NCBI GenBank assembly: GCA_963761305.1
Contig: CAVXGK010000002.1
Location: 2,176,001-2,240,000, forward strand
DNA from: an uncultured Gemmatimonadaceae bacterium
GTDB lineage: Bacteria > Gemmatimonadota > Gemmatimonadetes > Gemmatimonadales > Gemmatimonadaceae
Reading direction: 5' to 3'
DNA length: 64,000 nucleotides
The notes under the pieces are model-generated. The model searched no databases, was not told the DNA's origin, and saw only the letters and a list, made by a program, of their open reading frames with translations. The translations under genes were made by a program, and so were the position numbers. Of the stretch, positions 1-64,000 are shown one piece after another (positions within the stretch are counted from its first letter, which is position 1; each line of letters starts with the position of its first letter).

Positions 1-859
1 GCGCGCTCACCACGCGTCCAGCACACCACCGGTCTGCTCGCTCGACCACGAACCGCGTCAGCTCGGCGACGTGCTCGAGCTCGAGCGTGAATCCGCCGAG
101 TGGGTCTCCGGCGAGCGAGTCGAAACCGGCGGAGACGAACACGACGTCGGGGACGAAATCGGCTGTCGCCGCGTCGATCGCTCGCTGAAAGGCGTCGACG
201 TAGACGCGCGGGGCAAGTCCCGCGCTCATCGGGACGTTCCAGATCGTGCGGTGAGGCCCGCGATCCTCGGCGGCGCCGGTGCCCGGGTACCACGGCCATT
301 GGTGCATCGAGACGAAGCGAATGTCGCGCTCCTCCTCGACGAGCGCTTGCGTGCCGTTGCCGTGGTGCACGTCCCAGTCGACGATCAACACGCGCTCGGC
401 TCCGTGTCTTTGTCGTGCGTAGTGCGCGCCGACCGCCACGTTGCCGAAGAGACAGAAACCCATCGCGCGCGAGCGCACCGCGTGATGCCCCGGTGGACGC
501 ACGGCGCAGAAGCTTCGTCGCGGACCGTCGCCAAACGCGAAGTCGACACCGTCGAGCACCGCACCGGCCGCCGCGGTGGCCGCGTCCCACGAGCCGTCGC
601 TCACGACGGTGTCAGGATCGAGACGGCCGCCGCCTGCCGCGGCGTACGATTTCACCTTCTCGATGTAGGCGCGATCGTGTGCGAGCACGAGCTCATCGAC
701 CGATGCGTGGCGCGACTCGACGTGCTGAATGCGGTGGAACAGCTCGGGATCGTCGCGCAGCGCTTTGGGAATCGCCCGAAGCCGGCCCGCGTGTTCGGGA
801 TGACCCCAACCGGTGTCGTGCCGCCCGCAATCGGAATTCGAGATGAGCGCGATGGCCAC
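1..859 (-). CDS. Histone deacetylase / acetoin-utilisation family protein (3' end outside window)
   Basis: Not in the ORF track. The minus strand from GTG 859 reads VAIALISNSDCGRHDTGWGHPEHAGRL...AMGFCLFGNVAVG...VDWDVHHGNGTQ, which are the HDAC-family motifs. Confidence 0.92.
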   Translation of the reverse strand, partial: MAIALISNSDCGRHDTGWGHPEHAGRLRAIPKALRDDPELFHRIQHVESRHASVDELVLAHDRAYIEKVKSYAAAGGGRLDPDTVVSDGSWDAATAAAGAVLDGVDFAFGDGPRRSFCAVRPPGHHAVRSRAMGFCLFGNVAVGAHYARQRHGAERVLIVDWDVHHGNGTQALVEEERDIRFVSMHQWPWYPGTGAAEDRGPHRTIWNVPMSAGLAPRVYVDAFQRAIDAATADFVPDVVFVSAGFDSLAGDPLGGFTLELEHVAELTRFVVERADRWCAGRVVSA

Positions 860-867
860 GGGTGGGC

Positions 868-1203
868 CTACCGAACCGGCCGCCTCCGCCGAAACATCAT
901 CAGCAAAATCGATCCGTCGACGACGCCGCAATCGCCCAGCGACGCCATTTCGTCGAGGATTTCCCAACCGTGGAGCTTGACCACCATCTCGTCCGGCGCC
1001 GACTCGGGATGGAGCGCGTGCAGCGCGGCGTTCTTGACCTCGATCACCGGCTGCGACGACGACGCGACGACGCGGACCACGTCCCACACTTCCGGCATCT
1101 CGACGCGAATCGTGATCGCGGCCGCGCCTTGCGGGGCCAGGTTGATCGTCGAGCCGCGTGTGCGCAGTGTCGTCACGAACGGAGCGGACGTTGGCTCGCT
1201 CAC
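868..1203 (-). CDS. Small protein with probable ubiquitin-like (YukD/EsaB-type beta-grasp) domain
   Basis: The C-terminal half (VKLHGWEILDEMASLGDCGVVDGSILLMMFRRRR) follows the ubiquitin pattern [30 protein letters not shown]; GTGA overlap with the upstream gene. Confidence 0.6.
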   Translation of the reverse strand: MSEPTSAPFVTTLRTRGSTINLAPQGAAAITIRVEMPEVWDVVRVVASSSQPVIEVKNAALHALHPESAPDEMVVKLHGWEILDEMASLGDCGVVDGSILLMMFRRRRPVR

Positions 1204-1481
1204 GACGCGTCCTCGGCGGCGGGATTGAGCGTCGAGAAGAATCGCGACACCTGCATGTCGAACAGGTAGCTCGATCCGGTCACGCGCGTGCCGCCGTTCG
1301 TGGAGGCGGCGACGCCGATGACGATCTCCTCCCCGCCTTGGCCGCGAAAGGTGCAGAACCCCGGGCCTTCCTCGTCGATGAACGCCGGGTACAGGGACGG
1401 GCGATTGGCGAAGAACACCTTGGCGCGGGCGAGCACCTCGTCGGGGCTCGCCGTGGTCGTGGTTTCCTGAAGAGTCGGCAT
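1200..1481 (-). CDS. Hypothetical protein, 93 aa
   Basis: Protein-like composition; operon position between the kinase and the Ubl gene, with a 4-nt overlap. Confidence 0.7.
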   Translation of the reverse strand: MPTLQETTTTASPDEVLARAKVFFANRPSLYPAFIDEEGPGFCTFRGQGGEEIVIGVAASTNGGTRVTGSSYLFDMQVSRFFSTLNPAAEDAS

Positions 1482-1494
1482 TGGATGCGAAGGA

Positions 1495-2841
1495 TCAGTG
1501 GGCCGGCGTCATGCGTGGGGCGCGCAGCGGAACGTCGAGCCGGAAGGTAGAGCCCTGTCCAACCATCGACGTCACCGTGATGTCGCCGTGCAGGAGCCGA
1601 GCAAGCCGCCGGCCGAGCGCGAGACCGAGACCGGAACCGCCGTACTCACGGGTGAGCCCGCCGTCGACCTGGTGGAATTCGTCGAAGATCGTGGTGATCG
1701 CCTCGGCGGGAATGCCGATGCCGGTGTCGGTCACGAGATAGACCACGCGCCCGTTCGAGATCTCGAGCGACACGCGCACGTGACCGGCCCGGGTGAACTT
1801 GAACGCGTTGGCGACGAGAATGCGGATCACCTTCGACAACATGCGGCCGTCGCCGATCATCGGCGGCACGATGTCGGGCTCGGAGACGTCCAGCGTGACG
1901 TCATCGCGTTTCCCCTTCGCCGCCTTGATCGCGTCGCGCAACGGCGTGCGCGGATCCAATTCGGCGAGCTCCAGGTCGAGCGCGCCGCGTTTCAGCGCCG
2001 TGAGCTCGAGCAGGTCGCCGATGAGCGTGAGCAGATGCTCGCTCGCCGCGTTCACCTGCTGGAGCGTGTGGATCTGCTCGTCGTTGACGGGGCCGGCGAC
2101 GCCTTCCTCGAGCAGGGCCGTGTAGCCCATCACCGCGGTGAGCGGCGTGCGCAACTCGTGCGAGATGTTCTGGAGGAACTGGTCTCTCACGCGGCGAGCC
2201 TCGAGCGCGTCGGCGTACTGCTGCTCGAGCTGCACGTTGGTCGCGGTAAGCGCGGCGTTGGCTCGTTTGAGATCTTGAATGAGGCGCGACTTTTCGGCCG
2301 TCGCCGCCATTTGATCTGCCACCATTCGGACGAGATGCCGCGTGTCGCGACCCACGGCGTTGGGCGACGAGAAGTAGAACGTGACCGTGCCGAGCACCGC
2401 GCGCGGCGTCTGCAGCGGCAGCGCGACGAACGAGCGGAAGCCGAGCTCTTTGGCGACCTCTCGCCAGTCGGCGAGCGCCGGATCCTGGAACACGTCGAGC
2501 ACTTCGATCGTGCGCCGCTCGGTGGCCGCGAGGCCGCTCGGACCGTGACCGAGCCGCACGCGCATCTGGTTGAGAAACTTCGCGTATCGGCCGGGCCAGT
2601 TGTGGACCGCGGCGAGCCGCATCAGGTCCGTGCCTTCGTCGATGACGTAGACGCAGCCGAACGACGCGCCGATCAGCGGGCACACGCGATCGAGCGCGAA
2701 TTGAAAGACCTCTTCCGGGCGCTCGGCGGTGATGAACGCGTGGACGATCTCGCGAGCGGCCATCAGCTCGCGCAACCCGACGTCACCATCGGGTGTTTGA
2801 CCGCGGAAGCGCTCGGACGTCGTCGACACTGGCGTCGTCAC
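1495..2841 (-). CDS. GAF-domain sensor histidine kinase
   Basis: N-terminal GAF; H-box SHELRTPL, N-box NAFKFT, G-boxes DTGIGI and GSGLGL. Confidence 0.93.
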   Translation of the reverse strand: MTTPVSTTSERFRGQTPDGDVGLRELMAAREIVHAFITAERPEEVFQFALDRVCPLIGASFGCVYVIDEGTDLMRLAAVHNWPGRYAKFLNQMRVRLGHGPSGLAATERRTIEVLDVFQDPALADWREVAKELGFRSFVALPLQTPRAVLGTVTFYFSSPNAVGRDTRHLVRMVADQMAATAEKSRLIQDLKRANAALTATNVQLEQQYADALEARRVRDQFLQNISHELRTPLTAVMGYTALLEEGVAGPVNDEQIHTLQQVNAASEHLLTLIGDLLELTALKRGALDLELAELDPRTPLRDAIKAAKGKRDDVTLDVSEPDIVPPMIGDGRMLSKVIRILVANAFKFTRAGHVRVSLEISNGRVVYLVTDTGIGIPAEAITTIFDEFHQVDGGLTREYGGSGLGLALGRRLARLLHGDITVTSMVGQGSTFRLDVPLRAPRMTPAH

Positions 2842-2887
2842 GTTAGAGGAAACTAGACGACAGGTGGGCGGGCGGACACCCGTCCAC

Positions 2888-3571
2888 CTACTTTTTCGGC
2901 ACCGTCAACGTTCGAATCTCAACGCGATGCACGAGCACGGACGGTGGGGTTGCGATGATCGACGCCACGGCGTCGGCGACGTCGTGCGCGGCGAGGGCCC
3001 AGCTCGAATTGTCACGTTCCGAGAACGACGTCGACACGGAGCCCGGGTTCACCACCGACACCTTCACCCCGTAGTCGCGCAGCTCCAGCATCAGCGATTC
3101 GGCGAAGCTGTTGGCGGCGGCCTTGGTCGCGGCGTAGGCCGTGCCACCGGCAAATGGACTTCGCCCGGTGATCGATCCGATCACCACGACATGGCCGGAT
3201 CGCCGCTCGACCATGGCCGGCACGACCGCGCGCGTGACGTCGAACAGCGCGTTGAAGTTGAGGTCGACCATTTGCATCCATTGCTCGCGCGTCAGCTCGA
3301 GCAGCGGCTTCAGGACGCCCATCCCGGCGTTGTTGACGAGAACCTGGGCGTCGATTCCGGTCAGGGACGACTCGACCGCGCGATTGTCCGTGATGTCGAT
3401 CGGGATGGGCCGGCACGAACCGCCGGCCGCCTCGATTTCCTTGCCGAGCGAATCCAGCTGATCCGCCGACCGCGCCACGGCGACGATGTCATACTCCGTG
3501 GCCAGCCGTTTGGCGACCGCTCGGCCGATGCCGCGAGATGCTCCCGTGACGACCGCGATCGGTTTGGGCAT
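2888..3571 (-). CDS. Short-chain dehydrogenase/reductase
   Basis: TGASRGIG, NNAG and YAATK (YxxxK) motifs. Confidence 0.93.
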   Translation of the reverse strand: MPKPIAVVTGASRGIGRAVAKRLATEYDIVAVARSADQLDSLGKEIEAAGGSCRPIPIDITDNRAVESSLTGIDAQVLVNNAGMGVLKPLLELTREQWMQMVDLNFNALFDVTRAVVPAMVERRSGHVVVIGSITGRSPFAGGTAYAATKAAANSFAESLMLELRDYGVKVSVVNPGSVSTSFSERDNSSWALAAHDVADAVASIIATPPSVLVHRVEIRTLTVPKK

Positions 3572-3602
3572 GTGAAGAATCTACGGCCAACGCGACCAGG
3601 TA

Positions 3603-4163
3603 CTACTTCGGCCAGAGGAGCACAAACGTCTCGGCGGTGATCGCCGCGTAGATGAAACCATCGATGGTCGCTTTCAACGTGGTCATCCACGGCCGGCGAT
3701 ACCAGATCGACATCTGCCAGAGCGCGAACGCGTAGCCCATGAACGCGGTCAGGCCGACAGTGTGGAAGATCGTGTGATGCTCAGCCGGCGGCGTGATCGC
3801 CCGAAACGCGATGTGTCCGGCGAAGTACGAGACGACGATCGAGTACACGAACCATAGCCCGAGGGTCTTCCCCATCGGCATCATGCCGTTCGGCATCATG
3901 TTGAGGATGAACACCGGCCCGCGATTGGCGCGCTCGAGAAACTCGGGTGACCGCAGCGCCGCTCGGCTCGCCGGGCGCGGAACGAAGTACTCCCCGGTCG
4001 GAATTCCCAGCGGACGCAGCGCATCCATCACGGCGTCCTCGTTCGCCAGGCGCGGGTAGTCGTTCTTGTGCCAGGGCAGCAGCATGTGAACGATCGAGCT
4101 CACCACGAAGACGGCGACGGCAGAGACAAGAATCGGCAGCCACATCGACGCGATCCCGAACAT
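3603..4163 (-). CDS. Hypothetical membrane protein
   Basis: About four hydrophobic segments; GGAG upstream of ATG. Confidence 0.75.
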   Translation of the reverse strand: MFGIASMWLPILVSAVAVFVVSSIVHMLLPWHKNDYPRLANEDAVMDALRPLGIPTGEYFVPRPASRAALRSPEFLERANRGPVFILNMMPNGMMPMGKTLGLWFVYSIVVSYFAGHIAFRAITPPAEHHTIFHTVGLTAFMGYAFALWQMSIWYRRPWMTTLKATIDGFIYAAITAETFVLLWPK

Positions 4164-4208
4164 GAGCGGCTCCGGCGTTGAGGGTTTTCTCTCCCGGCCC
4201 GGTTGAAG

Positions 4209-5714
4209 CTAACTCAACATTCGCTCGATGGAGCGCAGCAGCGGACCGAATGAGAGTCCCTTGCCCGCGACGCGCTCCGCCTGCTCGTGCGCCAACTCGC
4301 GCTGGCCTTCGCCGAACATCGCTGAGCAGATCCACGGGCCGGCGCGCGGATTCCGCCACCAGTCCACGTCGTAGCGCTCGACGAGCGTCTCGTTGAGCAA
4401 CGCCTGCAGCTGCCAGGCGCGCAGGTAGCGCGCCGAGTAGAAGCGCGGGTCGACGTCGACGAACGCGTCGGCGCGCCCGTAGCGGAACGTCGTGGCCGCC
4501 GTGAGCCGGTCGACGTAGACGTCGGGCAGCGACTCCCAGCTCGTCGTGCCGCCGTACAACTCCAGCTCGTAGACGAGCTTCGCGCTGTAGCGCCGGAGGA
4601 AGTGCAGCTCCTCGAATCCGATCGACCGCATGAAGGCGGGAAGGTCCTTCGCGCTCAGCTCCGTGTATCGCGCCAGCCATCCGCTGTCCTGCATGCGGTG
4701 GTCGAACAACATGGCGTAGCCTTCGGTGATCGAGTTGTCGCCGAGCCACCGGTACTCGAACGGCAGGTCGGGCTGCATGTACGCGAAGTGCAGCGCGTGG
4801 CCGAGCTCGTGGAGAAAGGTCATCCAGTCGCTCTGGCCGCCGTGCGGCCGCATCACCAGATACACCTCGTTGGGCACGCGCACGGCCGAGCAGAACGCGC
4901 GGGACCGTTTCCCTTCCCGCTCGCCGGTGTCGAGCGTGATGCGTCCCGCGGCGAGCGGATCGACGCCCATCTCCTTCACCTGGCGCCGAATCGATTCTTC
5001 CATGCGCGCCGCCGGGAACGACGCGTCGAACGACTTCGCGCGGAGCATCGCCGCGGCGTCGGCCCGCGTCAGCTCGCTCGGCGACATGCCGAGCACGCGG
5101 CGCGAGAACTCGGGCAGCACTTCGCGCCACATGTCGTCGGTGTCGCGCAGAAAACCCTGGCACGCCGCGGCCAGGTCGACGAGCGACACGCCGCTCAACA
5201 GCTCGAACGTCTCGACGTAGTCGCCGAGACCGAGTCCTTCGACGATGTCGCGCTCGTGCTGAAAACGCTCGAGGCGCATCGGCGCCAGCTCGGCGCTCAC
5301 CAACGTGTTGCGCGCCGCTTCGATCGCGTGGCGAGTCTTCGCGTCGCGCTCGTTCCCCAGCTCGATCGCCACCGCCTGGAACTGCAACTGGCGCGTGTCG
5401 CTGACGTTCACGACCGCCGTGCCTTCCCAGTTGATCTCACGCTCGTCCTGCGCGGCGAGCTGTCGTGAGCTTTGCGATTCGGCCTGCCAGTCGAGCAGCA
5501 GGCGCGTCGCGCGTCGGTCTTCGCTGGCCTCGGGCGCTGCGAGGAACGCCTCGCGCGTGAGTTGAAACGCCTCGTCGCCGAGAATCGCCGCGTGCTTCGC
5601 GTAGACGGGCTGCAGCTCGGGCGACTGCTTCTGGCCGGAATAGGCCAGATAGTATTCGCGCGAGATTTCCTCCATGAAGACCTCGCCGTCGCGGCGAAGC
5701 CGATCGAGCGACAT
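4209..5714 (-). CDS. M3-like zinc metallopeptidase (oligoendopeptidase family)
   Basis: HELGH plus downstream EGYAMLF and GKRSRAFC motifs; true start at ATG 5714 or GTG 5720 (the latter coupled to the glyQS stop). Confidence 0.78.
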   Translation of the reverse strand: MSLDRLRRDGEVFMEEISREYYLAYSGQKQSPELQPVYAKHAAILGDEAFQLTREAFLAAPEASEDRRATRLLLDWQAESQSSRQLAAQDEREINWEGTAVVNVSDTRQLQFQAVAIELGNERDAKTRHAIEAARNTLVSAELAPMRLERFQHERDIVEGLGLGDYVETFELLSGVSLVDLAAACQGFLRDTDDMWREVLPEFSRRVLGMSPSELTRADAAAMLRAKSFDASFPAARMEESIRRQVKEMGVDPLAAGRITLDTGEREGKRSRAFCSAVRVPNEVYLVMRPHGGQSDWMTFLHELGHALHFAYMQPDLPFEYRWLGDNSITEGYAMLFDHRMQDSGWLARYTELSAKDLPAFMRSIGFEELHFLRRYSAKLVYELELYGGTTSWESLPDVYVDRLTAATTFRYGRADAFVDVDPRFYSARYLRAWQLQALLNETLVERYDVDWWRNPRAGPWICSAMFGEGQRELAHEQAERVAGKGLSFGPLLRSIERMLS

Positions 5715-5716
5715 CG

Positions 5717-7090
<1,374 letters not shown>

Positions 7091-7216
7091 TGTGTGGTGA
7101 GCGGGATCGGGCGCGAAGACCAGAAACCGAAATTAGCGAGGCCTGACGGGGGGCGCTGATTCGGGAGGCGAGGCCGCGCTCGCCGAGGAGAACCCCCGGC
7201 GGTCTGATCGATTGTC

Positions 7217-7245
7217 TTGACACTTGTATGGCATACATGTACATT
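7217..7245 (+). promoter_or_regulatory. Sigma70 promoter of the TA operon, overlapped by palindromic operators
   Basis: TTGACA-17 nt-TACATT; palindromes TGTATG-G-CATACA (7225-7237) and ATGTACAT (7237-7244). Confidence 0.75.
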
Positions 7246-7272
7246 ATACGTGTACGCGTCAGTGAGCAACGC

Positions 7273-7632
7273 ATGTCATCATCGTCTAAACGGGTCCGCG
7301 AACAGGCGGTCGTCTACCTCGGCCAGCGGGATCGCGCCCTGCTCGAGAATCTGGCCAAAGAGACCGGCCTCTCCCGGACCGAACTCTTCCGCCGAGGGCT
7401 CTGGGCACTCGCCGCACAGACGTTCGGCGGCAGGCAGTCGTCGGCGCTGGAGTACCTCATCACCAACGCCAGCGATGCCCAGGTGCCGCCGGACCTTTCC
7501 GAGCGCGCCGACGACTATCTCTACGGCGGCGGCTACGACGCGCGGGTCGTGCACGAAGGCGAGACGGAAGCGCAAGACGCCAGGCCCGCGCCGCGAAAAC
7601 GAAAGGCGGCCAAGCGTGCGCGTCCTCGTTGA
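7273..7632 (+). CDS. Ribbon-helix-helix (CopG-like) antitoxin, VapB-type
   Basis: AVVYLGQRDRALLENLAKETGLSRTELFRRGL is an RHH pattern; overlaps the downstream PIN gene. Confidence 0.8.
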   Translation: MSSSSKRVREQAVVYLGQRDRALLENLAKETGLSRTELFRRGLWALAAQTFGGRQSSALEYLITNASDAQVPPDLSERADDYLYGGGYDARVVHEGETEAQDARPAPRKRKAAKRARPR

Positions 7633-8023
7633 CACGAGTGCGCTCCTCGCGCTCGCCTACGCGCGAGACCAGTGGCACGCGCGAGCGACCCGCGCCGCAC
7701 GCGCGAACGCGTCGTCGGGCGTGCGCTACGTCGGCACCACCTTCGTCCTCGGCGAGTTCCACGCACACCTCCTCTACCTGCGTGGTCCGGTCGAGGCGCG
7801 CGAGGCGATCACGCGGCTCACCGCCGATCCGACTCACGAGTGGGTCGGGGTGGACGCCGACCTCGTGCAACACGCGACGGCGCGCTGGCTCGCGCGCTTT
7901 CCCGATCAGCGCTTTTCGCTCGCCGACGCGGTGAGCTTCGAGATCATGCGACGCGAGCGCATCACCCACGCGTTCGCGTTCGACAAACACTTCGAGACCG
8001 CGGGCTTCGCTCTCGTGGAATGA
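7616..8023 (+). CDS. vapC: PIN-domain toxin (VapC family)
   Basis: GTG start; VLVDTSALLAL...FSLADAVSFEIM...AFAFDKHFETAGF. Confidence 0.9.
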   Translation: MRVLVDTSALLALAYARDQWHARATRAARANASSGVRYVGTTFVLGEFHAHLLYLRGPVEAREAITRLTADPTHEWVGVDADLVQHATARWLARFPDQRFSLADAVSFEIMRRERITHAFAFDKHFETAGFALVE

Positions 8024-8056
8024 CGTTCTATCGCTGTGGAATGACGTTCTATCGCT
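8015..8056. repeat. Perfect 21-bp tandem duplication GTGGAATGACGTTCTATCGCT spanning the vapC stop
   Basis: Copies at 8015-8035 and 8036-8056. Confidence 0.95.
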
Positions 8057-8072
8057 ATTGAAGAAAATGTCA

Positions 8073-8181
8073 ACGCAGATGACGCAGATTTGAAAAGAGA
8101 TTTCCGCAGATGCAATGGGGGGAGCCACGACCTCCGAGGCCGTATCTGCGGCATTGCTGTTCAGATCTGCGTTATCTGCGT
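8073..8181. repeat. REP/MITE-like palindromic element, copy 1 (GCAGAT family)
   Basis: ~38-nt imperfect inverted arms, each with three GCAGAT/ATCTGC units; homologous to 28834-28946. Confidence 0.85.
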
Positions 8182-8228
8182 CCGACTTTCTACCCCCACA
8201 GCGTGGCCCGAGCCGGCGAGCGAACGAT

Positions 8229-9248
8229 CTAGGTGTCCAGCTCCGCGCTCAGCTTGGGCTCGCTCGGCGCGCGTGCGCCGGTCAGCCGCGCGACGATCTT
8301 GTCGCCGTGATAGCGGCCGTTCTCGATGAACACCTTGTTGGCGTCGAACCCGGCGACCACCACGCCGGCGACGAACAGATTCGGGATCGTCGTCTCGAGC
8401 GTTTCAGGGTCGTGCGACGGAATTCCCGTCGTCGCGTCGATCGGCACGCCGAGCTGGCGCAGCAGATCCATGTTGGGCGCGAACCCGGTCATCACGAAAA
8501 CCAAATCCGCCGGGAGACGCTCTTCGCCGCGGGCGGAGGCGATCGTCACGCCGTCCCGCTCGATGCGCACGACGCGCGAGTCCCATCGCGTCGCGATGCT
8601 CCCTTCCTTCTCGCGATTCAGAAAGTCGGGCAGCACCCACGGTTTGATCTTCTTGTCGAACGTCGGACCGAAGTGCACGAGGGTGACTCGCGCGCCGCAT
8701 CTCCACAGGTCGAGCGCTCCCTCGGCCGCCGAGTTGCCGCCGCCGACGACGACGACCGTCTGGTCGAAGGCCTCGTGGCCTTCGCGATAGACGTGCGTCA
8801 CGTTCGGCAGATCCTCGCCCGGCACGCGAAGATAGTTCGGTGACCCGAAGTAGCCGGTCGCGACGACGACCGCGCCGGCGCGCGTTGCGCGCGGCCCGTG
8901 AGCGCGCGACTCGGAGCGCACGACGAATCCGCCGGCCGCCCGTTCGATGGCGACCACGCGCTCGTATTGCCGCAGCGGCACATCGAAGTGGCGGACCACC
9001 GCGCGGTAGTACGCCAGCCCGTCGCGACGCGTCGGCTTCTCGGTCGCGATCACGAACGGCAGATCGCCGAGCGCCAACTTTTCGGCCGTCGAAAAAAACT
9101 GCACGTACGTCGGATAGTGCGCGATCGTGCTCACGACGGCGGCCGCCTCGATCACCACGGTGCTGAGCCGCGCGCGCTGCGCGGAGATCGCCGCGGCCAA
9201 CCCGCACGGGCCGCCGCCGACGATCAGGAGGTCGACCGCGTCGGCCAT
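8229..9248 (-). CDS. YpdA-family FAD-dependent disulfide reductase (putative bacillithiol reductase)
   Basis: GGGPCG, VVVATGYFG, GGGNSA and the C-terminal KVFIENGRYHG. Confidence 0.85.
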   Translation of the reverse strand: MADAVDLLIVGGGPCGLAAAISAQRARLSTVVIEAAAVVSTIAHYPTYVQFFSTAEKLALGDLPFVIATEKPTRRDGLAYYRAVVRHFDVPLRQYERVVAIERAAGGFVVRSESRAHGPRATRAGAVVVATGYFGSPNYLRVPGEDLPNVTHVYREGHEAFDQTVVVVGGGNSAAEGALDLWRCGARVTLVHFGPTFDKKIKPWVLPDFLNREKEGSIATRWDSRVVRIERDGVTIASARGEERLPADLVFVMTGFAPNMDLLRQLGVPIDATTGIPSHDPETLETTIPNLFVAGVVVAGFDANKVFIENGRYHGDKIVARLTGARAPSEPKLSAELDT

Positions 9249-10529
9249 CTAGAAACCGATGATCTGGTCGCGACGCGTGCCCACGCTCACGTAGGTGATG
9301 CGCGTCTCGATCAACTCCTGCAGGCGGTCGAGGTACGCGCGCGCACACGCCGGCAACTCCTCGAGTCGGCGACAATCGCCCGTCGGGCTGTTCCAACCGT
9401 CGAGCCACTCGTATCGCGGCGTGATTCTGTCGAGCGCCGCCACGTCGCCGGGGAATTCGGTGTGCAGATCGCCGTCGTACTCGTAGCCGGTGCAGACCGC
9501 GATGCGGTCGAGCGTATCGAGGACGTCGAGCTTGGTCACGGCGACGTCGGTGAGGCCGTTTATGCGCGTCGCATACCGCACGACGACGGCGTCGAACCAA
9601 CCGCAGCGACGCGGCCGGCCGGTCGTCGCGCCGTACTCGCCGCCGAGCGTGCGCACGCGCTCCGACATCGCGGTGTCCATCTCGGTCGGCAGTGGGCCCG
9701 CGCCGACGCGCGTCGTGTACGCTTTCACGACACCGAGCACGGCATCTATCGAGCGCGGCGAGATGCCGGCGCCGGTCGCCGCCCCTCCCGACGTCGTGCT
9801 GCTCGACGTCACGAACGGATACGTGCCGTGGTCCACGTCGAGCAGCGAACCTTGCGCGCCCTCGAGGAGCACCGCCGCGCCGTTCTTGATCGCACGGTGC
9901 ACCACGAGCCCCACGTCTTCGGACAGTGCGAGGAGACGTTCGCTCACGCCGGCCAGGATGTCGACCGTCTCGTTCACGTCGGCGCGCTTCGAGCTTCCGA
10001 ATGATGAAAGCTGCGCGTTCGCGTGGGCGACGCCGGCCTCGACCAGCTCACGCATTCGCGCCGGATGCCGCAGATCGAGCACGCGAATGCCGCGACGCGC
10101 GACCTTGTCCTCGTAGGCCGGCCCGATGCCGCGCCCCGTCGTGCCGATCGACTTGGAGTGCATGCTCTCGGCGTCGATGAGCTTGTGATACGGCTGCACG
10201 AGATGCGCGCGGTCGCTCACGTAGAGCCGACCCTCGACGTCTATGCCGTCGCTGACGAGCTGTTCGATCTCGGTGAACAGCTTTTCCGGGTCCAGCACCA
10301 CGCCGTTCCCGATCGCGCAGCGCACGCCGCGGTGCAGGATGCCGCTCGGGATCTGATGGAGCACGAACGACAAGTCGCCCAGGTCGACCGTGTGCCCCGC
10401 GTTCGCCCCGCCCTGGTAGCGGACCACCCAATCGGCCCGCTCGGCGAGGACATCCACCAGCTTCCCCTTGCCCTCGTCGCCCCACTGTGCGCCGACGACG
10501 ACGACCGTTCGCTGGGACGAGCTGAACAT
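9249..10529 (-). CDS. purA: Adenylosuccinate synthetase
   Basis: GAQWGDEGKGK, GGANAGHT, EGAQG and GATTGRPRRCGWFD. Confidence 0.98.
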   Translation of the reverse strand: MFSSSQRTVVVVGAQWGDEGKGKLVDVLAERADWVVRYQGGANAGHTVDLGDLSFVLHQIPSGILHRGVRCAIGNGVVLDPEKLFTEIEQLVSDGIDVEGRLYVSDRAHLVQPYHKLIDAESMHSKSIGTTGRGIGPAYEDKVARRGIRVLDLRHPARMRELVEAGVAHANAQLSSFGSSKRADVNETVDILAGVSERLLALSEDVGLVVHRAIKNGAAVLLEGAQGSLLDVDHGTYPFVTSSSTTSGGAATGAGISPRSIDAVLGVVKAYTTRVGAGPLPTEMDTAMSERVRTLGGEYGATTGRPRRCGWFDAVVVRYATRINGLTDVAVTKLDVLDTLDRIAVCTGYEYDGDLHTEFPGDVAALDRITPRYEWLDGWNSPTGDCRRLEELPACARAYLDRLQELIETRITYVSVGTRRDQIIGF

Positions 10530-10560
10530 TGCGGGGAGGCCTTGAGGGGAAGTCGCGGGC

Positions 10561-10626
10561 AAAAAAATACGCCCCGGCGAGGCCCGGGGCGTTGTGTCAA
10601 TCTATTGTGGCTGGGGTCGGAGTCAA
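10561..10626 (-). promoter_or_regulatory. purA promoter followed immediately by a terminator-like hairpin
   Basis: Minus strand TTGACT-16 nt-TAGATT, then a 9-bp stem (10569-10592) and T7. Confidence 0.6.
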
Positions 10627-10761
10627 TTTTCCGCCATGGGCGGTCTCCTTCCGTCGATGTCGGTCGGGACCTATGGTTGAGTCCGCCCTCACCCGGGCGA
10701 CGTATCCCGCGCAGCGGATTCAACCGTCGTACTCACGACCCCTACCTCGCCGGAGGCAGTC

Positions 10762-11190
10762 ATGGCCATCAACACTTCGAAGGTCCTCGTCGGCGGCATT
10801 GTCGGCGGCATCGTTGCGAACGTGATCGACTTCGCGGGAAACTCGCTCATTCTCGGCAACATGCACCGGGCTGACATGGCCAAGCTCAATCCCGCGCTGT
10901 CGGTGAACCCGTCGGGTGGACAGATCGCCGGGTTCGCGATCTTCGACATCGTCTGGATCATCGCGACCGTTTGGATCTACGCGGCCATCCGTCCGCGATT
11001 CGGCCCGGGCCCCAAGACGGCCGTCTATGCGGCGATCGTTTCCTGGGTCGTGGGCACCAGCGTCGCCGGGTTCTTCTGGATGCTGGGCATATTCGGCACG
11101 AACGTGTTCGTCGCGACGGGCGCCGTCGAACTGGTCAACGCGATCGTGTCGACGCTCGTCGGCGCCTGGCTGTACACGGAAAACGCCTAG
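10762..11190 (+). CDS. Hypothetical membrane protein (4 TM)
   Basis: GGAGG SD; hydrophobic helices around YAAIRPRFGPGPKTA. Confidence 0.8.
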   Translation: MAINTSKVLVGGIVGGIVANVIDFAGNSLILGNMHRADMAKLNPALSVNPSGGQIAGFAIFDIVWIIATVWIYAAIRPRFGPGPKTAVYAAIVSWVVGTSVAGFFWMLGIFGTNVFVATGAVELVNAIVSTLVGAWLYTENA

Positions 11191-11195
11191 CCGGC

Positions 11196-11687
11196 TCAGA
11201 CAATCGCCACCGCGACCATCCAGATCGCCATCACCAGTCCGATGGCGATCTTGGTCGCCGCGGCCGCAACGCGTCCGAGGAACGCGCCCCACGCCACGCG
11301 GGCCGCCGCGCCGTGCCCGCTTCCACCGCTCCACTCGGCGACGAACGCGCCGATGAACGCGCCGGCAAAGGCGCCGACGATCGAGCCGACGATCGGCACC
11401 GGTACGCCGATGAACGCGCCGACCATTCCGCCGAGGATCGCGCCCCACGCCGCGCGTCGCGAACCGCCGTAGCGTTTCGTGAAGCGACCGGTGAGCACCC
11501 ACTCGAGCCCCTCAGCGACCACCATCAAAACTCCGACGCCGATCACCGTGGTGAGCCCGATGCCGCCCGCCGGCACGAGCAGGTGATAGCAGAGCGCCGC
11601 GGCGAACAGCACGAGCGTGCCCGGCAGGCCGAACGGGATCATCACCAGGCCGATCACGATCGCGGCAATGAGCAGCAGAACTTCCAT
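11196..11687 (-). CDS. DUF456-family membrane protein
   Basis: PFGLPGT...KRYGGSRRAAWGAILGG pattern. Confidence 0.8.
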   Translation of the reverse strand: MEVLLLIAAIVIGLVMIPFGLPGTLVLFAAALCYHLLVPAGGIGLTTVIGVGVLMVVAEGLEWVLTGRFTKRYGGSRRAAWGAILGGMVGAFIGVPVPIVGSIVGAFAGAFIGAFVAEWSGGSGHGAAARVAWGAFLGRVAAAATKIAIGLVMAIWMVAVAIV

Positions 11688-12755
11688 TCAGAGCAACCTC
11701 GCAGCTGTTCGGGCGAGCACGCGCGCCGCACCCGCTATCCCCGTGCCGCGCATCGCGTCGAGGCTGTCGCGCGGCGTGTGGATCCTGAGAAGCGTACGCA
11801 GCGAGCCGCGGCTCAGTGTCAGCGTCTCCCAGCCGGCGTCGGCCAGCGCGACGCTGTCCGTGAGGATCCCCGGCAGCAGCCGGAGAGCCTGAACCGATTC
11901 GCCGCTCGCGCTCGATGCCTCGGCGAGTGCGTCCAGCAGCCGCGACGGGCGACGGCGCGTGAACATGGCGACGAGCGGGCCGCCGTCGTCGACGCTGTCG
12001 CAGTTGAGCGCGACACCCGGCGGGCGCGATCGGGCCCACACACGCGCGCCGGCGAGCGATAGTTCTTCAGCGTCCGAGATCAGGACGCCGACGGGCAGCG
12101 CCGGCGAGAGCGACGCTGCCGCCTCCAGCACGGCGGCCACGCCGCTCGCGTTGTCGAGCGCCCCCGCGCTGCGCGCGCCGACGATCGACAGCATGAGCGG
12201 CACGCCGCCGATCCACGCGATGACGAGCGCGGGAACGTCGAGGCTCGATTTCGCGAGCAGCGCGAGACCAACGCCAATCAAGCCGGCCGTCATCACGACG
12301 ACACCTGCGACGCGCATGAGCATCGGCACCGGTTGCGACTTCGAATCGAGGTGCGCGACGAGCCAGAGCCGCGTCGGCGCTGGGCCGCGCGTCGCCTCGA
12401 GGTTGACGCCAGCGCGCCGCATCACTGGTGCGTCCGCCACGCCGCGCGCCAAGCCGATCGCCACCGCGATGGCGACGCCAATCGCGCCGATCGCCCACCA
12501 TGTCGGCGAGCCGGCGCCTTGTGCCCTCGCCGCGACGGCCAGCGTCGCGGCCAGCGGAAGCAGCAACCCGAATGACGGAGCGCCGAATCGTCCGGCGAAT
12601 GACGAGTACTCGAATGACTCTTCGCGCACGGCAAATCGGAGCCGGCGCAACTCCGCGGCGCAGTAGTCGCGCGCGTCGGCAATGGCGGCGCCGCCGGTCG
12701 GACGCGGACTGGCGGCGAGCCGGGCGAGGTGCGGTGACCCGCCCGCGGTGGTCAC
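11688..12755 (-). CDS. Membrane-associated M28-family peptidase
   Basis: VAHLDSK, GALDNASG, DAEELSLAG and LNCDS. Confidence 0.8.
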   Translation of the reverse strand: MTTAGGSPHLARLAASPRPTGGAAIADARDYCAAELRRLRFAVREESFEYSSFAGRFGAPSFGLLLPLAATLAVAARAQGAGSPTWWAIGAIGVAIAVAIGLARGVADAPVMRRAGVNLEATRGPAPTRLWLVAHLDSKSQPVPMLMRVAGVVVMTAGLIGVGLALLAKSSLDVPALVIAWIGGVPLMLSIVGARSAGALDNASGVAAVLEAAASLSPALPVGVLISDAEELSLAGARVWARSRPPGVALNCDSVDDGGPLVAMFTRRRPSRLLDALAEASSASGESVQALRLLPGILTDSVALADAGWETLTLSRGSLRTLLRIHTPRDSLDAMRGTGIAGAARVLARTAARLL

Positions 12756-13661
12756 TTACGCCGTCACGAGCTCCGCGCTTCGCAGCAGCTCGCCAACGCT
12801 CGCGACTTGATTCGGTTCGAGCGGAAGGAGCGGCGCGCGCAACGGCCCGCCGACGAGTCCTCCGCCGACGGCGTCCATCGCCGCCTTCACGCCGGCGATG
12901 CCCATTTCGCCGACGATCTTGCTCCCGAGAGGCGTCATGCGCGCCTGGCCCGCCCGCGCCGACTCGCGCTCGCCGCGCCGGAACGAATCGTAGACGTCCA
13001 TCGACAACGCGGCGGCGAAGAGCGCCACGGCAAGAATGCCGCCGCGCGATCCCATCTCGAGCGCGTCGAGGAACATCGGCGCGTTGCCGGTGAGCACCGA
13101 AAACGAATCGGACTGCGCCGGCATGTACGACGCGAACAGCTCCCGGTTGCCCGAGCTGTCCTTGATGCCGATGACGTTCTGGTGCTGCGCGAGCTCGGCG
13201 ACGAGCGTCGCGGACAGCGCGAAGTGCATGTACTTCGGAATGCTGTAGAGCACCACCGGCACCGGCGACTCGTCGGCCACGCGGTGATAGTGCTGCCACA
13301 GCGCGCGCTCGCTCATCGCGTTGCCGTAGTAGTGCGGCGCGACGACGAGCACAGCGTCGGCGCCATGGGCCGCGGCGTCGTGGGTCTGTTTGAGACACGT
13401 GCGCGTGGACTCCGCGCCCGTGCCGACGATCAGCCATTTGTCGCTCGGAACGAGCGCACGCGTCGCGTCGACGAGCGCGAGTCGCTCGGCCGCGTCGAGC
13501 AGCGGCGCCTCGCCTGTCGAGCCCGTGACGACGATGCCGTGCATGCCGGCGTCGAGATGCGCGCGCACGTTCGCCGAAAAGCCCGCCGTGTCGAGTCCGC
13601 CCGTCTGCGGGGAGAACGTCGTCACGACCGGCGCGAAGACACCGTCGAGATGTTTGCTCAT
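12756..13661 (-). CDS. Dihydrodipicolinate synthase (DapA)-family aldolase
   Basis: GSTGE, LYSIP and GIKDSSG; ATG overlaps the pilT stop (TAATG). Confidence 0.9.
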   Translation of the reverse strand: MSKHLDGVFAPVVTTFSPQTGGLDTAGFSANVRAHLDAGMHGIVVTGSTGEAPLLDAAERLALVDATRALVPSDKWLIVGTGAESTRTCLKQTHDAAAHGADAVLVVAPHYYGNAMSERALWQHYHRVADESPVPVVLYSIPKYMHFALSATLVAELAQHQNVIGIKDSSGNRELFASYMPAQSDSFSVLTGNAPMFLDALEMGSRGGILAVALFAAALSMDVYDSFRRGERESARAGQARMTPLGSKIVGEMGIAGVKAAMDAVGGGLVGGPLRAPLLPLEPNQVASVGELLRSAELVTA

Positions 13662-14842
13662 TAGCCCAGAAAGTCCAAACCGCCGGTTTGCAGTCCATCG
13701 AGCGCCGGTGCCTCGAGCGCCGGCGCCGGTTCCTCGACTTCCACTTCCGCCTCCTCCGCCGGCTCGTCGACGACACTCCGCGAAAACATTTTCATCTGCA
13801 ATTCGAAGTCCGACGGATTCGACGCCGCGGCCTTGGCCGTCTCGAACGTGACCACGCCCTGCGCGACGAGATCGGCCAGGCATTGGTCGAACGTCTGCAT
13901 TCCGTACTGGTCGCGGCCGCCGGCGATGAAATCGCGAATCTCGCCGATGCGCTGGCCGTCCATCATCAAATCGCGGATCGAGGGCGTGTTGATCATGATT
14001 TCCGCCGCGACCGCGCGCCCCTTGCCCGTTTTCTTGGGCAACAGCCGCTGCGAGATGACGGAATGCAGCGACTCGGCGAGCCGAATGCGGATGATCTCCT
14101 GCTCTTCGGGCGGAAACATGGCCATGATGCGCAGGATGGTGCTCTGCGCGTCGGGCGTGTGCAGCGTGGACATCAGGAGGTGGCCCGTCTCGGCGGCCTT
14201 GATCGCCGTGTCCACCGTCTCGGCGTCACGCATCTCGCCGATCATGATGACGTCGGGATCCTGACGCAGCGCGGCACGCAGACCCATCTTGAAATCCACC
14301 GTGTCCGAGCCGATTTCACGCTGCGTGACCGACGACTTGTTGTCGCGGTGCAGGAATTCGATCGGGTTCTCGAGCGTGAGGATGTGACGGCTCTCGCGCG
14401 CGTTGATGTAGTTGATGAGCGCGGCCATCGTGCTCGACTTGCCCGAGCCGGTCACGCCGGTCACGAGCACCATGCCGCGCTCGGCGCTGGCGATCTGCGC
14501 CAACACGGCGGGCAGGCGGAGCCCCTCGAACGTCGGCACCTCCCACGGAATCACGCGCATGACGATGGCGAACGATCCGCGCTGGCGCATGATGTTGACG
14601 CGGAATCGGCCGATGCCCGACGCGGCCCATGAGCAGTCGTAGTCGAGGATCTTGTCGATCCGCGCCTTGTCGTCCTCGTTGTGCATCAGGTGCAGGGCGA
14701 TCGAGCGCGTCTGCTCCGGCGTGAGCGCCTGCTTGGTCAGCGGCACCAACTCGCCGTGGATGCGCGCCCGAAAGACGTCGCCGGCCTTGATGTGCAGATC
14801 CGAGGCTCCGCGATCGACGGCCGCCTTGATGATCTTCTCCAT
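13661..14842 (-). CDS. pilT: PilT/PilU-family type IV pilus retraction ATPase
   Basis: ASDLHI, GVTGSGKSST, ALRQDPDVIMIGEMRD, AETGHL and GMQTFDQ. Confidence 0.92.
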   Translation of the reverse strand: MEKIIKAAVDRGASDLHIKAGDVFRARIHGELVPLTKQALTPEQTRSIALHLMHNEDDKARIDKILDYDCSWAASGIGRFRVNIMRQRGSFAIVMRVIPWEVPTFEGLRLPAVLAQIASAERGMVLVTGVTGSGKSSTMAALINYINARESRHILTLENPIEFLHRDNKSSVTQREIGSDTVDFKMGLRAALRQDPDVIMIGEMRDAETVDTAIKAAETGHLLMSTLHTPDAQSTILRIMAMFPPEEQEIIRIRLAESLHSVISQRLLPKKTGKGRAVAAEIMINTPSIRDLMMDGQRIGEIRDFIAGGRDQYGMQTFDQCLADLVAQGVVTFETAKAAASNPSDFELQMKMFSRSVVDEPAEEAEVEVEEPAPALEAPALDGLQTGGLDFLG

Positions 14843-15903
14843 CAATAGCCCGCCCGCTTGTTGACCAGATTGTTGAGAGGCATGCCGCTCACGTAACGCC
14901 GCCAGTTGTCGAGGAAGAGATCGAGTTGCCGGGGCCAGAAACGCCCCGGAGAAACCGGAGACACGTGCGGTGTGAGCAGCACCTGCCGAAGCTGCCACAG
15001 CGGGCTGAACGTCGCCAGTGGCTCCTCCCGAAACACGTCGAGCACGGCGCCACGGAGCCGTCCATCCCGCAGACGAACGACGAGCGCCTCCTCATCCAGC
15101 AACGCACCTCGGGCGACGTTCACGACGATGGCAGAGCGCGGCAGGAGGTCGAGCCGCCGGCCGTCCAGAAGGCCGTTGGTCTCCGGCGTGAGCGGGGCGC
15201 CGAGCACGACCACGTCGTGCCGTGGAAGCTCTTCGTCGAACGCGGTCAGGGACACGACGCGCTCGAATCCGGGCGGCGGACCGAGCTCCGGGCGCCGTCT
15301 GACCCCCGTGCACCGCGCGCCGAGGGCCGTGAGCCGTTCGCCGACGGCCTGTCCGATGCCCCCCGTCCCGACGATCAACGCCCTGACGGTGTCCATCTCC
15401 CGCAGCTCGGAGTCGAGGCGCACGAACGGCGTCTTGTTCCATTCCGTGCGGTGCTGCTGGGTCACGGCGTAGTCCAGGCCTCGCAGGAAGTGCAGCACGC
15501 CCGCCACCACGTATTCGGCGATCGGCACGGCGTGAACGCCAGCGGAGTTCGTGAATGCCACATCGCTGGCGAGCATCTCGGGATAGAGTGCCGTCCCTAC
15601 GCCGGCCGCCGCGGAGTGGACCCACCGCAGTCCCGGCGCGTTGACGAGGAGCGCCTTGGGAATCCCGAACCCGAAGTAGATCTCGGCGCTGCGGATGGCG
15701 TCCACCACCTCGTCGCTCGGGCGCGGCGGCCCGTCGCCGTCCGAGCTCGTCGCCGCCTGGACGAGGTGGATGGTCCAGCCGCGTGGCGCCTCGTCGGCGA
15801 TTCGTCGCGCGCCTTCCGGCGTCAGCGCCCAGTTTTTCGACGTCGCCGCGAGATCGACGACCAGGAGTCGTGAACCGACGAGCGGAGCGAGCTCGAGCTT
15901 CAT
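14842..15903 (-). CDS. D-2-hydroxyacid dehydrogenase
   Basis: GTGGIG, NVARG, AVLDVFREEPL and TPHVS. Confidence 0.92.
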   Translation of the reverse strand: MKLELAPLVGSRLLVVDLAATSKNWALTPEGARRIADEAPRGWTIHLVQAATSSDGDGPPRPSDEVVDAIRSAEIYFGFGIPKALLVNAPGLRWVHSAAAGVGTALYPEMLASDVAFTNSAGVHAVPIAEYVVAGVLHFLRGLDYAVTQQHRTEWNKTPFVRLDSELREMDTVRALIVGTGGIGQAVGERLTALGARCTGVRRRPELGPPPGFERVVSLTAFDEELPRHDVVVLGAPLTPETNGLLDGRRLDLLPRSAIVVNVARGALLDEEALVVRLRDGRLRGAVLDVFREEPLATFSPLWQLRQVLLTPHVSPVSPGRFWPRQLDLFLDNWRRYVSGMPLNNLVNKRAGY

Positions 15904-15949
15904 CGAGATTGAAACTGCCGAGGCGCCCTCGGGCGCGCCAGCGGTTCGT

Positions 15950-16456
15950 TCACGTGAACGTCGGCGCGCGCACGAACGTGAACGCCGCCTGCATGGCGAT
16001 GAGGCCCAACGGCATCGCGTACGTCGCCAGGGCGTTCCGCACGTCTTGGCGCAGCGACGAGCGGTACACGAGCCAACACGCCACGACGATCGCCGACTCC
16101 AACGCGAAGTCGCGGTACATGTGCGAGTAGAAATGCATTCCGACTTCCGGCCCGCCCGGCCAGATCGATTTGAGCCCGGTCACGTAGTCGAGCCCCCAGT
16201 GCGACAGATAGGTCCCGCCCACAATCAACGCGTCGACCGCCGAGTCGAGAAACGGTATCAGACAGAGGGACAACATCACGGAGCAGAAAACCACCGACGC
16301 GAGCGAGTGCGACACGTCGGGATTCGGCCGGTGCACGACGTGCGTCAGCATGTCCACCCAGTCCGGTCCATAGGCGACGGGCACGAGCAGCGCCATCGAC
16401 AACTGCGGGCGCTTCCCTTTCACCAACGTCGCGAAGGCGGCGTGTCCCGCGTACAT
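15950..16456 (-). CDS. Membrane protein, metal-dependent hydrolase-like
   Basis: GH...PD...SHS...SHWGLD pattern with TM segments. Confidence 0.65.
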   Translation of the reverse strand: MYAGHAAFATLVKGKRPQLSMALLVPVAYGPDWVDMLTHVVHRPNPDVSHSLASVVFCSVMLSLCLIPFLDSAVDALIVGGTYLSHWGLDYVTGLKSIWPGGPEVGMHFYSHMYRDFALESAIVVACWLVYRSSLRQDVRNALATYAMPLGLIAMQAAFTFVRAPTFT

Positions 16457-16465
16457 CCGGATCGC

Positions 16466-16603
16466 TCAGCGCTTACGGTTCAGTAAGCGGTCGATCGCGA
16501 CGAGCCAGACCCATGGCGCGACGAGACCGGCGAGGATGACCGCACGGAGCAGGATGCTTTGAATCGGGGGCACGAAGGCGAACGCGGCCCCGGCGTGTTC
16601 CAC
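16466..16603 (-). CDS. Possible 45-aa single-TM peptide
   Basis: GTG right after the trpS stop; hydrophobic core and basic tail; fills the gap in the operon. Confidence 0.3.
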   Translation of the reverse strand: MEHAGAAFAFVPPIQSILLRAVILAGLVAPWVWLVAIDRLLNRKR

Positions 16604-16605
16604 GC

Positions 16606-17619
16606 TCAAAATCCCATCCGGTCGCGCACCACGTCCATCGTCTCGCGCGCAAGTCGACGGCAGCGAGTCGCCCCCGCGTCGAGCGCGTCCTCCAGGAGCT
16701 TCGGCTTCGCCTCGAGCTCGGTGGCTCGGGCCCGAATCGGCGCGAGCTCCGTCTCCATCGACTCGGCCAGCACCTTCTTGCAATCGAGGCATCCCCACCC
16801 GGCCGTCGTGCACTGAGCGGCGACGTGCTCCACGGTCGCCGTCGTGCTGAACGCTTTGTGGAGATGATAGATGTTGCAGACCTCCGGCGTGCCGGGGTCC
16901 GTGCGCTTGATGCGCTTTGGATCGGTGACCGCCGGACGCAATTTCGCCCAGATACCGTCGGGCGTGTCGAGCAACGGCACCGTGTTGCCCATCGACTTGG
17001 ACATCTTCGACTGCCCGTCGAGCCCCATGATGCGCCGCGTCGGCGTGAGCAGCGGTTTCGGCTCCGGGAAGAATTGTTCGCGCTCTTCCCCACCGTCCTC
17101 CGTGCGGCGTCCGGTCAATCGCGCGAATGTCGAATTCCATTTGCGCGCCACGACGCGCGACAGCTCGAGGTGCTGGATCTGATCCTCGCCCACGGGCACC
17201 ATGTCGGCGCGATACAGGAGAATGTCCGCCGCCTGGAGCACCGGATAGTTGAGCACTCCGGCCATGATGCTCTCCTGCCGCTGCGACTTTTCCTTGAACT
17301 GCGTTTGACGCTCGAGCTCTCCGAGCGGCGTGATGGTGTTGAAGATCCACGCCAGCTCGGTGTGTTCCGGCACCTGCGACTGCACGAACAGCGTGCACGT
17401 GTTCGGATCGATGCCGGCGGCGAGCAGCGACAGCGCCATCGCCTGCCGCCGCTCACGGAGCATGTCGGGGTCGTACGGGCCCGTGATGGCGTGGTAGTCG
17501 ACGATGCAGAAGATGGACTCGTGCTCGTGCTGCAGCCGCGCCCAATTCTTGACCGCGCCGAGGTAGTTTCCGATGTGGAGTTCCCCGGACGGCTGAATCC
17601 CACTGAAAATCCGTGACAT
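16606..17619 (-). CDS. trpS: Tryptophan--tRNA ligase
   Basis: SGIQPSGELHIGNYLGA, YPVLQAADIL, VPVGEDQ and KMSKS. Confidence 0.98.
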   Translation of the reverse strand: MSRIFSGIQPSGELHIGNYLGAVKNWARLQHEHESIFCIVDYHAITGPYDPDMLRERRQAMALSLLAAGIDPNTCTLFVQSQVPEHTELAWIFNTITPLGELERQTQFKEKSQRQESIMAGVLNYPVLQAADILLYRADMVPVGEDQIQHLELSRVVARKWNSTFARLTGRRTEDGGEEREQFFPEPKPLLTPTRRIMGLDGQSKMSKSMGNTVPLLDTPDGIWAKLRPAVTDPKRIKRTDPGTPEVCNIYHLHKAFSTTATVEHVAAQCTTAGWGCLDCKKVLAESMETELAPIRARATELEAKPKLLEDALDAGATRCRRLARETMDVVRDRMGF

Positions 17620-18422
17620 CCGCTCAAAATAACAGCGCCCACCCTCGGGAGCTGCTGGCGACGTGCGTGGCGGCCGCGGCTCGCGCCGCCGAGATCATTC
17701 GCCGCGGGGCCGAGACGCGCGACTCGCTCACCTGGGAGAACAAGTCCACGACGGACTTCGTGAGCGACGTGGACCGGAGCTCCGAGCGAGCGATCAACGA
17801 CGTCGTCGCCTCGCGCCACCCGGAAGCCCGGGTCCTCGGCGAAGAGCTCACGCCGTCCACGGACAACCGTTCGGGATTGGTGTTCGTGGCCGACCCGCTC
17901 GACGGCACGACGAATTTTCTCCACGGCTACCCGTGGTACGCGGTGTCGATCGCGGCACTGGTAGAGGGCGAGCCCGTCGCCGCCGTCATTCTCAATGCGG
18001 CGACGGGCGAGTTGTTTTCGGCGACGGCCGGCGGCGGCGCGCGGAGGAGCGGCCAGCCGATCAGCGTCTCGACGATCGACGAGCCGGCGCGCTCGATCAT
18101 CGGCACCGGCTTTCCATTCAAGACGCCGCACCTCGTCGACGCGTACATGCAGTCGCTGCCCGTTGTGATGCGCGAGGTCGCCGGCATTCGCCGGGCCGGA
18201 TCGGCCGCGCTCGATCTGTCTGACGTCGCGTGCGGACGATTCGACGCGTTCTGGGAGCTGACGCTCGCTCCGTGGGACGTCGCCGCGGGCATTCTGTTGG
18301 TGCGGGAGGCGGGCGGCGTCGTCACCGACGTTGCCGGCGCGCCGGCGACCGTGAGTCACACGTCGATCGTCGCCGGCAACCCGGCGATGCACGCGTGGGT
18401 GCTCGAGCGCGTGCGAATGTAA
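17613..18422 (+). CDS. suhB: Inositol monophosphatase family protein (start uncertain)
   Basis: DPLDGTTNF, RRAGSAALDL and PWDVAAG. Confidence 0.9.
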   Translation: MTSAQNNSAHPRELLATCVAAAARAAEIIRRGAETRDSLTWENKSTTDFVSDVDRSSERAINDVVASRHPEARVLGEELTPSTDNRSGLVFVADPLDGTTNFLHGYPWYAVSIAALVEGEPVAAVILNAATGELFSATAGGGARRSGQPISVSTIDEPARSIIGTGFPFKTPHLVDAYMQSLPVVMREVAGIRRAGSAALDLSDVACGRFDAFWELTLAPWDVAAGILLVREAGGVVTDVAGAPATVSHTSIVAGNPAMHAWVLERVRM

Positions 18423-18501
18423 CGGATTGAACGGACGAGCTTGTCAACGCCGGTACCGAGAAAGAAATTGTGGCGATGGAGCGGTCGAGGCGACTTCTCT
18501 C

Positions 18502-19074
18502 ATGAGCACCCTCACACGTCTGCGCGAGCTGCTGGTCGGTGTCGCGGCGGTGTCCTGTCTCTCGCCCCCTGGTGAGACACTGACGACGCAGAACTCGCTC
18601 TTTGATCTCACCTCGGGGCCGAAACTTCTCACGATCTCGGGCGGGGACTTCTCCGGCGATTCGGCGCATCTCCATCCCTGCGCTCCACTCGGTCCGCCCG
18701 CCGGCGGGAAACTCGTGTCCACGCGCATCGATCTCGAGGCTCAGGGCTCGGACTGGATTGGCCGTTCGATCGCGGCGTCGGATGGAAACGTGGTACTGAC
18801 GCTTCATTCGGTTGGTCCGGCCTTCGGAGCGCACACCGTCGCCGGCACGATCAGCGGCAGCGCGATCAGCGTCATTCCAACGCCGGTCGCTCCGCCGAGC
18901 AAGGTTCGAATCGTCTTCGACTCGCTGTCGCCGGAGTCGATCGACGGCGCGGGCGAACAGATCGGCCAGTTCGTGAATGGGAACGTCACCGGCCTATCCG
19001 CGTTCACCGATACAGCCGGCGCTGTCTCGAGCTGCACCTGGCTGCAGTGGACGCTGCAGCCCCTGCCCGAATAG
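18502..19074 (+). CDS. Hypothetical lipoprotein
   Basis: Signal-like N-terminus ending VAAVSC; beta-rich mature part. Confidence 0.55.
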   Translation: MSTLTRLRELLVGVAAVSCLSPPGETLTTQNSLFDLTSGPKLLTISGGDFSGDSAHLHPCAPLGPPAGGKLVSTRIDLEAQGSDWIGRSIAASDGNVVLTLHSVGPAFGAHTVAGTISGSAISVIPTPVAPPSKVRIVFDSLSPESIDGAGEQIGQFVNGNVTGLSAFTDTAGAVSSCTWLQWTLQPLPE

Positions 19075-19161
19075 ACTCGGGCCTCCGTCGTCGGCCTCCA
19101 TATATTCAGGCAACTTTGCGCGAGCGATCGCGCCCCGGTTGCCCACGTCCTTCCCACCGCA

Positions 19162-20685
19162 ATGAAGCTCGTCGAGTGCGTTCCGAATTTTTCCGAGGGC
19201 CGCCGGCCCGAGGTCGTCGCCGCCATCCGTGACGCGATCGCGGGCGTCGAGAGCGTCGCGATCCTCGACGCCTCGTCCGACGCGTCGCACAACCGCACGG
19301 TGGTCACGTTCGTCGTCGCCGTGGAGCACGCGGTGGACGCGGCGTTCGCCGGCATTCGCGCGGCCCGCGAGCGGATCGACCTCAACTCGCACAGCGGCGA
19401 ACATCCGCGCATGGGCGCCACCGACGTCGTGCCGTTCGTGCCGCTCGAAGGCTCGACGATGGAGGACTGCATCGTTCTCGCGCGGCAGCTCGGCGAGCGC
19501 GTTGGCAAAGAACTCGAGATCCCCGTCTTCCTATATGAGCGCGCCGCCACGCGACCCGATCGCGAGAACCTTGCCGACATTCGCCGCGGCGAGTTCGAGG
19601 GCATTCGCGACGAGATGAAAGCCGGCGCGGCGAATCGCGCGCCCGACTTCGGCCCGTCGACGATTCATCCCACGGCGGGCGCCGTCGCGATCGGCGCACG
19701 GCCGTTTCTCGTCGCGTACAACGTGTACTTGGGCCCCGCGTCGAACTTGCAAGTCGCGAGGAACGTGGCGAAGGCGGTGCGCGGGTCCTCCGGCGGTCTC
19801 CGTTACGTGAAGGGCCTCGGCCTCGAGGTCGACGGTCAGGCGCAGGTGTCGATGAACCTCGTCGACACGGAAAAGACGCCGCTCTATCGCGCCTACGAAA
19901 CGGTGAAGATGGAGGCCGAGGCGCAGGGCGTGTCGCCCACGTGGAGTGAGATCGTGGGCGTCGTGCCCGAGCGCGCGCTGTTCGAGACCGCGGCACGGCA
20001 CATCCAGCTGCGCGATTTCAAGCCGGAGATCGTGCTCGAGCACAAGGTGCGCGCCGCCGTGCAAGGCGGCGAGTCCGTGTCGGGCTTCGTCGCGTCGGTC
20101 GCGTCGTCGGCGCCGACGCCTGGCGGCGGAAGCGTCGCCGCGCACGCCGGTGCGCTCGCCGCCGCGCTCGCGCAGATGGTCGCCGGACTCACGGCGGGCC
20201 GAAAGAAGTACGTCGCGGTAGACGCCGAGATGCGCGCACTGGGTCTTGAGGCGGCGGGGCTCGTCAACACGCTCTCGGCGCTTGTCGTGAAGGACGCGGC
20301 GTCGTTCAACGCCGTGTCGGCCGCGTACAAGCTCCCGTCCGAGCCCGACGACGCGCTCGTCAAACGCAAGCGCGCCATCGACGATGCCCTGATCGGCGCG
20401 GCGGAAGTTCCGCTGGAGACGGCGCGCGCCTGCGCGCGGGTCGCCGAGCTGGCGGCGACGTGCGCGACGAAGGGCAACACGAACGCCGTCTCGGATGCCG
20501 GCGTGTCGGCGCTGCTCGCCGAAGCGGCGTGCCGAGGGGCGGTTTACAACATTCGAATCAACGTGTCGTCGATGGACGACAAATCACGCGGTGCGGAGCT
20601 CCTCTCCGAGGCGAGCGACCTGCTCACCAAGACGCGGACGTACGTCGAGCAAGCCACCTCGGCGGTGGACCAAGCGATCGGCTGA
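19162..20685 (+). CDS. ftcd: Glutamate formimidoyltransferase-cyclodeaminase (bifunctional)
   Basis: MKLVECVPNFSEGRR, HPRMGATDVVPF; C-terminal cyclodeaminase PTPGGGS...GNTNAVSD. Confidence 0.95.
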   Translation: MKLVECVPNFSEGRRPEVVAAIRDAIAGVESVAILDASSDASHNRTVVTFVVAVEHAVDAAFAGIRAARERIDLNSHSGEHPRMGATDVVPFVPLEGSTMEDCIVLARQLGERVGKELEIPVFLYERAATRPDRENLADIRRGEFEGIRDEMKAGAANRAPDFGPSTIHPTAGAVAIGARPFLVAYNVYLGPASNLQVARNVAKAVRGSSGGLRYVKGLGLEVDGQAQVSMNLVDTEKTPLYRAYETVKMEAEAQGVSPTWSEIVGVVPERALFETAARHIQLRDFKPEIVLEHKVRAAVQGGESVSGFVASVASSAPTPGGGSVAAHAGALAAALAQMVAGLTAGRKKYVAVDAEMRALGLEAAGLVNTLSALVVKDAASFNAVSAAYKLPSEPDDALVKRKRAIDDALIGAAEVPLETARACARVAELAATCATKGNTNAVSDAGVSALLAEAACRGAVYNIRINVSSMDDKSRGAELLSEASDLLTKTRTYVEQATSAVDQAIG

Positions 20686-20691
20686 AGCAGG

Positions 20692-21189
20692 CTAGCGTCT
20701 GCGGCCGCCGTCCGGGTGATACGTCTCATCGATCACGACGGCGACCGCGAGAAGGAGCACCTGGTCCTCGGCGTTTCGGACGTCGATGCCGTACGTGTCG
20801 GCCAGGGTGAACCACTTCTTCGACACCGTGGCAATGATGTCCCCTCGACGGCGAACCAGATACTCGTGGTCGCCCAGGCTCCCCTGAACGTCGAGATCGG
20901 CGTCCGTTCCGGGAAATTCGATCGTCATCTGATGCTGAATGAGGACCAGCGGATCGTTCTTAACCGTCGCCACGACGTTGCCGCCGTGTGAGATCTCGTA
21001 CGTCTTTCCCCACGAGAGGACGCGCTGTTTGATGAACGCCAACTCGTTGCCCGCAAGATCCTGAAACGACAACTGATCGCCGATCGTGAACGCCTTGCCG
21101 TCCACGAAGTAGACGTCCTTGCCGTCGTTGTCCTTGATGTAGTAGTCGTCGCCCCACGCGAGGAGCTTCTGCTTCATCATGTATTGCAT
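20692..21189 (-). CDS. LURP-one/Tubby-C-like (scramblase-family) protein
   Basis: MQYMMKQKLLAWGDDYYIKD...VSKKWFTLADTYGIDV. Confidence 0.85.
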   Translation of the reverse strand: MQYMMKQKLLAWGDDYYIKDNDGKDVYFVDGKAFTIGDQLSFQDLAGNELAFIKQRVLSWGKTYEISHGGNVVATVKNDPLVLIQHQMTIEFPGTDADLDVQGSLGDHEYLVRRRGDIIATVSKKWFTLADTYGIDVRNAEDQVLLLAVAVVIDETYHPDGGRRR

Positions 21190-21194
21190 TTGTC

Positions 21195-21228
21195 GGGTGG
21201 AGGGGTGGACAGGTGGACGGGTGGACAG
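21195..21228. repeat. Degenerate octamer array (4 units) ending 5 nt before ATG 21189
   Basis: GGGTGGAG GGGTGGAC AGGTGGAC GGGTGGAC. Confidence 0.85.
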
Positions 21229-21242
21229 CCAGAGAGCGATGG

Positions 21243-22646
21243 CTACTTCTTGCCGGCGACGTCGACCAGCGTGCGATAGATCATCTCCGTGCCTTGCTGG
21301 AGCGACTTGATGCTTACCTTCTCGTCGTTGCCGTGCATGCGCGTCAGCTCGTCGGCGTCGATCGGATAGGGATAGATGCCGTACACCGGCACGCCGCGCG
21401 ACCGCCACGCCGCGGCGTCGGTGCTCGCCTGAAACAGATAGGGCGTCACCTCGGCACCGGGGAACGCGATGTGCGCTTCCTTTTCGAGCGCGCGGTAGAG
21501 CGCCGTCGTGTCGGGAGATTCGGGCGCGGCCGAGTACACGCGATCGCCGATCGAAAACTCGAGCCCCGGATCGCCGGCGATCTTCTTCAACGTCTCGACG
21601 AGCGCCGCCGGATCGCTCCCCGGGACCATACGGATATTGATCATTGCTTGCGCCGATCCGGGAATGACGTTGTTTCGAAATCCGCCGTTGATGATGACCG
21701 GTGCAATCGTGTTGCGAATCAGCGAATGCAGCAGCGGGTCCCGGCTGACGATCGAATCCGCGTGGCGCGCCTTCACCGGATCGCTGCCCACGACGTCTCG
21801 ATAGTAGCCGGACATCGGCGGCGTGCTCGTCTTCGCGAGGGCCAGGAAGAATCGTCTGGTCGACGGCGAGATGGTGAGCGGCGTCTCGTACGCCGAGATC
21901 TTCGCCATCGCTCGTGACAGAGCGAAGATCGCGTTGTCGGGGCGCGGCATCGAGCTGTGCGTCGACGTGCCGCGCGCCGTGATCGTGAGCGGAACCGACA
22001 GCTTGTCCGCCGTCGAGATGCTCACGTAGCGCACGTGCCCGTCGTCCGCCTTCATGATCCAACCGCCCTCGTTCAGCGCGAACTCGGCGTCGATGTCGGA
22101 CCAGCGCTCCTTGGCCAGCCACTCCGTGCTGTACGGACCGCCGCTCTCTTCGTCGGCTTCCGACAAGAAGATCACGTCGCGGGCGAGCGGAACCTTGCGC
22201 TCGGCGAGCATCATCACGGCGCGCACGAAGACCGCCATACCGCCTTTGACGTCGATCGCGCCGCGTCCGTAGACGTAGCCGTCCTTCACGACGCCGGCGA
22301 ACGGATCGACCGACCACTTGTCGCGCTCCACACCGACGACGTCCGCGTGCGCCGCGATCAACACCGGCCGCTTCGACCCGTCGCCGCGCAGCCGCGCGAT
22401 GATGTGCGTCTTCGCCGAGTCCGGCGTCGAGACGATCTTGACGTCGAAGCCGAGTGCGCGAAACCGCGGCGCGAGCACGTCGTCGACGAGCTGCGTGTGT
22501 CCGGGCGGGTTCGATGTATTCGCGCGAATCAACTCGCGAAGCAGTGCGACGGTCGAATCTTCGCCGGTCTGCGCGCCGGCGATCGCCGCGCCGAGCAACA
22601 TCGCCGCGACAATGCACGGCGCACTTCGGGGTATCGATCGGATCAT
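21243..22646 (-). CDS. Secreted M20/M25/M40 family metallohydrolase
   Basis: AHADVV, GRGAIDVKG, ADEESGG and MHGNDE; signal peptide. Confidence 0.92.
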   Translation of the reverse strand: MIRSIPRSAPCIVAAMLLGAAIAGAQTGEDSTVALLRELIRANTSNPPGHTQLVDDVLAPRFRALGFDVKIVSTPDSAKTHIIARLRGDGSKRPVLIAAHADVVGVERDKWSVDPFAGVVKDGYVYGRGAIDVKGGMAVFVRAVMMLAERKVPLARDVIFLSEADEESGGPYSTEWLAKERWSDIDAEFALNEGGWIMKADDGHVRYVSISTADKLSVPLTITARGTSTHSSMPRPDNAIFALSRAMAKISAYETPLTISPSTRRFFLALAKTSTPPMSGYYRDVVGSDPVKARHADSIVSRDPLLHSLIRNTIAPVIINGGFRNNVIPGSAQAMINIRMVPGSDPAALVETLKKIAGDPGLEFSIGDRVYSAAPESPDTTALYRALEKEAHIAFPGAEVTPYLFQASTDAAAWRSRGVPVYGIYPYPIDADELTRMHGNDEKVSIKSLQQGTEMIYRTLVDVAGKK

Positions 22647-22706
22647 GGTGGGGCGGAAGGAGCCGGCGGAGGAGGGCGAAGCCCGCGTCCGACTATCTAC
22701 GCCTCA

Positions 22707-22736
22707 CCCGTCCGCCTGTCCACCCGTCCACCTGTT
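22707..22736. repeat. Degenerate octamer array abutting the stop codon at 22737
   Basis: CCCGTCCG CCTGTCCA CCCGTCCA CCTGTT. Confidence 0.8.
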
Positions 22737-23492
22737 CTACTTGCTCGACAGCTTCGCGTACATGTCCCAGTACACGGCGACCCCGCACCGCTGCCCGGCG
22801 CGCGAATCCCACATGTAGCGCTGGTACTCCTTCGGCACTTCGTCGGGCGTGACGTACACCTCGAGCGCCATCAAATCCCCCGGCAGGTCGGGAACGAAGT
22901 TCGCCGCCGTCGCCGGACGCCCGTCAACCAGCGACACCATGCACTTGAGCCCGGACGCAACTGGAATTCTCCGGTTGCCATTGCGCGTGGGCCGCACGTC
23001 GACGCGAAATCCCGGGATGTCGCGAAAGAGATCAGCCGTGGAGAGAGGGTCCTTGTCGTCGATGTCCATGTAGTCCATGAACACGCCCTTGTCACCGCGT
23101 TTTTGCCGACACACGAATCCATCGAGCGAACGCTCCGGGCAACTGCCGTCGGCGTTGACGACGACCGTGTCGAGGTTGGCCTCACGGTGCTCGAGCGTCA
23201 GCGTCACGTCCAAGGACCCGTTGTCGTGAAGATCGGCCGTCGCTTCACCGGGCGAATAACCGAGCTTGCGCGCATGCAGCACATACTGCCCACCGCCGAC
23301 GCCTGTCATCGTGAAACGGCCGAGCGAGTCGGTGCGCGCATGGTGCGGGCCGGGCGTGGCGACGACCTCGGCGTTGCCGAGCGGGCGATTCGCCGAATCG
23401 CGAACGACGCCCCGCAGAGTGCCGCCCTGGGCGGCAGCTAGCGCCGGAAGCAGGGTCAGCGAAAAGACCAGCGAAGCGACGGGGAAGCGCAT
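22737..23492 (-). CDS. Secreted protein with carboxypeptidase-regulatory-like domain and plug-like C-terminus
   Basis: GTLRGVVRDS...TDSLGRF...ARKLGY; paralogous layout to 37032-37820. Confidence 0.75.
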   Translation of the reverse strand: MRFPVASLVFSLTLLPALAAAQGGTLRGVVRDSANRPLGNAEVVATPGPHHARTDSLGRFTMTGVGGGQYVLHARKLGYSPGEATADLHDNGSLDVTLTLEHREANLDTVVVNADGSCPERSLDGFVCRQKRGDKGVFMDYMDIDDKDPLSTADLFRDIPGFRVDVRPTRNGNRRIPVASGLKCMVSLVDGRPATAANFVPDLPGDLMALEVYVTPDEVPKEYQRYMWDSRAGQRCGVAVYWDMYAKLSSK

Positions 23493-23653
23493 ATTCGGAA
23501 GCTAAGGGTCTCGTAGGTGACCGCGCCAACCAACCCCCCACCTGACCGCGAAGCTCGCGCCAACTGGGACGAGACGGAGCCCTGTCGCCGCCCGGGCTCG
23601 GCGAACATACTTGTCGAACTTCCCCTCTACCCCTCCACGACCGGCGAGCGACG

Positions 23654-25564
23654 ATGAGCATTCGCGAAGATATCGAGTTCCTCGACCAGACCCAACACGA
23701 ATTGGAGTTCCTCGGCGAGGAGCTCGAAGAGACACAAGGCATCGACCGACGCGATTTCGTGTTCTGGTCGCTCGCGACGGCGGCCGCGACCACGTTCGGG
23801 TTCGGTTCGCGCGCCCTCGCGCAGGCGCCGGCGACAGCCGCGGCGGCGAACGCGCCGCAGCAAGCGCCGCTCCCGGAGCTTGGCAACGGCGAGCCCGTGG
23901 CATGGACGTTCCAGCCCTATCACGAGGGCACCGGCGCGCTCATGGAAAAGCTCATCCACGAGCGCGGCGCGGCGGCGTTCCAGCGCGCCACGTTCGTCGT
24001 CGAGCCGTGGACCGGGAAAGTGCCGACTGATCCCACCGAAATCGCGTTTCTCCCCGCGCACCGGCTCTCCGCGCTCATCAAGGCCCGTCACATCACGTCG
24101 ACGCAGCTCACGCGCATCTATCTCGACCGCATCAAGCGGCTCGACCCGACGCTGCTGTGCGCGGTCACGATCATGGAAGACCAGGCGATGGCCGAGGCGG
24201 CCAAGGCCGACACCGACCTCAAGGCCGGCAAGTATCACGGCCCGCTGCACGGCATTCCCTACGGCGTGAAGGATCTCTTCTCGGTGAAAGGCGTGCGCAC
24301 GACGTGGGGCTCGAAGGACTTCGAGAATCGCATCATCGACGAAGACGCCGAGATCGTCGTGCGGCTGCGCAACGCTGGCGCCGTGCTCATCGCCAAGCTG
24401 GCGACGGGACTCTTCGCGCAGGGCGATCAGTGGTATCGCGGACGCACGAACAACCCGTGGGACATTCGCCGCGGGTCGAGCGGGTCGTCGGCCGGCCCCG
24501 CGTCGGCGACGGCGTCGGGATGCGTCGCGTTCGGCATCGGGACGGAAACGTCGGGTTCTATCGTGTCGCCGTCACGGGAGTGCGGATTGAGCTCGCTGCG
24601 CCCGACGTTCGGGCGCGTCACCCGCCATGGCGGGATGGTGCTGGCGTGGTCGCAGGATCGCGTCGGTCCGCTCTGCCGCACGATCGAAGACGCCGCGATG
24701 GTGTTCAACACGATTCACGGCGTCGATCCGAAGGATCCGGGCACGATCACGGTGCCGTTCCACTTCGATCGAAACATCAAGCTCGCGTCGCTGCGCATCG
24801 GCGTCGACGCGAACGCGCCGAAGGAATTCGTCGACAAGCTGCGTGAGCTCGGCGCGACGCCCAAGGAAATCGCCGCGCGTCCCCAACTCGGCGGTGGCGG
24901 CGGCGGTGGAGGACTCGGCGTGGAATCGGCGGCGGCGTTCGATTCCTACGTGCAGTGGAAGGCCAAGGAGCTCGGCATCGACCTGGCGACGATTCCCGAG
25001 CCGCAGGGTCGCGGTGGCGGCCGAGGTTTTGCCGGCGGCGGCGCGGGGCGAGCTGGCGCGGACAGCGGCGCGGTTCGCGTCGCGGGTGCTCCGGCAGGTG
25101 GAGGTGGAGGAGGCGGCGGTGGCGGGGCCGGACGCGGCGACGCGGGGAATCCGACCGGGATGGCGGCGCTCACCCGCTGGACGGGCGGCCGATTCCCGCG
25201 CGCGTTCGACTTCGTGCAACAGCAGCGTCGCCGTCAGATCCTCATCACCCAGATGGCGGCACTGCTCCAGGACTTCGACATGTACGTGCCGAGCGCGAAC
25301 GGGTACGACGTCGGCCTGCACGCGCAGACGGGGCATCCGTGCGCGGTCGTGCCGTACAAGTTCGAGCCGCAGCCGGCCGGTCGCGGTGGTCGTGGTGGCG
25401 GCGGCGGCACGCCGATCGATTCGACGACGCCACCCGTGACCTACAACCCACAGCCGATCTGCACCGTGCTCGCGGGGAATCTGTACAACGACGACAAGAT
25501 TCTCTCGGTCGCGCACCAGTATCAGATTCACACGGACTGGCACACGAAGCATCCATCGCTCTGA
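23654..25564 (+). CDS. Amidase-signature family enzyme, probable Tat substrate
   Basis: GIPYGVKD, GSSGSSAG and GTETSGSIVSP; DRRDF twin-arginine motif. Confidence 0.92.
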   Translation: MSIREDIEFLDQTQHELEFLGEELEETQGIDRRDFVFWSLATAAATTFGFGSRALAQAPATAAAANAPQQAPLPELGNGEPVAWTFQPYHEGTGALMEKLIHERGAAAFQRATFVVEPWTGKVPTDPTEIAFLPAHRLSALIKARHITSTQLTRIYLDRIKRLDPTLLCAVTIMEDQAMAEAAKADTDLKAGKYHGPLHGIPYGVKDLFSVKGVRTTWGSKDFENRIIDEDAEIVVRLRNAGAVLIAKLATGLFAQGDQWYRGRTNNPWDIRRGSSGSSAGPASATASGCVAFGIGTETSGSIVSPSRECGLSSLRPTFGRVTRHGGMVLAWSQDRVGPLCRTIEDAAMVFNTIHGVDPKDPGTITVPFHFDRNIKLASLRIGVDANAPKEFVDKLRELGATPKEIAARPQLGGGGGGGGLGVESAAAFDSYVQWKAKELGIDLATIPEPQGRGGGRGFAGGGAGRAGADSGAVRVAGAPAGGGGGGGGGGAGRGDAGNPTGMAALTRWTGGRFPRAFDFVQQQRRRQILITQMAALLQDFDMYVPSANGYDVGLHAQTGHPCAVVPYKFEPQPAGRGGRGGGGGTPIDSTTPPVTYNPQPICTVLAGNLYNDDKILSVAHQYQIHTDWHTKHPSL

Positions 25565-25572
25565 CGGGTTTT

Positions 25573-25607
25573 CTGTCCAGCCGTCCACCTGTTCACCTGT
25601 CCACCCG
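25573..25607. repeat. Degenerate octamer array before ATG 25610
   Basis: CTGTCCAG CCGTCCAC CTGTTCAC CTGTCCAC CCG. Confidence 0.85.
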
Positions 25608-25609
25608 CC

Positions 25610-26221
25610 ATGCAACGTCGTGATCTGCTCCGGGCGTTCGGCGCCGCGACGGCGCTCGCGATCATTCCGCGCGACGCATTCGCGGCGTGGGAGCGCGTCG
25701 CCAGCGGGATTCGTCCCGCCGCGGGCTTAAGCGACGCGCACCTCGCGCTCGTCGGCGCGGTCGCGGATACGATTCTTCCGCGCACCGACTCGCCGAGCGC
25801 GACCGACGTGAACGTGCCGGCGTTCATCGACGTCATCCTGAGCGAGAACTACACCGACACCGAGCGCACGGCGTTCGTCGCGGGGCTCGACGTGCTCGAT
25901 TCGTGGACGCCGGTTTCGGCGACGCAGCAAGGCGCCGATTCGACGATCGTGCACGTGACGCGCCCGGTGCCGTTCGCCAGCGTCTCCGCCGAGGGTCGCG
26001 CGCAGATTCTCGACGCGATCGAACGAGCGCCGAGTCGGCGCGGCGAACCGATGCGGACGTACTGGCGGCTCAAGGGGCTCGTGATCCACGGCTACTTCAC
26101 GAGCGAGCGCGTGTCGAAGGACGTCCTGCACGTCGAAGTAATGCCGGGCCGCTTCGAGGGCTCGGCGCCGCTCGCGACGAAAGGGGCGAGCTCCTCGTCG
26201 CACGAGATGCACGATGCGTGA
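25610..26221 (+). CDS. Gluconate 2-dehydrogenase subunit 3 family protein (Tat)
   Basis: MQRRDLL, ADTILPRTDSPSA and GYFTSE. Confidence 0.85.
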   Translation: MQRRDLLRAFGAATALAIIPRDAFAAWERVASGIRPAAGLSDAHLALVGAVADTILPRTDSPSATDVNVPAFIDVILSENYTDTERTAFVAGLDVLDSWTPVSATQQGADSTIVHVTRPVPFASVSAEGRAQILDAIERAPSRRGEPMRTYWRLKGLVIHGYFTSERVSKDVLHVEVMPGRFEGSAPLATKGASSSSHEMHDA

Positions 26222-27905
26222 AACGATGCATTTCGACGCGATCGTCGTCGGCTCCGGCATCTCCGGCGGCTGGGCGGCGAAGGAGCTCACCGAGCACGGA
26301 CTCAAGACGCTCGTGCTCGAGGCGGGCGGCCCTGTCGATCCGAATCACGACTTCGTCGAGCACGTGCAGCCGTGGCAGATGCACTTCCGCGGACTTGGCG
26401 ACCGCAAGCTGCTCGAGGCCGACTATCCAATTCAGCGCGACTGCTACGCGTGCGATGAGATGGGCCACAAGTTCTTCGTGAAGGACGCGGAGAATCCGTA
26501 CACGAATCCGCAGGACGCGCCGTTCAAGTGGTTCCGCGGCCGGCACGTCGGCGGACGCTCGATCACGTGGGGCCGCCAGGTCTATCGCTGGAGCGATCTC
26601 GATTTCACGGCGAACGCCAAGGACGGCCACGGCAACGACTGGCCGATCCGCTACGCCGACATCGCGCCGTGGTATTCGCACGTCGAGCGGTTCATCGGCA
26701 TCACCGGCGCGCACGAAGGCTTGTCGCAACTGCCTGACGGCGAGTTCCTGCCGCCGATGCAGATGACGTGCGTCGAGCAGGACGCTCGGCCGAAGATTCT
26801 CAAGGCGTTCGGCGGCGAGCGCGTGATGACGATCGGCCGCGCGGCGATTCTCACGCAGGATCACAATGGCCGTCTCGCCTGTCACTACTGCGGTCCGTGC
26901 GAGCGCGGCTGCATCACGCAGTCGTACTTCAACAGCCTCGGCTCGACGCTGCCCGCGGCACAGAAGACAGGCAACCTCACGCTGCGGCCGAACAGCGTCG
27001 TCGCCGAAGTGACGTACGACGCGAAGAAAGGCCGCGCGACCGGCGTGCGCATCGTCGACGCGCAGACGCTGGAGACGCGCGAGTACACAGCACGGATCGT
27101 CTTCCTCTGCGCATCGGCGATCGAGTCGACTCGGCTGCTGCTCAATTCGAAGAGCGCGCGCTTCCCCGACGGGTTCGGGAACTCGAGCGGCGTGCTCGGC
27201 CGCTACGTGATGGACCATCACTACGGATCGGGCGCGTCGGGCACGGTGCCGGGCTTCACCGACAAGCGCACGATCGGCCATCGGCCGAATGGCATCTACA
27301 TCGTGCGGTTCCGCAACGTGAAGACGCAGCACCCGAATTTCCTGCGCGGCTACGGCATGCAAGGCGGGTCCGGGCGCGGCGGTTGGGGACGCGGGTCGAG
27401 CATCCCGGGCTACGGCGGAGCGTTCAAGCAGTCGTTGATCGACGAGCTCGGGCCGTGGTCGCTCTCGGCGTCGGGTTGGGGCGAGACGCTTCCCAACCCG
27501 GACAATCGCGTGACGATCGACTCTAACGTGAACGACAAATGGGGCATTCCCGCCGCGCACATCGAGGTGCGGTGGCGCGACAACGAGCGCGTGATGGACG
27601 AAGACATGAAGACCGCGATGGCCGAGATGCTCGACGCGGCCGGATGCACGGACATCCGCACGCACGGATCGAACAATCCGCCCGGCCACTGCATTCACGA
27701 GATGGGCGGCGCGCGCATGAGCAAGACGCCGAGCGAAGGCGTGCTCAATCGCTGGAACCAGTCGTGGGACGTGAAGAACCTCTTCATCACCGACGGCGCG
27801 TGCATGGCGAGCAACGGCTGTCAGAATCCGAGCATCACGTACATGGCGCTCACCGCTCGCGCCGTGTCGCACGCCGTCACCATGATGAAGCAGAACGCGC
27901 TGTGA
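26214..27905 (+). CDS. GMC-family FAD oxidoreductase (glycoside 3-dehydrogenase-like)
   Basis: GSGISGGWAAKELTE, WPIRY, CHYCGPCERGC, HEMGGARM and NPSITYMALTARA. Confidence 0.93.
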   Translation: MRETMHFDAIVVGSGISGGWAAKELTEHGLKTLVLEAGGPVDPNHDFVEHVQPWQMHFRGLGDRKLLEADYPIQRDCYACDEMGHKFFVKDAENPYTNPQDAPFKWFRGRHVGGRSITWGRQVYRWSDLDFTANAKDGHGNDWPIRYADIAPWYSHVERFIGITGAHEGLSQLPDGEFLPPMQMTCVEQDARPKILKAFGGERVMTIGRAAILTQDHNGRLACHYCGPCERGCITQSYFNSLGSTLPAAQKTGNLTLRPNSVVAEVTYDAKKGRATGVRIVDAQTLETREYTARIVFLCASAIESTRLLLNSKSARFPDGFGNSSGVLGRYVMDHHYGSGASGTVPGFTDKRTIGHRPNGIYIVRFRNVKTQHPNFLRGYGMQGGSGRGGWGRGSSIPGYGGAFKQSLIDELGPWSLSASGWGETLPNPDNRVTIDSNVNDKWGIPAAHIEVRWRDNERVMDEDMKTAMAEMLDAAGCTDIRTHGSNNPPGHCIHEMGGARMSKTPSEGVLNRWNQSWDVKNLFITDGACMASNGCQNPSITYMALTARAVSHAVTMMKQNAL

Positions 27906-28768
27906 CGCGCGATCTCTCTCGACGCGAAGCCCTCGCCGCGCTCGGTGCGTTGAGCGCGGGCGTCGCCCTCGGACCGCGCGCCGCGTTCGGCGAATCGCGA
28001 AGCGAATCGCGTGCATCGCGGCTCAAGCAGTCCGTCTCGCGCTGGTGCTACTCGGGCATCGCGCTCGACGATCTCTGCGAGTCGGCAAAATCGATCGGCT
28101 ACAAGTCGGTCGAGCTGTTGAGCGAGCCGGATTGGCCGGTGGTGAAGCGCCACGGTCTCGACTGCGCGATGGCGAACGGGTTCGGGCAGATTCCCGTCGG
28201 CTTCAATCGCCCGGACAACCATGACAAACTCGTCGCCGACGCGACGCGCATGCTGCCGCTCGTGGCCGCGGCGGGAATTCCGAACATCGTCGTGTTCAGC
28301 GGCAACCGCGCCGGGCTCTCCGACGGCGAGGGCATCACCAACTGCGTCGCCGGCCTCAAGCGCGTGACGCCGCTCGCCGAGCAGCACGGCGTGACGCTGT
28401 GTCTCGAGATGTTGAACAGCAAGGTCGATCACAAGGACTACCAGGCCGACCACACCGCGTGGGCCGTCCAGGTCGTGCAGGGCGTCGGGTCGCCGCGCCT
28501 CAAGCTGCTGTACGACATCTACCACATGCAGATCATGGAAGGCGACGTCATCCGGACGATCCGCAACAACGCGCCGCACATCGCGCACTATCACACCGGC
28601 GGGGTTCCCGGACGTGCCGAAATCGATGACACGCAGGAACTGAATTACCGTCGGGTGATGCAAGCCATCGCCGACGTGGGCTTCACCGGCTACGTGGGAC
28701 AGGAGTTCGTCCCCAAGCGCGACCCCGTCGCGTCGCTCAAGCAAGCGTACGAGATCTGTGACGTGTGA
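27902..28768 (+). CDS. Hydroxypyruvate isomerase / xylose-isomerase-like TIM barrel protein (Tat)
   Basis: GTGA overlap; SRREAL, LEMLNSKVDHKDY, LLYDIYHMQIMEGD and HYHTGGVPGR. Confidence 0.9.
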   Translation: MTRDLSRREALAALGALSAGVALGPRAAFGESRSESRASRLKQSVSRWCYSGIALDDLCESAKSIGYKSVELLSEPDWPVVKRHGLDCAMANGFGQIPVGFNRPDNHDKLVADATRMLPLVAAAGIPNIVVFSGNRAGLSDGEGITNCVAGLKRVTPLAEQHGVTLCLEMLNSKVDHKDYQADHTAWAVQVVQGVGSPRLKLLYDIYHMQIMEGDVIRTIRNNAPHIAHYHTGGVPGRAEIDDTQELNYRRVMQAIADVGFTGYVGQEFVPKRDPVASLKQAYEICDV

Positions 28769-28833
28769 ACCGCGATGCCGCCATCGAGGGCGGATCGCGC
28801 CGAGCGAGTCACTGTTGGCAGCGACCAAATTGA

Positions 28834-28946
28834 ACGCACATGCAGCAGATTTGAAAAGCGATTGCCGCAGATGAACGGCGAACGAAGGAGGAGGCAACCT
28901 TCGTTTTCATCTGCGGCATTGTCGTTGAAATCTGCGGCATCTGCGT
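28834..28946. repeat. REP/MITE-like palindromic element, copy 2 (GCAGAT family)
   Basis: Same arms as 8073-8181, with a different central hairpin (AACGAAGG...CCTTCGTT). Confidence 0.85.
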
Positions 28947-29054
28947 CACCTCTTCTTCCACTGCCTCGAGCCCGGTCAAGCGGCTGGAGGCCCGCGCGCG
29001 ATTCGCTTGCCGCCCGGCGCGGCGACAGGCATCTTCAAACGAGAGGTTCACGCG

Positions 29055-29175
29055 GTCCACCTGTCCACCTGTCCACCTGTCCACCTGTCCACCTGTCCAC
29101 CTGTCCACCTGTCCACCTGTCCACCTGTCCACCTGTCCACCTGTCCACCTGTCCACCTGTCCACCTGTCCACCTG
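29055..29175. repeat. (GTCCACCT)x15 tandem array ending 3 nt before the ilvE ATG
   Basis: Direct count of perfect units. Confidence 0.97.
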
Positions 29176-29178
29176 ATC

Positions 29179-30141
29179 ATGGCTCCCTTCATCAAATCCG
29201 ATTTTATCTGGCTCAACGGCGAGCTCGTTCGCTGGGCCGACGCCACGATCAACGTCAGCGCGCACGCGCTCCAGTACGGCACCGGCGTGTTCGAGGGGAT
29301 GCGCAGCTACGAAACGCCCGACGGGCCGGCGATCTTCCGTCTCGACGCGCACATCCGGCGGCTGTTCATGTCGGCGTCGTTCTACGAGATCGGCATTCCG
29401 TTCAGCTTCGATCAACTGTGCGCCGCGTCGCTCGACGTCGTTCGTGCCAACGGCCTCACCAACGCGTATCTCCGTCCGCTGGCATTCTTCGACTCGTACA
29501 GCTTCGCCGTCTGGCCGAAGGACTGTCCCGTGAGCGTGGCGATCATCGCCGTGCCCGGGAAGCCGTATTTCCAGGGTGAATCGAACCGCGGGGTGCGGAC
29601 CACTCTGTCGTCGGTCAGCCGCATCGATGCGTCGACGCTGCCGCCGTTCGTCAAGGCGTGCGGCCACTACACGAACTCGGTCCGCGCCGTGCAGGAGGCC
29701 ATTCGCCGCGGCTATGACGACGCGATTCTGCTCAACTCCAAGGGGGACGTCGCCGAGGGGTCGGGTGCCAACCTGTTCGTCGTGCGCGACGGCACGTTGA
29801 TCACGAACGACGTCGACGCGTCGATCGTCATGGGCATCACCCGCGACAGCGTCCTCACCATCGCGCGCGGACTCGAGATTCCCGTCACCGTGCGTCCGAT
29901 CAGCACGAGCGACATCGCGCTCGCCGACGAGCTGTTCTTCTCGGGCACGGCGGTCGAGATCATGCCGATCACCGAAGTCGACGGACGCACGATAGGCGAC
30001 GGGCGCCCAGGGATGGTCACCAAGCGGGTGCAGCAGATGTTCTTCGACGCGGTGTACGGCCGGTCGGACCGGTATCGCGACTGGCTCGCCTACGCGTCGC
30101 ACGGCGCGCCGGCAACCGCCGAAGCGGTCGCCGGCGTCTGA
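29179..30141 (+). CDS. ilvE: Branched-chain amino acid aminotransferase
   Basis: HALQYGTGVFEG, KACGHY, EGSGANLF, GITR and GTAVEI. Confidence 0.95.
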   Translation: MAPFIKSDFIWLNGELVRWADATINVSAHALQYGTGVFEGMRSYETPDGPAIFRLDAHIRRLFMSASFYEIGIPFSFDQLCAASLDVVRANGLTNAYLRPLAFFDSYSFAVWPKDCPVSVAIIAVPGKPYFQGESNRGVRTTLSSVSRIDASTLPPFVKACGHYTNSVRAVQEAIRRGYDDAILLNSKGDVAEGSGANLFVVRDGTLITNDVDASIVMGITRDSVLTIARGLEIPVTVRPISTSDIALADELFFSGTAVEIMPITEVDGRTIGDGRPGMVTKRVQQMFFDAVYGRSDRYRDWLAYASHGAPATAEAVAGV

Positions 30142-30165
30142 GACTCTGAGCCGCGCGAGCGAAGT

Positions 30166-30190
30166 GCAGTAGCGCGGATCGCGCTACTGC
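30166..30190. terminator. Hairpin between convergent ilvE and FKBP genes
   Basis: GCAGTAGCGCG-GAT-CGCGCTACTGC. Confidence 0.55.
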
Positions 30191-30684
30191 TGCGACGACA
30201 GGAGTTGAACGGTGAAGACGAGCGTCGCGTTGCTGGGAATCGACGGCTGGTTTCCGGTCGTGCCGTAGCCCAGCGACGAGCCGATCACCAGTCGTCGCGT
30301 GCTGCCGACGCGCATGCCGACGAGTCCCTCGTCCCAGCCCTTGATGACTTGCCCTTCGCCAAGTCTTAACGGGAACGGCGTCTTGCCGACGTTGCTGTCG
30401 AATTGCGTTCCGTTGGCGAGCCAGCCGATGTAGGTCACGTTAAGACTGTCTCCCGATGCCGCGACCCCGCCGCTGCCGACGACGAGATCCTGGATGTAGA
30501 GCGAACTCGAAAGCTTGGTCATCGCCGAGAGGTCGACGCCGAGCGACGACGCGAACGTCGTCGTCGCCGGGTCGGAGCCGGGCGGCGAGTCCGAGGTGGA
30601 AGACGTCGAGTCCGAACAACTCGCCACCAGCGCGACCAGCGCGACCAGCGCGAACGCGGCCGCAAAAATTCCTTTGTGCGACAA
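30184..30684 (-). CDS. FKBP-type peptidyl-prolyl isomerase, lipoprotein
   Basis: YIGWLANGTQFDS, VIKGWDEGL and IPSNATLVFTV; lipobox VASC; TTG start inferred. Confidence 0.9.
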   Translation of the reverse strand: MSHKGIFAAAFALVALVALVASCSDSTSSTSDSPPGSDPATTTFASSLGVDLSAMTKLSSSLYIQDLVVGSGGVAASGDSLNVTYIGWLANGTQFDSNVGKTPFPLRLGEGQVIKGWDEGLVGMRVGSTRRLVIGSSLGYGTTGNQPSIPSNATLVFTVQLLSSQQ

Positions 30685-30709
30685 ATTCAATTCCTGGAAG
30701 AGTGTCCAG

Positions 30710-32584
<1,875 letters not shown>

Positions 32585-32675
32585 GCGGCCACCTCCGGCT
32601 TCGGAAGGCGTGAGCGGGTCAGGACCGCTCTTCTGCACACTCGGGGCCGCCAGACCAAGAGCTGACGGAACGAAG

Positions 32676-32711
32676 CCGGCGTACGCGCAAGCGAGCTCAC
32701 GCGTACGCCGG
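32676..32711 (-). terminator. 12-bp hairpin downstream of the M14 gene
   Basis: CCGGCGTACGCG...CGCGTACGCCGG. Confidence 0.55.
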
Positions 32712-32738
32712 AGTATCACGGATCGGCTGAACGACGTG

Positions 32739-35648
32739 CTACGGAACGATGGACTGCGTCGTGTTCGTGGGCGCGTAGATGCCGTTGAACAGGAACTTGA
32801 AGGTCCCGTGCGGCTGACCGCGGAACGTGATCTCGGGACCGAACAGATAGACCTTGCCCTTGCCGTAGTTCGACTCGACGACGGCGGCGCCGCCCTCGAG
32901 GTAGTTCTGCCCCCACGCCCAACCGCTGCGCAGTGGCGTCTCGCTGTCGAACCATGCCACCGCCTTCGTACCCTTGAGCGCCGCGTCCGGATCGAGCCGG
33001 AACACAGGGCTGTTGTCGAAGAACACGTCCAGGCGCTTGTCGAATCCGGCCGCCACCGGATCGTTGTTGTCGACGGCGACATTCAGGATCGAGCCCGGCA
33101 CGTAGTACTCCTCGCCGGTAAGCGCGCGATCCGCCTGCCCCGGTCCGCGGACGACGAGGTGATTCTCGATCGGCAGCTCCAGCGCATACCCAAGCGTGGT
33201 CGCCGTGCCGACGGCCACGATCACGCCGCCGTCATTCAGGAACTGCTTGAGCTGCGGGAGCGTGGTCTCCGGCGTCATCTGGCCGATCATGTGTTGATAC
33301 TCGGGCGGGATGCTGGCACCGCGGCCACCACCACCGCCGCCGCCGCGACCACCGAAGCCCGCACCGCCGGCGCCGCGAATTTGCGCGCCCGACGGGAGAA
33401 TCAGCACGTCGAACTTGCTCTTGAGATTGCCGGCGTCGAGATCCTGCGGGTAGACCACCTGATAAGGAATCTCGAATTGCTCGAACTCGTATCGCGTCCA
33501 GCCGGACGGCATCGAGCCGCCGTACTGGTCGAACAGCGCGATGCGCTTGGACGACAGCTTGATCGCGTCCGCCGGCCGCGACGAGACGCCGACGAAGTCC
33601 ACGCCGAGGTCCGCGGCCGACTTTTGCAGCACGGCCGCACTCGCGGCCGGGATGAAGAACGTGCCGGCCGGATACGTCTTGCCATTCGCCTGAATCGGCG
33701 AGCGCAGCCAATCCACCTCGCCGTTCGCCTTGAACACGCGGTTGAGCACCGTGACGGCGTCGTTCTCCGCGTGCGACATCAGGTAGCCCGCCGCACTCGA
33801 TGCATTCGCCAACGCGCCCACCATCGGCTTCGCCAGCTCGGTGCCGCGAATCTGCTTGAGGTTCGGAACGTCGAAACCGTCGAGCACGCGGTCGAACTTC
33901 ACACCCATCTCGTAGGCGAGCGTCCAACCGGCGTTGTCGTATGGGCGACGCGGCGGACCGCCCGGATATGCGAAGTCGTTCGGGTGATCCTGTGGCTCCA
34001 TCATGTCGAGGACCTGCCCGCGCGCCGCCTGGGCGGTCTTGATCACGAACGAGCCGGCCGGATAGTTGTTGCCGGCCACTGAGAACGGCGCCGTCGCCTG
34101 GTCGACGTAGACGCCGACGTGGCGCAGCGTATTCACGAACTTGACCGCCGTGAGGAAGTCCGGCTGGTCCGACGGAATGATGTAGCCGCGCGGATCGCGC
34201 TTGTCTTTGGCGTGGAGCACGTCGTTGTACGCATGCATCTGCGCTTCGACGCTTCCGTTGCCTCGGCCGAAGGGCGCGCCGGGATTCCCGATCGCTCCAC
34301 CGGGTTGATCCCCGGCTGGAACCGGCGCCGCGGCACCACCGCGACCACCACGACCGCCTCGGCCACCGGCCGGCGCGCCCGCCTGAACCGCGCCGCTCGA
34401 CGCGTTGAGCGCCGCCTCGGCTTCGGCGATGCGCTTGCCGGAGATCGTCCAGTTGTCGCGGTTGCCTTCGTCGATCGAGTGCTTCGCCATCAGGTACTTG
34501 TCGTACAGGAACGTCTCACGGTAGCGCGACGCGAGGTCGAAGATCGCGTAGTTCGCTTCCACCGAGTAGTCGATCGCCGTGCGGAAGTGGAAGATGCCCG
34601 GCGTCACCGGCGCCGGCAGGTCGCCGCGCGGCAGCTGCTGATCGGGAATGAACGGGATTCGCTCGGGCGTCGGGTTGCCGATCGTCTCCGTGAGAATGCC
34701 GATGATGCCCTGGAAATAGCCGATCGTTCGGAATCCGCCGTTCCACCACGTCGAGTAGCTCGACCCCGAGCGCATCGTGAAGCCCGGCATGTTGTGCTCG
34801 AGCAAACGCTGGTGAATCGCCGCGCCGACCATGTCGAGCCCCATCACGATCATGGGATCGAAGTTGTAGTTGAACGGATCGCGGAACGGCGGCGAAAACA
34901 TCACCGTGCCCGCGGGTCCGGTCTGGTGATGGTTGTACATGATCACCGGATGCCATTCCCAGAACATGAAGTGGTTCACGTTCTTGGTCTCGGCCAGGTT
35001 CGACATGAACGAATCGCGGTTGTCGTCGTGGCCCGCGTATTTGTTGTACAGACGCGGAATGTTCATCGTCCGCGCGAGCGAATCCTTGTCCTTCATATAC
35101 CAGTCGGCGACGAGTTGCATGCCGTCGGGATTGGCGTGCACGGCGAGGATGATGTCGTCGTGCAGGATGCGCTTCGTCTCGTCGTCGTTGCGGCTGATGA
35201 GCTGGTACGTCGTCTCGATCAGCTGGTTCGCGCCGAGGACTTCGGTGGCGTGGAGGCCGCCGTCGAACCAGACGACCGCCTTGCCTTCCTTTGCCAGCTC
35301 GTGCGCCTGCGCGTCGGTGAGGCCCTCACCTTTCGCGAGCTTCATCGAGATGTCTTTGTATTTCGCGAGGAGCTTGAAGTTTTCCGGCGCCGTGATGATC
35401 GCCGCCATCTGCGGGCGACCCTCGGAAGACTTCCCGATCTCGACCGACTGCATGCGATCGGACTCCTGGTCGATCTTCTTCCAGTACGCCAAGAACTGGT
35501 CGTAGTTGGGCAGCCAGTAGTCGTCGCCGATGTTGTGGCCGAAGAACTCCTTCGGCGACGTCACATGACCCTGCGCGCCGGCGGTGACGGCGGCGAAGGC
35601 GATGGGCGCGAGCGCCAGGCGCCACGAGCGAAGCATCCGCATCTTCAT
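32739..35648 (-). CDS. Secreted M14-family zinc carboxypeptidase
   Basis: GLHATE, NPDG, DDNRD and HHQ; signal peptide. Confidence 0.88.
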   Translation of the reverse strand: MKMRMLRSWRLALAPIAFAAVTAGAQGHVTSPKEFFGHNIGDDYWLPNYDQFLAYWKKIDQESDRMQSVEIGKSSEGRPQMAAIITAPENFKLLAKYKDISMKLAKGEGLTDAQAHELAKEGKAVVWFDGGLHATEVLGANQLIETTYQLISRNDDETKRILHDDIILAVHANPDGMQLVADWYMKDKDSLARTMNIPRLYNKYAGHDDNRDSFMSNLAETKNVNHFMFWEWHPVIMYNHHQTGPAGTVMFSPPFRDPFNYNFDPMIVMGLDMVGAAIHQRLLEHNMPGFTMRSGSSYSTWWNGGFRTIGYFQGIIGILTETIGNPTPERIPFIPDQQLPRGDLPAPVTPGIFHFRTAIDYSVEANYAIFDLASRYRETFLYDKYLMAKHSIDEGNRDNWTISGKRIAEAEAALNASSGAVQAGAPAGGRGGRGGRGGAAAPVPAGDQPGGAIGNPGAPFGRGNGSVEAQMHAYNDVLHAKDKRDPRGYIIPSDQPDFLTAVKFVNTLRHVGVYVDQATAPFSVAGNNYPAGSFVIKTAQAARGQVLDMMEPQDHPNDFAYPGGPPRRPYDNAGWTLAYEMGVKFDRVLDGFDVPNLKQIRGTELAKPMVGALANASSAAGYLMSHAENDAVTVLNRVFKANGEVDWLRSPIQANGKTYPAGTFFIPAASAAVLQKSAADLGVDFVGVSSRPADAIKLSSKRIALFDQYGGSMPSGWTRYEFEQFEIPYQVVYPQDLDAGNLKSKFDVLILPSGAQIRGAGGAGFGGRGGGGGGGRGASIPPEYQHMIGQMTPETTLPQLKQFLNDGGVIVAVGTATTLGYALELPIENHLVVRGPGQADRALTGEEYYVPGSILNVAVDNNDPVAAGFDKRLDVFFDNSPVFRLDPDAALKGTKAVAWFDSETPLRSGWAWGQNYLEGGAAVVESNYGKGKVYLFGPEITFRGQPHGTFKFLFNGIYAPTNTTQSIVP

Positions 35649-35876
35649 CGAGAGCCTCTGAACTGGTGGGAAAAGGGCGGCGTTTCAAGTGCCAGGGAGC
35701 CGACGAAACCGGGTGCAAGTCTCGCCTGGGACGCAGGATAGATTGGCCTCTGGGACTACGCGTCGGAAGGGCCTAGCGCTGGTGCCGAAACCCCTCGACA
35801 GAGCGCCCGAAGGGCGGTAGCGTCGAGGCGTTGGGCCTCGACGCCGGAACCCCCACCCTCGCCCGGATTGGCCTAC

Positions 35877-37004
35877 ATGCGCGCCGTTCAGGCAGTTGTG
35901 CTCGCCGGTTTGTTCATCGCCGCGGCCGGAGGACCGGGCCGCGGGCAATCAGTGGCCGTGGCGCCGTACCCCAAGACGGGCGTCGACTACAGCGGCATCG
36001 ACGCGTTCTATCGAATCGCCGACATCCTGGCCAAGGACGCGGAGCCCACCGAAGGAGAGTGGGCGGCGATGCTCGCGACGCCCGGCTACCGCATGGTCCA
36101 AATCGACAACCGCGGAATCCGCGGCCGAATCGATTTGGCGCTCAAGCCATCGCGTCGCGCGGAGCGAGACAGTGTGCTCAAGACGGACGGCGACGCGTCT
36201 CGGGCCGTGGCTCACCTGATCGAAGCCGCCGCCAACCGCCAGCGCGTCCTCGAGACGCGTCGAGTCCTCGCGCATTCCATCGCCGATTCCATTGCTCGGG
36301 CAAGCGTCCGCAGCGCGCGATTTCTTCCGGCGGGCACCGTCGAGCGCATCGGCACTCCTTTCATGGCGTTCGCGGTTTTCGCCGACGACGGGTTTGCCGA
36401 GGATCCCGGCGTGCTGCTCGATCCGCTCTACGTCGAGAAACAGGGTCTCGTGGATCTGCTCGCGCACGAGTTCCACCACTGCTTCACCAGCGCGTTGGAT
36501 CGCACGCTGTCGCGCCCCGAGCTCATGGCGCTGCGGCCGCCGCCGACCGACATCGCGCTGTTCTTCGTGCTCGTGCATTTGCGCAACGAAGGAGTGGCCG
36601 ATCAGGTCGACAAGACCTATCCTCTCCCGACCCAGGCCGGACTCGAGTGGTATGCGAAGGGTTACAACGAAGCCTATCCGCGGACGCCGGCCCTCCTTCG
36701 TTCGTTCGATTCGCTGCTCACGATCGCCGCCGACCACCCGGAGAGCGTGCGCGCCCTCGCCCCGACGGCTCAGAAATTGTTCTGGTCGAACGGCCATCCG
36801 AATGGAGCCTACATGGCGCGCGAGATCGTCGAGACCTTTGGCGTTGACTCGCTCTTCCCGGGCCTGTACGACCCGATGGCGTTCGCGCGTACATATGCGT
36901 CCGCCGAACGGAAGCGCGGCAACCCGCCGCCGTTCTCCGAGAAGACGATGAGGTTGTTCGATTCCATGACGGCTCGATTCGAACGGCCGGCTGAGTCCCG
37001 GTAA
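35877..37004 (+). CDS. Secreted putative Zn-dependent protease
   Basis: AHEFHH followed by NEGVAD; signal peptide. Confidence 0.7.
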   Translation: MRAVQAVVLAGLFIAAAGGPGRGQSVAVAPYPKTGVDYSGIDAFYRIADILAKDAEPTEGEWAAMLATPGYRMVQIDNRGIRGRIDLALKPSRRAERDSVLKTDGDASRAVAHLIEAAANRQRVLETRRVLAHSIADSIARASVRSARFLPAGTVERIGTPFMAFAVFADDGFAEDPGVLLDPLYVEKQGLVDLLAHEFHHCFTSALDRTLSRPELMALRPPPTDIALFFVLVHLRNEGVADQVDKTYPLPTQAGLEWYAKGYNEAYPRTPALLRSFDSLLTIAADHPESVRALAPTAQKLFWSNGHPNGAYMAREIVETFGVDSLFPGLYDPMAFARTYASAERKRGNPPPFSEKTMRLFDSMTARFERPAESR

Positions 37005-37031
37005 TCGTTCCGCGCGCGTGCTGGGGCAGCA

Positions 37032-37820
37032 ATGAGGCGCGCGCTTCCGAGCGCACTGTGCATTGGGCTGGCGGTTCACCCGATGCCGGCGCAAGAACGC
37101 TCGACGGCGGACAAGCCGCGTGGCGCAATCTTCGGTGCGGTCACCGACACAGCGCTCGCGCCGATCGCCGGCGCCGACATTGAATTCGTCGGCACGGCGA
37201 TTCAGGTCAAATCCGATGCGACCGGCCGCTTCCTCGTCACGAGCCTGCCGCCGGGCTCGTACATCGTCATCGCACGGCGCGTGAGTTTTCAGCCGAGCGT
37301 CAACGTCGCCGAAGTGCGGCCAGGCGACACGCTGCGCCTCGCGTTTCTCCTCCAGCCCGCAGCGGCCGAACTGAAGCCGGTCGTCGTCACCGAGCGCGCC
37401 GGATCCGCACGTTTGAAAGAATTCGAATCGCGGCGCGCCAAGGGCGTCGGCGAATTCTTCACTCAGCAGCAAATCGAGGCGCGGAACGTCCAGGCAGTGA
37501 TCGACCTGCTTTGGGAATCGAAGACGATCCGCCTCAAGCAAACCGGGCTAGGTGCCGTGGCGTTGAGCCGCCGGAATTTCGGGTACGACTGCTACATGCA
37601 GGTTTATGTCGACGGCGTTCCGCTCGACGGTCCCAAGGGCGGCCCCGTGGACATCATGTCGCTCCCGTCGCCGAAGGAACTCATGCGCATCGAGATTTAC
37701 GCCGGAGCCGCGACGACTCCGATCTGGCTTCCTGCCGACCGCGGCATGTCGCACACTGGCTGCGGCGCGATCATGCTCTGGACCCGCGACGGCTCGGAGC
37801 CCGAGAGAAAGCCAAGCTGA
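37032..37820 (+). CDS. Secreted protein with carboxypeptidase-regulatory-like domain and plug-like C-terminus
   Basis: GAIFGAVTD...SDATGRF...YVDGVP...IEIYAG...CGAIMLWTR. Confidence 0.75.
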   Translation: MRRALPSALCIGLAVHPMPAQERSTADKPRGAIFGAVTDTALAPIAGADIEFVGTAIQVKSDATGRFLVTSLPPGSYIVIARRVSFQPSVNVAEVRPGDTLRLAFLLQPAAAELKPVVVTERAGSARLKEFESRRAKGVGEFFTQQQIEARNVQAVIDLLWESKTIRLKQTGLGAVALSRRNFGYDCYMQVYVDGVPLDGPKGGPVDIMSLPSPKELMRIEIYAGAATTPIWLPADRGMSHTGCGAIMLWTRDGSEPERKPS

Positions 37821-37834
37821 ACCGGTCCACCGGT

Positions 37835-38593
37835 TCAGCCGTCCAGCCGCGTCAGTACTCTCGGTCCGTCCTCGGTGATCGCGACCGTGTGCTCGAAATG
37901 CGCCGACAGCGATCCGTCGAGCGTCACGATCGTCCACCGATCCGCGAGCGTCTTCGTCGCCGGTCCGCCGACGTTCACCATCGGCTCGATCGCCAGCGTG
38001 AGGCCCGCCGAGAGGCGCTCGCGCCGCTTGGGCTTGCCATAGTTCGGTACCTGCGGCTCCTCGTGGAATTCGACGCCGATGCCGTGGCCCACCAGATCAC
38101 GCACCACGGTGAATCCCGACTCCTCGACGACGCCCTGCACCGCCGCGCCGATGTCGCCGATGTGATTGCCGACGACCGCCGCGTCGATCCCCGCCGCCAG
38201 TGCCTTCTGCGTGACGTCGAGCAACCGTTGCGCTTCGGTCGAAATCGTGCCGACGGGTACCGTCGTCGCGCTGTCGGTGAAGTAGCCCTTATAGCCGACG
38301 CCGACGTCGAGCGAGATGATGTCGCCCTCTTTGACGACGCGCTTCGGCGACGGAATGCCGTGCACGATCTCGTTGTTCACCGACGCGCAGATGCTGCCCG
38401 GAAATCCGTACAGCCCTTTGAACGCCGGCACCGCGCCCTCGTGGCTCCGGATGAACTGCTCGGCGATCGTGTCGAGCTCGCCCGTCGAGATGCCGGGGCG
38501 CACCGCGCCGCGCAATGTTTCGACGGTCGCGGCGAGAATTTTCCCGCCTTGCGTCATGAGATCGAGCTCGCGGGCCGACTTGAGCTGAATCAC
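37835..38593 (-). CDS. map: Methionine aminopeptidase type I
   Basis: SVNNEIVHGIP, GHGIG, AIEPMVN and SAHFEHT; GTGA overlap with adk. Confidence 0.97.
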   Translation of the reverse strand: MIQLKSARELDLMTQGGKILAATVETLRGAVRPGISTGELDTIAEQFIRSHEGAVPAFKGLYGFPGSICASVNNEIVHGIPSPKRVVKEGDIISLDVGVGYKGYFTDSATTVPVGTISTEAQRLLDVTQKALAAGIDAAVVGNHIGDIGAAVQGVVEESGFTVVRDLVGHGIGVEFHEEPQVPNYGKPKRRERLSAGLTLAIEPMVNVGGPATKTLADRWTIVTLDGSLSAHFEHTVAITEDGPRVLTRLDG

Positions 38594-39228
38594 ACGTCGA
38601 GCGCCTTCAGCGCGCGCGCGGTGATCTCGTCGACCGTTCCCACCGCGTTGATGACGATCACTTTGCCGCCGTTCTTCGCGTACCAGTCGAGCACTGGCGC
38701 CGTCTGTTCGTCGTAGACGCGCAGCCTCGTGCGAATGGCCTCGGGTTCGTCGTCCTTTCGCCGCACGAGCTTTCCGCCGTCCTTTTTGTCGCACGCCGAG
38801 CCCGGCAGCCGTCCGGCGTACGGCGTCTGGCATTTCTCACACACCGTGCGCGTGCTCAAGCGGTTCACGATCTCGTCGTTGTCGATGTCGAAGACGAGCA
38901 CCGCGTCCACCCGCCGCATGAGCAGCGTGAGCATCATGGCCAGCCCCTCGGCCTGCGGCACGGTGCGGACGACGCCGTCGAGCAGCACGCCGCGTTCGTA
39001 CTCGGGGTGCTTCAACTCCTCGCCCACGATGCCGAGGATGACCGAGTCCGGCACGAGGTCCCCGCGATCCATGAACGCCTTGGCCTCGAGTCCGAGCTTG
39101 GTGCCGGCGCGCACCGCGCCGCGCAGCACATCGCCCGTCGCCAGCGTCGGCACGCCGAGCTTCGCCGACAGCAGCGGCGCCTGCGTTCCCTTCCCCGCGC
39201 CCGGTTTTCCGAAGAGGACGATGATCAT
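38590..39228 (-). CDS. adk: Adenylate kinase
   Basis: GKPGAGKGTQA, GDLVPD and RRKDD. Confidence 0.97.
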   Translation of the reverse strand: MIIVLFGKPGAGKGTQAPLLSAKLGVPTLATGDVLRGAVRAGTKLGLEAKAFMDRGDLVPDSVILGIVGEELKHPEYERGVLLDGVVRTVPQAEGLAMMLTLLMRRVDAVLVFDIDNDEIVNRLSTRTVCEKCQTPYAGRLPGSACDKKDGGKLVRRKDDEPEAIRTRLRVYDEQTAPVLDWYAKNGGKVIVINAVGTVDEITARALKALDV

Positions 39229-39330
39229 GGTGGCGGAAATGTATGGGGATTCCGGTGCATCCGGGAATGAAAGGATGACGGTCGTTCCGCGCCGGCGAGC
39301 CACCCTATCGGTCGGCTCTCGGAACTACTC

Positions 39331-39773
39331 AACGCAGAGGCGCGGAGGCGCGGAGAACGACCATGAGGGAATTGAACGACATCAGTGGTGAGATCGTCGA
39401 CGGGTCCGTGCGGGTTCATTCGGCACTCGGCCCCGGATTGCTCGAGAGCGCCTACCAGACATGCCTTGCGTACGAGCTTCGAGAGCGCGGGCTGTTCGTT
39501 CGCACGCAGGTGCCACTCCCAGTCGTGTACCGAGGCATCGAACTGTCAGTCGGCTACAGAGTTGATCTTCTCGTCGATGACGCCGTCATGGCGGAGCTCA
39601 AAACCGTCCCAAACATCCTACCGGTCCATGAAGGCCAACTTCTCACATACCTCAAGATGAGCGATCGTCGACTGGGCCTGCTCCTCAACTTCCATGTTCC
39701 GCCGATGCGAGACGGCATCAAGCGCCTCGTAAACAAATTCTAATGTTTCTCTGCGACTCCGCGTCTCCGCGGT
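39331..39773 (+). mobile_element. Candidate element: GxxExxY gene framed by 27-bp imperfect inverted repeats
   Basis: Arms 39331-39357 and 39747-39773 match 22/27; each is three CGC(A/G)GAG-N octamers; inserted antisense between secY and adk. Confidence 0.55.
39363..39743 (+). CDS. GxxExxY family PD-(D/E)xK nuclease-fold protein
   Basis: LGPGLLESAY, RVDLLVD...AELK, QLLTYLK and GLLLNF. Confidence 0.95.
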   Translation: MRELNDISGEIVDGSVRVHSALGPGLLESAYQTCLAYELRERGLFVRTQVPLPVVYRGIELSVGYRVDLLVDDAVMAELKTVPNILPVHEGQLLTYLKMSDRRLGLLLNFHVPPMRDGIKRLVNKF

Positions 39774-39795
39774 AAAGCTGTTCACGACGCGCCAC

Positions 39796-39828
39796 AAAAG
39801 AGGAGGCCCGGCCTTTGACAGCCGGGCC
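39796..39828 (-). terminator. Terminator-like hairpin after secY
   Basis: GGCCCGGC-8-GCCGGGCC followed by TCCTCTTTT on the minus strand. Confidence 0.6.
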
Positions 39829-39849
39829 CCGAACGACTCCGCGACCTCG

Positions 39850-41190
39850 CTAGTACCCGCCGGGCGCTCCCTGCCGCCCACGGAACTTGATCCGCCCTTT
39901 CTTCATGAAGCCGTCATACTTCCGCAGCAGCAGGTGCTGTTCCATCTGCGTGATCGTATCCAGCGCGACGCCGACAACGATCAGCAGCGACGTACCACCG
40001 AAGTTGAACGGCACGTTCATCGCCGTCGAAATCCAGATCGGCAGGAGCGCGACGGCCGTCAGGAAGAGCGCGCCGGGCAGCGTGATCTTGGAGACGACGT
40101 CGTCGATGTACTCGGCCGTCTTGGCGCCGGGCTTCACGCCCGGCACGAACCCGCCCTGCTTCTTCAGATTCTCGGCGACATCGATCGGGTTGAAGATGAT
40201 CGACGTGTAGAAGTACGTGAAGAACAGGATGAGGATCGCCGACAGGATGTAGTACATCGTCGACCCTGGAGCGAGATAGTCCGCGAAATCGCGAAGACGC
40301 GGGCTGCCCATGAACTGCGCGATGGCGCCTGGCACGACGATCACCGACTGCGCGAAGACGATCGGCATCACGCCCGACGCGTTGACGCGAAGCGGGATGA
40401 AGCTGCGGCTCGCTTCGCGCATCCGGCCTTTCGCCATCGTCCGCTGCGGTATCTGGATCAGCACCTTGCGCGCCGCCATCGTCACCGTGACCACGGCCGC
40501 GACGACGCCCGCCATGATGAGGATCAGCACGACGAGCGAGAAGGCGCCGATGACGCCCGTGCTCACGTAGCCGAACGCCGAGAAAATGCTCGGCCAGATG
40601 CGCTCGACGATCGAGAAGAAGATCATCAAGCTCGCGCCGTTGCCGATCCCGCGCTCGGTGATCTGTTCGCCGAGCCACATCACGAACACCGCGCCGACGG
40701 TGAGGAAGAACGTCATCAGCAAGCGGAATCTGAAACCGGGATTCACGACGGCGCCGGTGATGCCTTCGGCGAAAATCGCGAAGCCCCACGCCTGCACGGC
40801 GGCGAGCGCCACGGTCGCGTAGCGCGACCACTGGTTCAGGCGCTTTCTGCCTTCCTCGTCCTTCGACATCTTGTCGACCTGCGGCACCACGGCCTGCGCG
40901 ATCTGCTGGAAGATGCTGGCCGAGATGTACGGCATGATCCCCAGCGCGAAGACCGTCGCGCGGGCGAGCTGGCCGCCGGTGAACAGATTGTACAACCCGA
41001 GCAGACCGCCGCCGTTCTTCTGCGAATCGATGAAATCCGAGATCGCCTGCGGGTTGATGCCCGGCGCCGTGACGTGCGCGCCGATGCGATACACCAGCAG
41101 GCAGAGCAGCGTGAACAGGATCTTGTCTTTCAGCTCCGGCGTGCGAAACAGATTCTGGACCGCGTTCGTCGCCGCATTCGACTGAGCCAT
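39850..41190 (-). CDS. secY: Preprotein translocase SecY
   Basis: FALGIMPYISASI, WLGEQITERGIGNG and GGTSLLIVVGV. Confidence 0.98.
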   Translation of the reverse strand: MAQSNAATNAVQNLFRTPELKDKILFTLLCLLVYRIGAHVTAPGINPQAISDFIDSQKNGGGLLGLYNLFTGGQLARATVFALGIMPYISASIFQQIAQAVVPQVDKMSKDEEGRKRLNQWSRYATVALAAVQAWGFAIFAEGITGAVVNPGFRFRLLMTFFLTVGAVFVMWLGEQITERGIGNGASLMIFFSIVERIWPSIFSAFGYVSTGVIGAFSLVVLILIMAGVVAAVVTVTMAARKVLIQIPQRTMAKGRMREASRSFIPLRVNASGVMPIVFAQSVIVVPGAIAQFMGSPRLRDFADYLAPGSTMYYILSAILILFFTYFYTSIIFNPIDVAENLKKQGGFVPGVKPGAKTAEYIDDVVSKITLPGALFLTAVALLPIWISTAMNVPFNFGGTSLLIVVGVALDTITQMEQHLLLRKYDGFMKKGRIKFRGRQGAPGGY

Positions 41191-41203
41191 GATGTTCCCT
41201 CGG

Positions 41204-41686
41204 TTACTCCTCGACGCGGCCACCGGCCGCAACAATCTTCTCGCGGGCGCCAGCGCTCACCTTGAGCCCGCGCACGGCGATCGCCTTCGTAATCTCGCCG
41301 TTCGCCAACACCTTCACCGGTCCCTTCGCGGCGCGGATCATACCCGCCTCGGCAAGTGACTCGCGCGTGATCTCGCCGTCGAGCGTCTCGAGATCGTTCA
41401 GCCGCACGATCTGCGATTCCACGCGGAACGGATTGGTGAAGCCGCGCTTCGGCAAGCGACGCGTGAGCGGCATCTGGCCACCCTCGAAATGTGGCTTGCC
41501 GCCGCCCGGACCGTGGTGGCCCGCGCGCGCCTTGATACCCTTGGTGCCTTTGCCCGACGTCTTACCGGTGCCGGAGCCCGGACCGCGACCCAGACGTTTG
41601 CGGTTGCGCGTCGCGCCCGGCGCGGGCACGAGGTTGTAGAGGCCGATCTTTTCGACCTTGGCCTCGGCCTTCGCTTTCTTCGCCAT
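41204..41686 (-). CDS. rplO: 50S ribosomal protein L15
   Basis: [15 protein letters not shown] and FEGGQMPL. Confidence 0.97.
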
Positions 41687-42003
41687 TACTTGGTCTCCTC
41701 CGCCGTCTCGGCCTTCGCCCTGGCTTTCGCTTTGGGCTTGGCCTTGGCCTGCCCGTCGATCACCGTGACCTGGACGAGATGACGAACTTGCTTGAGCTGT
41801 CCGCGCAGTCCGTCGGTGATCGGTTTCTCGACCACGGCCTGGTGGTGCTTGAGACCGATCGCTTCGAGCGTCGCACGCATGCGCCACGAGTGCCCGATGC
41901 CGCTGCGGACCTGTTTGATGCGTACGCTGCCCGACTCGGGCAGGTTTTGTTTTTCGGTTTTCGCCGGCCCGCGTCGCGGGTGCCACACGAACGTGCGCGC
42001 CAT
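41686..42003 (-). CDS. rpmD: 50S ribosomal protein L30 with N- and C-terminal extensions
   Basis: IKQVRSGIG...TLEAIGL; position between rpsE and rplO. Confidence 0.92.
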
Positions 42004-42884
42004 TAGACCGTCGTCTCCTTCGCCGCGGCGCGATGCGTGCCGTCACGCGACTTGGCGCGCGAGCGATACTGCAGCGACGACGTCTCCACACCGCGCTCGC
42101 GCGCGATCTGTTCGACGGTCGTGAGCTTCTGCAGTCCCTGCATCGCCGCGCGAACCATGTTGTGCGGGTTGGTCGAGCCGAGGCTCTTGGTGAGGATGTC
42201 CGAGATGCCGGCGCATTCCATGATGGCGCGCACGGCACCGCCGGCGATCACGCCGGCGCCCGGGGCGGCCGGTTTCATTAGTACCCGGCCGGCGCCGTGT
42301 GATCCAACGATCTCGTGGGGAATCGTGCTGCCGGTGAGCGGGATGTTCACCATCTTGCGGCGCGCCGCGTCGACCGCCTTGCGGACGGCCTCCGAGACTT
42401 CGTTCGCCTTGCCCGATGCGAAGCCGACCCGCCCCTGTCCGTCGCCGACGGCCACCAGCGCGTTGAACGAGAAGCGCCGGCCGCCCTTCACGACCTTGGC
42501 CACGCGGTTGATGGCGATCACGTTCTCGACGAGATCGCTGCCTTCACCGCGCTCGCGCTGGTCGCCGTGACGGCCGCCGCCTTCGCGTCCGCCACCACCA
42601 CCGCGTCCGCCGCGATCGCCGCCGCGGTCACCGCCGCCGCCCGGACCACCGCCGCCACCGGGACCGCCGCGACCGCGACCGCCCGGACCACCACCCCCGC
42701 CCGGCCCACGGCCGCCACCGCCACGACCCCCGCCGCCACGACCGCCGCCGCCACGGCCACCGCCGCCGCGACCGCTGCGCGCGCTGCCGCCGGCGCCCGC
42801 GCCACCGCCGCCGCTGCTACGGCCTTGCGCGGGCGGGGACTGGGATGCGCCGCTCGCTCCGGATGTATTCTGAGTGTCTTCCAT
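42003..42884 (-). CDS. rpsE: 30S ribosomal protein S5 with long RGG-rich N-terminus
   Basis: [16 protein letters not shown] and [10 protein letters not shown]. Confidence 0.97.
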
Positions 42885-42886
42885 TA

Positions 42887-43240
42887 TTAGAACTCCAAAC
42901 CGCCCTCACGGGCGCCGTCAGCCACGGCTTTCACTCGGCCGTGGAACTTGTAACCCGCGCGATCGAACACGACTCTCTTGATACCGGCGTCTTTCGCCTT
43001 CGCGGCGACGCGCTTGCCGACTTCGAGCGACTTCTCCGTCTTCTTGCCGGTCTCCAGATCCGTGCTCGACACCGTCATCAGCGTGCGGCGCGACACGTCG
43101 TCGACCAGCTGGGCGGTGATGTGCTTGAGCGAACGGAACACGACGAGGCGCGGGCGCTCCGGCGTGCCGGTGACTTTTTTCCGAACGCGGAGGTGGCGGC
43201 GATGCCGCTTCTGCTCACGCGACTTTCCGAACGTTGGCAT
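42887..43240 (-). CDS. rplR: 50S ribosomal protein L18
   Basis: RPRLVVFRS and [14 protein letters not shown]. Confidence 0.97.
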
Positions 43241-43242
43241 GA

Positions 43243-43782
43243 TTACTTGGCTCCCGTCTTACCGGCCTTGCGACGAACGATTTCGTCGGAATAGCGAATC
43301 CCCTTGCCTTTGTACGGCTCGGGCGGACGCAGACCGCGCAACTCGGCCGCGACCTGTCCGACGAGCGCCTTGTCGGCGCCGTCGATGATGATCTGCGTCG
43401 GCTGCGGCGCGGTCAGCTTGATGCCAGCGGGCGCCTTGTACTCGATCTGGTGCGAGAAGCCGAGGGCGAGCTGCAGCCCGTACGGCCGCTGCTCCGCCTT
43501 GTAGCCGACGCCCGTGATCTCGAGCTGCTTGCGATATCCCTTCGTCACGCCGTCCATCATGTTGTTGATGAGCGACCGCGTGAGACCGTGCAGCGACTTG
43601 TGGTGCGTCTCGTCCGACTCGCGCTTCACGTTGAGCGCGGCGTCCGTCTTGTCGACGGAGATGCCGGCCGGAAGCCGATGCGTGAGCTCGCCCTTGGGGC
43701 CCTTCACCTTCACGGTGTTGCCGTCCACCGCGACGGTGACGCCGCTGGGGATCGAGACGGGAAGTTTGCCGATACGCGACAT
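43243..43782 (-). CDS. rplF: 50S ribosomal protein L6
   Basis: MSRIGK and [11 protein letters not shown]. Confidence 0.98.
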
Positions 43783-43792
43783 GTCGATTCTC

Positions 43793-44191
43793 CTACCACA
43801 CCATGGCGACGAGCTCGCCGCCGGTGCGCGACTGCCGCGCCTCGCGGTCGGACATCAAGCCCTTGTTCGTGCTGAGGATCGCCAGGCCGAGTCCGTTGCG
43901 GACGCGCGGGATCTCGCCCGCGCCGACGTAGCGGCGGAGGCCGGGCGTCGACACGCGCTGCAGCTGGCGGATCACCGCCTGGCCGCCGGCGTACTTGAGC
44001 CGCACCCGCAGCACCTGACGGCCTTCGTCCGTCTCGAGCGTGGAATAATCCTGAATGTAATTGTTCTCTTTCAGGATTCTGGCGATCTCGACTTTCATCC
44101 GTGACACCGGAATGTCGACGCGGCGATGCTTCGATCCGCAAGCATTGCGGATGCGCGTCAGCATGTCGGCGATCGGGTCGGTCATTGACAT
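43793..44191 (-). CDS. rpsH: 30S ribosomal protein S8
   Basis: DPIADMLTRIRNA. Confidence 0.98.
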   Translation of the reverse strand: MSMTDPIADMLTRIRNACGSKHRRVDIPVSRMKVEIARILKENNYIQDYSTLETDEGRQVLRVRLKYAGGQAVIRQLQRVSTPGLRRYVGAGEIPRVRNGLGLAILSTNKGLMSDREARQSRTGGELVAMVW

Positions 44192-44286
44192 AGTGGAATC
44201 TGCGCTCCTCTCGTATCCGGGGTCGGACGTGGAGGAATAAGGTGAAGTGACATCTGACTGCTCTCGATCTCTGGTCTGACGTGTTT

Positions 44287-44331
44287 CCGGTCTACCGGTC
44301 TACCGGTCTACCGGTCTACCGGTCTACCGGT
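44287..44331. repeat. (CCGGTCTA)x5 array just after the rpsN stop
   Basis: Direct count; reads GGTAGACC on the sense strand, a variant of the GGTGGAC family. Confidence 0.93.
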
Positions 44332-44336
44332 ACCCG

Positions 44337-44522
44337 CTACCAGGACGCCTTTCGGACTCCGGGAATCATCCCCTGCAACGACAGCTCACGGAAGCAAATC
44401 CGGCACAAGCCGAACCGGCGCAAAAAGGCGCGCGAGCGGCCGCAGCGGCCGCACCGGTTGTGGACGCGGACCTTGAACTTCGGCTTCCGCTTGCTCTTCT
44501 CGATCATCGCCTTACGAGCCAT
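44337..44522 (-). CDS. rpsN: 30S ribosomal protein S14, Zn-binding type Z
   Basis: RCGRCGR...LCRICFR; 61 aa. Confidence 0.97.
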
Positions 44523-44553
44523 CTGGATCTCTCTGTACTAGGTGAAGTCGGCG

Positions 44554-45222
44554 TCAGGCGGCGCCGCGGGTCTTTTTCTCGTCGGTGCGGAACGGCATGC
44601 CGAGCTCGCGCAGCAACGCCATCGCGTGGTCGTCGCGGTTGGTGCTCGTCACGAACGTGATGTCCATGCCGTGGATCGAGTCGATCGAGTCGTAGTTGAT
44701 CTCGGGAAAGATCATCTGCTCCTTGAGGCCGAGCGAATAATTTCCGCGGCCATCGAACGACCGGGTCCCCAGACCTCTGAAGTCGCGGATCCGTGGAATC
44801 GCGACGCTGATGAAACGATCGAGGAACTCCCACATCCGCGCGCCGCGCAGCGTGACCGCCGCACCGATTTCCTGTCCCTGGCGAAGGCCGAAATTGGAGA
44901 TCGACTTCTTCGCCTTCTTCCGCACCGGCTGCTGGCCGGTGATGATCGCCAGCTCGTCGACGACCGAATCGAGCGCCTTCGGCTGCTTGATCGCTTCGCC
45001 GACGCCGACGTTGAGCACGATCTTTTCGAGCCGCGGGACCTGATGCGGATTCGCGTACGAGAACTGCTGCGTCAGCTTCGGGCGAACGGTCGCCAAATAG
45101 AAGTCGCGCAGCCGCGGCGCGGGAACGGGCAGCTTCGCGCCGGCGTGCGGTCCACGCGTGCGCGCTTCGCCGCCGCCCTTCTTTCCTTTGCCCTTACCGG
45201 GCTTCGTCTCTTTGTTGGCCAT
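44554..45222 (-). CDS. rplE: 50S ribosomal protein L5
   Basis: [18 protein letters not shown] and FDGRGNY. Confidence 0.98.
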
Positions 45223-45240
45223 GGGTCTCAGTCTCTCGTG

Positions 45241-45648
45241 CTACTTCAGCACTCGCGGAATCGCTTCGCCGCTCTTGACGGCGATGCGTTCCTTGGTTCC
45301 GTCTTCGTCGATCTGCCGGCGCGTGCGCGTCGGCTCGCCTTTCTTCGGGTCGAGCAGCATCACGTTCGAAGCGTGAATCGGCGCCGGGAAATCGACGATG
45401 CCGCTCTGCTCGTCCGCCGTCCGCGCGCGGCGATGCCGCTTCACGATGTTCACGCCCTCGATCGTCACACGGCCCGTCTTGTGTAACACGCGGAGGATCT
45501 TGCCCTCTTTGCCCTTGTCGTCGCCCCGCATCACGCGCACGGTGTCGCCCCTGGTCACGTGAATCTTGACGACCGCCTTGTTGCCGGCGTGCCGCTGGCG
45601 GTTGACGGCGCGCGGCCGATCGGTCTTGCGATGTTTGAGAATTCGCAT
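45241..45648 (-). CDS. rplX: 50S ribosomal protein L24
   Basis: [16 protein letters not shown] and PIHASNV. Confidence 0.96.
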
Positions 45649-45649
45649 G

Positions 45650-46018
45650 TCAGATCACCTCGGGCGCCAACGACACGATCTTCATGTACCGCTTCTCGCG
45701 CAGCTCGCGCGCGACCGGACCGAAGATGCGGGTCGCCCGGGGCTCCCCTTCTTCGTTGATGATGACGACGGCGTTCTCGTCGAACCGGATGTAGCTCCCG
45801 TCCTTCCGCCGTGTCTCCTTGGCGGTGCGCACCACGACGGCACGCGCCACGTCGGATTTCTTCACGGTGCCGTTCGGCAGCGCGTCCTTCACGGCGACGA
45901 TCACGACGTCGCCCAGGCCGGCGTAGCGCCGGCGCGTTCCGCCGAGGACGCGGATGACGAGCGCGCGCTTCGCGCCCGAGTTGTCCGCAACCCTGACGAT
46001 GGATTCCTGTTGAATCAT
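45650..46018 (-). CDS. rplN: 50S ribosomal protein L14
   Basis: VADNSGAK and [11 protein letters not shown]. Confidence 0.98.
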
Positions 46019-46034
46019 TGGATCATCTCCCGGT

Positions 46035-46343
46035 TCACCGCGCCCGTTCGACGATCTCGACGACGCGCCACCGCTTGTCCTTCGACAGCGGGCGCGTCTC
46101 CGCGATGCGGACGGTGTCGCCGGTCTTGGCCGCGTTCTCTTCGTCGTGCGCTTTCACCTTCGTCGTCCGCGTCACCATCTTGCCGTACACGGGGTGCGCG
46201 ACGCGGCGTTGAATCGCCACGACCACGGTCTTCTGCATCTTGTCGCTCACCACCGTTCCCGTGCGGACCTTTCGCGATCCGCGCTCGGTCGCCGCCGTCG
46301 CGCTGTTTTCGGCCGCGCTATTCAACGATGTTCGATTAACCAT
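46035..46343 (-). CDS. rpsQ: 30S ribosomal protein S17
   Basis: VVSDKMQKT and [11 protein letters not shown]. Confidence 0.97.
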
Positions 46344-46593
46344 TGGCTCCCCGCTTTGCCTTCGTCTTCCGCGTTCTCGCCGCCGACGACGCCGGCTTCG
46401 CTTCCGTCCCGCCGCCCTCGCGCATCACCGTCTTCAGGCGCGCGATGTCGCGCCGGATGACGCGCAGCCGCAACGGATCCTCGAGCGGCTCCGTCCCGCT
46501 GCGGAACTTGAGGCGGAACTGCTCCTCTTCGAGCTCGCGGACGCGAGCCACGATGTCGTCCTTTCCCATCTCGCGAATCTCTTCAGCTCGCAT
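46336..46593 (-). CDS. rpmC: 50S ribosomal protein L29
   Basis: FRLKF...[10 protein letters not shown]. Confidence 0.95.
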
Positions 46594-46596
46594 CGC

Positions 46597-47022
46597 TCAG
46601 GCTCCTCCTTCCGCGCCTTCGCGCGTGACGAACTTCGTGCGCACCGGCATCTTGGCCGCCGCCAGCGCCATCGCCTTCTCGGCGATCTCGCGCGTCACGC
46701 CCTCGAGCTCGAACAGCACGCGCCCCGGACGCACGACCGCCACCCACATCTCCGGCGATCCCTTGCCTTTGCCCATGCGCGTTTCGGCCGGTTTCTTCGT
46801 GATCGGTTTGTCGGGGAACAGGCGGATCCACACCTTGCCGCCGCGCTTGATGTGACGCGTGAGCGCCACGCGCGCCGCTTCGATCTGGCGCGCGGTGATC
46901 CAACCCGGCTCCATCGTCTGCAGCCCGTACGTGCCGAACGACACTTCACCGCCGCGACTCGCCAGACCGCGCGTGCGGCCCTTGAATCGCTTGCGGAATT
47001 TCACTCGCTTCGGTGCCAGCAT
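46597..47022 (-). CDS. rplP: 50S ribosomal protein L16
   Basis: [11 protein letters not shown] and ETRMGKGKG. Confidence 0.98.
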
Positions 47023-47039
47023 TGCTCGCTCGTCTCCTT

Positions 47040-47163
47040 GTGATCGTTCCTCGCTTCGGCGCTTCCGCACCTCCGCTCGGAATTCTCCATCCAGCCGTCT
47101 TCGTGATCGTTCCTCGCTTCGACGCTTCGCGCCTCCGCTCGGACTTCTCCATCAAGCCGTCTT
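47040..47163. repeat. ~62-bp imperfect tandem duplication filling the rpsC-rplP spacer
   Basis: Units 47040-47101 and 47103-47163 (GTGATCGTTCCTCGCTTCG...AGCCGTCTT). Confidence 0.92.
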
Positions 47164-47821
47164 ACATGCCGGAGGAGTAGGTAGTCCCGCGGCGATCCTC
47201 GACCTTCTCGCCCTTGAAGATCCACACCTTCACGCCGATGGCGCCGAAGGTCGTCTTCGCGGTCGACGTCGCGTAGTCGATGTCCGCCCTCAGTGTGTGC
47301 AGGGGAACTCTGCCCTCGTGGTAGCCTTCGACGCGCGCGATCTCCGCGCCGCCGAGCCGGCCGCCCGCCTTCACCTTGATGCCCTGCGCGCCCATGCGCA
47401 TCGCGCTCTGCACCGCGCGCTTCATCGCGCGACGGAACGAGATGCGCTGCGCCAGCTGGCTCGCGATGTTGTCCGCCACCAGCTGCGCGTCGAGCTCCGG
47501 GCGCTTGATCTCTTCGACGTTGATGCCGACTTCCTTGCCCGTCAGGTGCGCCAGTTCGTCGCGCAGCTTGTCCACCTCGGCGCCTTTCTTTCCGATGACG
47601 ACGCCCGGGCGCCCGGTGTGCAGCGTGACGACGACCTTGCCCGGCTTGCGGTCGATCACGATGTCCGCGATCGCCGCGTGCCCGAGGCGCGCCTTGAGAT
47701 ACTTGCGCAGCAATTCGTCCTCGCGCAGCAACGCGGGCAGCTCACGCCCGGCGTAGTAGCGCGACTTCCAGTCCTTCGAGATGCCGAGGCGGAACCCGAT
47801 CGGATGTGTCTTCTGTCCCAT
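47162..47821 (-). CDS. rpsC: 30S ribosomal protein S3
   Basis: [13 protein letters not shown] and [11 protein letters not shown]. Confidence 0.98.
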
Positions 47822-48183
47822 TACCGACTCTCCCGCTCGGCGACCACGATTTCCACGTGGCTCGTCCGTTTCTGGATTGGAGTGGCACGTCCCATCGCGG
47901 CCGGCATGAACCGCTTGAGCTTCTGTCCTTCGTTCACGACCGCCCGCTTGATGTACAGGTCGTCGACGTCGATCGACGTGTTGCCTTCACGCGCCGCGTG
48001 CTCCGCGTTGGCGACGGCCGACCGCAACGTCTTGGCGATCTGTTTCGCCGCGTGCTTCTTCGAGAACTGCAAATAGGCGAGCGCGTCGTTGACGCTCTTG
48101 CCGCGGATCTCGTCGATGACGAGCCGCATCTTGTAGGGCGACTGTCGCGCGGAGCGTTGCGTCGCGCGGGCTTCGGTGGCCAT
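47821..48183 (-). CDS. rplV: 50S ribosomal protein L22
   Basis: [18 protein letters not shown] and KRTSH. Confidence 0.97.
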
Positions 48184-48186
48184 CGG

Positions 48187-48549
48187 CTATCTCCCTCCGC
48201 GCGGCGAGGGCGACGACGCGGCCGGAGCCGTGGCGGCCGGCGCGGCGGCGGTGCCGGCGGCCGGCGTCGGCGCCTTCTTGTCGACGGCCTTCTGTCCCGT
48301 GTGTCCGCGGAACAGGCGCGTCGGCGCGAACTCGCCGAGCTTGTGGCCGACCATGTTCTCGGTCACGTACACCGGGATGAACTTGTTCCCGTTGTGCACG
48401 GCGAACGTGTGGCCGACGAACTCCGGCAGCACGGTGCTCGCCCGCGACCAGGTCTTGATCACGCGCTTCTCGTTCTTGGCGGCCATGGCCTCGACCTTCT
48501 TGGCCAGCGCCTCTTGAACGAACGGTCCCTTCTTTACGCTACGTCCCAT
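48187..48549 (-). CDS. rpsS: 30S ribosomal protein S19
   Basis: KKGPFV and [13 protein letters not shown]. Confidence 0.98.
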
Positions 48550-48561
48550 AGGATCGATACC

Positions 48562-49392
48562 TTATTGAGTCGCTTTGCCGCGCTTGCGGCCGCGGACGAT
48601 GAGGCGCTGTGACGACTTCTTCTTGTTCCGCGTCTTGACGCCTTCCTTCTTGCCCCACGGGCTCACCACGTTGCGCCCGCCGCGCGTGCGTCCGCCGTGC
48701 GGATGGTCGACCGGGTTCATGACTTCGCCGCGGACCTTCGGACGGCGGCCGAGCCACCGCGTCTTGCCCGCCTTGCCCCACGACACGAGCTCGTGCTCCT
48801 CGTTGCCGACGACGCCGATCGTCGCCAGGCAGCGCGCGTGCACGAGCCGCATCTCCGACGACGGCATGCGGAGCGTGACGTACTCGCCTTCCTTCGCGAC
48901 GACTTGCGCCGACATGCCCGCCGACCGGCAGAGCTGGCCGCCCTTCCCGATCTTCAATTCGATGTTGTGAACGGACGTGCCGAGCGGCATCTCCGACAGC
49001 GGGAGCGTGTTGCCGGTGCGGATGTCCGAGCCCGGGCCGGACATGATCGAATCGCCGACGGCGAGCCCCTTGGGATGCAGGATGTAGCGCTTCTCGCCGT
49101 CGCCATACACGACGAGCGCGATGCGCGCCGAGCGATTCGGATCGTATTCGATCGTCGAGATCGTGCCCGGAACGCCGTGCTTGTTGCGCTTGAAATCGAT
49201 GACGCGGTACTGGCGCTTGTGCCCGCCGCCACGACGGCGCATCGAGATGTGGCCGTGGTTGTCGCGGCCGCCGCTCTTCTTGATCGGCTCGAGCAGCGAC
49301 TTCTCCGGCTCGACCGCGCTCAGCTCGGAGAAATCCGAGACCGAGCGGAATCGCGTGCCCTTGGTGACCGGTTTGAATTGACGAATCGGCAT
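48562..49392 (-). CDS. rplB: 50S ribosomal protein L2
   Basis: [12 protein letters not shown] and [10 protein letters not shown]. Confidence 0.98.
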
Positions 49393-49411
49393 TGGTTGGT
49401 GTGCTCGCTGC

Positions 49412-49708
49412 TCAGGCTTCGAAGACGTGCTCGATCGAATCGCCCTCGCGGAGCGTCACGATCGCTTTCTTCCAGTCGGGGCGGCGTCCCACGACACGGG
49501 TCGCGCCCAGGCGCTTGTCCTTACCGCGGACGTTCATCGTCCAGATGCCGGTGACCTTCACGCCGAACAGCTGCTCGATGGCCGCGCGAATCTGCGTCTT
49601 GGTCGCGTCGCGATGCACTTCGAACGCGTACTCACCGCGATGCTGATAAGCGGCCGAGGTCTTCTCGGTGATCAGCGGCCGCACGATGGTGCGATGGAGG
49701 GTGGGCAT
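49412..49708 (-). CDS. rplW: 50S ribosomal protein L23
   Basis: PLITEK and WKKAIVTL. Confidence 0.97.
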
Positions 49709-49711
49709 CGG

Positions 49712-50566
49712 TTACTTCCCCTTCTTCTTTGAGGTGCGCGGCTTGGATCGCGCGCCGCTCGCCGACTTCTTCGCCGCCGCCTTGGCCGTGGACTTCTTCT
49801 TCGCGACGGCCTTGGCTTTCGGTGCGCCGGCGGCCTTCGCCGCCGTCTTCTTCGCCGTCGACTTGCCCTTGGTGGCGCGCGACGGCGCGGCGTGCTTCGC
49901 GTCGGCTTCTTCGCGCTCGGCCATGGGCGTCATCGCTTCACCGATGGCGCCGGACTCGATGAGCACCACGTCGGACCAGAGCAGATGGTACGTCGAGACG
50001 TCCGCGTACGGCATCACGTGCACCGACGGCAGATTGCGGCCGCTCAGGAACACGTTCTGCTTCGAGCCGTCGGTGAGGATGAGCACCTTCTGCTCGCCCA
50101 CGCCGAGGCGTTCGACGAGCGCCTTGAGGCGCGACGTCTTCGGCGAATCGTACTCGAAGCGGTCGATGACGAAGATCGCGTTCTCGCGCGCCCGCGCGTT
50201 GAGCGCGCTCTTGCGGGCGAGCGCACGCACCTGGCGCGGCACGTACTGCGCGTAGCTGCGCGGCGTCGGTCCGAAGACCGTGCCGCCGCCGACCCAGTGC
50301 GGCGCGCGCGTCGAGCCCTGTCGGGCGCGGCCCGTGCCCTTCTGCTTCCACGGCTTCTGGTTGCCGCCGATGACGTACTTGCGAATCTTCGTCGCCGCGT
50401 TGCCCTGACGCTGGTTGGCGAGGAACGCCTTCACCGCCTGGTGCATCACCGGCATGTTCACGGTGCCGTCGAACAGCGCGCCGGGGAGCGCGACGGTATC
50501 GCGCGCCGTCCCGCGCGCCGTGTAGGCGGCGGCCCGGAATGAGGTTTCGGTCGTGGTATCAGCCAT
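49712..50566 (-). CDS. rplD: 50S ribosomal protein L4 with Lys/Ala-rich C-terminal tail
   Basis: [15 protein letters not shown]. Confidence 0.97.
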
Positions 50567-50583
50567 GAGAGTTCTCGAGTGCC

Positions 50584-51267
50584 TTAGCTCAGCTTGCGCA
50601 CGACCACGATACCGCCGGCCTTTCCGGCCACGGACCCGCGGACGTAGATCAGGTTGCGCTCGGCGTCGATCTTCTCGACGCGAAGGTCTGTTTGCGTATG
50701 GCGCGCGTCGCCGTAATGGCCCGGCATCTTCTTGCCTTTGATGACGCGCGACGGATCCGTGCCGGGGCCGATCGAGCCCGGACGACGATGCTTCGTGTTG
50801 CCGTGGGTGTTCGGGCCGCCACCGATGCCGTGGCGCTTCACGACGCCCTGAAAGCCGTGTCCCACGGACGTGCCGGTGACCTTCACCGTGTCGCCGACGA
50901 CGAACACGTCGACCTTCACGACGTCGCCGATGGTGTACGACGGGATCTGCGCCTTGGCGTTGCCCGGCTCGTCGAGCCGCACCGACCGCAGCACGCGCGG
51001 CGGCGCCTCGAGGCCGGCCTTCTTGGCGTGGCCGACGGCGGCGAGCGTCGCGCGGTGTCCCTTCGGCGCGCCCTCACCCCGCTTCGACGCACGACGCAGG
51101 CGCGACGATCCGAGCCCGAGCTGCACCGAGGCGTAGCCGGACTTCGCCGGGTCCGTGACCGCGACGACCGGGTTCGGCGGCGCTTCGATCACCGTCACCG
51201 GGATCTGCTGGCCCGCCTCGTTGAAGATCTGGGTCATGCCCAGCTTTTTTCCGACAATACCAATCAT
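50584..51267 (-). CDS. rplC: 50S ribosomal protein L3
   Basis: GKKLGMTQIF, GFQGVVKRH and KGKKMPGH. Confidence 0.97.
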   Translation of the reverse strand: MIGIVGKKLGMTQIFNEAGQQIPVTVIEAPPNPVVAVTDPAKSGYASVQLGLGSSRLRRASKRGEGAPKGHRATLAAVGHAKKAGLEAPPRVLRSVRLDEPGNAKAQIPSYTIGDVVKVDVFVVGDTVKVTGTSVGHGFQGVVKRHGIGGGPNTHGNTKHRRPGSIGPGTDPSRVIKGKKMPGHYGDARHTQTDLRVEKIDAERNLIYVRGSVAGKAGGIVVVRKLS

Positions 51268-51447
51268 ATCTCGATCATTCCTGAGTTAGTCGCTGCGGGC
51301 CGCTTGGCCTGAAGCAGTTGGACTGTGGAATAGGCTGCTGTAGTTGTCAGCGGCAGCGGCTGTCGTCAGTGCCCGCCGCCTGTTGCCGCCGCTGCCGACT
51401 AGAGTGACTCTCAGTCAACCAATCCCCATTGGTGCGCTTTCGCCTGC

Positions 51448-51756
51448 CTACTCCACCTTGATTTCGACGTCCACGCCGGCCGGCAGGTCCAGCTTCGTCA
51501 GCGCGTCGACCGTCTGGGCGCGCGAGTCGAGGATGTCGATTACGCGCTTGTGCGTCTTGAGCTCGAACTGCTCTCGCGACTTCTTGTCGACGTGCGGCGA
51601 CCGCAGCACAGTCCATCGCTGCGTCTTGGTGGGCAGCGGAATCGGGCCCGACACCTGCGCGCCCGTCTTCTCCGCCGTCCGCACGATGTCCGCCGACGCT
51701 TGATCGATCACCGCGTGATCGAACGCCTTGAGACGAATGCGAATTCTGCCAGCCAT
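51448..51756 (-). CDS. rpsJ: 30S ribosomal protein S10
   Basis: [10 protein letters not shown] and [12 protein letters not shown]. Confidence 0.98.
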
Positions 51757-51832
51757 TGGGTTTCTCGCTGAGTGACTGTCGCTAACGATTGTCGCTGACG
51801 ACTGGAGTCCCAGCCGTCAGCGACGATCGTAT

Positions 51833-53035
<1,203 letters not shown>

Positions 53036-53073
53036 TGAACTGATCCCTATTGGATTAAGAGTTCTCTCGCCTG

Positions 53074-55170
53074 CTACGCTTTCACTTTCGCGACGATTTC
53101 TTCGGCCTTGCTCTTCGGCACCTCATCATAGTGCGCGAATTCCATCGAGTACACTGCGCGGCCCTGCGACATCGAGCGCAACCGTGTGGAGTACCCGAAC
53201 ATCTCCTCGAGAGGCACCGTCGCGGCGATCACCTGCGCTTCGCCCCGCTGTGTCATCCCGCCGATCTTGCCGCGACGCGCCGAGAGATCGCCCAGCACGT
53301 CGCCCATGAACGCATCGGGCGTCACCACTTCGACGTTCATCAGCGGCTCCAGCAGCACCGGATGGGCGCGCTTCGCCGCCTCCTTGTACGCCATCGAGCC
53401 CGCGATCTTGAACGCCATTTCGCTCGAATCGACGTCGTGGTACGACCCGTACACGAGCTCGACCTTCACGTCGACCATCGGATAGCCCGCCAACACGCCG
53501 TTCTCGAGCGCTTCCTTGATGCCCTGCTCGACCGGCGCGATGTATTCGCGCGGGATCACGCCGCCGACGATCTTGTCCTCGAAGAGGAAGCCGGCGCCAG
53601 GCTCCGACGGCTCCATGTTGATGACGACATGGCCGTACTGGCCCTTGCCGCCCGACTGCCGGATGAACTTCCCTTCGACCTTCTCGACGCGCTTCCGGAT
53701 CGTCTCGCGGAACGCGACCTGCGGGCGACCGATGTTCGCGTCGACCTTGAACTCGCGCTGCATGCGGTCGACGATGATCTCCAGGTGCAACTCGCCCATC
53801 CCCGAGATGATCGTCTGAGCCGTCTCCTCGTCCGTGTGAACGCGGAACGTCGGGTCTTCTTCCGACAACTTCGCCAGCGCGATGCCGAGCTTGTCCTGAT
53901 CCGCCTTCGTCTTCGGCTCGATGGCGACGTCGATGACGGGATTCGGGAACTTCATCGCCTCGAGGATGATCGGATGATCATCGTCGCACAGCGTGTCGCC
54001 CGTGCGCGTGTCGCGGAGGCCGATCGCGGCGGCGATGTCGCCGGCGCGCACTTCCTCGATCTCCTCGCGCTTGTTGGCGTGCATCTGCAAGAGACGACCG
54101 ACGCGCTCGCGCTTGTCCTTCGTCGAGTTGTAGACGTACGAGCCCGACTCCAACACGCCGGAGTAGACGCGGAAGAACGTCAGTTTTCCGACGAACGGAT
54201 CGGTGGCGATCTTGAACGCCAGCGCCGCGAACGGCGTCTCGTCCGAGACCGGACGCTCGGCGCGATGCTCGTCGTGGTGCGGGAGATGGCCTTCGATCGC
54301 CTTCACGTCCACCGGCGCGGGGAGATAGTCAATCACCGCGTCGAGCAGCGCCTGGACGCCCTTGTTCTTGAACGAGGCGCCGCAGAGCACGGGAACCATC
54401 TTGCCGGCGACCGTCGCCTTGCGAATCGCGCTGCGGATCTCCTCGCAGCTCAGCTCTTCGCCGTTCAAGTACTTCTCCATCACGCTGTCGTCGTTGGCGA
54501 CGGCGTGGTCGATCAGATCGTGACGCGCGCGTTCGACGCGCTCGCGATACTCGGCCGGCACCTCGACGACGTCGAACTTTTTGCCAAGCGACTCGTCGTC
54601 GAAGATGTACTGTTTGCGTTCGATGACGTCGATGTGGCCCGTGAACAGCTCACCGGATCCGACCGGGAGCTGCAACGGAAACGCGTCCTTCGAAAGCCGG
54701 TCGCGGATCATCGTCATGCACCGATCGAAGTCGGCGCCGACGCGGTCCATCTTGTTGGCGAAGATCAGGCGCGGTACGCCGTAGCGGTCGGCCTGTCGCC
54801 ACACGGTCTCCGTCTGCGGCTCGACGCCGGCGACGGAATCGAGCAGCGTCACGGCGCCGTCGAGCACGCGGAGCGAACGCTCGACCTCGACGGTGAAGTC
54901 GACGTGGCCGGGCGTGTCGATGATGTTGATGCGGTACTCGATACCGTTGCGCGTCCAGAACGCGGTCGTCGCGGCAGACGTGATCGTGATGCCGCGCTCC
55001 TGCTCCTGCTCCATCCAATCCATCGTCGCGGTGCCTTCATGCACCTCGCCGATCTTGTGCGCCTTTCCGGTATAGTAGAGGATGCGCTCGGTCGTAGTCG
55101 TCTTACCGGCATCAATGTGGGCCATGATGCCGATATTCCGATAATGTTCGAGCGGTGTTTCGCGGGCCAT
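53074..55170 (-). CDS. fusA: Elongation factor G
   Basis: [23 protein letters not shown] and GMGELHL. Confidence 0.99.
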
Positions 55171-55556
55171 ATGAAGTCAGTTCAGCGAATTCGAAGTCGA
55201 GTCAGTTGGTACTGCGGAAAACGGTCGTGCGATATCCACCAGCAAAAACGCGGGTGGACCGGTCCCCTCGAGAGGGCGGTATCCATCCGCAGTCGCCGGG
55301 TACACTCGCCGCTGCTGCGCGAGTGGGGACCCAAGGCGCGCCCGTCCCGACTATCCGCCGCGACGCCGTCAGACCCAGCGGGTCGCAAACTCGGGATGAA
55401 CGTCAGATTTTCCTGCGTCGCTTTTCGGGAGCCGGCGCACTCACTCGAGTACGTCGACCGGAGCAGACCCCTGCGTCATGCAGGCCCATAAGAGTCGGCG
55501 CGCAGCTCGCCGATGCAACTCGCGGGGTTGGGGCCTAAGCGCCCAAGACCCGGAGC
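55171..55556 (-). ncRNA. Candidate long structured 5' leader of fusA with terminator-like hairpin
   Basis: Several predicted stems; hairpin 55249-55290 followed by GTTTTT; lies downstream of a sigma70-like promoter. Confidence 0.4.
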
Positions 55557-55562
55557 CCTTTT

Positions 55563-55590
55563 AAGTTATCGAGGGTTCGTCGCGTGTCAA
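55563..55590 (-). promoter_or_regulatory. Sigma70-like promoter for fusA-tuf-S10
   Basis: Minus strand TTGACA-16 nt-TAACTT. Confidence 0.65.
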
Positions 55591-55874
55591 CGGAGTGAGT
55601 GGGCTCGCGTTGAGAAGCCCCGCGGGCGATCGCGCCGCCCGAGCCAGCGGCGACCACGATCCACCAGGCGTTTTCCAGGGTTCTCGGGGCCAACTCGACG
55701 GCAGTCGAGCCCGGCAAAAGATAGTCCGTTTGCCCCCCGCCTAGGCCTTTGGACCAACTTGCGCGCCCGCGTCTTGCACTTTTGGTCGCCGCACTGGCTC
55801 TCTCGAGCCTCGTGGCGCGGCGCTCCATGGTCGCGACGCGACCTCATGAACAACTGAACATTCGGAGCAACCCG

Positions 55875-56291
55875 ATGCGAATACATACATTGGTCATAGC
55901 AGGCGCGATCGCTGCCATCGCAGTCACAGCGGGCTCGGCGCGCGCCCAGGAGCCGGACCACCCAAGCACCCCCAAGAAAGTGGGCGCGGCGGTGCACCAC
56001 ACGCTCAAGAAGACGGGCAATGCGACCAAACGGGACGTGAAAAAAGTCGGTAGCGCGACGCACCAGGTCCTGAAAAAGAGCGGCAACAAGGTGAAGACTG
56101 TGGGTGGGGAGGTAACTGGCATCCACAAGGTCGGTGGAACCGTCGGCAATGCGGCGCAGTCAGTCAGCCGAACGGGCAAGTCGGTCGGCCGGACGGCCAA
56201 GCACGACTTGAAGTCGACCAAGGCCGGCGTCCACCACGGCCTGCAGACGGCTGGTGATTCGACCAAGGCGGCCATCAAGAAGCCGGAGTAA
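55875..56291 (+). CDS. Secreted basic protein with 11-residue repeats (paralog A)
   Basis: GGAG SD; signal peptide MRIHTLVIAGAIAAIAVTAGSARA; KKxG-anchored 11-mers. Confidence 0.8.
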   Translation: MRIHTLVIAGAIAAIAVTAGSARAQEPDHPSTPKKVGAAVHHTLKKTGNATKRDVKKVGSATHQVLKKSGNKVKTVGGEVTGIHKVGGTVGNAAQSVSRTGKSVGRTAKHDLKSTKAGVHHGLQTAGDSTKAAIKKPE

Positions 56292-56314
56292 CGAAGCAAT
56301 CCGCTCGGTGAACC

Positions 56315-56344
56315 GAACCCTCCGCAGAGCATCGCGGAGGGTTC
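56315..56344 (+). terminator. Hairpin after paralog A
   Basis: GAACCCTCCGC-8-GCGGAGGGTTC. Confidence 0.55.
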
Positions 56345-56364
56345 CGTCGTATGGCGGAGTATTT

Positions 56365-56602
56365 GGTGGACCGGTGGACCGGTGGACCGGTGGACCGGTG
56401 AACCTGTGGACGGAAGAGACCGAGCTCGGCGCGGGCTTCCGACATCAATCCGTTGCGCTCAACTTGGACGCCCAAGCGTCCGCCGACCTGAACGGCCTGT
56501 CCACCTGTCCACCTGTCCACCTGTCCACCTGTCCACCTGTCCACCTGTCCACCTGTCCACCTGTCCACCTGTCCACCTGTCCACCTGTCCGCCCGTCCAC
56601 CC
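56365..56602. repeat. Inverted pair of octamer arrays: (GGTGGACC)x4+ ... (CCTGTCCA)x11+ running into the GTG start
   Basis: Arrays at 56365-56412 and 56496-56602, ~83-nt spacer. Confidence 0.93.
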
Positions 56603-57328
56603 GTGAAAGGCCAGATCATCGCCATGGGCGGAGGCGGATTCTCCATGGAACCGGAGAATCCCCTCCTCGACGACTACGTTCTGGCGCAATCGCGCCGAGC
56701 GAAACCGCGCATCTGTTTCCTGAGTTGCGCGAGCGGCGACGCCGCGGGCTACATCGAGAGGTTCTATACCGCCTTTCGCCGGCGACGCTGCGAGCCGACA
56801 CACATCCCGATGTTTCAGACGCCGCCTCCGGACATCGCCGGCATCGTTCCGCGACAAGACATCTTCTATGTCGGCGGCGGCAACACGCGAAATCTTCTCC
56901 TCGTCTGGCGCGAATGGGGATTGGATCGCCTGCTCGCCCGCGAGTGGCGGCGCGGCAAAGTGTTCGCGGGATTGAGCGCCGGATCGCTCTGCTGGTTCGA
57001 GTCCGGCGTCAGCGACTCGTTCGGTCCGCGACTCGCGCCCGTCTTCGCGCTCGGCTGGCTCGCCGGTAGTCACTGCCCGCACTACGACGGCGAAGCGGAG
57101 CGCCGTCCGTCGTACCACAAGTTCGTGCGCCGAGGAACGCTGCCCGCCGGCTACGCCGCGGACGACGGCGCCGCGTTGCACTTCGTCGGCCGGCGCTTGC
57201 ACCGGGTCGTGAGCTCACGCCCGAACGCGAAGGCATATCGCGTCGCGAAATCCGGGCGCACCGTCGTCGAAGAGCCGCTCGAAACCGAGTTTCTCGGCGC
57301 GCGGCGACGGCGGCGGCGAAGTGGCTGA
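56603..57328 (+). CDS. Peptidase E (S51 family)
   Basis: IIAMGGGGF, YVGGGNT, GLSAGS and HCPHYD. Confidence 0.9.
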   Translation: MKGQIIAMGGGGFSMEPENPLLDDYVLAQSRRAKPRICFLSCASGDAAGYIERFYTAFRRRRCEPTHIPMFQTPPPDIAGIVPRQDIFYVGGGNTRNLLLVWREWGLDRLLAREWRRGKVFAGLSAGSLCWFESGVSDSFGPRLAPVFALGWLAGSHCPHYDGEAERRPSYHKFVRRGTLPAGYAADDGAALHFVGRRLHRVVSSRPNAKAYRVAKSGRTVVEEPLETEFLGARRRRRRSG

Positions 57329-57395
57329 ACGCAAGGTTGCCTCAGTCTGCCGGATCTTGGCGTTACCTGCGGCCCCGTCCGTCCATCTGACAAGT

Positions 57396-57557
57396 ATGAC
57401 AAAGCTGATCATCTTCGTCGGCGCGACCGTGGGCAGCGGGATCGGCTGGTGGCTCGGCGACTTCGTGGGAATGTTCACGGCGTTCACGCTGAGCATGGTC
57501 GGCACCGGCATCGGGATGTACGCCGGCCACCGCATCGCCGTCGAAAAGTTCCAGTAG
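57396..57557 (+). CDS. Small Gly-rich membrane protein, 53 aa
   Basis: Two hydrophobic helices (VGSGIGWWLG; SMVGTGIGMYAG). Confidence 0.7.
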   Translation: MTKLIIFVGATVGSGIGWWLGDFVGMFTAFTLSMVGTGIGMYAGHRIAVEKFQ

Positions 57558-57821
57558 GATCGGGCTCGATCAAGCGCGATCGGCGAGCGCTTCGCATTGG
57601 CCCGCGGTCCAACGCCCGCGATTCGCGGGGTCTTTGTGCGTCCAGGCCGTCCTCACGATCGCCTAAGGAAACGCGCAATCGTCGCTCGCACAGCCGCTTG
57701 CGACACTGTGGCCGGCGCGCGGTTTGGACTGTGCCCGCGTCTTGCACTTTGAGCAGGTGCAAGGCTCGCGGCGCGGACAAAGCCGCGACGCGAAGGAACC
57801 GGAAGAAACGCAGGAGTTACC

Positions 57822-58184
57822 ATGCGTATTCATACCCTACTCATAGCGGGCGCGCTCGCTGGTCTGATGGCAACGGCCGGCTCGGCGCGCGCCCTGGAAG
57901 CGGGCGCACCGGTGCACACGATGAAGCTGGCCAGCGTTGGCCACAAGCACATCAGGAAGCACCGCACCTCTGAAAAGCACCTCGCCATCACGAAGGACGG
58001 CGCCCGGACGCGAAGCGCCCCGGGCACGGTGAGCCGGTCGCTGATGGGTAAGTCCAGCCGATCGGTGAAATCGAACGGCCTCGCCGTTCGCCGCTCATCG
58101 AAGCACCATCTGAAATCGAGCAACGCCAGCATGAAGCACCACAAGAAGGTGCACAACGCGAAATCAGCGAAGAAGTACCAGTAA
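57822..58184 (+). CDS. Secreted Lys/His/Ser-rich protein (paralog B)
   Basis: AGGAG SD; signal peptide MRIHTLLIAGALAGLMATAGSARA; KHH motifs. Confidence 0.78.
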   Translation: MRIHTLLIAGALAGLMATAGSARALEAGAPVHTMKLASVGHKHIRKHRTSEKHLAITKDGARTRSAPGTVSRSLMGKSSRSVKSNGLAVRRSSKHHLKSSNASMKHHKKVHNAKSAKKYQ

Positions 58185-58237
58185 CTTCGCCGACTCAGCG
58201 GATCGAATAGGCAACTAGCACCTGAAGGATCCGAAAC

Positions 58238-58275
58238 ACGACGCCCTCCGCCAGCACATCGGCGGAGGGCGTCGT
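58238..58275. terminator. 15-bp hairpin between convergent paralog B and rpsG
   Basis: ACGACGCCCTCCGCC-8-GGCGGAGGGCGTCGT. Confidence 0.7.
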
Positions 58276-58298
58276 CGTTGTGAGGTCTATAAAGAACG

Positions 58299-58769
58299 CT
58301 ACCAGCGATAGTGCGCGAACGCCTTGTTCGCGTCGGCCATGCGGTGCGTGTCTTCCTTCTTCTTGATCGCGTTGCCTTCGCCCTTGGACGCGGCGATGAT
58401 CTCGGCGGCGAGCTTCTCCGACATCGACTTCTCGTTGCGCTCGCGCGAATACGAGATCAGCCAGCGCATGGCGAGCGCGGTGCGGCGCTCGGGACGCACT
58501 TCGACCGGCACCTGGTACGTGGCGCCGCCGACGCGGCGGCTCTTCACCTCGACGACCGGCTTGATGTTCGACAGCGCCTGCTTGAAGACGTTGACGCCCG
58601 GCTGGCTCGTCCGCGATTCCACGAGGTCCATCGCGCCGTAGAAAATGCGCTCGGCCGTGGACTTCTTGCCCTGCAGCATCATCGCGTTGATGAACTTCGA
58701 AACCGTCTGGCTGTCGTAGCGAGCGTCCGCGAGGATAGGACGCTTCACCGATCCTTTGCGGCGGCTCAC
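58299..58769 (-). CDS. rpsG: 30S ribosomal protein S7
   Basis: [12 protein letters not shown] and [15 protein letters not shown]. Confidence 0.99.
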
Positions 58770-59152
58770 TTCTTACCTCCGGCCTTCGGCTTCTTCGTGC
58801 CGTACTTCGAGCGGCTCTGATTGCGGCCGTTCACACCCGACGCGTCGAGCGAACCGCGCACGATGTGATAGCGCACGCCCGGGAGATCCTTCACACGACC
58901 GCCGCGCACGAGCACGATCGAGTGCTCCTGCAGGTTGTGGCCTTCACCGGGGATGTAGGCGATGATTTCGAAGCCGTTCGTCAGGCGAACCTTGGCGACC
59001 TTTCGGAGCGCGGAGTTCGGCTTCTTGGGCGTCGTCGTGTACACGCGCGTGCACACGCCACGACGAAACGGATTGGACTTGAGCGCGGGCGACTTCTCTT
59101 TCTTCGCGACGTCGCTGCGGCTGCGGCGTACGAGCTGGTTGATCGTCGGCAT
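58766..59152 (-). CDS. rpsL: 30S ribosomal protein S12
   Basis: [20 protein letters not shown] and [10 protein letters not shown]. Confidence 0.99.
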
Positions 59153-59230
59153 GAATTCCCTAATTCGAAACGGGATAACCCCGTGGCTGCGCTTCCCGCC
59201 GAGCCAGGAGTGGACCGGGGGAGACTGGTA

Positions 59231-59259
59231 AACGTAGGTTGGACGTGAGCCGATGTCCA
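59231..59259 (-). promoter_or_regulatory. Putative rpsL promoter
   Basis: Minus strand TGGACA-17 nt-TACGTT. Confidence 0.5.
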
Positions 59260-59296
59260 GTCGTAATCCGTTGTTCCAGCGACGGATACGGTCGGC

Positions 59297-62035
59297 TCAG
59301 TCTGCCCTCAGCGCCGACATCGGGTCGGCCCTCGCCGCACGCCACGCCGGGATCGCACTCGAACCGATCGCCAGAATCCCAAGCACCGCCGCGCCGAGCC
59401 CCAACACGACAGGATCGCGCGGCGACGTCGCGTAGAGCAACGCCGCCACCACCCGGCCTCCGACCAGCGAGAGCGCGAGACCGCAGACGATCCCGGCGAT
59501 GACCAAGCGCGCCGCATCGCCCACGATCAGGCCGACGATGTTCGCGCCCGACGCACCGAGTGCGGCGCGAATCCCGAGCTCGCCGATGCGCTCGCTGACC
59601 GAATACGCCATCGCGCTGTACACGCCGATCGCCGCGACCAGCAGCGCCAGCGCGCCGAAGACACCGAACAGCGTCGCGCCCAGGCGCCACGGACGCAGCT
59701 CCGGCTCGACCAACGACGAGACCGTCTTTACGTACGGCGGCTCCGCGGTCGGAAAGATCGTGCGAAGCACCGCGCGCAGCGTCGTCGTGACGCGCGCGAG
59801 TTGACCCGGGGCGGCGCGCACGAGGAGATACGCCGGCCGCCCGAAGAACCCCGTCTGCTGCGCGACCGCCACGAACGTCTCAGCGCGCGGGCCCTCGACC
59901 AACTGCGCGAGATGAGAGTCCTTGGTCACACCGATGACGCGCATGCACGGTGCTGTCGCCTTGACGAGATGCAAACACTGCCCGAGCGCGTCGCGCCCGG
60001 GCCAGTAGGCTCTCGCGGCGGTCTCGTTCACGACGGCGACCGGCGCGGCGCTCGCGTCGTCCGCGTCGCCGTACAATCGGCCGCGGCGGACCTCGAGGCC
60101 GCTCGTCGCGAAGAACGACGGCGTCGTCGCCCGCACCGTTGCGTCGCGATTACTGACGTCCGGGACCGCACCCGAATCGGTGAACAGGCTCACCATCGCG
60201 TATCCGCCGAGCGGCGGATGCGTCGTGAGCGCGGCGCCTTCCACGCCCGGCGCGTGCGCCATCTCGGCGAGCGCCGCGCGCAGTCCGGCGGCGGTCTCGG
60301 CGCGATGCGTCTCGCCGAAGTAGTCGATCGTGTTGGTGCTGTCGTTCACGAAGAACACGGCACCGAAGGCGAGCCGGTCCACGTCGTACCCGACATCGAT
60401 GCCTTTCACGTCCTCGAGACTCTTCGCGAACAGTCCGGCGCCGACGATCAGCACGAGCGACAACGCCGTCTGCGCGATGACGAATACCGGACGAAGACGC
60501 GAAGCCGCCGCCGCCCGATCGCGCACGCCGGTCTTGAGCGCGCTCGCGAGGTCCGACCGGCGCGCGTGGAGCGCGGGCGCGAGGCCGGTGAGGATTCCGG
60601 TCACGATAGAGATCGCGAACGTGGCGACGGCCGTCCGCCAATCCAGCGCCGCGCCGCCGAGCTGTTTGTCGGGAAGTATGAGTCGCGCCAGAGCCGGCCC
60701 GCACCAGAGCGCGAACGCGGCGGCGATCGCGCCGGCGACGAGCGAGAGCGTCACGCTTTCCACCAGCAACTGCATGAGCAATCGCCCGCGCGACACACCC
60801 AGCACCAGACGAACCGCTACCTCGCGCCGGCGCGACACGGCGCGCGCGAGCAGCAGGTTCGCAACGTTGGCGCACGCCACGAGCAGTAGCACGAGCGCCA
60901 CGCCGAGCAGTCGCGACACGATCGCGACCTCGGTCCTGGGCTGAATGCTCGGGCCGAGCGATTCGAGAATCGGCCCGAGGATGACGGTCGCTGTATCGGC
61001 GCCCCGCGCCACGTGCTCGAGCTCACCGTGTCGAAACGCCGCTGTCGCCGCCGCGGCAAGGGGCCCGTCCGCGGCTCCCGCTGCGACGCGTGCCACGACC
61101 CGGACTCGCGGCGAGCGCCGCCACCCCGTGTACCACGGATTCTCCGGAGACGTCTCGGCCACGTTGGAGATCGGAAGCCAGACGTCGGTCGCGTCGAGAT
61201 CTGTGCCGCGGAATCCGCGAGCGGCGACGCCGATGACCGTGTACCGCTGCCGGTCGAACCACGCCTGGCGTCCGATGATGTCGTCGTCGCCGGCGAAGTG
61301 GTCGCGCCAATACGCGTCGCTGATCACGGCGACGAAGACCGGGCTGCCGAACTTCACCTCGTTCGGCGCAAACGCCCGCCCGCGCTCGATGGCGACGCCG
61401 AGCAAGGGAAAGAACGAGGCGTCGACGTAGGAGCCGAGTACCACGGAGCGATCGTCGGCGCGGCCGACGACCACCGAATCCGGAGTGGTGTACGCCGTGA
61501 ATTTCGCGCGACCTTGCGCCGACGCAGCGACGGCACCGAACTGCGGGTACCCGATCGCCGAGTGGATCTCCAGCACCTGCCCGGCCGACCAGGTGGAGCG
61601 CGTGTAGACTCGGCGAAGCTCGTCAGGACGCGCGATGCCGGCGGGCGGCCGCACGAACAGGCGGTCGGCGAGCGACAATACGGCTACGTTCGCGCCGACG
61701 CCGAGCGCGAGCGTCACGACGATCGTCGCCGTCACGACCGGCGCGCGCCTGAATCCGCGGAGCGCGTAGCGAACGTCTCGCACAATCCGGTCGAACCACT
61801 CGGACGTGCCGCGTGAGCGCTGGACACGCTCGTCGATCTCGCGCAGCATCGCGGCGACCGTGCTCACGTCGCCGAGCTCGGCCATCGCTTGGCGCTTCGC
61901 CTCGTCGGGTGGAACTCCGGCCGCGGTCAGCTCCGCGACGCGTTCACCGAGATGAAACCGCAGTTCGTCGTCGATGTCGGCGCGGACGTCGGCGCGCCAG
62001 AACCGCAGGTATCGGCGCCAGGCGGGAGTCGGCAT
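59297..62035 (-). CDS. Duplicated ABC-type permease (ADOP / MacB-FtsX family)
   Basis: DIDDELRFHL prefix, TLALGVGAN, LLVACANVANLLLAR, GIRAALGA and DPMSALRAD. Confidence 0.92.
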   Translation of the reverse strand: MPTPAWRRYLRFWRADVRADIDDELRFHLGERVAELTAAGVPPDEAKRQAMAELGDVSTVAAMLREIDERVQRSRGTSEWFDRIVRDVRYALRGFRRAPVVTATIVVTLALGVGANVAVLSLADRLFVRPPAGIARPDELRRVYTRSTWSAGQVLEIHSAIGYPQFGAVAASAQGRAKFTAYTTPDSVVVGRADDRSVVLGSYVDASFFPLLGVAIERGRAFAPNEVKFGSPVFVAVISDAYWRDHFAGDDDIIGRQAWFDRQRYTVIGVAARGFRGTDLDATDVWLPISNVAETSPENPWYTGWRRSPRVRVVARVAAGAADGPLAAAATAAFRHGELEHVARGADTATVILGPILESLGPSIQPRTEVAIVSRLLGVALVLLLVACANVANLLLARAVSRRREVAVRLVLGVSRGRLLMQLLVESVTLSLVAGAIAAAFALWCGPALARLILPDKQLGGAALDWRTAVATFAISIVTGILTGLAPALHARRSDLASALKTGVRDRAAAASRLRPVFVIAQTALSLVLIVGAGLFAKSLEDVKGIDVGYDVDRLAFGAVFFVNDSTNTIDYFGETHRAETAAGLRAALAEMAHAPGVEGAALTTHPPLGGYAMVSLFTDSGAVPDVSNRDATVRATTPSFFATSGLEVRRGRLYGDADDASAAPVAVVNETAARAYWPGRDALGQCLHLVKATAPCMRVIGVTKDSHLAQLVEGPRAETFVAVAQQTGFFGRPAYLLVRAAPGQLARVTTTLRAVLRTIFPTAEPPYVKTVSSLVEPELRPWRLGATLFGVFGALALLVAAIGVYSAMAYSVSERIGELGIRAALGASGANIVGLIVGDAARLVIAGIVCGLALSLVGGRVVAALLYATSPRDPVVLGLGAAVLGILAIGSSAIPAWRAARADPMSALRAD

Positions 62036-62065
62036 GCCTCAGTGTACGCCGGCGTCCTCATTCAA

Positions 62066-63376
62066 TCAAGTGTTGAGGGAATGAGCCACCGGCAGCGCGT
62101 CCCGCGCCCGCACGGCCGAGGTAAAGGGCCCGAGCAAGTGGGCGATGCTGTTCGCGTAGTAGCTGATCAGCTCGCGGCCGCGCGGCAGCACGGCGAATCC
62201 GTCGCCCGATTCGGCGAGCACGCGCCGCATCTGGAGCATGCGCCACGCGCGCTCGAACGTCTCGTCGATGCCGCGGTCGTGGCGAATGACTCGGGCGTTC
62301 AGCTCCAGCAGCACGTCGCTGAGATCGCCGATGCGCTCGAGCAAAGCGGCGCGCGGCAGGAAGTCGCGGTCGAGGCTTTGGATCGCGGCGCAGGCAAGCG
62401 GCACCGGCGTGACGGGAATCAATTCGCCGATACGCGACATCACCGAATCGCACAACGCCTGCACGCGCGCCCGACGCTCGTGTTTCGGCAGCTCGAACAA
62501 ATCGCGGTTCTCCGCGAACCACGGCTCGAGCGGAATCGCGCGACCGATCGTGACGGCCGCTCGCCCGTAGCGTTTCCATCGGCGGAGCGCGAGTCGCGTC
62601 ACGCTCCAGCCGACGTAGCGTGAGACTTCGCCGAGCTGCGCGACCCGCGACGGGAGCTCGCGTCCCTCGGTGGACGCCAACTCTCGCAGCAGCGAGCGAT
62701 CCTCGAGCACGCGGTCATAATTGACCGCGACCGGCACGATGTGGAGTCGAGGCACGAACGACGGATCGCGCGCGATGCCGAGCACGTAGTCGAGGAGCCC
62801 GATCTTCGGCGACTTGAGCGTCCCGTCGCGCGTGAGGCCGCCCTCGAGAAAAATGCCCTGCGTGATCCCATCGGAGGCGGTGATCTGAACGTAGCGCTCG
62901 AGCACCGCGTGATAGAGCGGTTCGCGGTAGCGGCGGCGTACGAAATACGAGCCGAACGCCTTGAAGATGTGCTCGAGCGGAAACGCGCGCGCCCACTCTC
63001 CGACGGCGTACGAGAGCGCGACCTTGCCGGCGAGAGCGTAGCTCACGAGCACATAGTCGGCGTTCGACCGGTGATTGATCAGGTACACGACGACTGCGTC
63101 GCTCGGCAGCGGCTCGTCGCGCTCGTAGTCGACAGTGACTTTGTAGAAGAGATCGAGCAACCGTCCGGCCACGACGTAGCCCGCGCGATGAAACGCCGCG
63201 CCGCCGAAAAATGGAACGATCTCGCGGGCATAGCCGGCGACGATTGCTCTCGTCCCCGCCTCCGACAGCCCATTCGCCGCGGAGTGGGCGCGAATCGCCG
63301 ACGCGACCGCCGGATCGTTCAGCAAACGCTCACGAACCGCCCGACGGTTCATTGAAGAGCTCCCGGTCGACCACAT
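62066..63376 (-). CDS. Glycerol-3-phosphate acyltransferase (PlsB-like)
   Basis: NHRSNADY (HX4D), FVRR and FLEGGLTRDG; alternative start at 63352. Confidence 0.85.
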   Translation of the reverse strand: MWSTGSSSMNRRAVRERLLNDPAVASAIRAHSAANGLSEAGTRAIVAGYAREIVPFFGGAAFHRAGYVVAGRLLDLFYKVTVDYERDEPLPSDAVVVYLINHRSNADYVLVSYALAGKVALSYAVGEWARAFPLEHIFKAFGSYFVRRRYREPLYHAVLERYVQITASDGITQGIFLEGGLTRDGTLKSPKIGLLDYVLGIARDPSFVPRLHIVPVAVNYDRVLEDRSLLRELASTEGRELPSRVAQLGEVSRYVGWSVTRLALRRWKRYGRAAVTIGRAIPLEPWFAENRDLFELPKHERRARVQALCDSVMSRIGELIPVTPVPLACAAIQSLDRDFLPRAALLERIGDLSDVLLELNARVIRHDRGIDETFERAWRMLQMRRVLAESGDGFAVLPRGRELISYYANSIAHLLGPFTSAVRARDALPVAHSLNT

Positions 63377-64000
63377 CTACGACTGCTGAGTGCGCCGACG
63401 TTCGGAGGCCGCGAGCGCGTAGATCTCCTCATGGCGGTCCAGCCACGCCTCTGCCCCGAACGCGGTCGCGAGTCGTTCCGTCGCGCGGCGCGCTCGCGCG
63501 GCGGCGGCTTCGGGATCGGCGAATACCGACGCGATCGCGTCCGCCAGCGCTGCCGGGTTCTCGGATGGAACGAGCGTCGCTTCGTTCTCGGATACCACAT
63601 CGGGCACGCCGCCGACACACGTTGCCACGACCGGCGTCCCCGCGGCGATCGCCTCGAGCAACGCGATTGGCGTTCCTTCGGTGCGCGAGCTTTGCACGAA
63701 GACGTCGAACGCCGCGCAGAGGCGGCCCGCCGTCGGAACCATTCCCTGCCAGGCCACCCGCGCCCCGACGCGTTCGGCGTGCGACGTTTCACGCCCACGC
63801 TCAGGACCGTCGCCCAACACGCAGCCCAGTACTCGTTCGCCTCGGAGACGCGCGATGGCGTCCACGAAGACGTCGATTCCCTTTTCGTGTGAGAGGCGTC
63901 CGACCCATCCGACGACGCGCTCGTCGGGCGAAAGCTCGAGCAAACGGCGGGCGTCGGCGCGCGGCATCGGATCCGCGACCAACGCGAACGCGTTGCGGAG
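63377..64000 (-). CDS. Glycosyltransferase family 4 (5' end outside window)
   Basis: VGRLSHEKG and EGTPIALLEAIAAGTPVV. Confidence 0.9.
   Translation of the reverse strand, partial: LRNAFALVADPMPRADARRLLELSPDERVVGWVGRLSHEKGIDVFVDAIARLRGERVLGCVLGDGPERGRETSHAERVGARVAWQGMVPTAGRLCAAFDVFVQSSRTEGTPIALLEAIAAGTPVVATCVGGVPDVVSENEATLVPSENPAALADAIASVFADPEAAAARARRATERLATAFGAEAWLDRHEEIYALAASERRRTQQS

Follow-up and report, generated by a model that had tools for sequence, protein, structure and literature searches.

Octamer arrays in the window

The window, a 64,000-nucleotide stretch of DNA from an uncultured soil bacterium of the Gemmatimonadaceae (genome G000, placed in this family by its S3 cluster), carries nine sites of one octamer family, GTCYACC(N), all reported in an initial annotation and all found again (Table 1). 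Their tandem runs, here termed arms, read C-rich or G-rich according to the strand. An Rfam scan of the window gave no match. The degenerate pair at 2858-2890, skipped by the array caller, is predicted to form a hairpin (z -4.25), and full arrays are its counterpart in the relatives G005, G017 and G024. Other sites vary in occupancy: at 21196, G015 also has an array and five other relatives have no octamer array; at 29055, two units are present in G005 and none in five other relatives; at 25575-25605, relatives display a 17-22 nt spacer with a purine-rich, Shine-Dalgarno (SD)-like run instead of the arm. The arm beside rpsN faces an older, degenerate heptamer arm.

Table 1. Octamer arms and related elements in the window; distances to starts are measured from the last full unit.
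Feature	Coordinates	Strand	Context
Collapsed, degenerate outward pair	2858..2890	.	G-rich remnant; single exact GTCCACC unit at stop of 2888(-)
Solo arm, 4 units	21196..21226	-	CCACC end 6 nt from start 21189(-)
Solo arm, 3 units	22710..22732	+	4 nt from stop of 22737(-)
Solo arm, 4 units	25575..25605	+	4 nt ahead of start 25610
Gene-less inverted element, GxxExxY-type arm family	28775..29050	.	Inside octamer arm; arms compared by eye
Solo arm, 15 units	29055..29173	+	5 nt ahead of start 29179
Arm, 3 units	37825..37847	+	Overlaps stop and last codons of map (37835-), convergent junction
GxxExxY element	39326..39775	+	Gene 39363-39743 between secY and adk; TIGR04256, PF13366
Arm, 5 GTCTACC units	44290..44328	+	8 nt from rpsN stop (44337-)
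G-rich arm, 6 units	56365..56411	-	73 nt past stop 56291, behind hairpin; left arm of outward pair
C-rich arm, 13 units	56499..56601	+	1 nt ahead of start 56603; right arm of outward pair

A GxxExxY gene stands in the spacer between secY and adk in 8 of 19 genomes; its protein matches TIGR04256 with 132.7 bits (cut-off 35). The arm-gene-arm geometry that had been likened to that of the octamer holds as far as layout goes, the arms being inverted. The repeat unit is another one, of the ACGCAGAG type, which places these arms in a separate family and rules this gene out as the cognate gene of the octamer.

Polarity and layout across the genome

The genome holds 274 GTCYACC(N) arrays of at least two units, which merge into 255; in a 2.6-Mb simulation under a fifth-order Markov model, three runs of two units arose and none longer. 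Four units is the commonest size (84/255), with a length mode of 32-39 nt. The initial annotation had proposed a strict rule, with GTCCACC before starts and GGTGGAC after stops. Polarity is indeed present genome-wide: of the 206 arrays in intergenic DNA, 113 have just their CCACC end no more than 10 nt from an ORF end and 7 just the opposite end, while 10 come that close with both ends and 76 with neither. Uniform placement would bring the CCACC end within 10 nt of a gene in 36.5 cases, and 123 are observed. When only the stops of long GC3-rich ORFs are counted, polarity is 78 versus 13. Strict it is not: 17 arrays no farther than 10 nt from a gene break the rule, 14 of them at stops and 3 at starts. 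In the window, moreover, the array at 21196 is 16 nt past a stop, and the one at 25575 is 10 nt past another, each in the 'wrong' orientation. Arms contact stops far more than starts (93 and 30), and arrays whose distance to both neighbouring genes exceeds 30 nt have no orientation bias (30/54). Array pairs less than 200 nt apart are outward in 32 cases and inward in none. The polarity rule is geometric and does not follow the sense strand: arms point outward, the CCACC end toward the neighbouring gene, and both halves of the rule describe this single geometry. Other 7/8-mer arrays of the same genome display a weak, non-significant bias (30 versus 18, p=0.11). That relatives assembled independently have identical units at orthologous sites speaks against an artefact of assembly.

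Close pairs take in 64 of the 255 arrays, solo arms being the majority. The variable base is common to both paired arms in only 11 of 32 pairs (p=0.33), and with paired bases thus unmatched we reject the idea that arm pairs are copied whole as one unit.

Arms also reshape gene edges. Spacer DNA has been replaced by an arm at 25564-25610 of the window and at C2:2587996. An SD-like motif is present at 1 of 38 armed starts and at 1205 of 4294 other starts. Where arms overlap protein C-termini they are, on the sense strand, G-rich in 16 cases and C-rich in 3. An SD or anti-SD function, suggested earlier by the AGGTGG form of the unit, is not supported: this variant makes up only 139 of 900 units, and the G-rich arm adjoins a start in 3 cases only. 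Pairing of 5' and 3' arms, as had been envisaged, is not supported either. Genes that have a C-rich arm ahead of the start and a G-rich one past the stop number 2, where 1.2 would be expected; for same-strand runs of genes with arms in this order the count is 4 and the expectation 2.7 (p=0.28). Neither is an excess, and pairing around genes or gene runs was rejected. A -35-like motif lies just outside the arm in only 6 of 50 cases (control 3.9%), with clear single cases in the fusA region of relatives and at C2:2327303 in G005.

A cognate four-helix-bundle gene

The linked small gene that the initial annotation anticipated exists, bracketed by the octamer itself. In G000 this four-helix-bundle (4HB) gene (TIGR02436) has a single locus, C1:1510581, on another contig than the window, between a G-rich arm of 24 units and a C-rich arm of 4, which abut stops of host genes. 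The protein matches PF05635 with 93.7 bits, and its ortholog in G017 matches TIGR02436 with 104.5 bits (cut-off 24); near its end the G000 reading frame is shifted, a real frameshift or else an assembly error. Orthologs in G005, G017, G019 and G022 are 80-84% identical and carry the identical arm unit. The G015 ortholog (74% identity) has arms of a variant unit that this genome shows at two loci only, against 176 GTCCACC matches. Paralogs that are about 60% identical carry an allied octamer. The arms of the 4HB and GxxExxY genes themselves are oriented opposite to the sense-strand rule, and the arms of the 4HB gene are predicted to make a long RNA stem with the gene in its loop (z -8.5).

A structural model of the protein (pLDDT 71, moderate confidence) has 2GSC and 2RLD as its top fold matches, five chains each; the match to Avd is weak (E 0.24). 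These five-chain entries, together with the title of a paper by Lin et al. (2006) that PMC10053308 cites, suggest a pentameric ring. All five Avd protomers of the diversity-generating DGR complex contact one RNA stem-loop (10.1101/2023.10.23.563531). Avd-like in fold, the 4HB differs from the DGR case in having no linked reverse transcriptase: the sole one in G000 (C1:821086, group II intron-like by eye) lies about 690 kb away, and being unlinked it is rejected as the engine. With the intervening-sequence proteins of 23S rRNA (PF05635, TIGR02436; Xcc0516, 2GSC) the 4HB shares family and fold, but its cassettes are found between protein genes, not in rRNA.

Turnover of arms in related genomes

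Octamer arrays occur in 8 of 24 genomes of the genus and in none of 16 genomes of other families. The five array-richest relatives are the five with a 4HB ortholog, a co-occurrence of protein and unit that comes from one seven-genome clade, whose members, as kin, are not independent. In G024 (61% complete) there are 16 GTCCACC matches, and the ortholog was not found. Six genomes have one copy each of the gene, and its protein tree, with modest support, is roughly the species tree.

Comparative data favour an active deposition, as had been suggested at the outset, and bear on how it might proceed. The cassette locus is common to G005, G017 and G019 and different in G000 and in G015; in G022 the upstream flank of the cassette fits none of these. 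At three cassette sites, empty orthologs within the clade have a solo octamer arm of the same polarity in 9 of 14 cases, one of them a single degenerate unit, against a background of 179 armed spacers among 4330 in G000. Such states would be expected if a whole arm-4HB-arm cassette had landed at each site and its interior had later been deleted, for example via the palindromic ACCGGT common to both arms. This account, which we consider unlikely, would also accommodate the fused G-rich/C-rich junctions, a heptamer element common to 10 of 32 pair interiors (another element is found in a two-member group) and, better than its competitors, the rare variant unit of G015, which stands at a locus filled in sister lineages. 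It meets several obstacles. Among 255 inner flanks only the cassette's own two arms match the cassette interior, so that orphan arrays have no interior remnant, and passive decay of cassettes is rejected on this ground. Solo arms prevail, an opposite unit being inside only 6 of 153 singles. At 28 orthologous spacers outside the window, inspected by eye and, for long ones, by their ends, no 4HB cargo was seen in relatives.

The sisters G005 and G017 bring a further difficulty for such footprints. Of 30 anchored arrays of G005, 13 are missing in G017; one is an edge artefact, which leaves 12 that differ. By eye, 11 of these 12 have an allied octamer at the same place in G017, and at nine of these sites the outgroup G024 has it too. 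An allied 4HB is present in G017, G022 and G024 and was not found in G005. Since the cassette is fixed at one locus in both sisters while their arrays differ, arms have likely been overwritten in trans, the swaps tracking the 4HB complement in the cases examined. Allied-octamer matches are also seen where no allied 4HB was found, 31 in G019 and 12 in G005.

Are the arrays instead regulatory sites, kept by selection as 4HB binding sites at the ends and starts of mRNAs, their units converted by mutation and slippage? That the same positions are re-occupied, sometimes with the same length and phase (C2:2255523), would fit. So would the 3' site of rpsN: 7/8-mer tandems follow this gene in 16 of 21 genomes (44 of 554 background spacers have one), a persistent site with changing units across the genus, which also speaks for the rewriting of arms. 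Avd, moreover, binds RNA, and armed starts lack SD motifs as do those that MacGregor (2015; PMC4679880) described for TAACTGA. We nevertheless hold this reading to be distinctly improbable. Arms after stops and arms before starts are complementary on the mRNA and cannot both be recognised through one and the same single-strand specificity. Arms are lacking altogether from many orthologous spacers, genes and gene runs with both arms are not in excess, and a swap from heptamer to octamer is hard to achieve by point changes.

Comparison with known systems

Oriented heptamers have been described before. In Xanthomonas (GGGAATC) and Nostoc they are intergenic and of unknown function. Rehm et al. 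(2015; PMC4692102) place the G-rich strand close behind stops when it is the coding strand and close ahead of starts when it is the non-coding one; they describe a four-unit mode and frequent inverted pairs and read the repeats as G-quadruplex (G4) elements. The octamer arrays are alike in polarity, four-unit mode and inverted pairs, but the heptamers have GGG tracts where the octamer, an 8-nt unit, has GG tracts only. The text of that paper names no linked gene (helix bundle, 23S and XCC0516 are absent), whereas here there are a cognate 4HB and unit swaps. The TAACTGA repeats of Beggiatoaceae, cyanobacteria and Bacteroidetes likewise form short tandem arrays, which stop a few bases short of start codons that mostly lack SD motifs. 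They differ in being mostly at starts, and MacGregor (2015) reads them as translational regulator sites and makes no link to a helix bundle; the octamer is mostly at stops.

The G-rich heptamers lend something to the idea of simple repeats born of slippage without any protein, their orientation filtered by selection or by G-quadruplex formation and the 4HB a bystander: G4-forming heptamers follow the same rule and four-unit mode, the G-rich strand of the octamer has GG tracts, and none of 4 arm pairs in Xanthomonas or 15 in Moorena encloses a 4HB. We regard it as very improbable, for 15 of 37 outward GGGAATC arm pairs do have a 4HB gene inside, most 4HB genes examined are framed by inverted arms built from a unit of their own, which in some cases lacks G-runs, and units follow protein relatedness. 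Slippage, besides, leaves unexplained one unit at 255 sites and its swaps in place.

REPIN-RAYT systems (PMC8049555) offer a parallel: hundreds of extragenic copies, inverted pairs with diverse spacers, and one cognate, single-copy gene of largely vertical inheritance. Unlike them, the 4HB has no catalytic domain and itself relocates, the arms are tandem octamer runs and not palindromes, and singlets, not doublets, dominate. A RAYT (Y1 tyrosine transposase, PF01797) was not found in G000 (93% complete), and is rejected as the engine.

A possible mechanism and its meaning

With cassette-like arm orientation, filled and empty states of sites and in-place swaps of units between lineages all observed, we take the arrays to be dispersed 4HB arms, probably written or overwritten in trans at spacer edges with the help of the 4HB, a reading we hold with as much doubt as confidence. 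A 4HB ring would bind four to five tandem units, which would account for the length mode. Having no catalytic domain, the protein would prompt host repair enzymes to copy arm DNA into the ends of spacers in the manner of gene conversion. The new arm would displace dispensable DNA until it reached a selected feature, be it a stop codon, a start codon, a promoter or a leader RNA, and this halt would explain the tight adjacency to genes. Only rarely would the whole cassette move into an armed site. More broadly, and as a tentative proposition, the non-catalytic ring might act as specificity factor, each 4HB variant writing at gene edges the 7-8 nt unit that belongs to it and overwriting the arms of lost variants; the oriented heptamers and octamers of bacteria, GGGAATC included, might in general have arisen in this way.

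Polarity of oriented heptamers is already published for Xanthomonas, Nostoc and Beggiatoa, and is by itself not new. What this analysis adds is evidence of in-place, in-trans turnover of arms and a connection with the GGGAATC family known from the literature; among the main texts searched, no paper was found that ties oriented 7-8 nt repeats to a 4HB. The clade offers a natural pair for testing: two 4HB paralogs of about 60% identity go with different octamers, and their arms replace one another at the same sites. In a few percent of genes, arms also alter the region where translation starts or the C-terminus of the protein. The proposed link would join two long-standing puzzles: where oriented intergenic repeats of 7-8 nt come from, and what the widespread S23/Avd-like 4HB proteins do.

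A single polarity rule at gene edges

The source genome (5.2 Mb, 66% GC), whose S3 protein falls in a 90%-identity cluster with proteins named Gemmatimonadaceae, holds 274 arrays of at least two GTCYACC(N) octamer units. A Markov control of half the genome size gave three two-unit runs and none longer. Array length has its mode at four units (32-39 nt). The nine sites of the initial annotation are all present in the window, which spans C2:2176001-2240000 of this genome, that at 2858-2890 being degenerate. Merging neighbouring arrays left 255, and setting aside 49 that overlap a called gene left 206 intergenic ones; 19 arrays, in both orientations, lie well inside called ORFs, where they could represent insertions in frame or mistakes in gene calling. 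Because genes (4332) were called with our own hexamer model, their starts are less certain than their stops.

That GTCCACC stands before starts and GGTGGAC after stops, as had been claimed, is a single rule: the CCACC end is turned towards the adjoining gene. The polarity is real genome-wide. An ORF end lies within 10 nt of the CCACC end alone in 113 of the intergenic arrays, of the other end alone in 7, of both in 10 and of neither in 76; the CCACC end is thus in contact in 123 cases, against 36.5 with uniform placement. The bias recurs in tandem (66 versus 5), convergent (37 versus 1) and divergent spacers (10 versus 1), and is still 78 versus 13 with long-ORF stops as the only landmarks. 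Contacts with 93 stops and 30 starts obey it; 14 stops and 3 starts violate it. Arrays far from both flanking genes show no orientation bias (30/54). Accordingly, array pairs at most 200 nt apart point outward in 32 cases, inward in none and in the same direction in one. The feature is real and its polarity already published: the main text of Rehm et al. (2015; PMC4692102) gives the rule for heptamers of the GGGAATC family and of Nostoc, in which four units are the commonest length and inverted pairs occur, and that of MacGregor (2015; PMC4679880) describes TAACTGA arrays upstream of starts devoid of a Shine-Dalgarno (SD) sequence.

A four-helix-bundle gene between octamer arms

The small linked gene that was looked for between octamer arms was found at C1:1510581. 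It encodes a four-helix-bundle protein (4HB) of family TIGR02436, whose predicted fold best matches Xcc0516 (2GSC), and is bracketed by 24 G-rich units on one side and 4 C-rich units on the other, all of the GTCCACC type. The outer ends of this cassette touch host stop codons, exactly as dispersed arrays do. The gene is frameshifted near its end; intact 120-aa orthologs (80-84% identity) in G005, G017, G019 and G022, all close relatives, have arms of the same octamer, while that of G015 (74%) has a variant unit. Paralogs about 60% identical in G017, G022 and G024 are flanked by an allied octamer; gene and unit are paired within this clade. The source genome has ten matches to PF05635 and six to PF13366, and most of its 4HB genes are, by eye, flanked by inverted arrays, each of its own unit. 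Arrays of three octamer units occur in 8/24 same-genus and 0/16 other genomes. In G004, outside the clade, one contig carries a truncated 4HB (L126), 68-70% identical to the cognate protein, amid GTCCACC arrays: either a second occurrence or contamination.

The main texts of PMC4692102 and PMC4679880 mention no helix bundle, and we therefore scanned species-representative genomes for 4HB genes within outward GGGAATC arm pairs (gap roughly 420-480 nt). Such a gene lies inside 15/37 pairs, or 15/22 with Moorena excluded, in several phyla including Lysobacterales relatives of Xanthomonas; the pairs of Moorena (0/15) and Xanthomonas (0/4) enclose none. At three Xanthomonas loci (L191, L192, L196) the arm pair lies in or around a low-complexity open frame. 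Our literature search, covering open-access main texts, found no link of 4HB to such repeats, nor a cognate gene for them in print. The logic resembles that of REPIN-RAYT systems (PMC8049555), but by their defining features the octamer system falls outside them.

The annotation had also placed the same geometry around the GxxExxY gene of the window, present in the secY-adk spacer of 8/19 genomes. The arm-gene-arm layout is indeed alike; the unit of its arms differs from the octamer.

Features in the window and at other loci of the source genome
Location	Feature	Observation
Window 7273-8023	Small gene pair, second with PIN domain	Possible toxin-antitoxin pair
Window 20685; 22620-22737	Gene-less elements similar to that at 28775-29050	Gained or lost among relatives
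Window 28775-29050	Inverted element without gene	GxxExxY-type arm family
Window 39363-39743	GxxExxY gene	Protein identity just 62-73% between close relatives whose match is uninterrupted (secY 96-97%); disrupted in G022 and G024; pattern suggestive of recurrent replacement or relaxed selection
Window 47040-47163	62-nt repeat, two tandem copies, rpsC stop to rplP	0, 1 or 2 copies in relatives; just two more partial copies in the genome
Window 55513-56291	Segment between fusA and peptidase S51 gene	Source genome only
Window 55980-56291	Gene	Opposite side of S51 in six relatives
Window 56964-57040	ARAGORN tRNA-Ser call within peptidase S51 ORF	Probably false
C1:1486779-1487113; C2:1323853-1324187	Small ordinary genes within outward octamer arms (cargo geometry)	YhbY-like and CPXCG-motif, judged by eye
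C2:2381396-2381806	Divergent 4HB gene (L133)	Locus fixed in four genomes, host-gene-like; start touched by arms of three families, depending on lineage

Filled sites, empty sites and turnover in place

G005, G017 and G019 share one cassette locus; G000 (the source genome) and G015 have others, and the cassette of G022 has an upstream flank unlike any of these and a downstream flank cut by the contig end. Empty in-clade orthologs of the three comparable loci carry the octamer, polarity kept, in 9/14 cases (3/4, 2/4, 4/6), one of the nine being a single degenerate unit and independence being overstated, as the genomes are kin. Background in the source genome is 179/4330 spacers, or 42/687 convergent ones. 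A solo array is clearly the same object as a cassette arm.

Units also change on the spot. A 7- or 8-mer tandem follows rpsN in 16/21 genomes (background 44/554), its unit varying by lineage; in G000 and G024 the octamer occupies the left arm only, the right one being an older heptamer. At window 25564-25610 and C2:2587996 an arm is found where relatives carry a short SD-like spacer. The sharpest comparison takes about 0.4 Mb from each of G005 and G017. Among 31 G005 arrays of at least three units, 30 were anchored in G017: 15 shared, 2 cut to one unit and 13 absent, or 12 after removal of an edge artefact. The same position in G017 holds the allied octamer in 11 of these 12, and in 9 so does the outgroup G024 (by eye). 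Conversely, 17/19 anchored G017 arrays are shared with G005. These swaps beside an unmoved cassette, with the filled and empty states, favour the active deposition proposed initially.

How the arms may be written

We give roughly even chances to arms being written in trans in a 4HB-dependent manner. The protein would bind the octamer unit, and a five-subunit ring might cover four to five units; in Avd, homologous to PF05635 (PMC10053308), one RNA stem-loop is contacted by five protomers, according to 10.1101/2023.10.23.563531. Host recombination could then copy arm DNA, with selection presumably setting the outer boundary, which fits since arms extend into dispensable C-termini (16 versus 3) and, in single cases, end at a promoter or leader. 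Arms of other families lie inside octamer arms in 11, 8 and 7 of 209 cases, and outside in 0, 0 and 1. The source genome yielded no Y1 transposase, and its single RT is unlinked.

That arrays are footprints of a hopping cassette seems unlikely to us. Its best support is the rare variant unit of G015, located at the sisters' cassette site; with the cassette unmoved in both G005 and G017, however, the array changes there needed no hop, barring copy and clean loss. Simple decay is disfavoured: a five-interior profile found in 255 inner flanks only the cassette itself (next best E 0.21). So is doublet copying, the majority variable base being common to both paired arms in just 11/32 (p=0.33), and only 6/153 singles carrying an oppositely oriented unit on their inner flank.

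Somewhat less probable still are regulatory sites under selection. At the RNA level, the suggested pairing of 5' and 3' arms is not supported (genes with both arms, 2 versus 1.2 expected; gene runs, 4 versus 2.7), and an SD-like role fares no better, with the SD-like variant in just 139/900 units. Armed starts in the source genome mostly lack an SD-like motif (1/38, against 1205/4294 other starts); the arm therefore occupies the position of an SD.

We regard protein-independent repeats as improbable. Three-unit matches to the allied octamer number 78 in G022, 71 in G024 and 29 in G017, which have the allied 4HB, and 12 in G005, 0 in G015 and 0 in G000, where it was searched for and not found, as in G019, an exception with 31. 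Turnover in place, following the protein, is the new evidence.

Follow-up and report, generated by a model that had tools for sequence, protein, structure and literature searches.

A GxxExxY gene framed by inverted octamer arms at secY-adk: a probable copy of a widespread gene-and-repeat unit

What is the small gene that lies between secY and adk, on the strand opposite to both, in the genome of an uncultured Gemmatimonadaceae bacterium (GCA_963761305.1), and what are the inverted repeats that frame it? An earlier, sequence-only reading of the window, by which we mean the whole 64,000-nucleotide stretch of DNA analysed, took gene and repeats for an autonomous mobile unit, and its description of the parts was accurate. 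The gene (39363..39743, plus strand) encodes a GxxExxY protein of 126 amino acids with a PD-(D/E)xK fold. It stands between an upstream arm (39322..39357, plus strand), which ends 5 nt 5' of the ATG at 39363, and an inverted downstream arm (39747..39783, minus strand), which starts 3 nt 3' of the stop codon that ends at 39743. Each arm holds three CGC(A/G)GAG units with a period of 8 nt, at 39333, 39341 and 39349 upstream and at 39749, 39757 and 39765 downstream. The 27-nt inner stretches (39331-39357 and 39747-39773) are complementary at 22 of 27 positions and form the top-ranked inverted repeat within 38800-40300. Both arms extend about 10 nt further outward than this core, the upstream arm with a GAAC.. 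segment and the downstream arm with a segment carrying the consensus TTTAC end. A short motif, CCGATAG(A/G)G (39303..39311, minus strand), reads towards adk 11 nt outside the upstream arm. The cassette lies about 20 nt beyond an intrinsic-terminator-like hairpin 3' of secY (39803..39830, minus strand) and stops 93 nt short of the adk start. We treat the hairpin as host context; a similar one is present in several cassette-free alleles too.

The protein scored 132.7 bits on TIGR04256 (cut-off 35) and 129.5 on PF13366 (PDDEXK_3, cut-off 22), its sole Pfam match. Residues G25, L26, E28, Y31, D68, E78, K80, Q92, L93, Y96, G105 and N109 are invariant in 60 aligned homologues; they include the GxxExxY motif residues G25, E28 and Y31, as well as D68 and E78-x-K80, the D...ExK residues that had been picked out from the sequence. 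The invariant Q92 and Y96 resemble the QxxxY motif of the RecB family. The predicted structure was confident (pLDDT 95.5), and its top structural matches were PD-(D/E)xK nucleases, including Cas4 (4ic1, 4r5q) and exonucleases such as LHK-Exo. These matches were weak, and because the best reached a Foldseek E of 0.002 (none below 0.001) and a Z of 8.3, no specific nuclease family was singled out. tRNA splicing endonucleases were also among the weak fold matches, and a PDB sequence search with the protein gave no match. The protein is like the RecB, Cas4 and lambda-exonuclease nucleases in fold and in its E..D..ExK geometry, but differs from them in being a minimal 126-aa domain, with no CRISPR or helicase partner at the locus. 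In nine unbroken gene copies at secY-adk, E28, D68, E78 and K80 were kept in all, and the median pN was 0.21 against a pS of 0.74. Taken together, the substitution rates and the kept catalytic residues indicate that the protein is under purifying selection, and the profile matches and the model place it in the PD-(D/E)xK superfamily as a putative nuclease.

The arms are not a chance feature, since the genome has them at about 35 further sites and they flank most of the homologues that we scored, with none in the distal controls or the shuffles. We fetched the best 80 of 194 GTDB homologues, and 76 loci, several of them close kin of one another, had enough flank to be scored. At least two CRCRRAG units stood on both flanks, inverted, at 59 of the 76. 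The wrong strand gave 4 of 76, and neither the 65 distal windows nor the 200 shuffles gave any. The units were mostly spaced by 8 or 9, and the same unit class occurred in both arms of a cassette in 48 of 60 cases (12.5 expected). By their record titles, the homologues came from Acidobacteriota, Chloroflexota, Nitrospirota, Planctomycetota, Verrucomicrobiota, Proteobacteria, Desulfobacterota and Bacteroidota, and the cross-phylum consensus was TTHAC-CRCRRAG-N-CRCRRAG, with a sharp outer TTHAC end. A deeply separated GxxExxY clade was mostly without the CRCRRAG motif and had a different motif at some loci. Most of the close homologues do have inverted arms, and the condition under which the earlier reading would have fallen, a lack of such arms at other GxxExxY copies, therefore does not apply. 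The genome contains a second close GxxExxY copy (C2:151741-152271), truncated after about residue 57 and framed by arms; an extra short palindrome lies downstream of it. The gene was co-oriented with both neighbours at 49 of 65 homologue loci and antisense to both at 1 of 65 (crude ORF calls). Antisense insertion had been read as a trait of the unit; it is local to the secY-adk site.

The presence of one motif on both flanks of one clade across phyla, tied to the presence of that clade, suggests that the protein recognises the CRCRRAG arms. With its catalytic residues intact, it would be likely to nick or cut the triple arms, and its substrate would be DNA rather than RNA. The association of gene and arms is strong, and we lean somewhat towards the reading that gene and arms are one copy of a widespread unit, whose protein probably binds and nicks or cuts the arms and so sustains the gene-less palindromes described below.

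In the cassette itself, the last unit of the upstream arm contains GGAG (39352-39355) 7 nt before the ATG, which by its sequence is likely a ribosome-binding site. The two arms pair in the predicted RNA fold (MFE and centroid), and if they do so in the transcript as well, the region around the start codon, including the GGAG, would be masked and expression damped. Such pairing also agrees with another explanation, that the arms are binding or processing sites useful to the host, that the protein acts on the folded RNA by binding or cutting it (or on DNA by binding alone) and thereby controls its own and neighbouring transcripts, and that changes in the hairpins reflect nothing but ordinary palindrome instability. 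The tRNA splicing endonucleases among the fold matches and the co-oriented gene in gene runs (49 of 65) point the same way, as does the proposal, in the text examined of PMC2700814, that paired repeats of this kind are regulator binding sites. Even so, we consider this explanation unlikely; the whole cassette RNA folds no better than shuffles (z -0.74), and the distribution of arms and gene, taken up below, also bears against it. Over 38500-40500 there was no Rfam match above the gathering score, only a 17-bit chance match outside the cassette, and a promoter scan of the cassette region gave no sigma-70 match. Among sequencing runs the largest share of matching words was 0.20, and the four that were aligned proved to be contigs of mixed organisms, with no bearing on expression or excision.

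Elsewhere in the genome the arms occur without the gene. A strict pattern found 28 arm pairs and a profile found 35 matches over 100 bp; most of these gene-less elements are nested palindromes of about 250 bp that fold into long hairpins. They carry a conserved core that shows no similarity to the GxxExxY gene, which does not agree with the earlier idea that they derive from it. The same arms can hold either the gene or unrelated cores, as would be expected if they bounded a non-autonomous element that some other enzyme mobilises, with GxxExxY a mere co-inherited cargo. We find this distinctly unlikely. No gene other than GxxExxY is framed by any of the 28 arm pairs of this genome, genes for four-helix-bundle proteins have different repeats, and a passenger would not be expected to retain a single motif on its two sides in so many phyla. 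The elements are intergenic, 16 lying between convergent, 12 between tandem and 2 between divergent genes, with 5 unclassed (crude ORF calls); their frequent place between convergent genes (16 of 30 classed) would also suit sites with a regulatory role. Eleven of the 35 are packed in about 70 kb (C1:1647000-1716000), and their distribution over contigs is uneven. Just outside the arms of many elements there are variable tandem AACTGC hexamers, in up to 7 copies (for example, C1:1267119-1267378 and C2:1479036-1479279).

The pairwise identity of 25 gene-less copies was 62-84% (median 72%), suggesting that there has been no recent movement in this genome, and none of the 25 compared were the near-identical dispersed copies typical of a MITE or insertion sequence. 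No direct repeats of at least 5 nt were found at 7 offsets in 23 elements, nor was there a target-site duplication at the cassette, as had been noted from the sequence. Two further ideas about the copies were rejected. Arm-to-arm homogenisation inside a copy was not seen, an arm being as similar to its own partner (0.72) as to other copies (0.71) and its own partner being the best match in 2 of 23; variable centres as captured spacers were dropped, the centres looking alike by eye. A CTCTATCGG-like motif stands 10-14 nt outside one arm at 10 of 81 arms in relatives, compared with 0 of 415 control windows. Its instances here are at window 39303-39311 and at genome positions C1:1668412, C1:1688287, C2:2900290 and C2:3008304, and at one replaced site it was lost together with the element. 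It is possibly an outward promoter (-10 box) carried by the element, which can only be a guess given that no sigma-70 match was obtained.

Within the 64-kb window we found no CRCRRAG arms besides the two of the cassette, so the palindromes and arrays that had been proposed there as gene-less derivatives are none. The tandem arrays belong to a separate family of GTCCACC/GGT(A/G)GAC octamers, with about 170 loci genome-wide, which in the window occupies 21194-21228, 22705-22735, 25573-25605, 29055-29175, 44287-44331, 56365-56411 and 56496-56601. Arrays of this type adjoin 2 of 9 four-helix-bundle (TIGR02436) gene loci, and other genes of that family have 7-9-nt repeats of their own. Two 62-nt tandem copies, 91% alike, lie at window 47040-47163.

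To look for an empty site, as the earlier reading had proposed, we compared 30 secY-adk loci. The set consisted of the locus in this genome and the 29 best adk matches among the 60 relatives searched. The gene was present in 11 of the 30, antisense every time; one of these loci lacked the upstream arm and two had a frameshifted gene, possibly through sequencing error. The other alleles comprised 1 gene-less core, 3 other repeats, 1 other gene and 14 short forms. The gene is thus not a fixed, syntenic feature of the lineage, and alleles without it, short or gene-less, do exist. No clean empty allele was found, with the caveat, which holds for the target-site duplication as well, that each genome compared stands for another species and that the signal could have faded in old copies. 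At one locus (L021, genome G003) the same outer arms and flank motif surround a gene-less core. That allele is nested, with CGCAGAG-type outer arms, inner CGGAT-type arms like those near the distant GxxExxY clade, and the standard core. At L016, L026, L029 and L030 (G011, G004, G009 and G013) there are other palindromic or 7-mer repeats or an unrelated ORF of about 170 codons, and because of these varied occupants the slot looks like a hot spot for several repeat families. In the closest clade the gene is at secY-adk in 7 of 7 genomes, and outside this clade three sister pairs differ, so the cassette is old at this site and has been repeatedly lost or replaced. Its long residence, the missing duplications and the 62-84% identity of the gene-less copies are at odds with autonomous mobility. 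In its behaviour the unit is a slow resident of the chromosome, comparable to a RAYT gene and its REPINs, and does not resemble an active insertion sequence.

The differing sister pairs, which have the gene in one member and nothing or another repeat in the other, also raise the possibility of a homing-like spread, in which recombination within the flanking genes, aided by cuts of the nuclease, carries alleles of conserved intergenic slots from one lineage to another. The gene diverges more than its neighbours at four-fold sites; against G017 it stands at 0.67, where the 47 other genes have a median of 0.37 and reach at most 0.51. The identity of its DNA to that of this genome is out of step with host distance, and at one element site the whole intergenic region has been swapped for a different palindrome family. 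The divergence against G015, however, was 0.54 and within the neighbour range (maximum 0.58), the four-fold comparison leaving aside the G019 gene pair, and low codon bias and saturation can inflate the divergence of the gene. Vertical descent at secY-adk was not rejected in an AU test (p 0.176) with a weakly resolved gene tree. Incongruence of that tree was considered and discarded, as it came down to one starred join in the protein tree, which was gone in the DNA tree. Homologues moreover lie at many unrelated sites, not at one target, and we regard a homing-like spread as very unlikely.

Element sites outside secY-adk also change between genomes. A synteny survey for the elements of four relatives gave 55 rows, a few counted twice, and 45 of these had syntenic flanks in this genome, where 17 held a full element, 4 one arm and 24 none. 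At 11 shared sites, orthologous copies were on average only as alike as paralogues (0.70 versus 0.69; ranks 1-24 of 25), and some variants are typical of one genome; for example, one 9-mer junction is split 19:4 in this genome and 0:20 in G024. In a close pair, G022 and G024, about 0.4 Mb from each was compared and 15 element sites were matched, with flanks mostly 90-98% identical. Nine of these sites were retained and six differed in structure. The changes were one collapse of the interior with fusion of the arms, one core swap between like arms, one replacement of the core by another of opposite polarity, one single arm with a different interior, one replacement by an unrelated palindrome family and one absence. 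A clean core inversion at G022 C4:42305 was considered and rejected, and the change is reported as a replacement because identity was at the paralogue level in both orientations. Blanket hypermutation between the arms was also rejected, as the sequence inside them is as well conserved (pooled identity 0.90) as the adjoining 60 nt of flank (0.91). It counts against a part for the nuclease that the retained sites diverge like other intergenic DNA (inner identity 86-94%), and there was no clean empty-versus-filled junction at the sites of this pair or at other shared sites. The persistence of elements at shared sites would be expected of regulatory sites useful to the host, but their fast gain and loss (24 of 45 syntenic rows empty here, 6 of 15 sites different between G022 and G024) would not.

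A survey of 201 genomes of the phylum supports the conclusion that arm abundance tracks the GxxExxY gene and not the Y1/RAYT transposases. Of the 48 genomes with a close homologue, 24 had at least 10 arm doublets, as did 3 of the 153 others. Kin are not independent in this comparison, so that the Fisher p overstates it; the contrast was also seen within the genera g26, g21 and g17. When the same 201 genomes were divided by Y1_Tnp, the counts were 15 of 90 with and 12 of 111 without, and PF01797 gave no match in this genome, which is 93% complete. These results argue against an arm element moved by another enzyme, the transposases surveyed being of the Y1_Tnp type. The exceptions, some of which favour the cargo explanation, are arm-rich assemblies in which no intact close homologue was found, namely G008 (104 doublets), G025 (47), G213 (52), G003 (25), G150 and G236. 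All of them are fragmented except G236, whose gene is split over two frames and occurs only in broken copies. Half of the gene-bearing genomes also have few arms, as counted with one arm pattern. That a close homologue was not found in 153 of the 201 genomes does not favour a general regulatory use of the arms. None of 50,697 phage records had the gene, which was found in 8 of 72,556 plasmid records, mostly large replicons, and on 1 viral contig; the best plasmid match, at 66%, was in Gemmatirosa. On plasmid 1 of Gemmatirosa kalamazoonensis related arms lie next to a homologue that appears to be frameshifted.

We return to the reading that the protein acts on the arms. If cut arms were repaired from the arm opposite or from a second copy, the collapses, the swaps and the genome-typical variants would follow, and arm-bounded DNA may occasionally be re-seeded, by which the protein could have a part in new insertions. 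Long palindromes are themselves prone to deletion and rearrangement, with no need of a dedicated enzyme, and this could yield some of the observed changes. In its widest form, which we put forward only tentatively and would rate somewhat short of an even chance, the reading makes GxxExxY proteins the dedicated enzymes of a widespread repeat-generating class with a new chemistry, in which a minimal restriction-fold nuclease would recognise tandem heptamer arms and, with no transposase and no target-site duplication, cause the DNA between them to be exchanged, to collapse or to be newly inserted, so that each genome has a homogenised hairpin family of its own.

How does the unit compare with known repeat systems? 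The nearest are the REP and REPIN sequences with their RAYT (TnpA-REP) genes, REPtrons and TIRtrons, as described in the parts consulted of PMC3116915, PMC3733652 and PMC8266576. As these sources present them, the likenesses are a small nuclease-fold gene between inverted repeats, gene-less inverted doublets that are numerous, vary little in length and form long hairpins between genes, and a cassette that is a chromosomal resident and not a typical insertion sequence. The inverted repeats around the gene also form dispersed hairpins, as in a REPtron, and their abundance follows the gene, with exceptions. The differences, on the same accounts, lie in the enzyme, which has a PD-(D/E)xK fold and no Y1 match, unlike the HUH/tyrosine RAYT; in the arms, which are tandem 8-9-nt purine-rich units ending in TTHAC, unlike the small stem-loops of REP tagged with GTAG/CGTC; and in the gene-less elements, which are about 250 bp long with a nested core, unlike REPINs. 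Since enzyme and repeat both differ, the unit is REPtron-like in its working but is not a REPtron. The analogy with REP/RAYT drawn in the earlier reading therefore stands as regards a recurring gene-plus-arms unit with abundant gene-less relatives, and falls as regards the Y1 domain and the GTAG/CGTC tags. The gene-less elements are like MITEs in being short and non-coding, with inverted ends and dozens of dispersed copies, and unlike them in that no target-site duplication, near-identical copies or cognate transposase was found and the ends are tandem units.

Gene-less arms have been in print once, in 2009, as regulator sites. The Class 2 'predicted global regulator binding sites' of Geobacter metallireducens (PMC2700814) are gene-less paired triple repeats of this kind, with all 21 pairs lying between consecutive genes (Gmet_I2, 43 rows, Table S4), and were read as IHF/HU or regulator sites; the text examined of that paper makes no link to GxxExxY or to mobility. 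The widespread GxxExxY/PDDEXK_3 family is described in the part consulted of PMC3424549 as of unknown function and subject to multiple transfers, and in that of bioRxiv 2021.01.26.428298 it is mentioned once, beside a reverse transcriptase. A literature search, mainly of open-access main texts, found nothing that links the GxxExxY gene with repeats, and the partnership of gene and repeat is apparently unpublished. New here are the series of alleles at one fixed site (gene, gene-less core, other repeat, short), the in-place turnover seen in two closely related genomes and the comparison with Y1 transposases across the phylum.

The arms give a family of unknown function a precise candidate substrate, TTHAC-(CRCRRAG-N)3. 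If the protein does cut or remodel the repeats, bacteria would have a second route to REP-like palindromes, one without an HUH transposase, and the 'global regulator sites' of Geobacter would become members of such a family.
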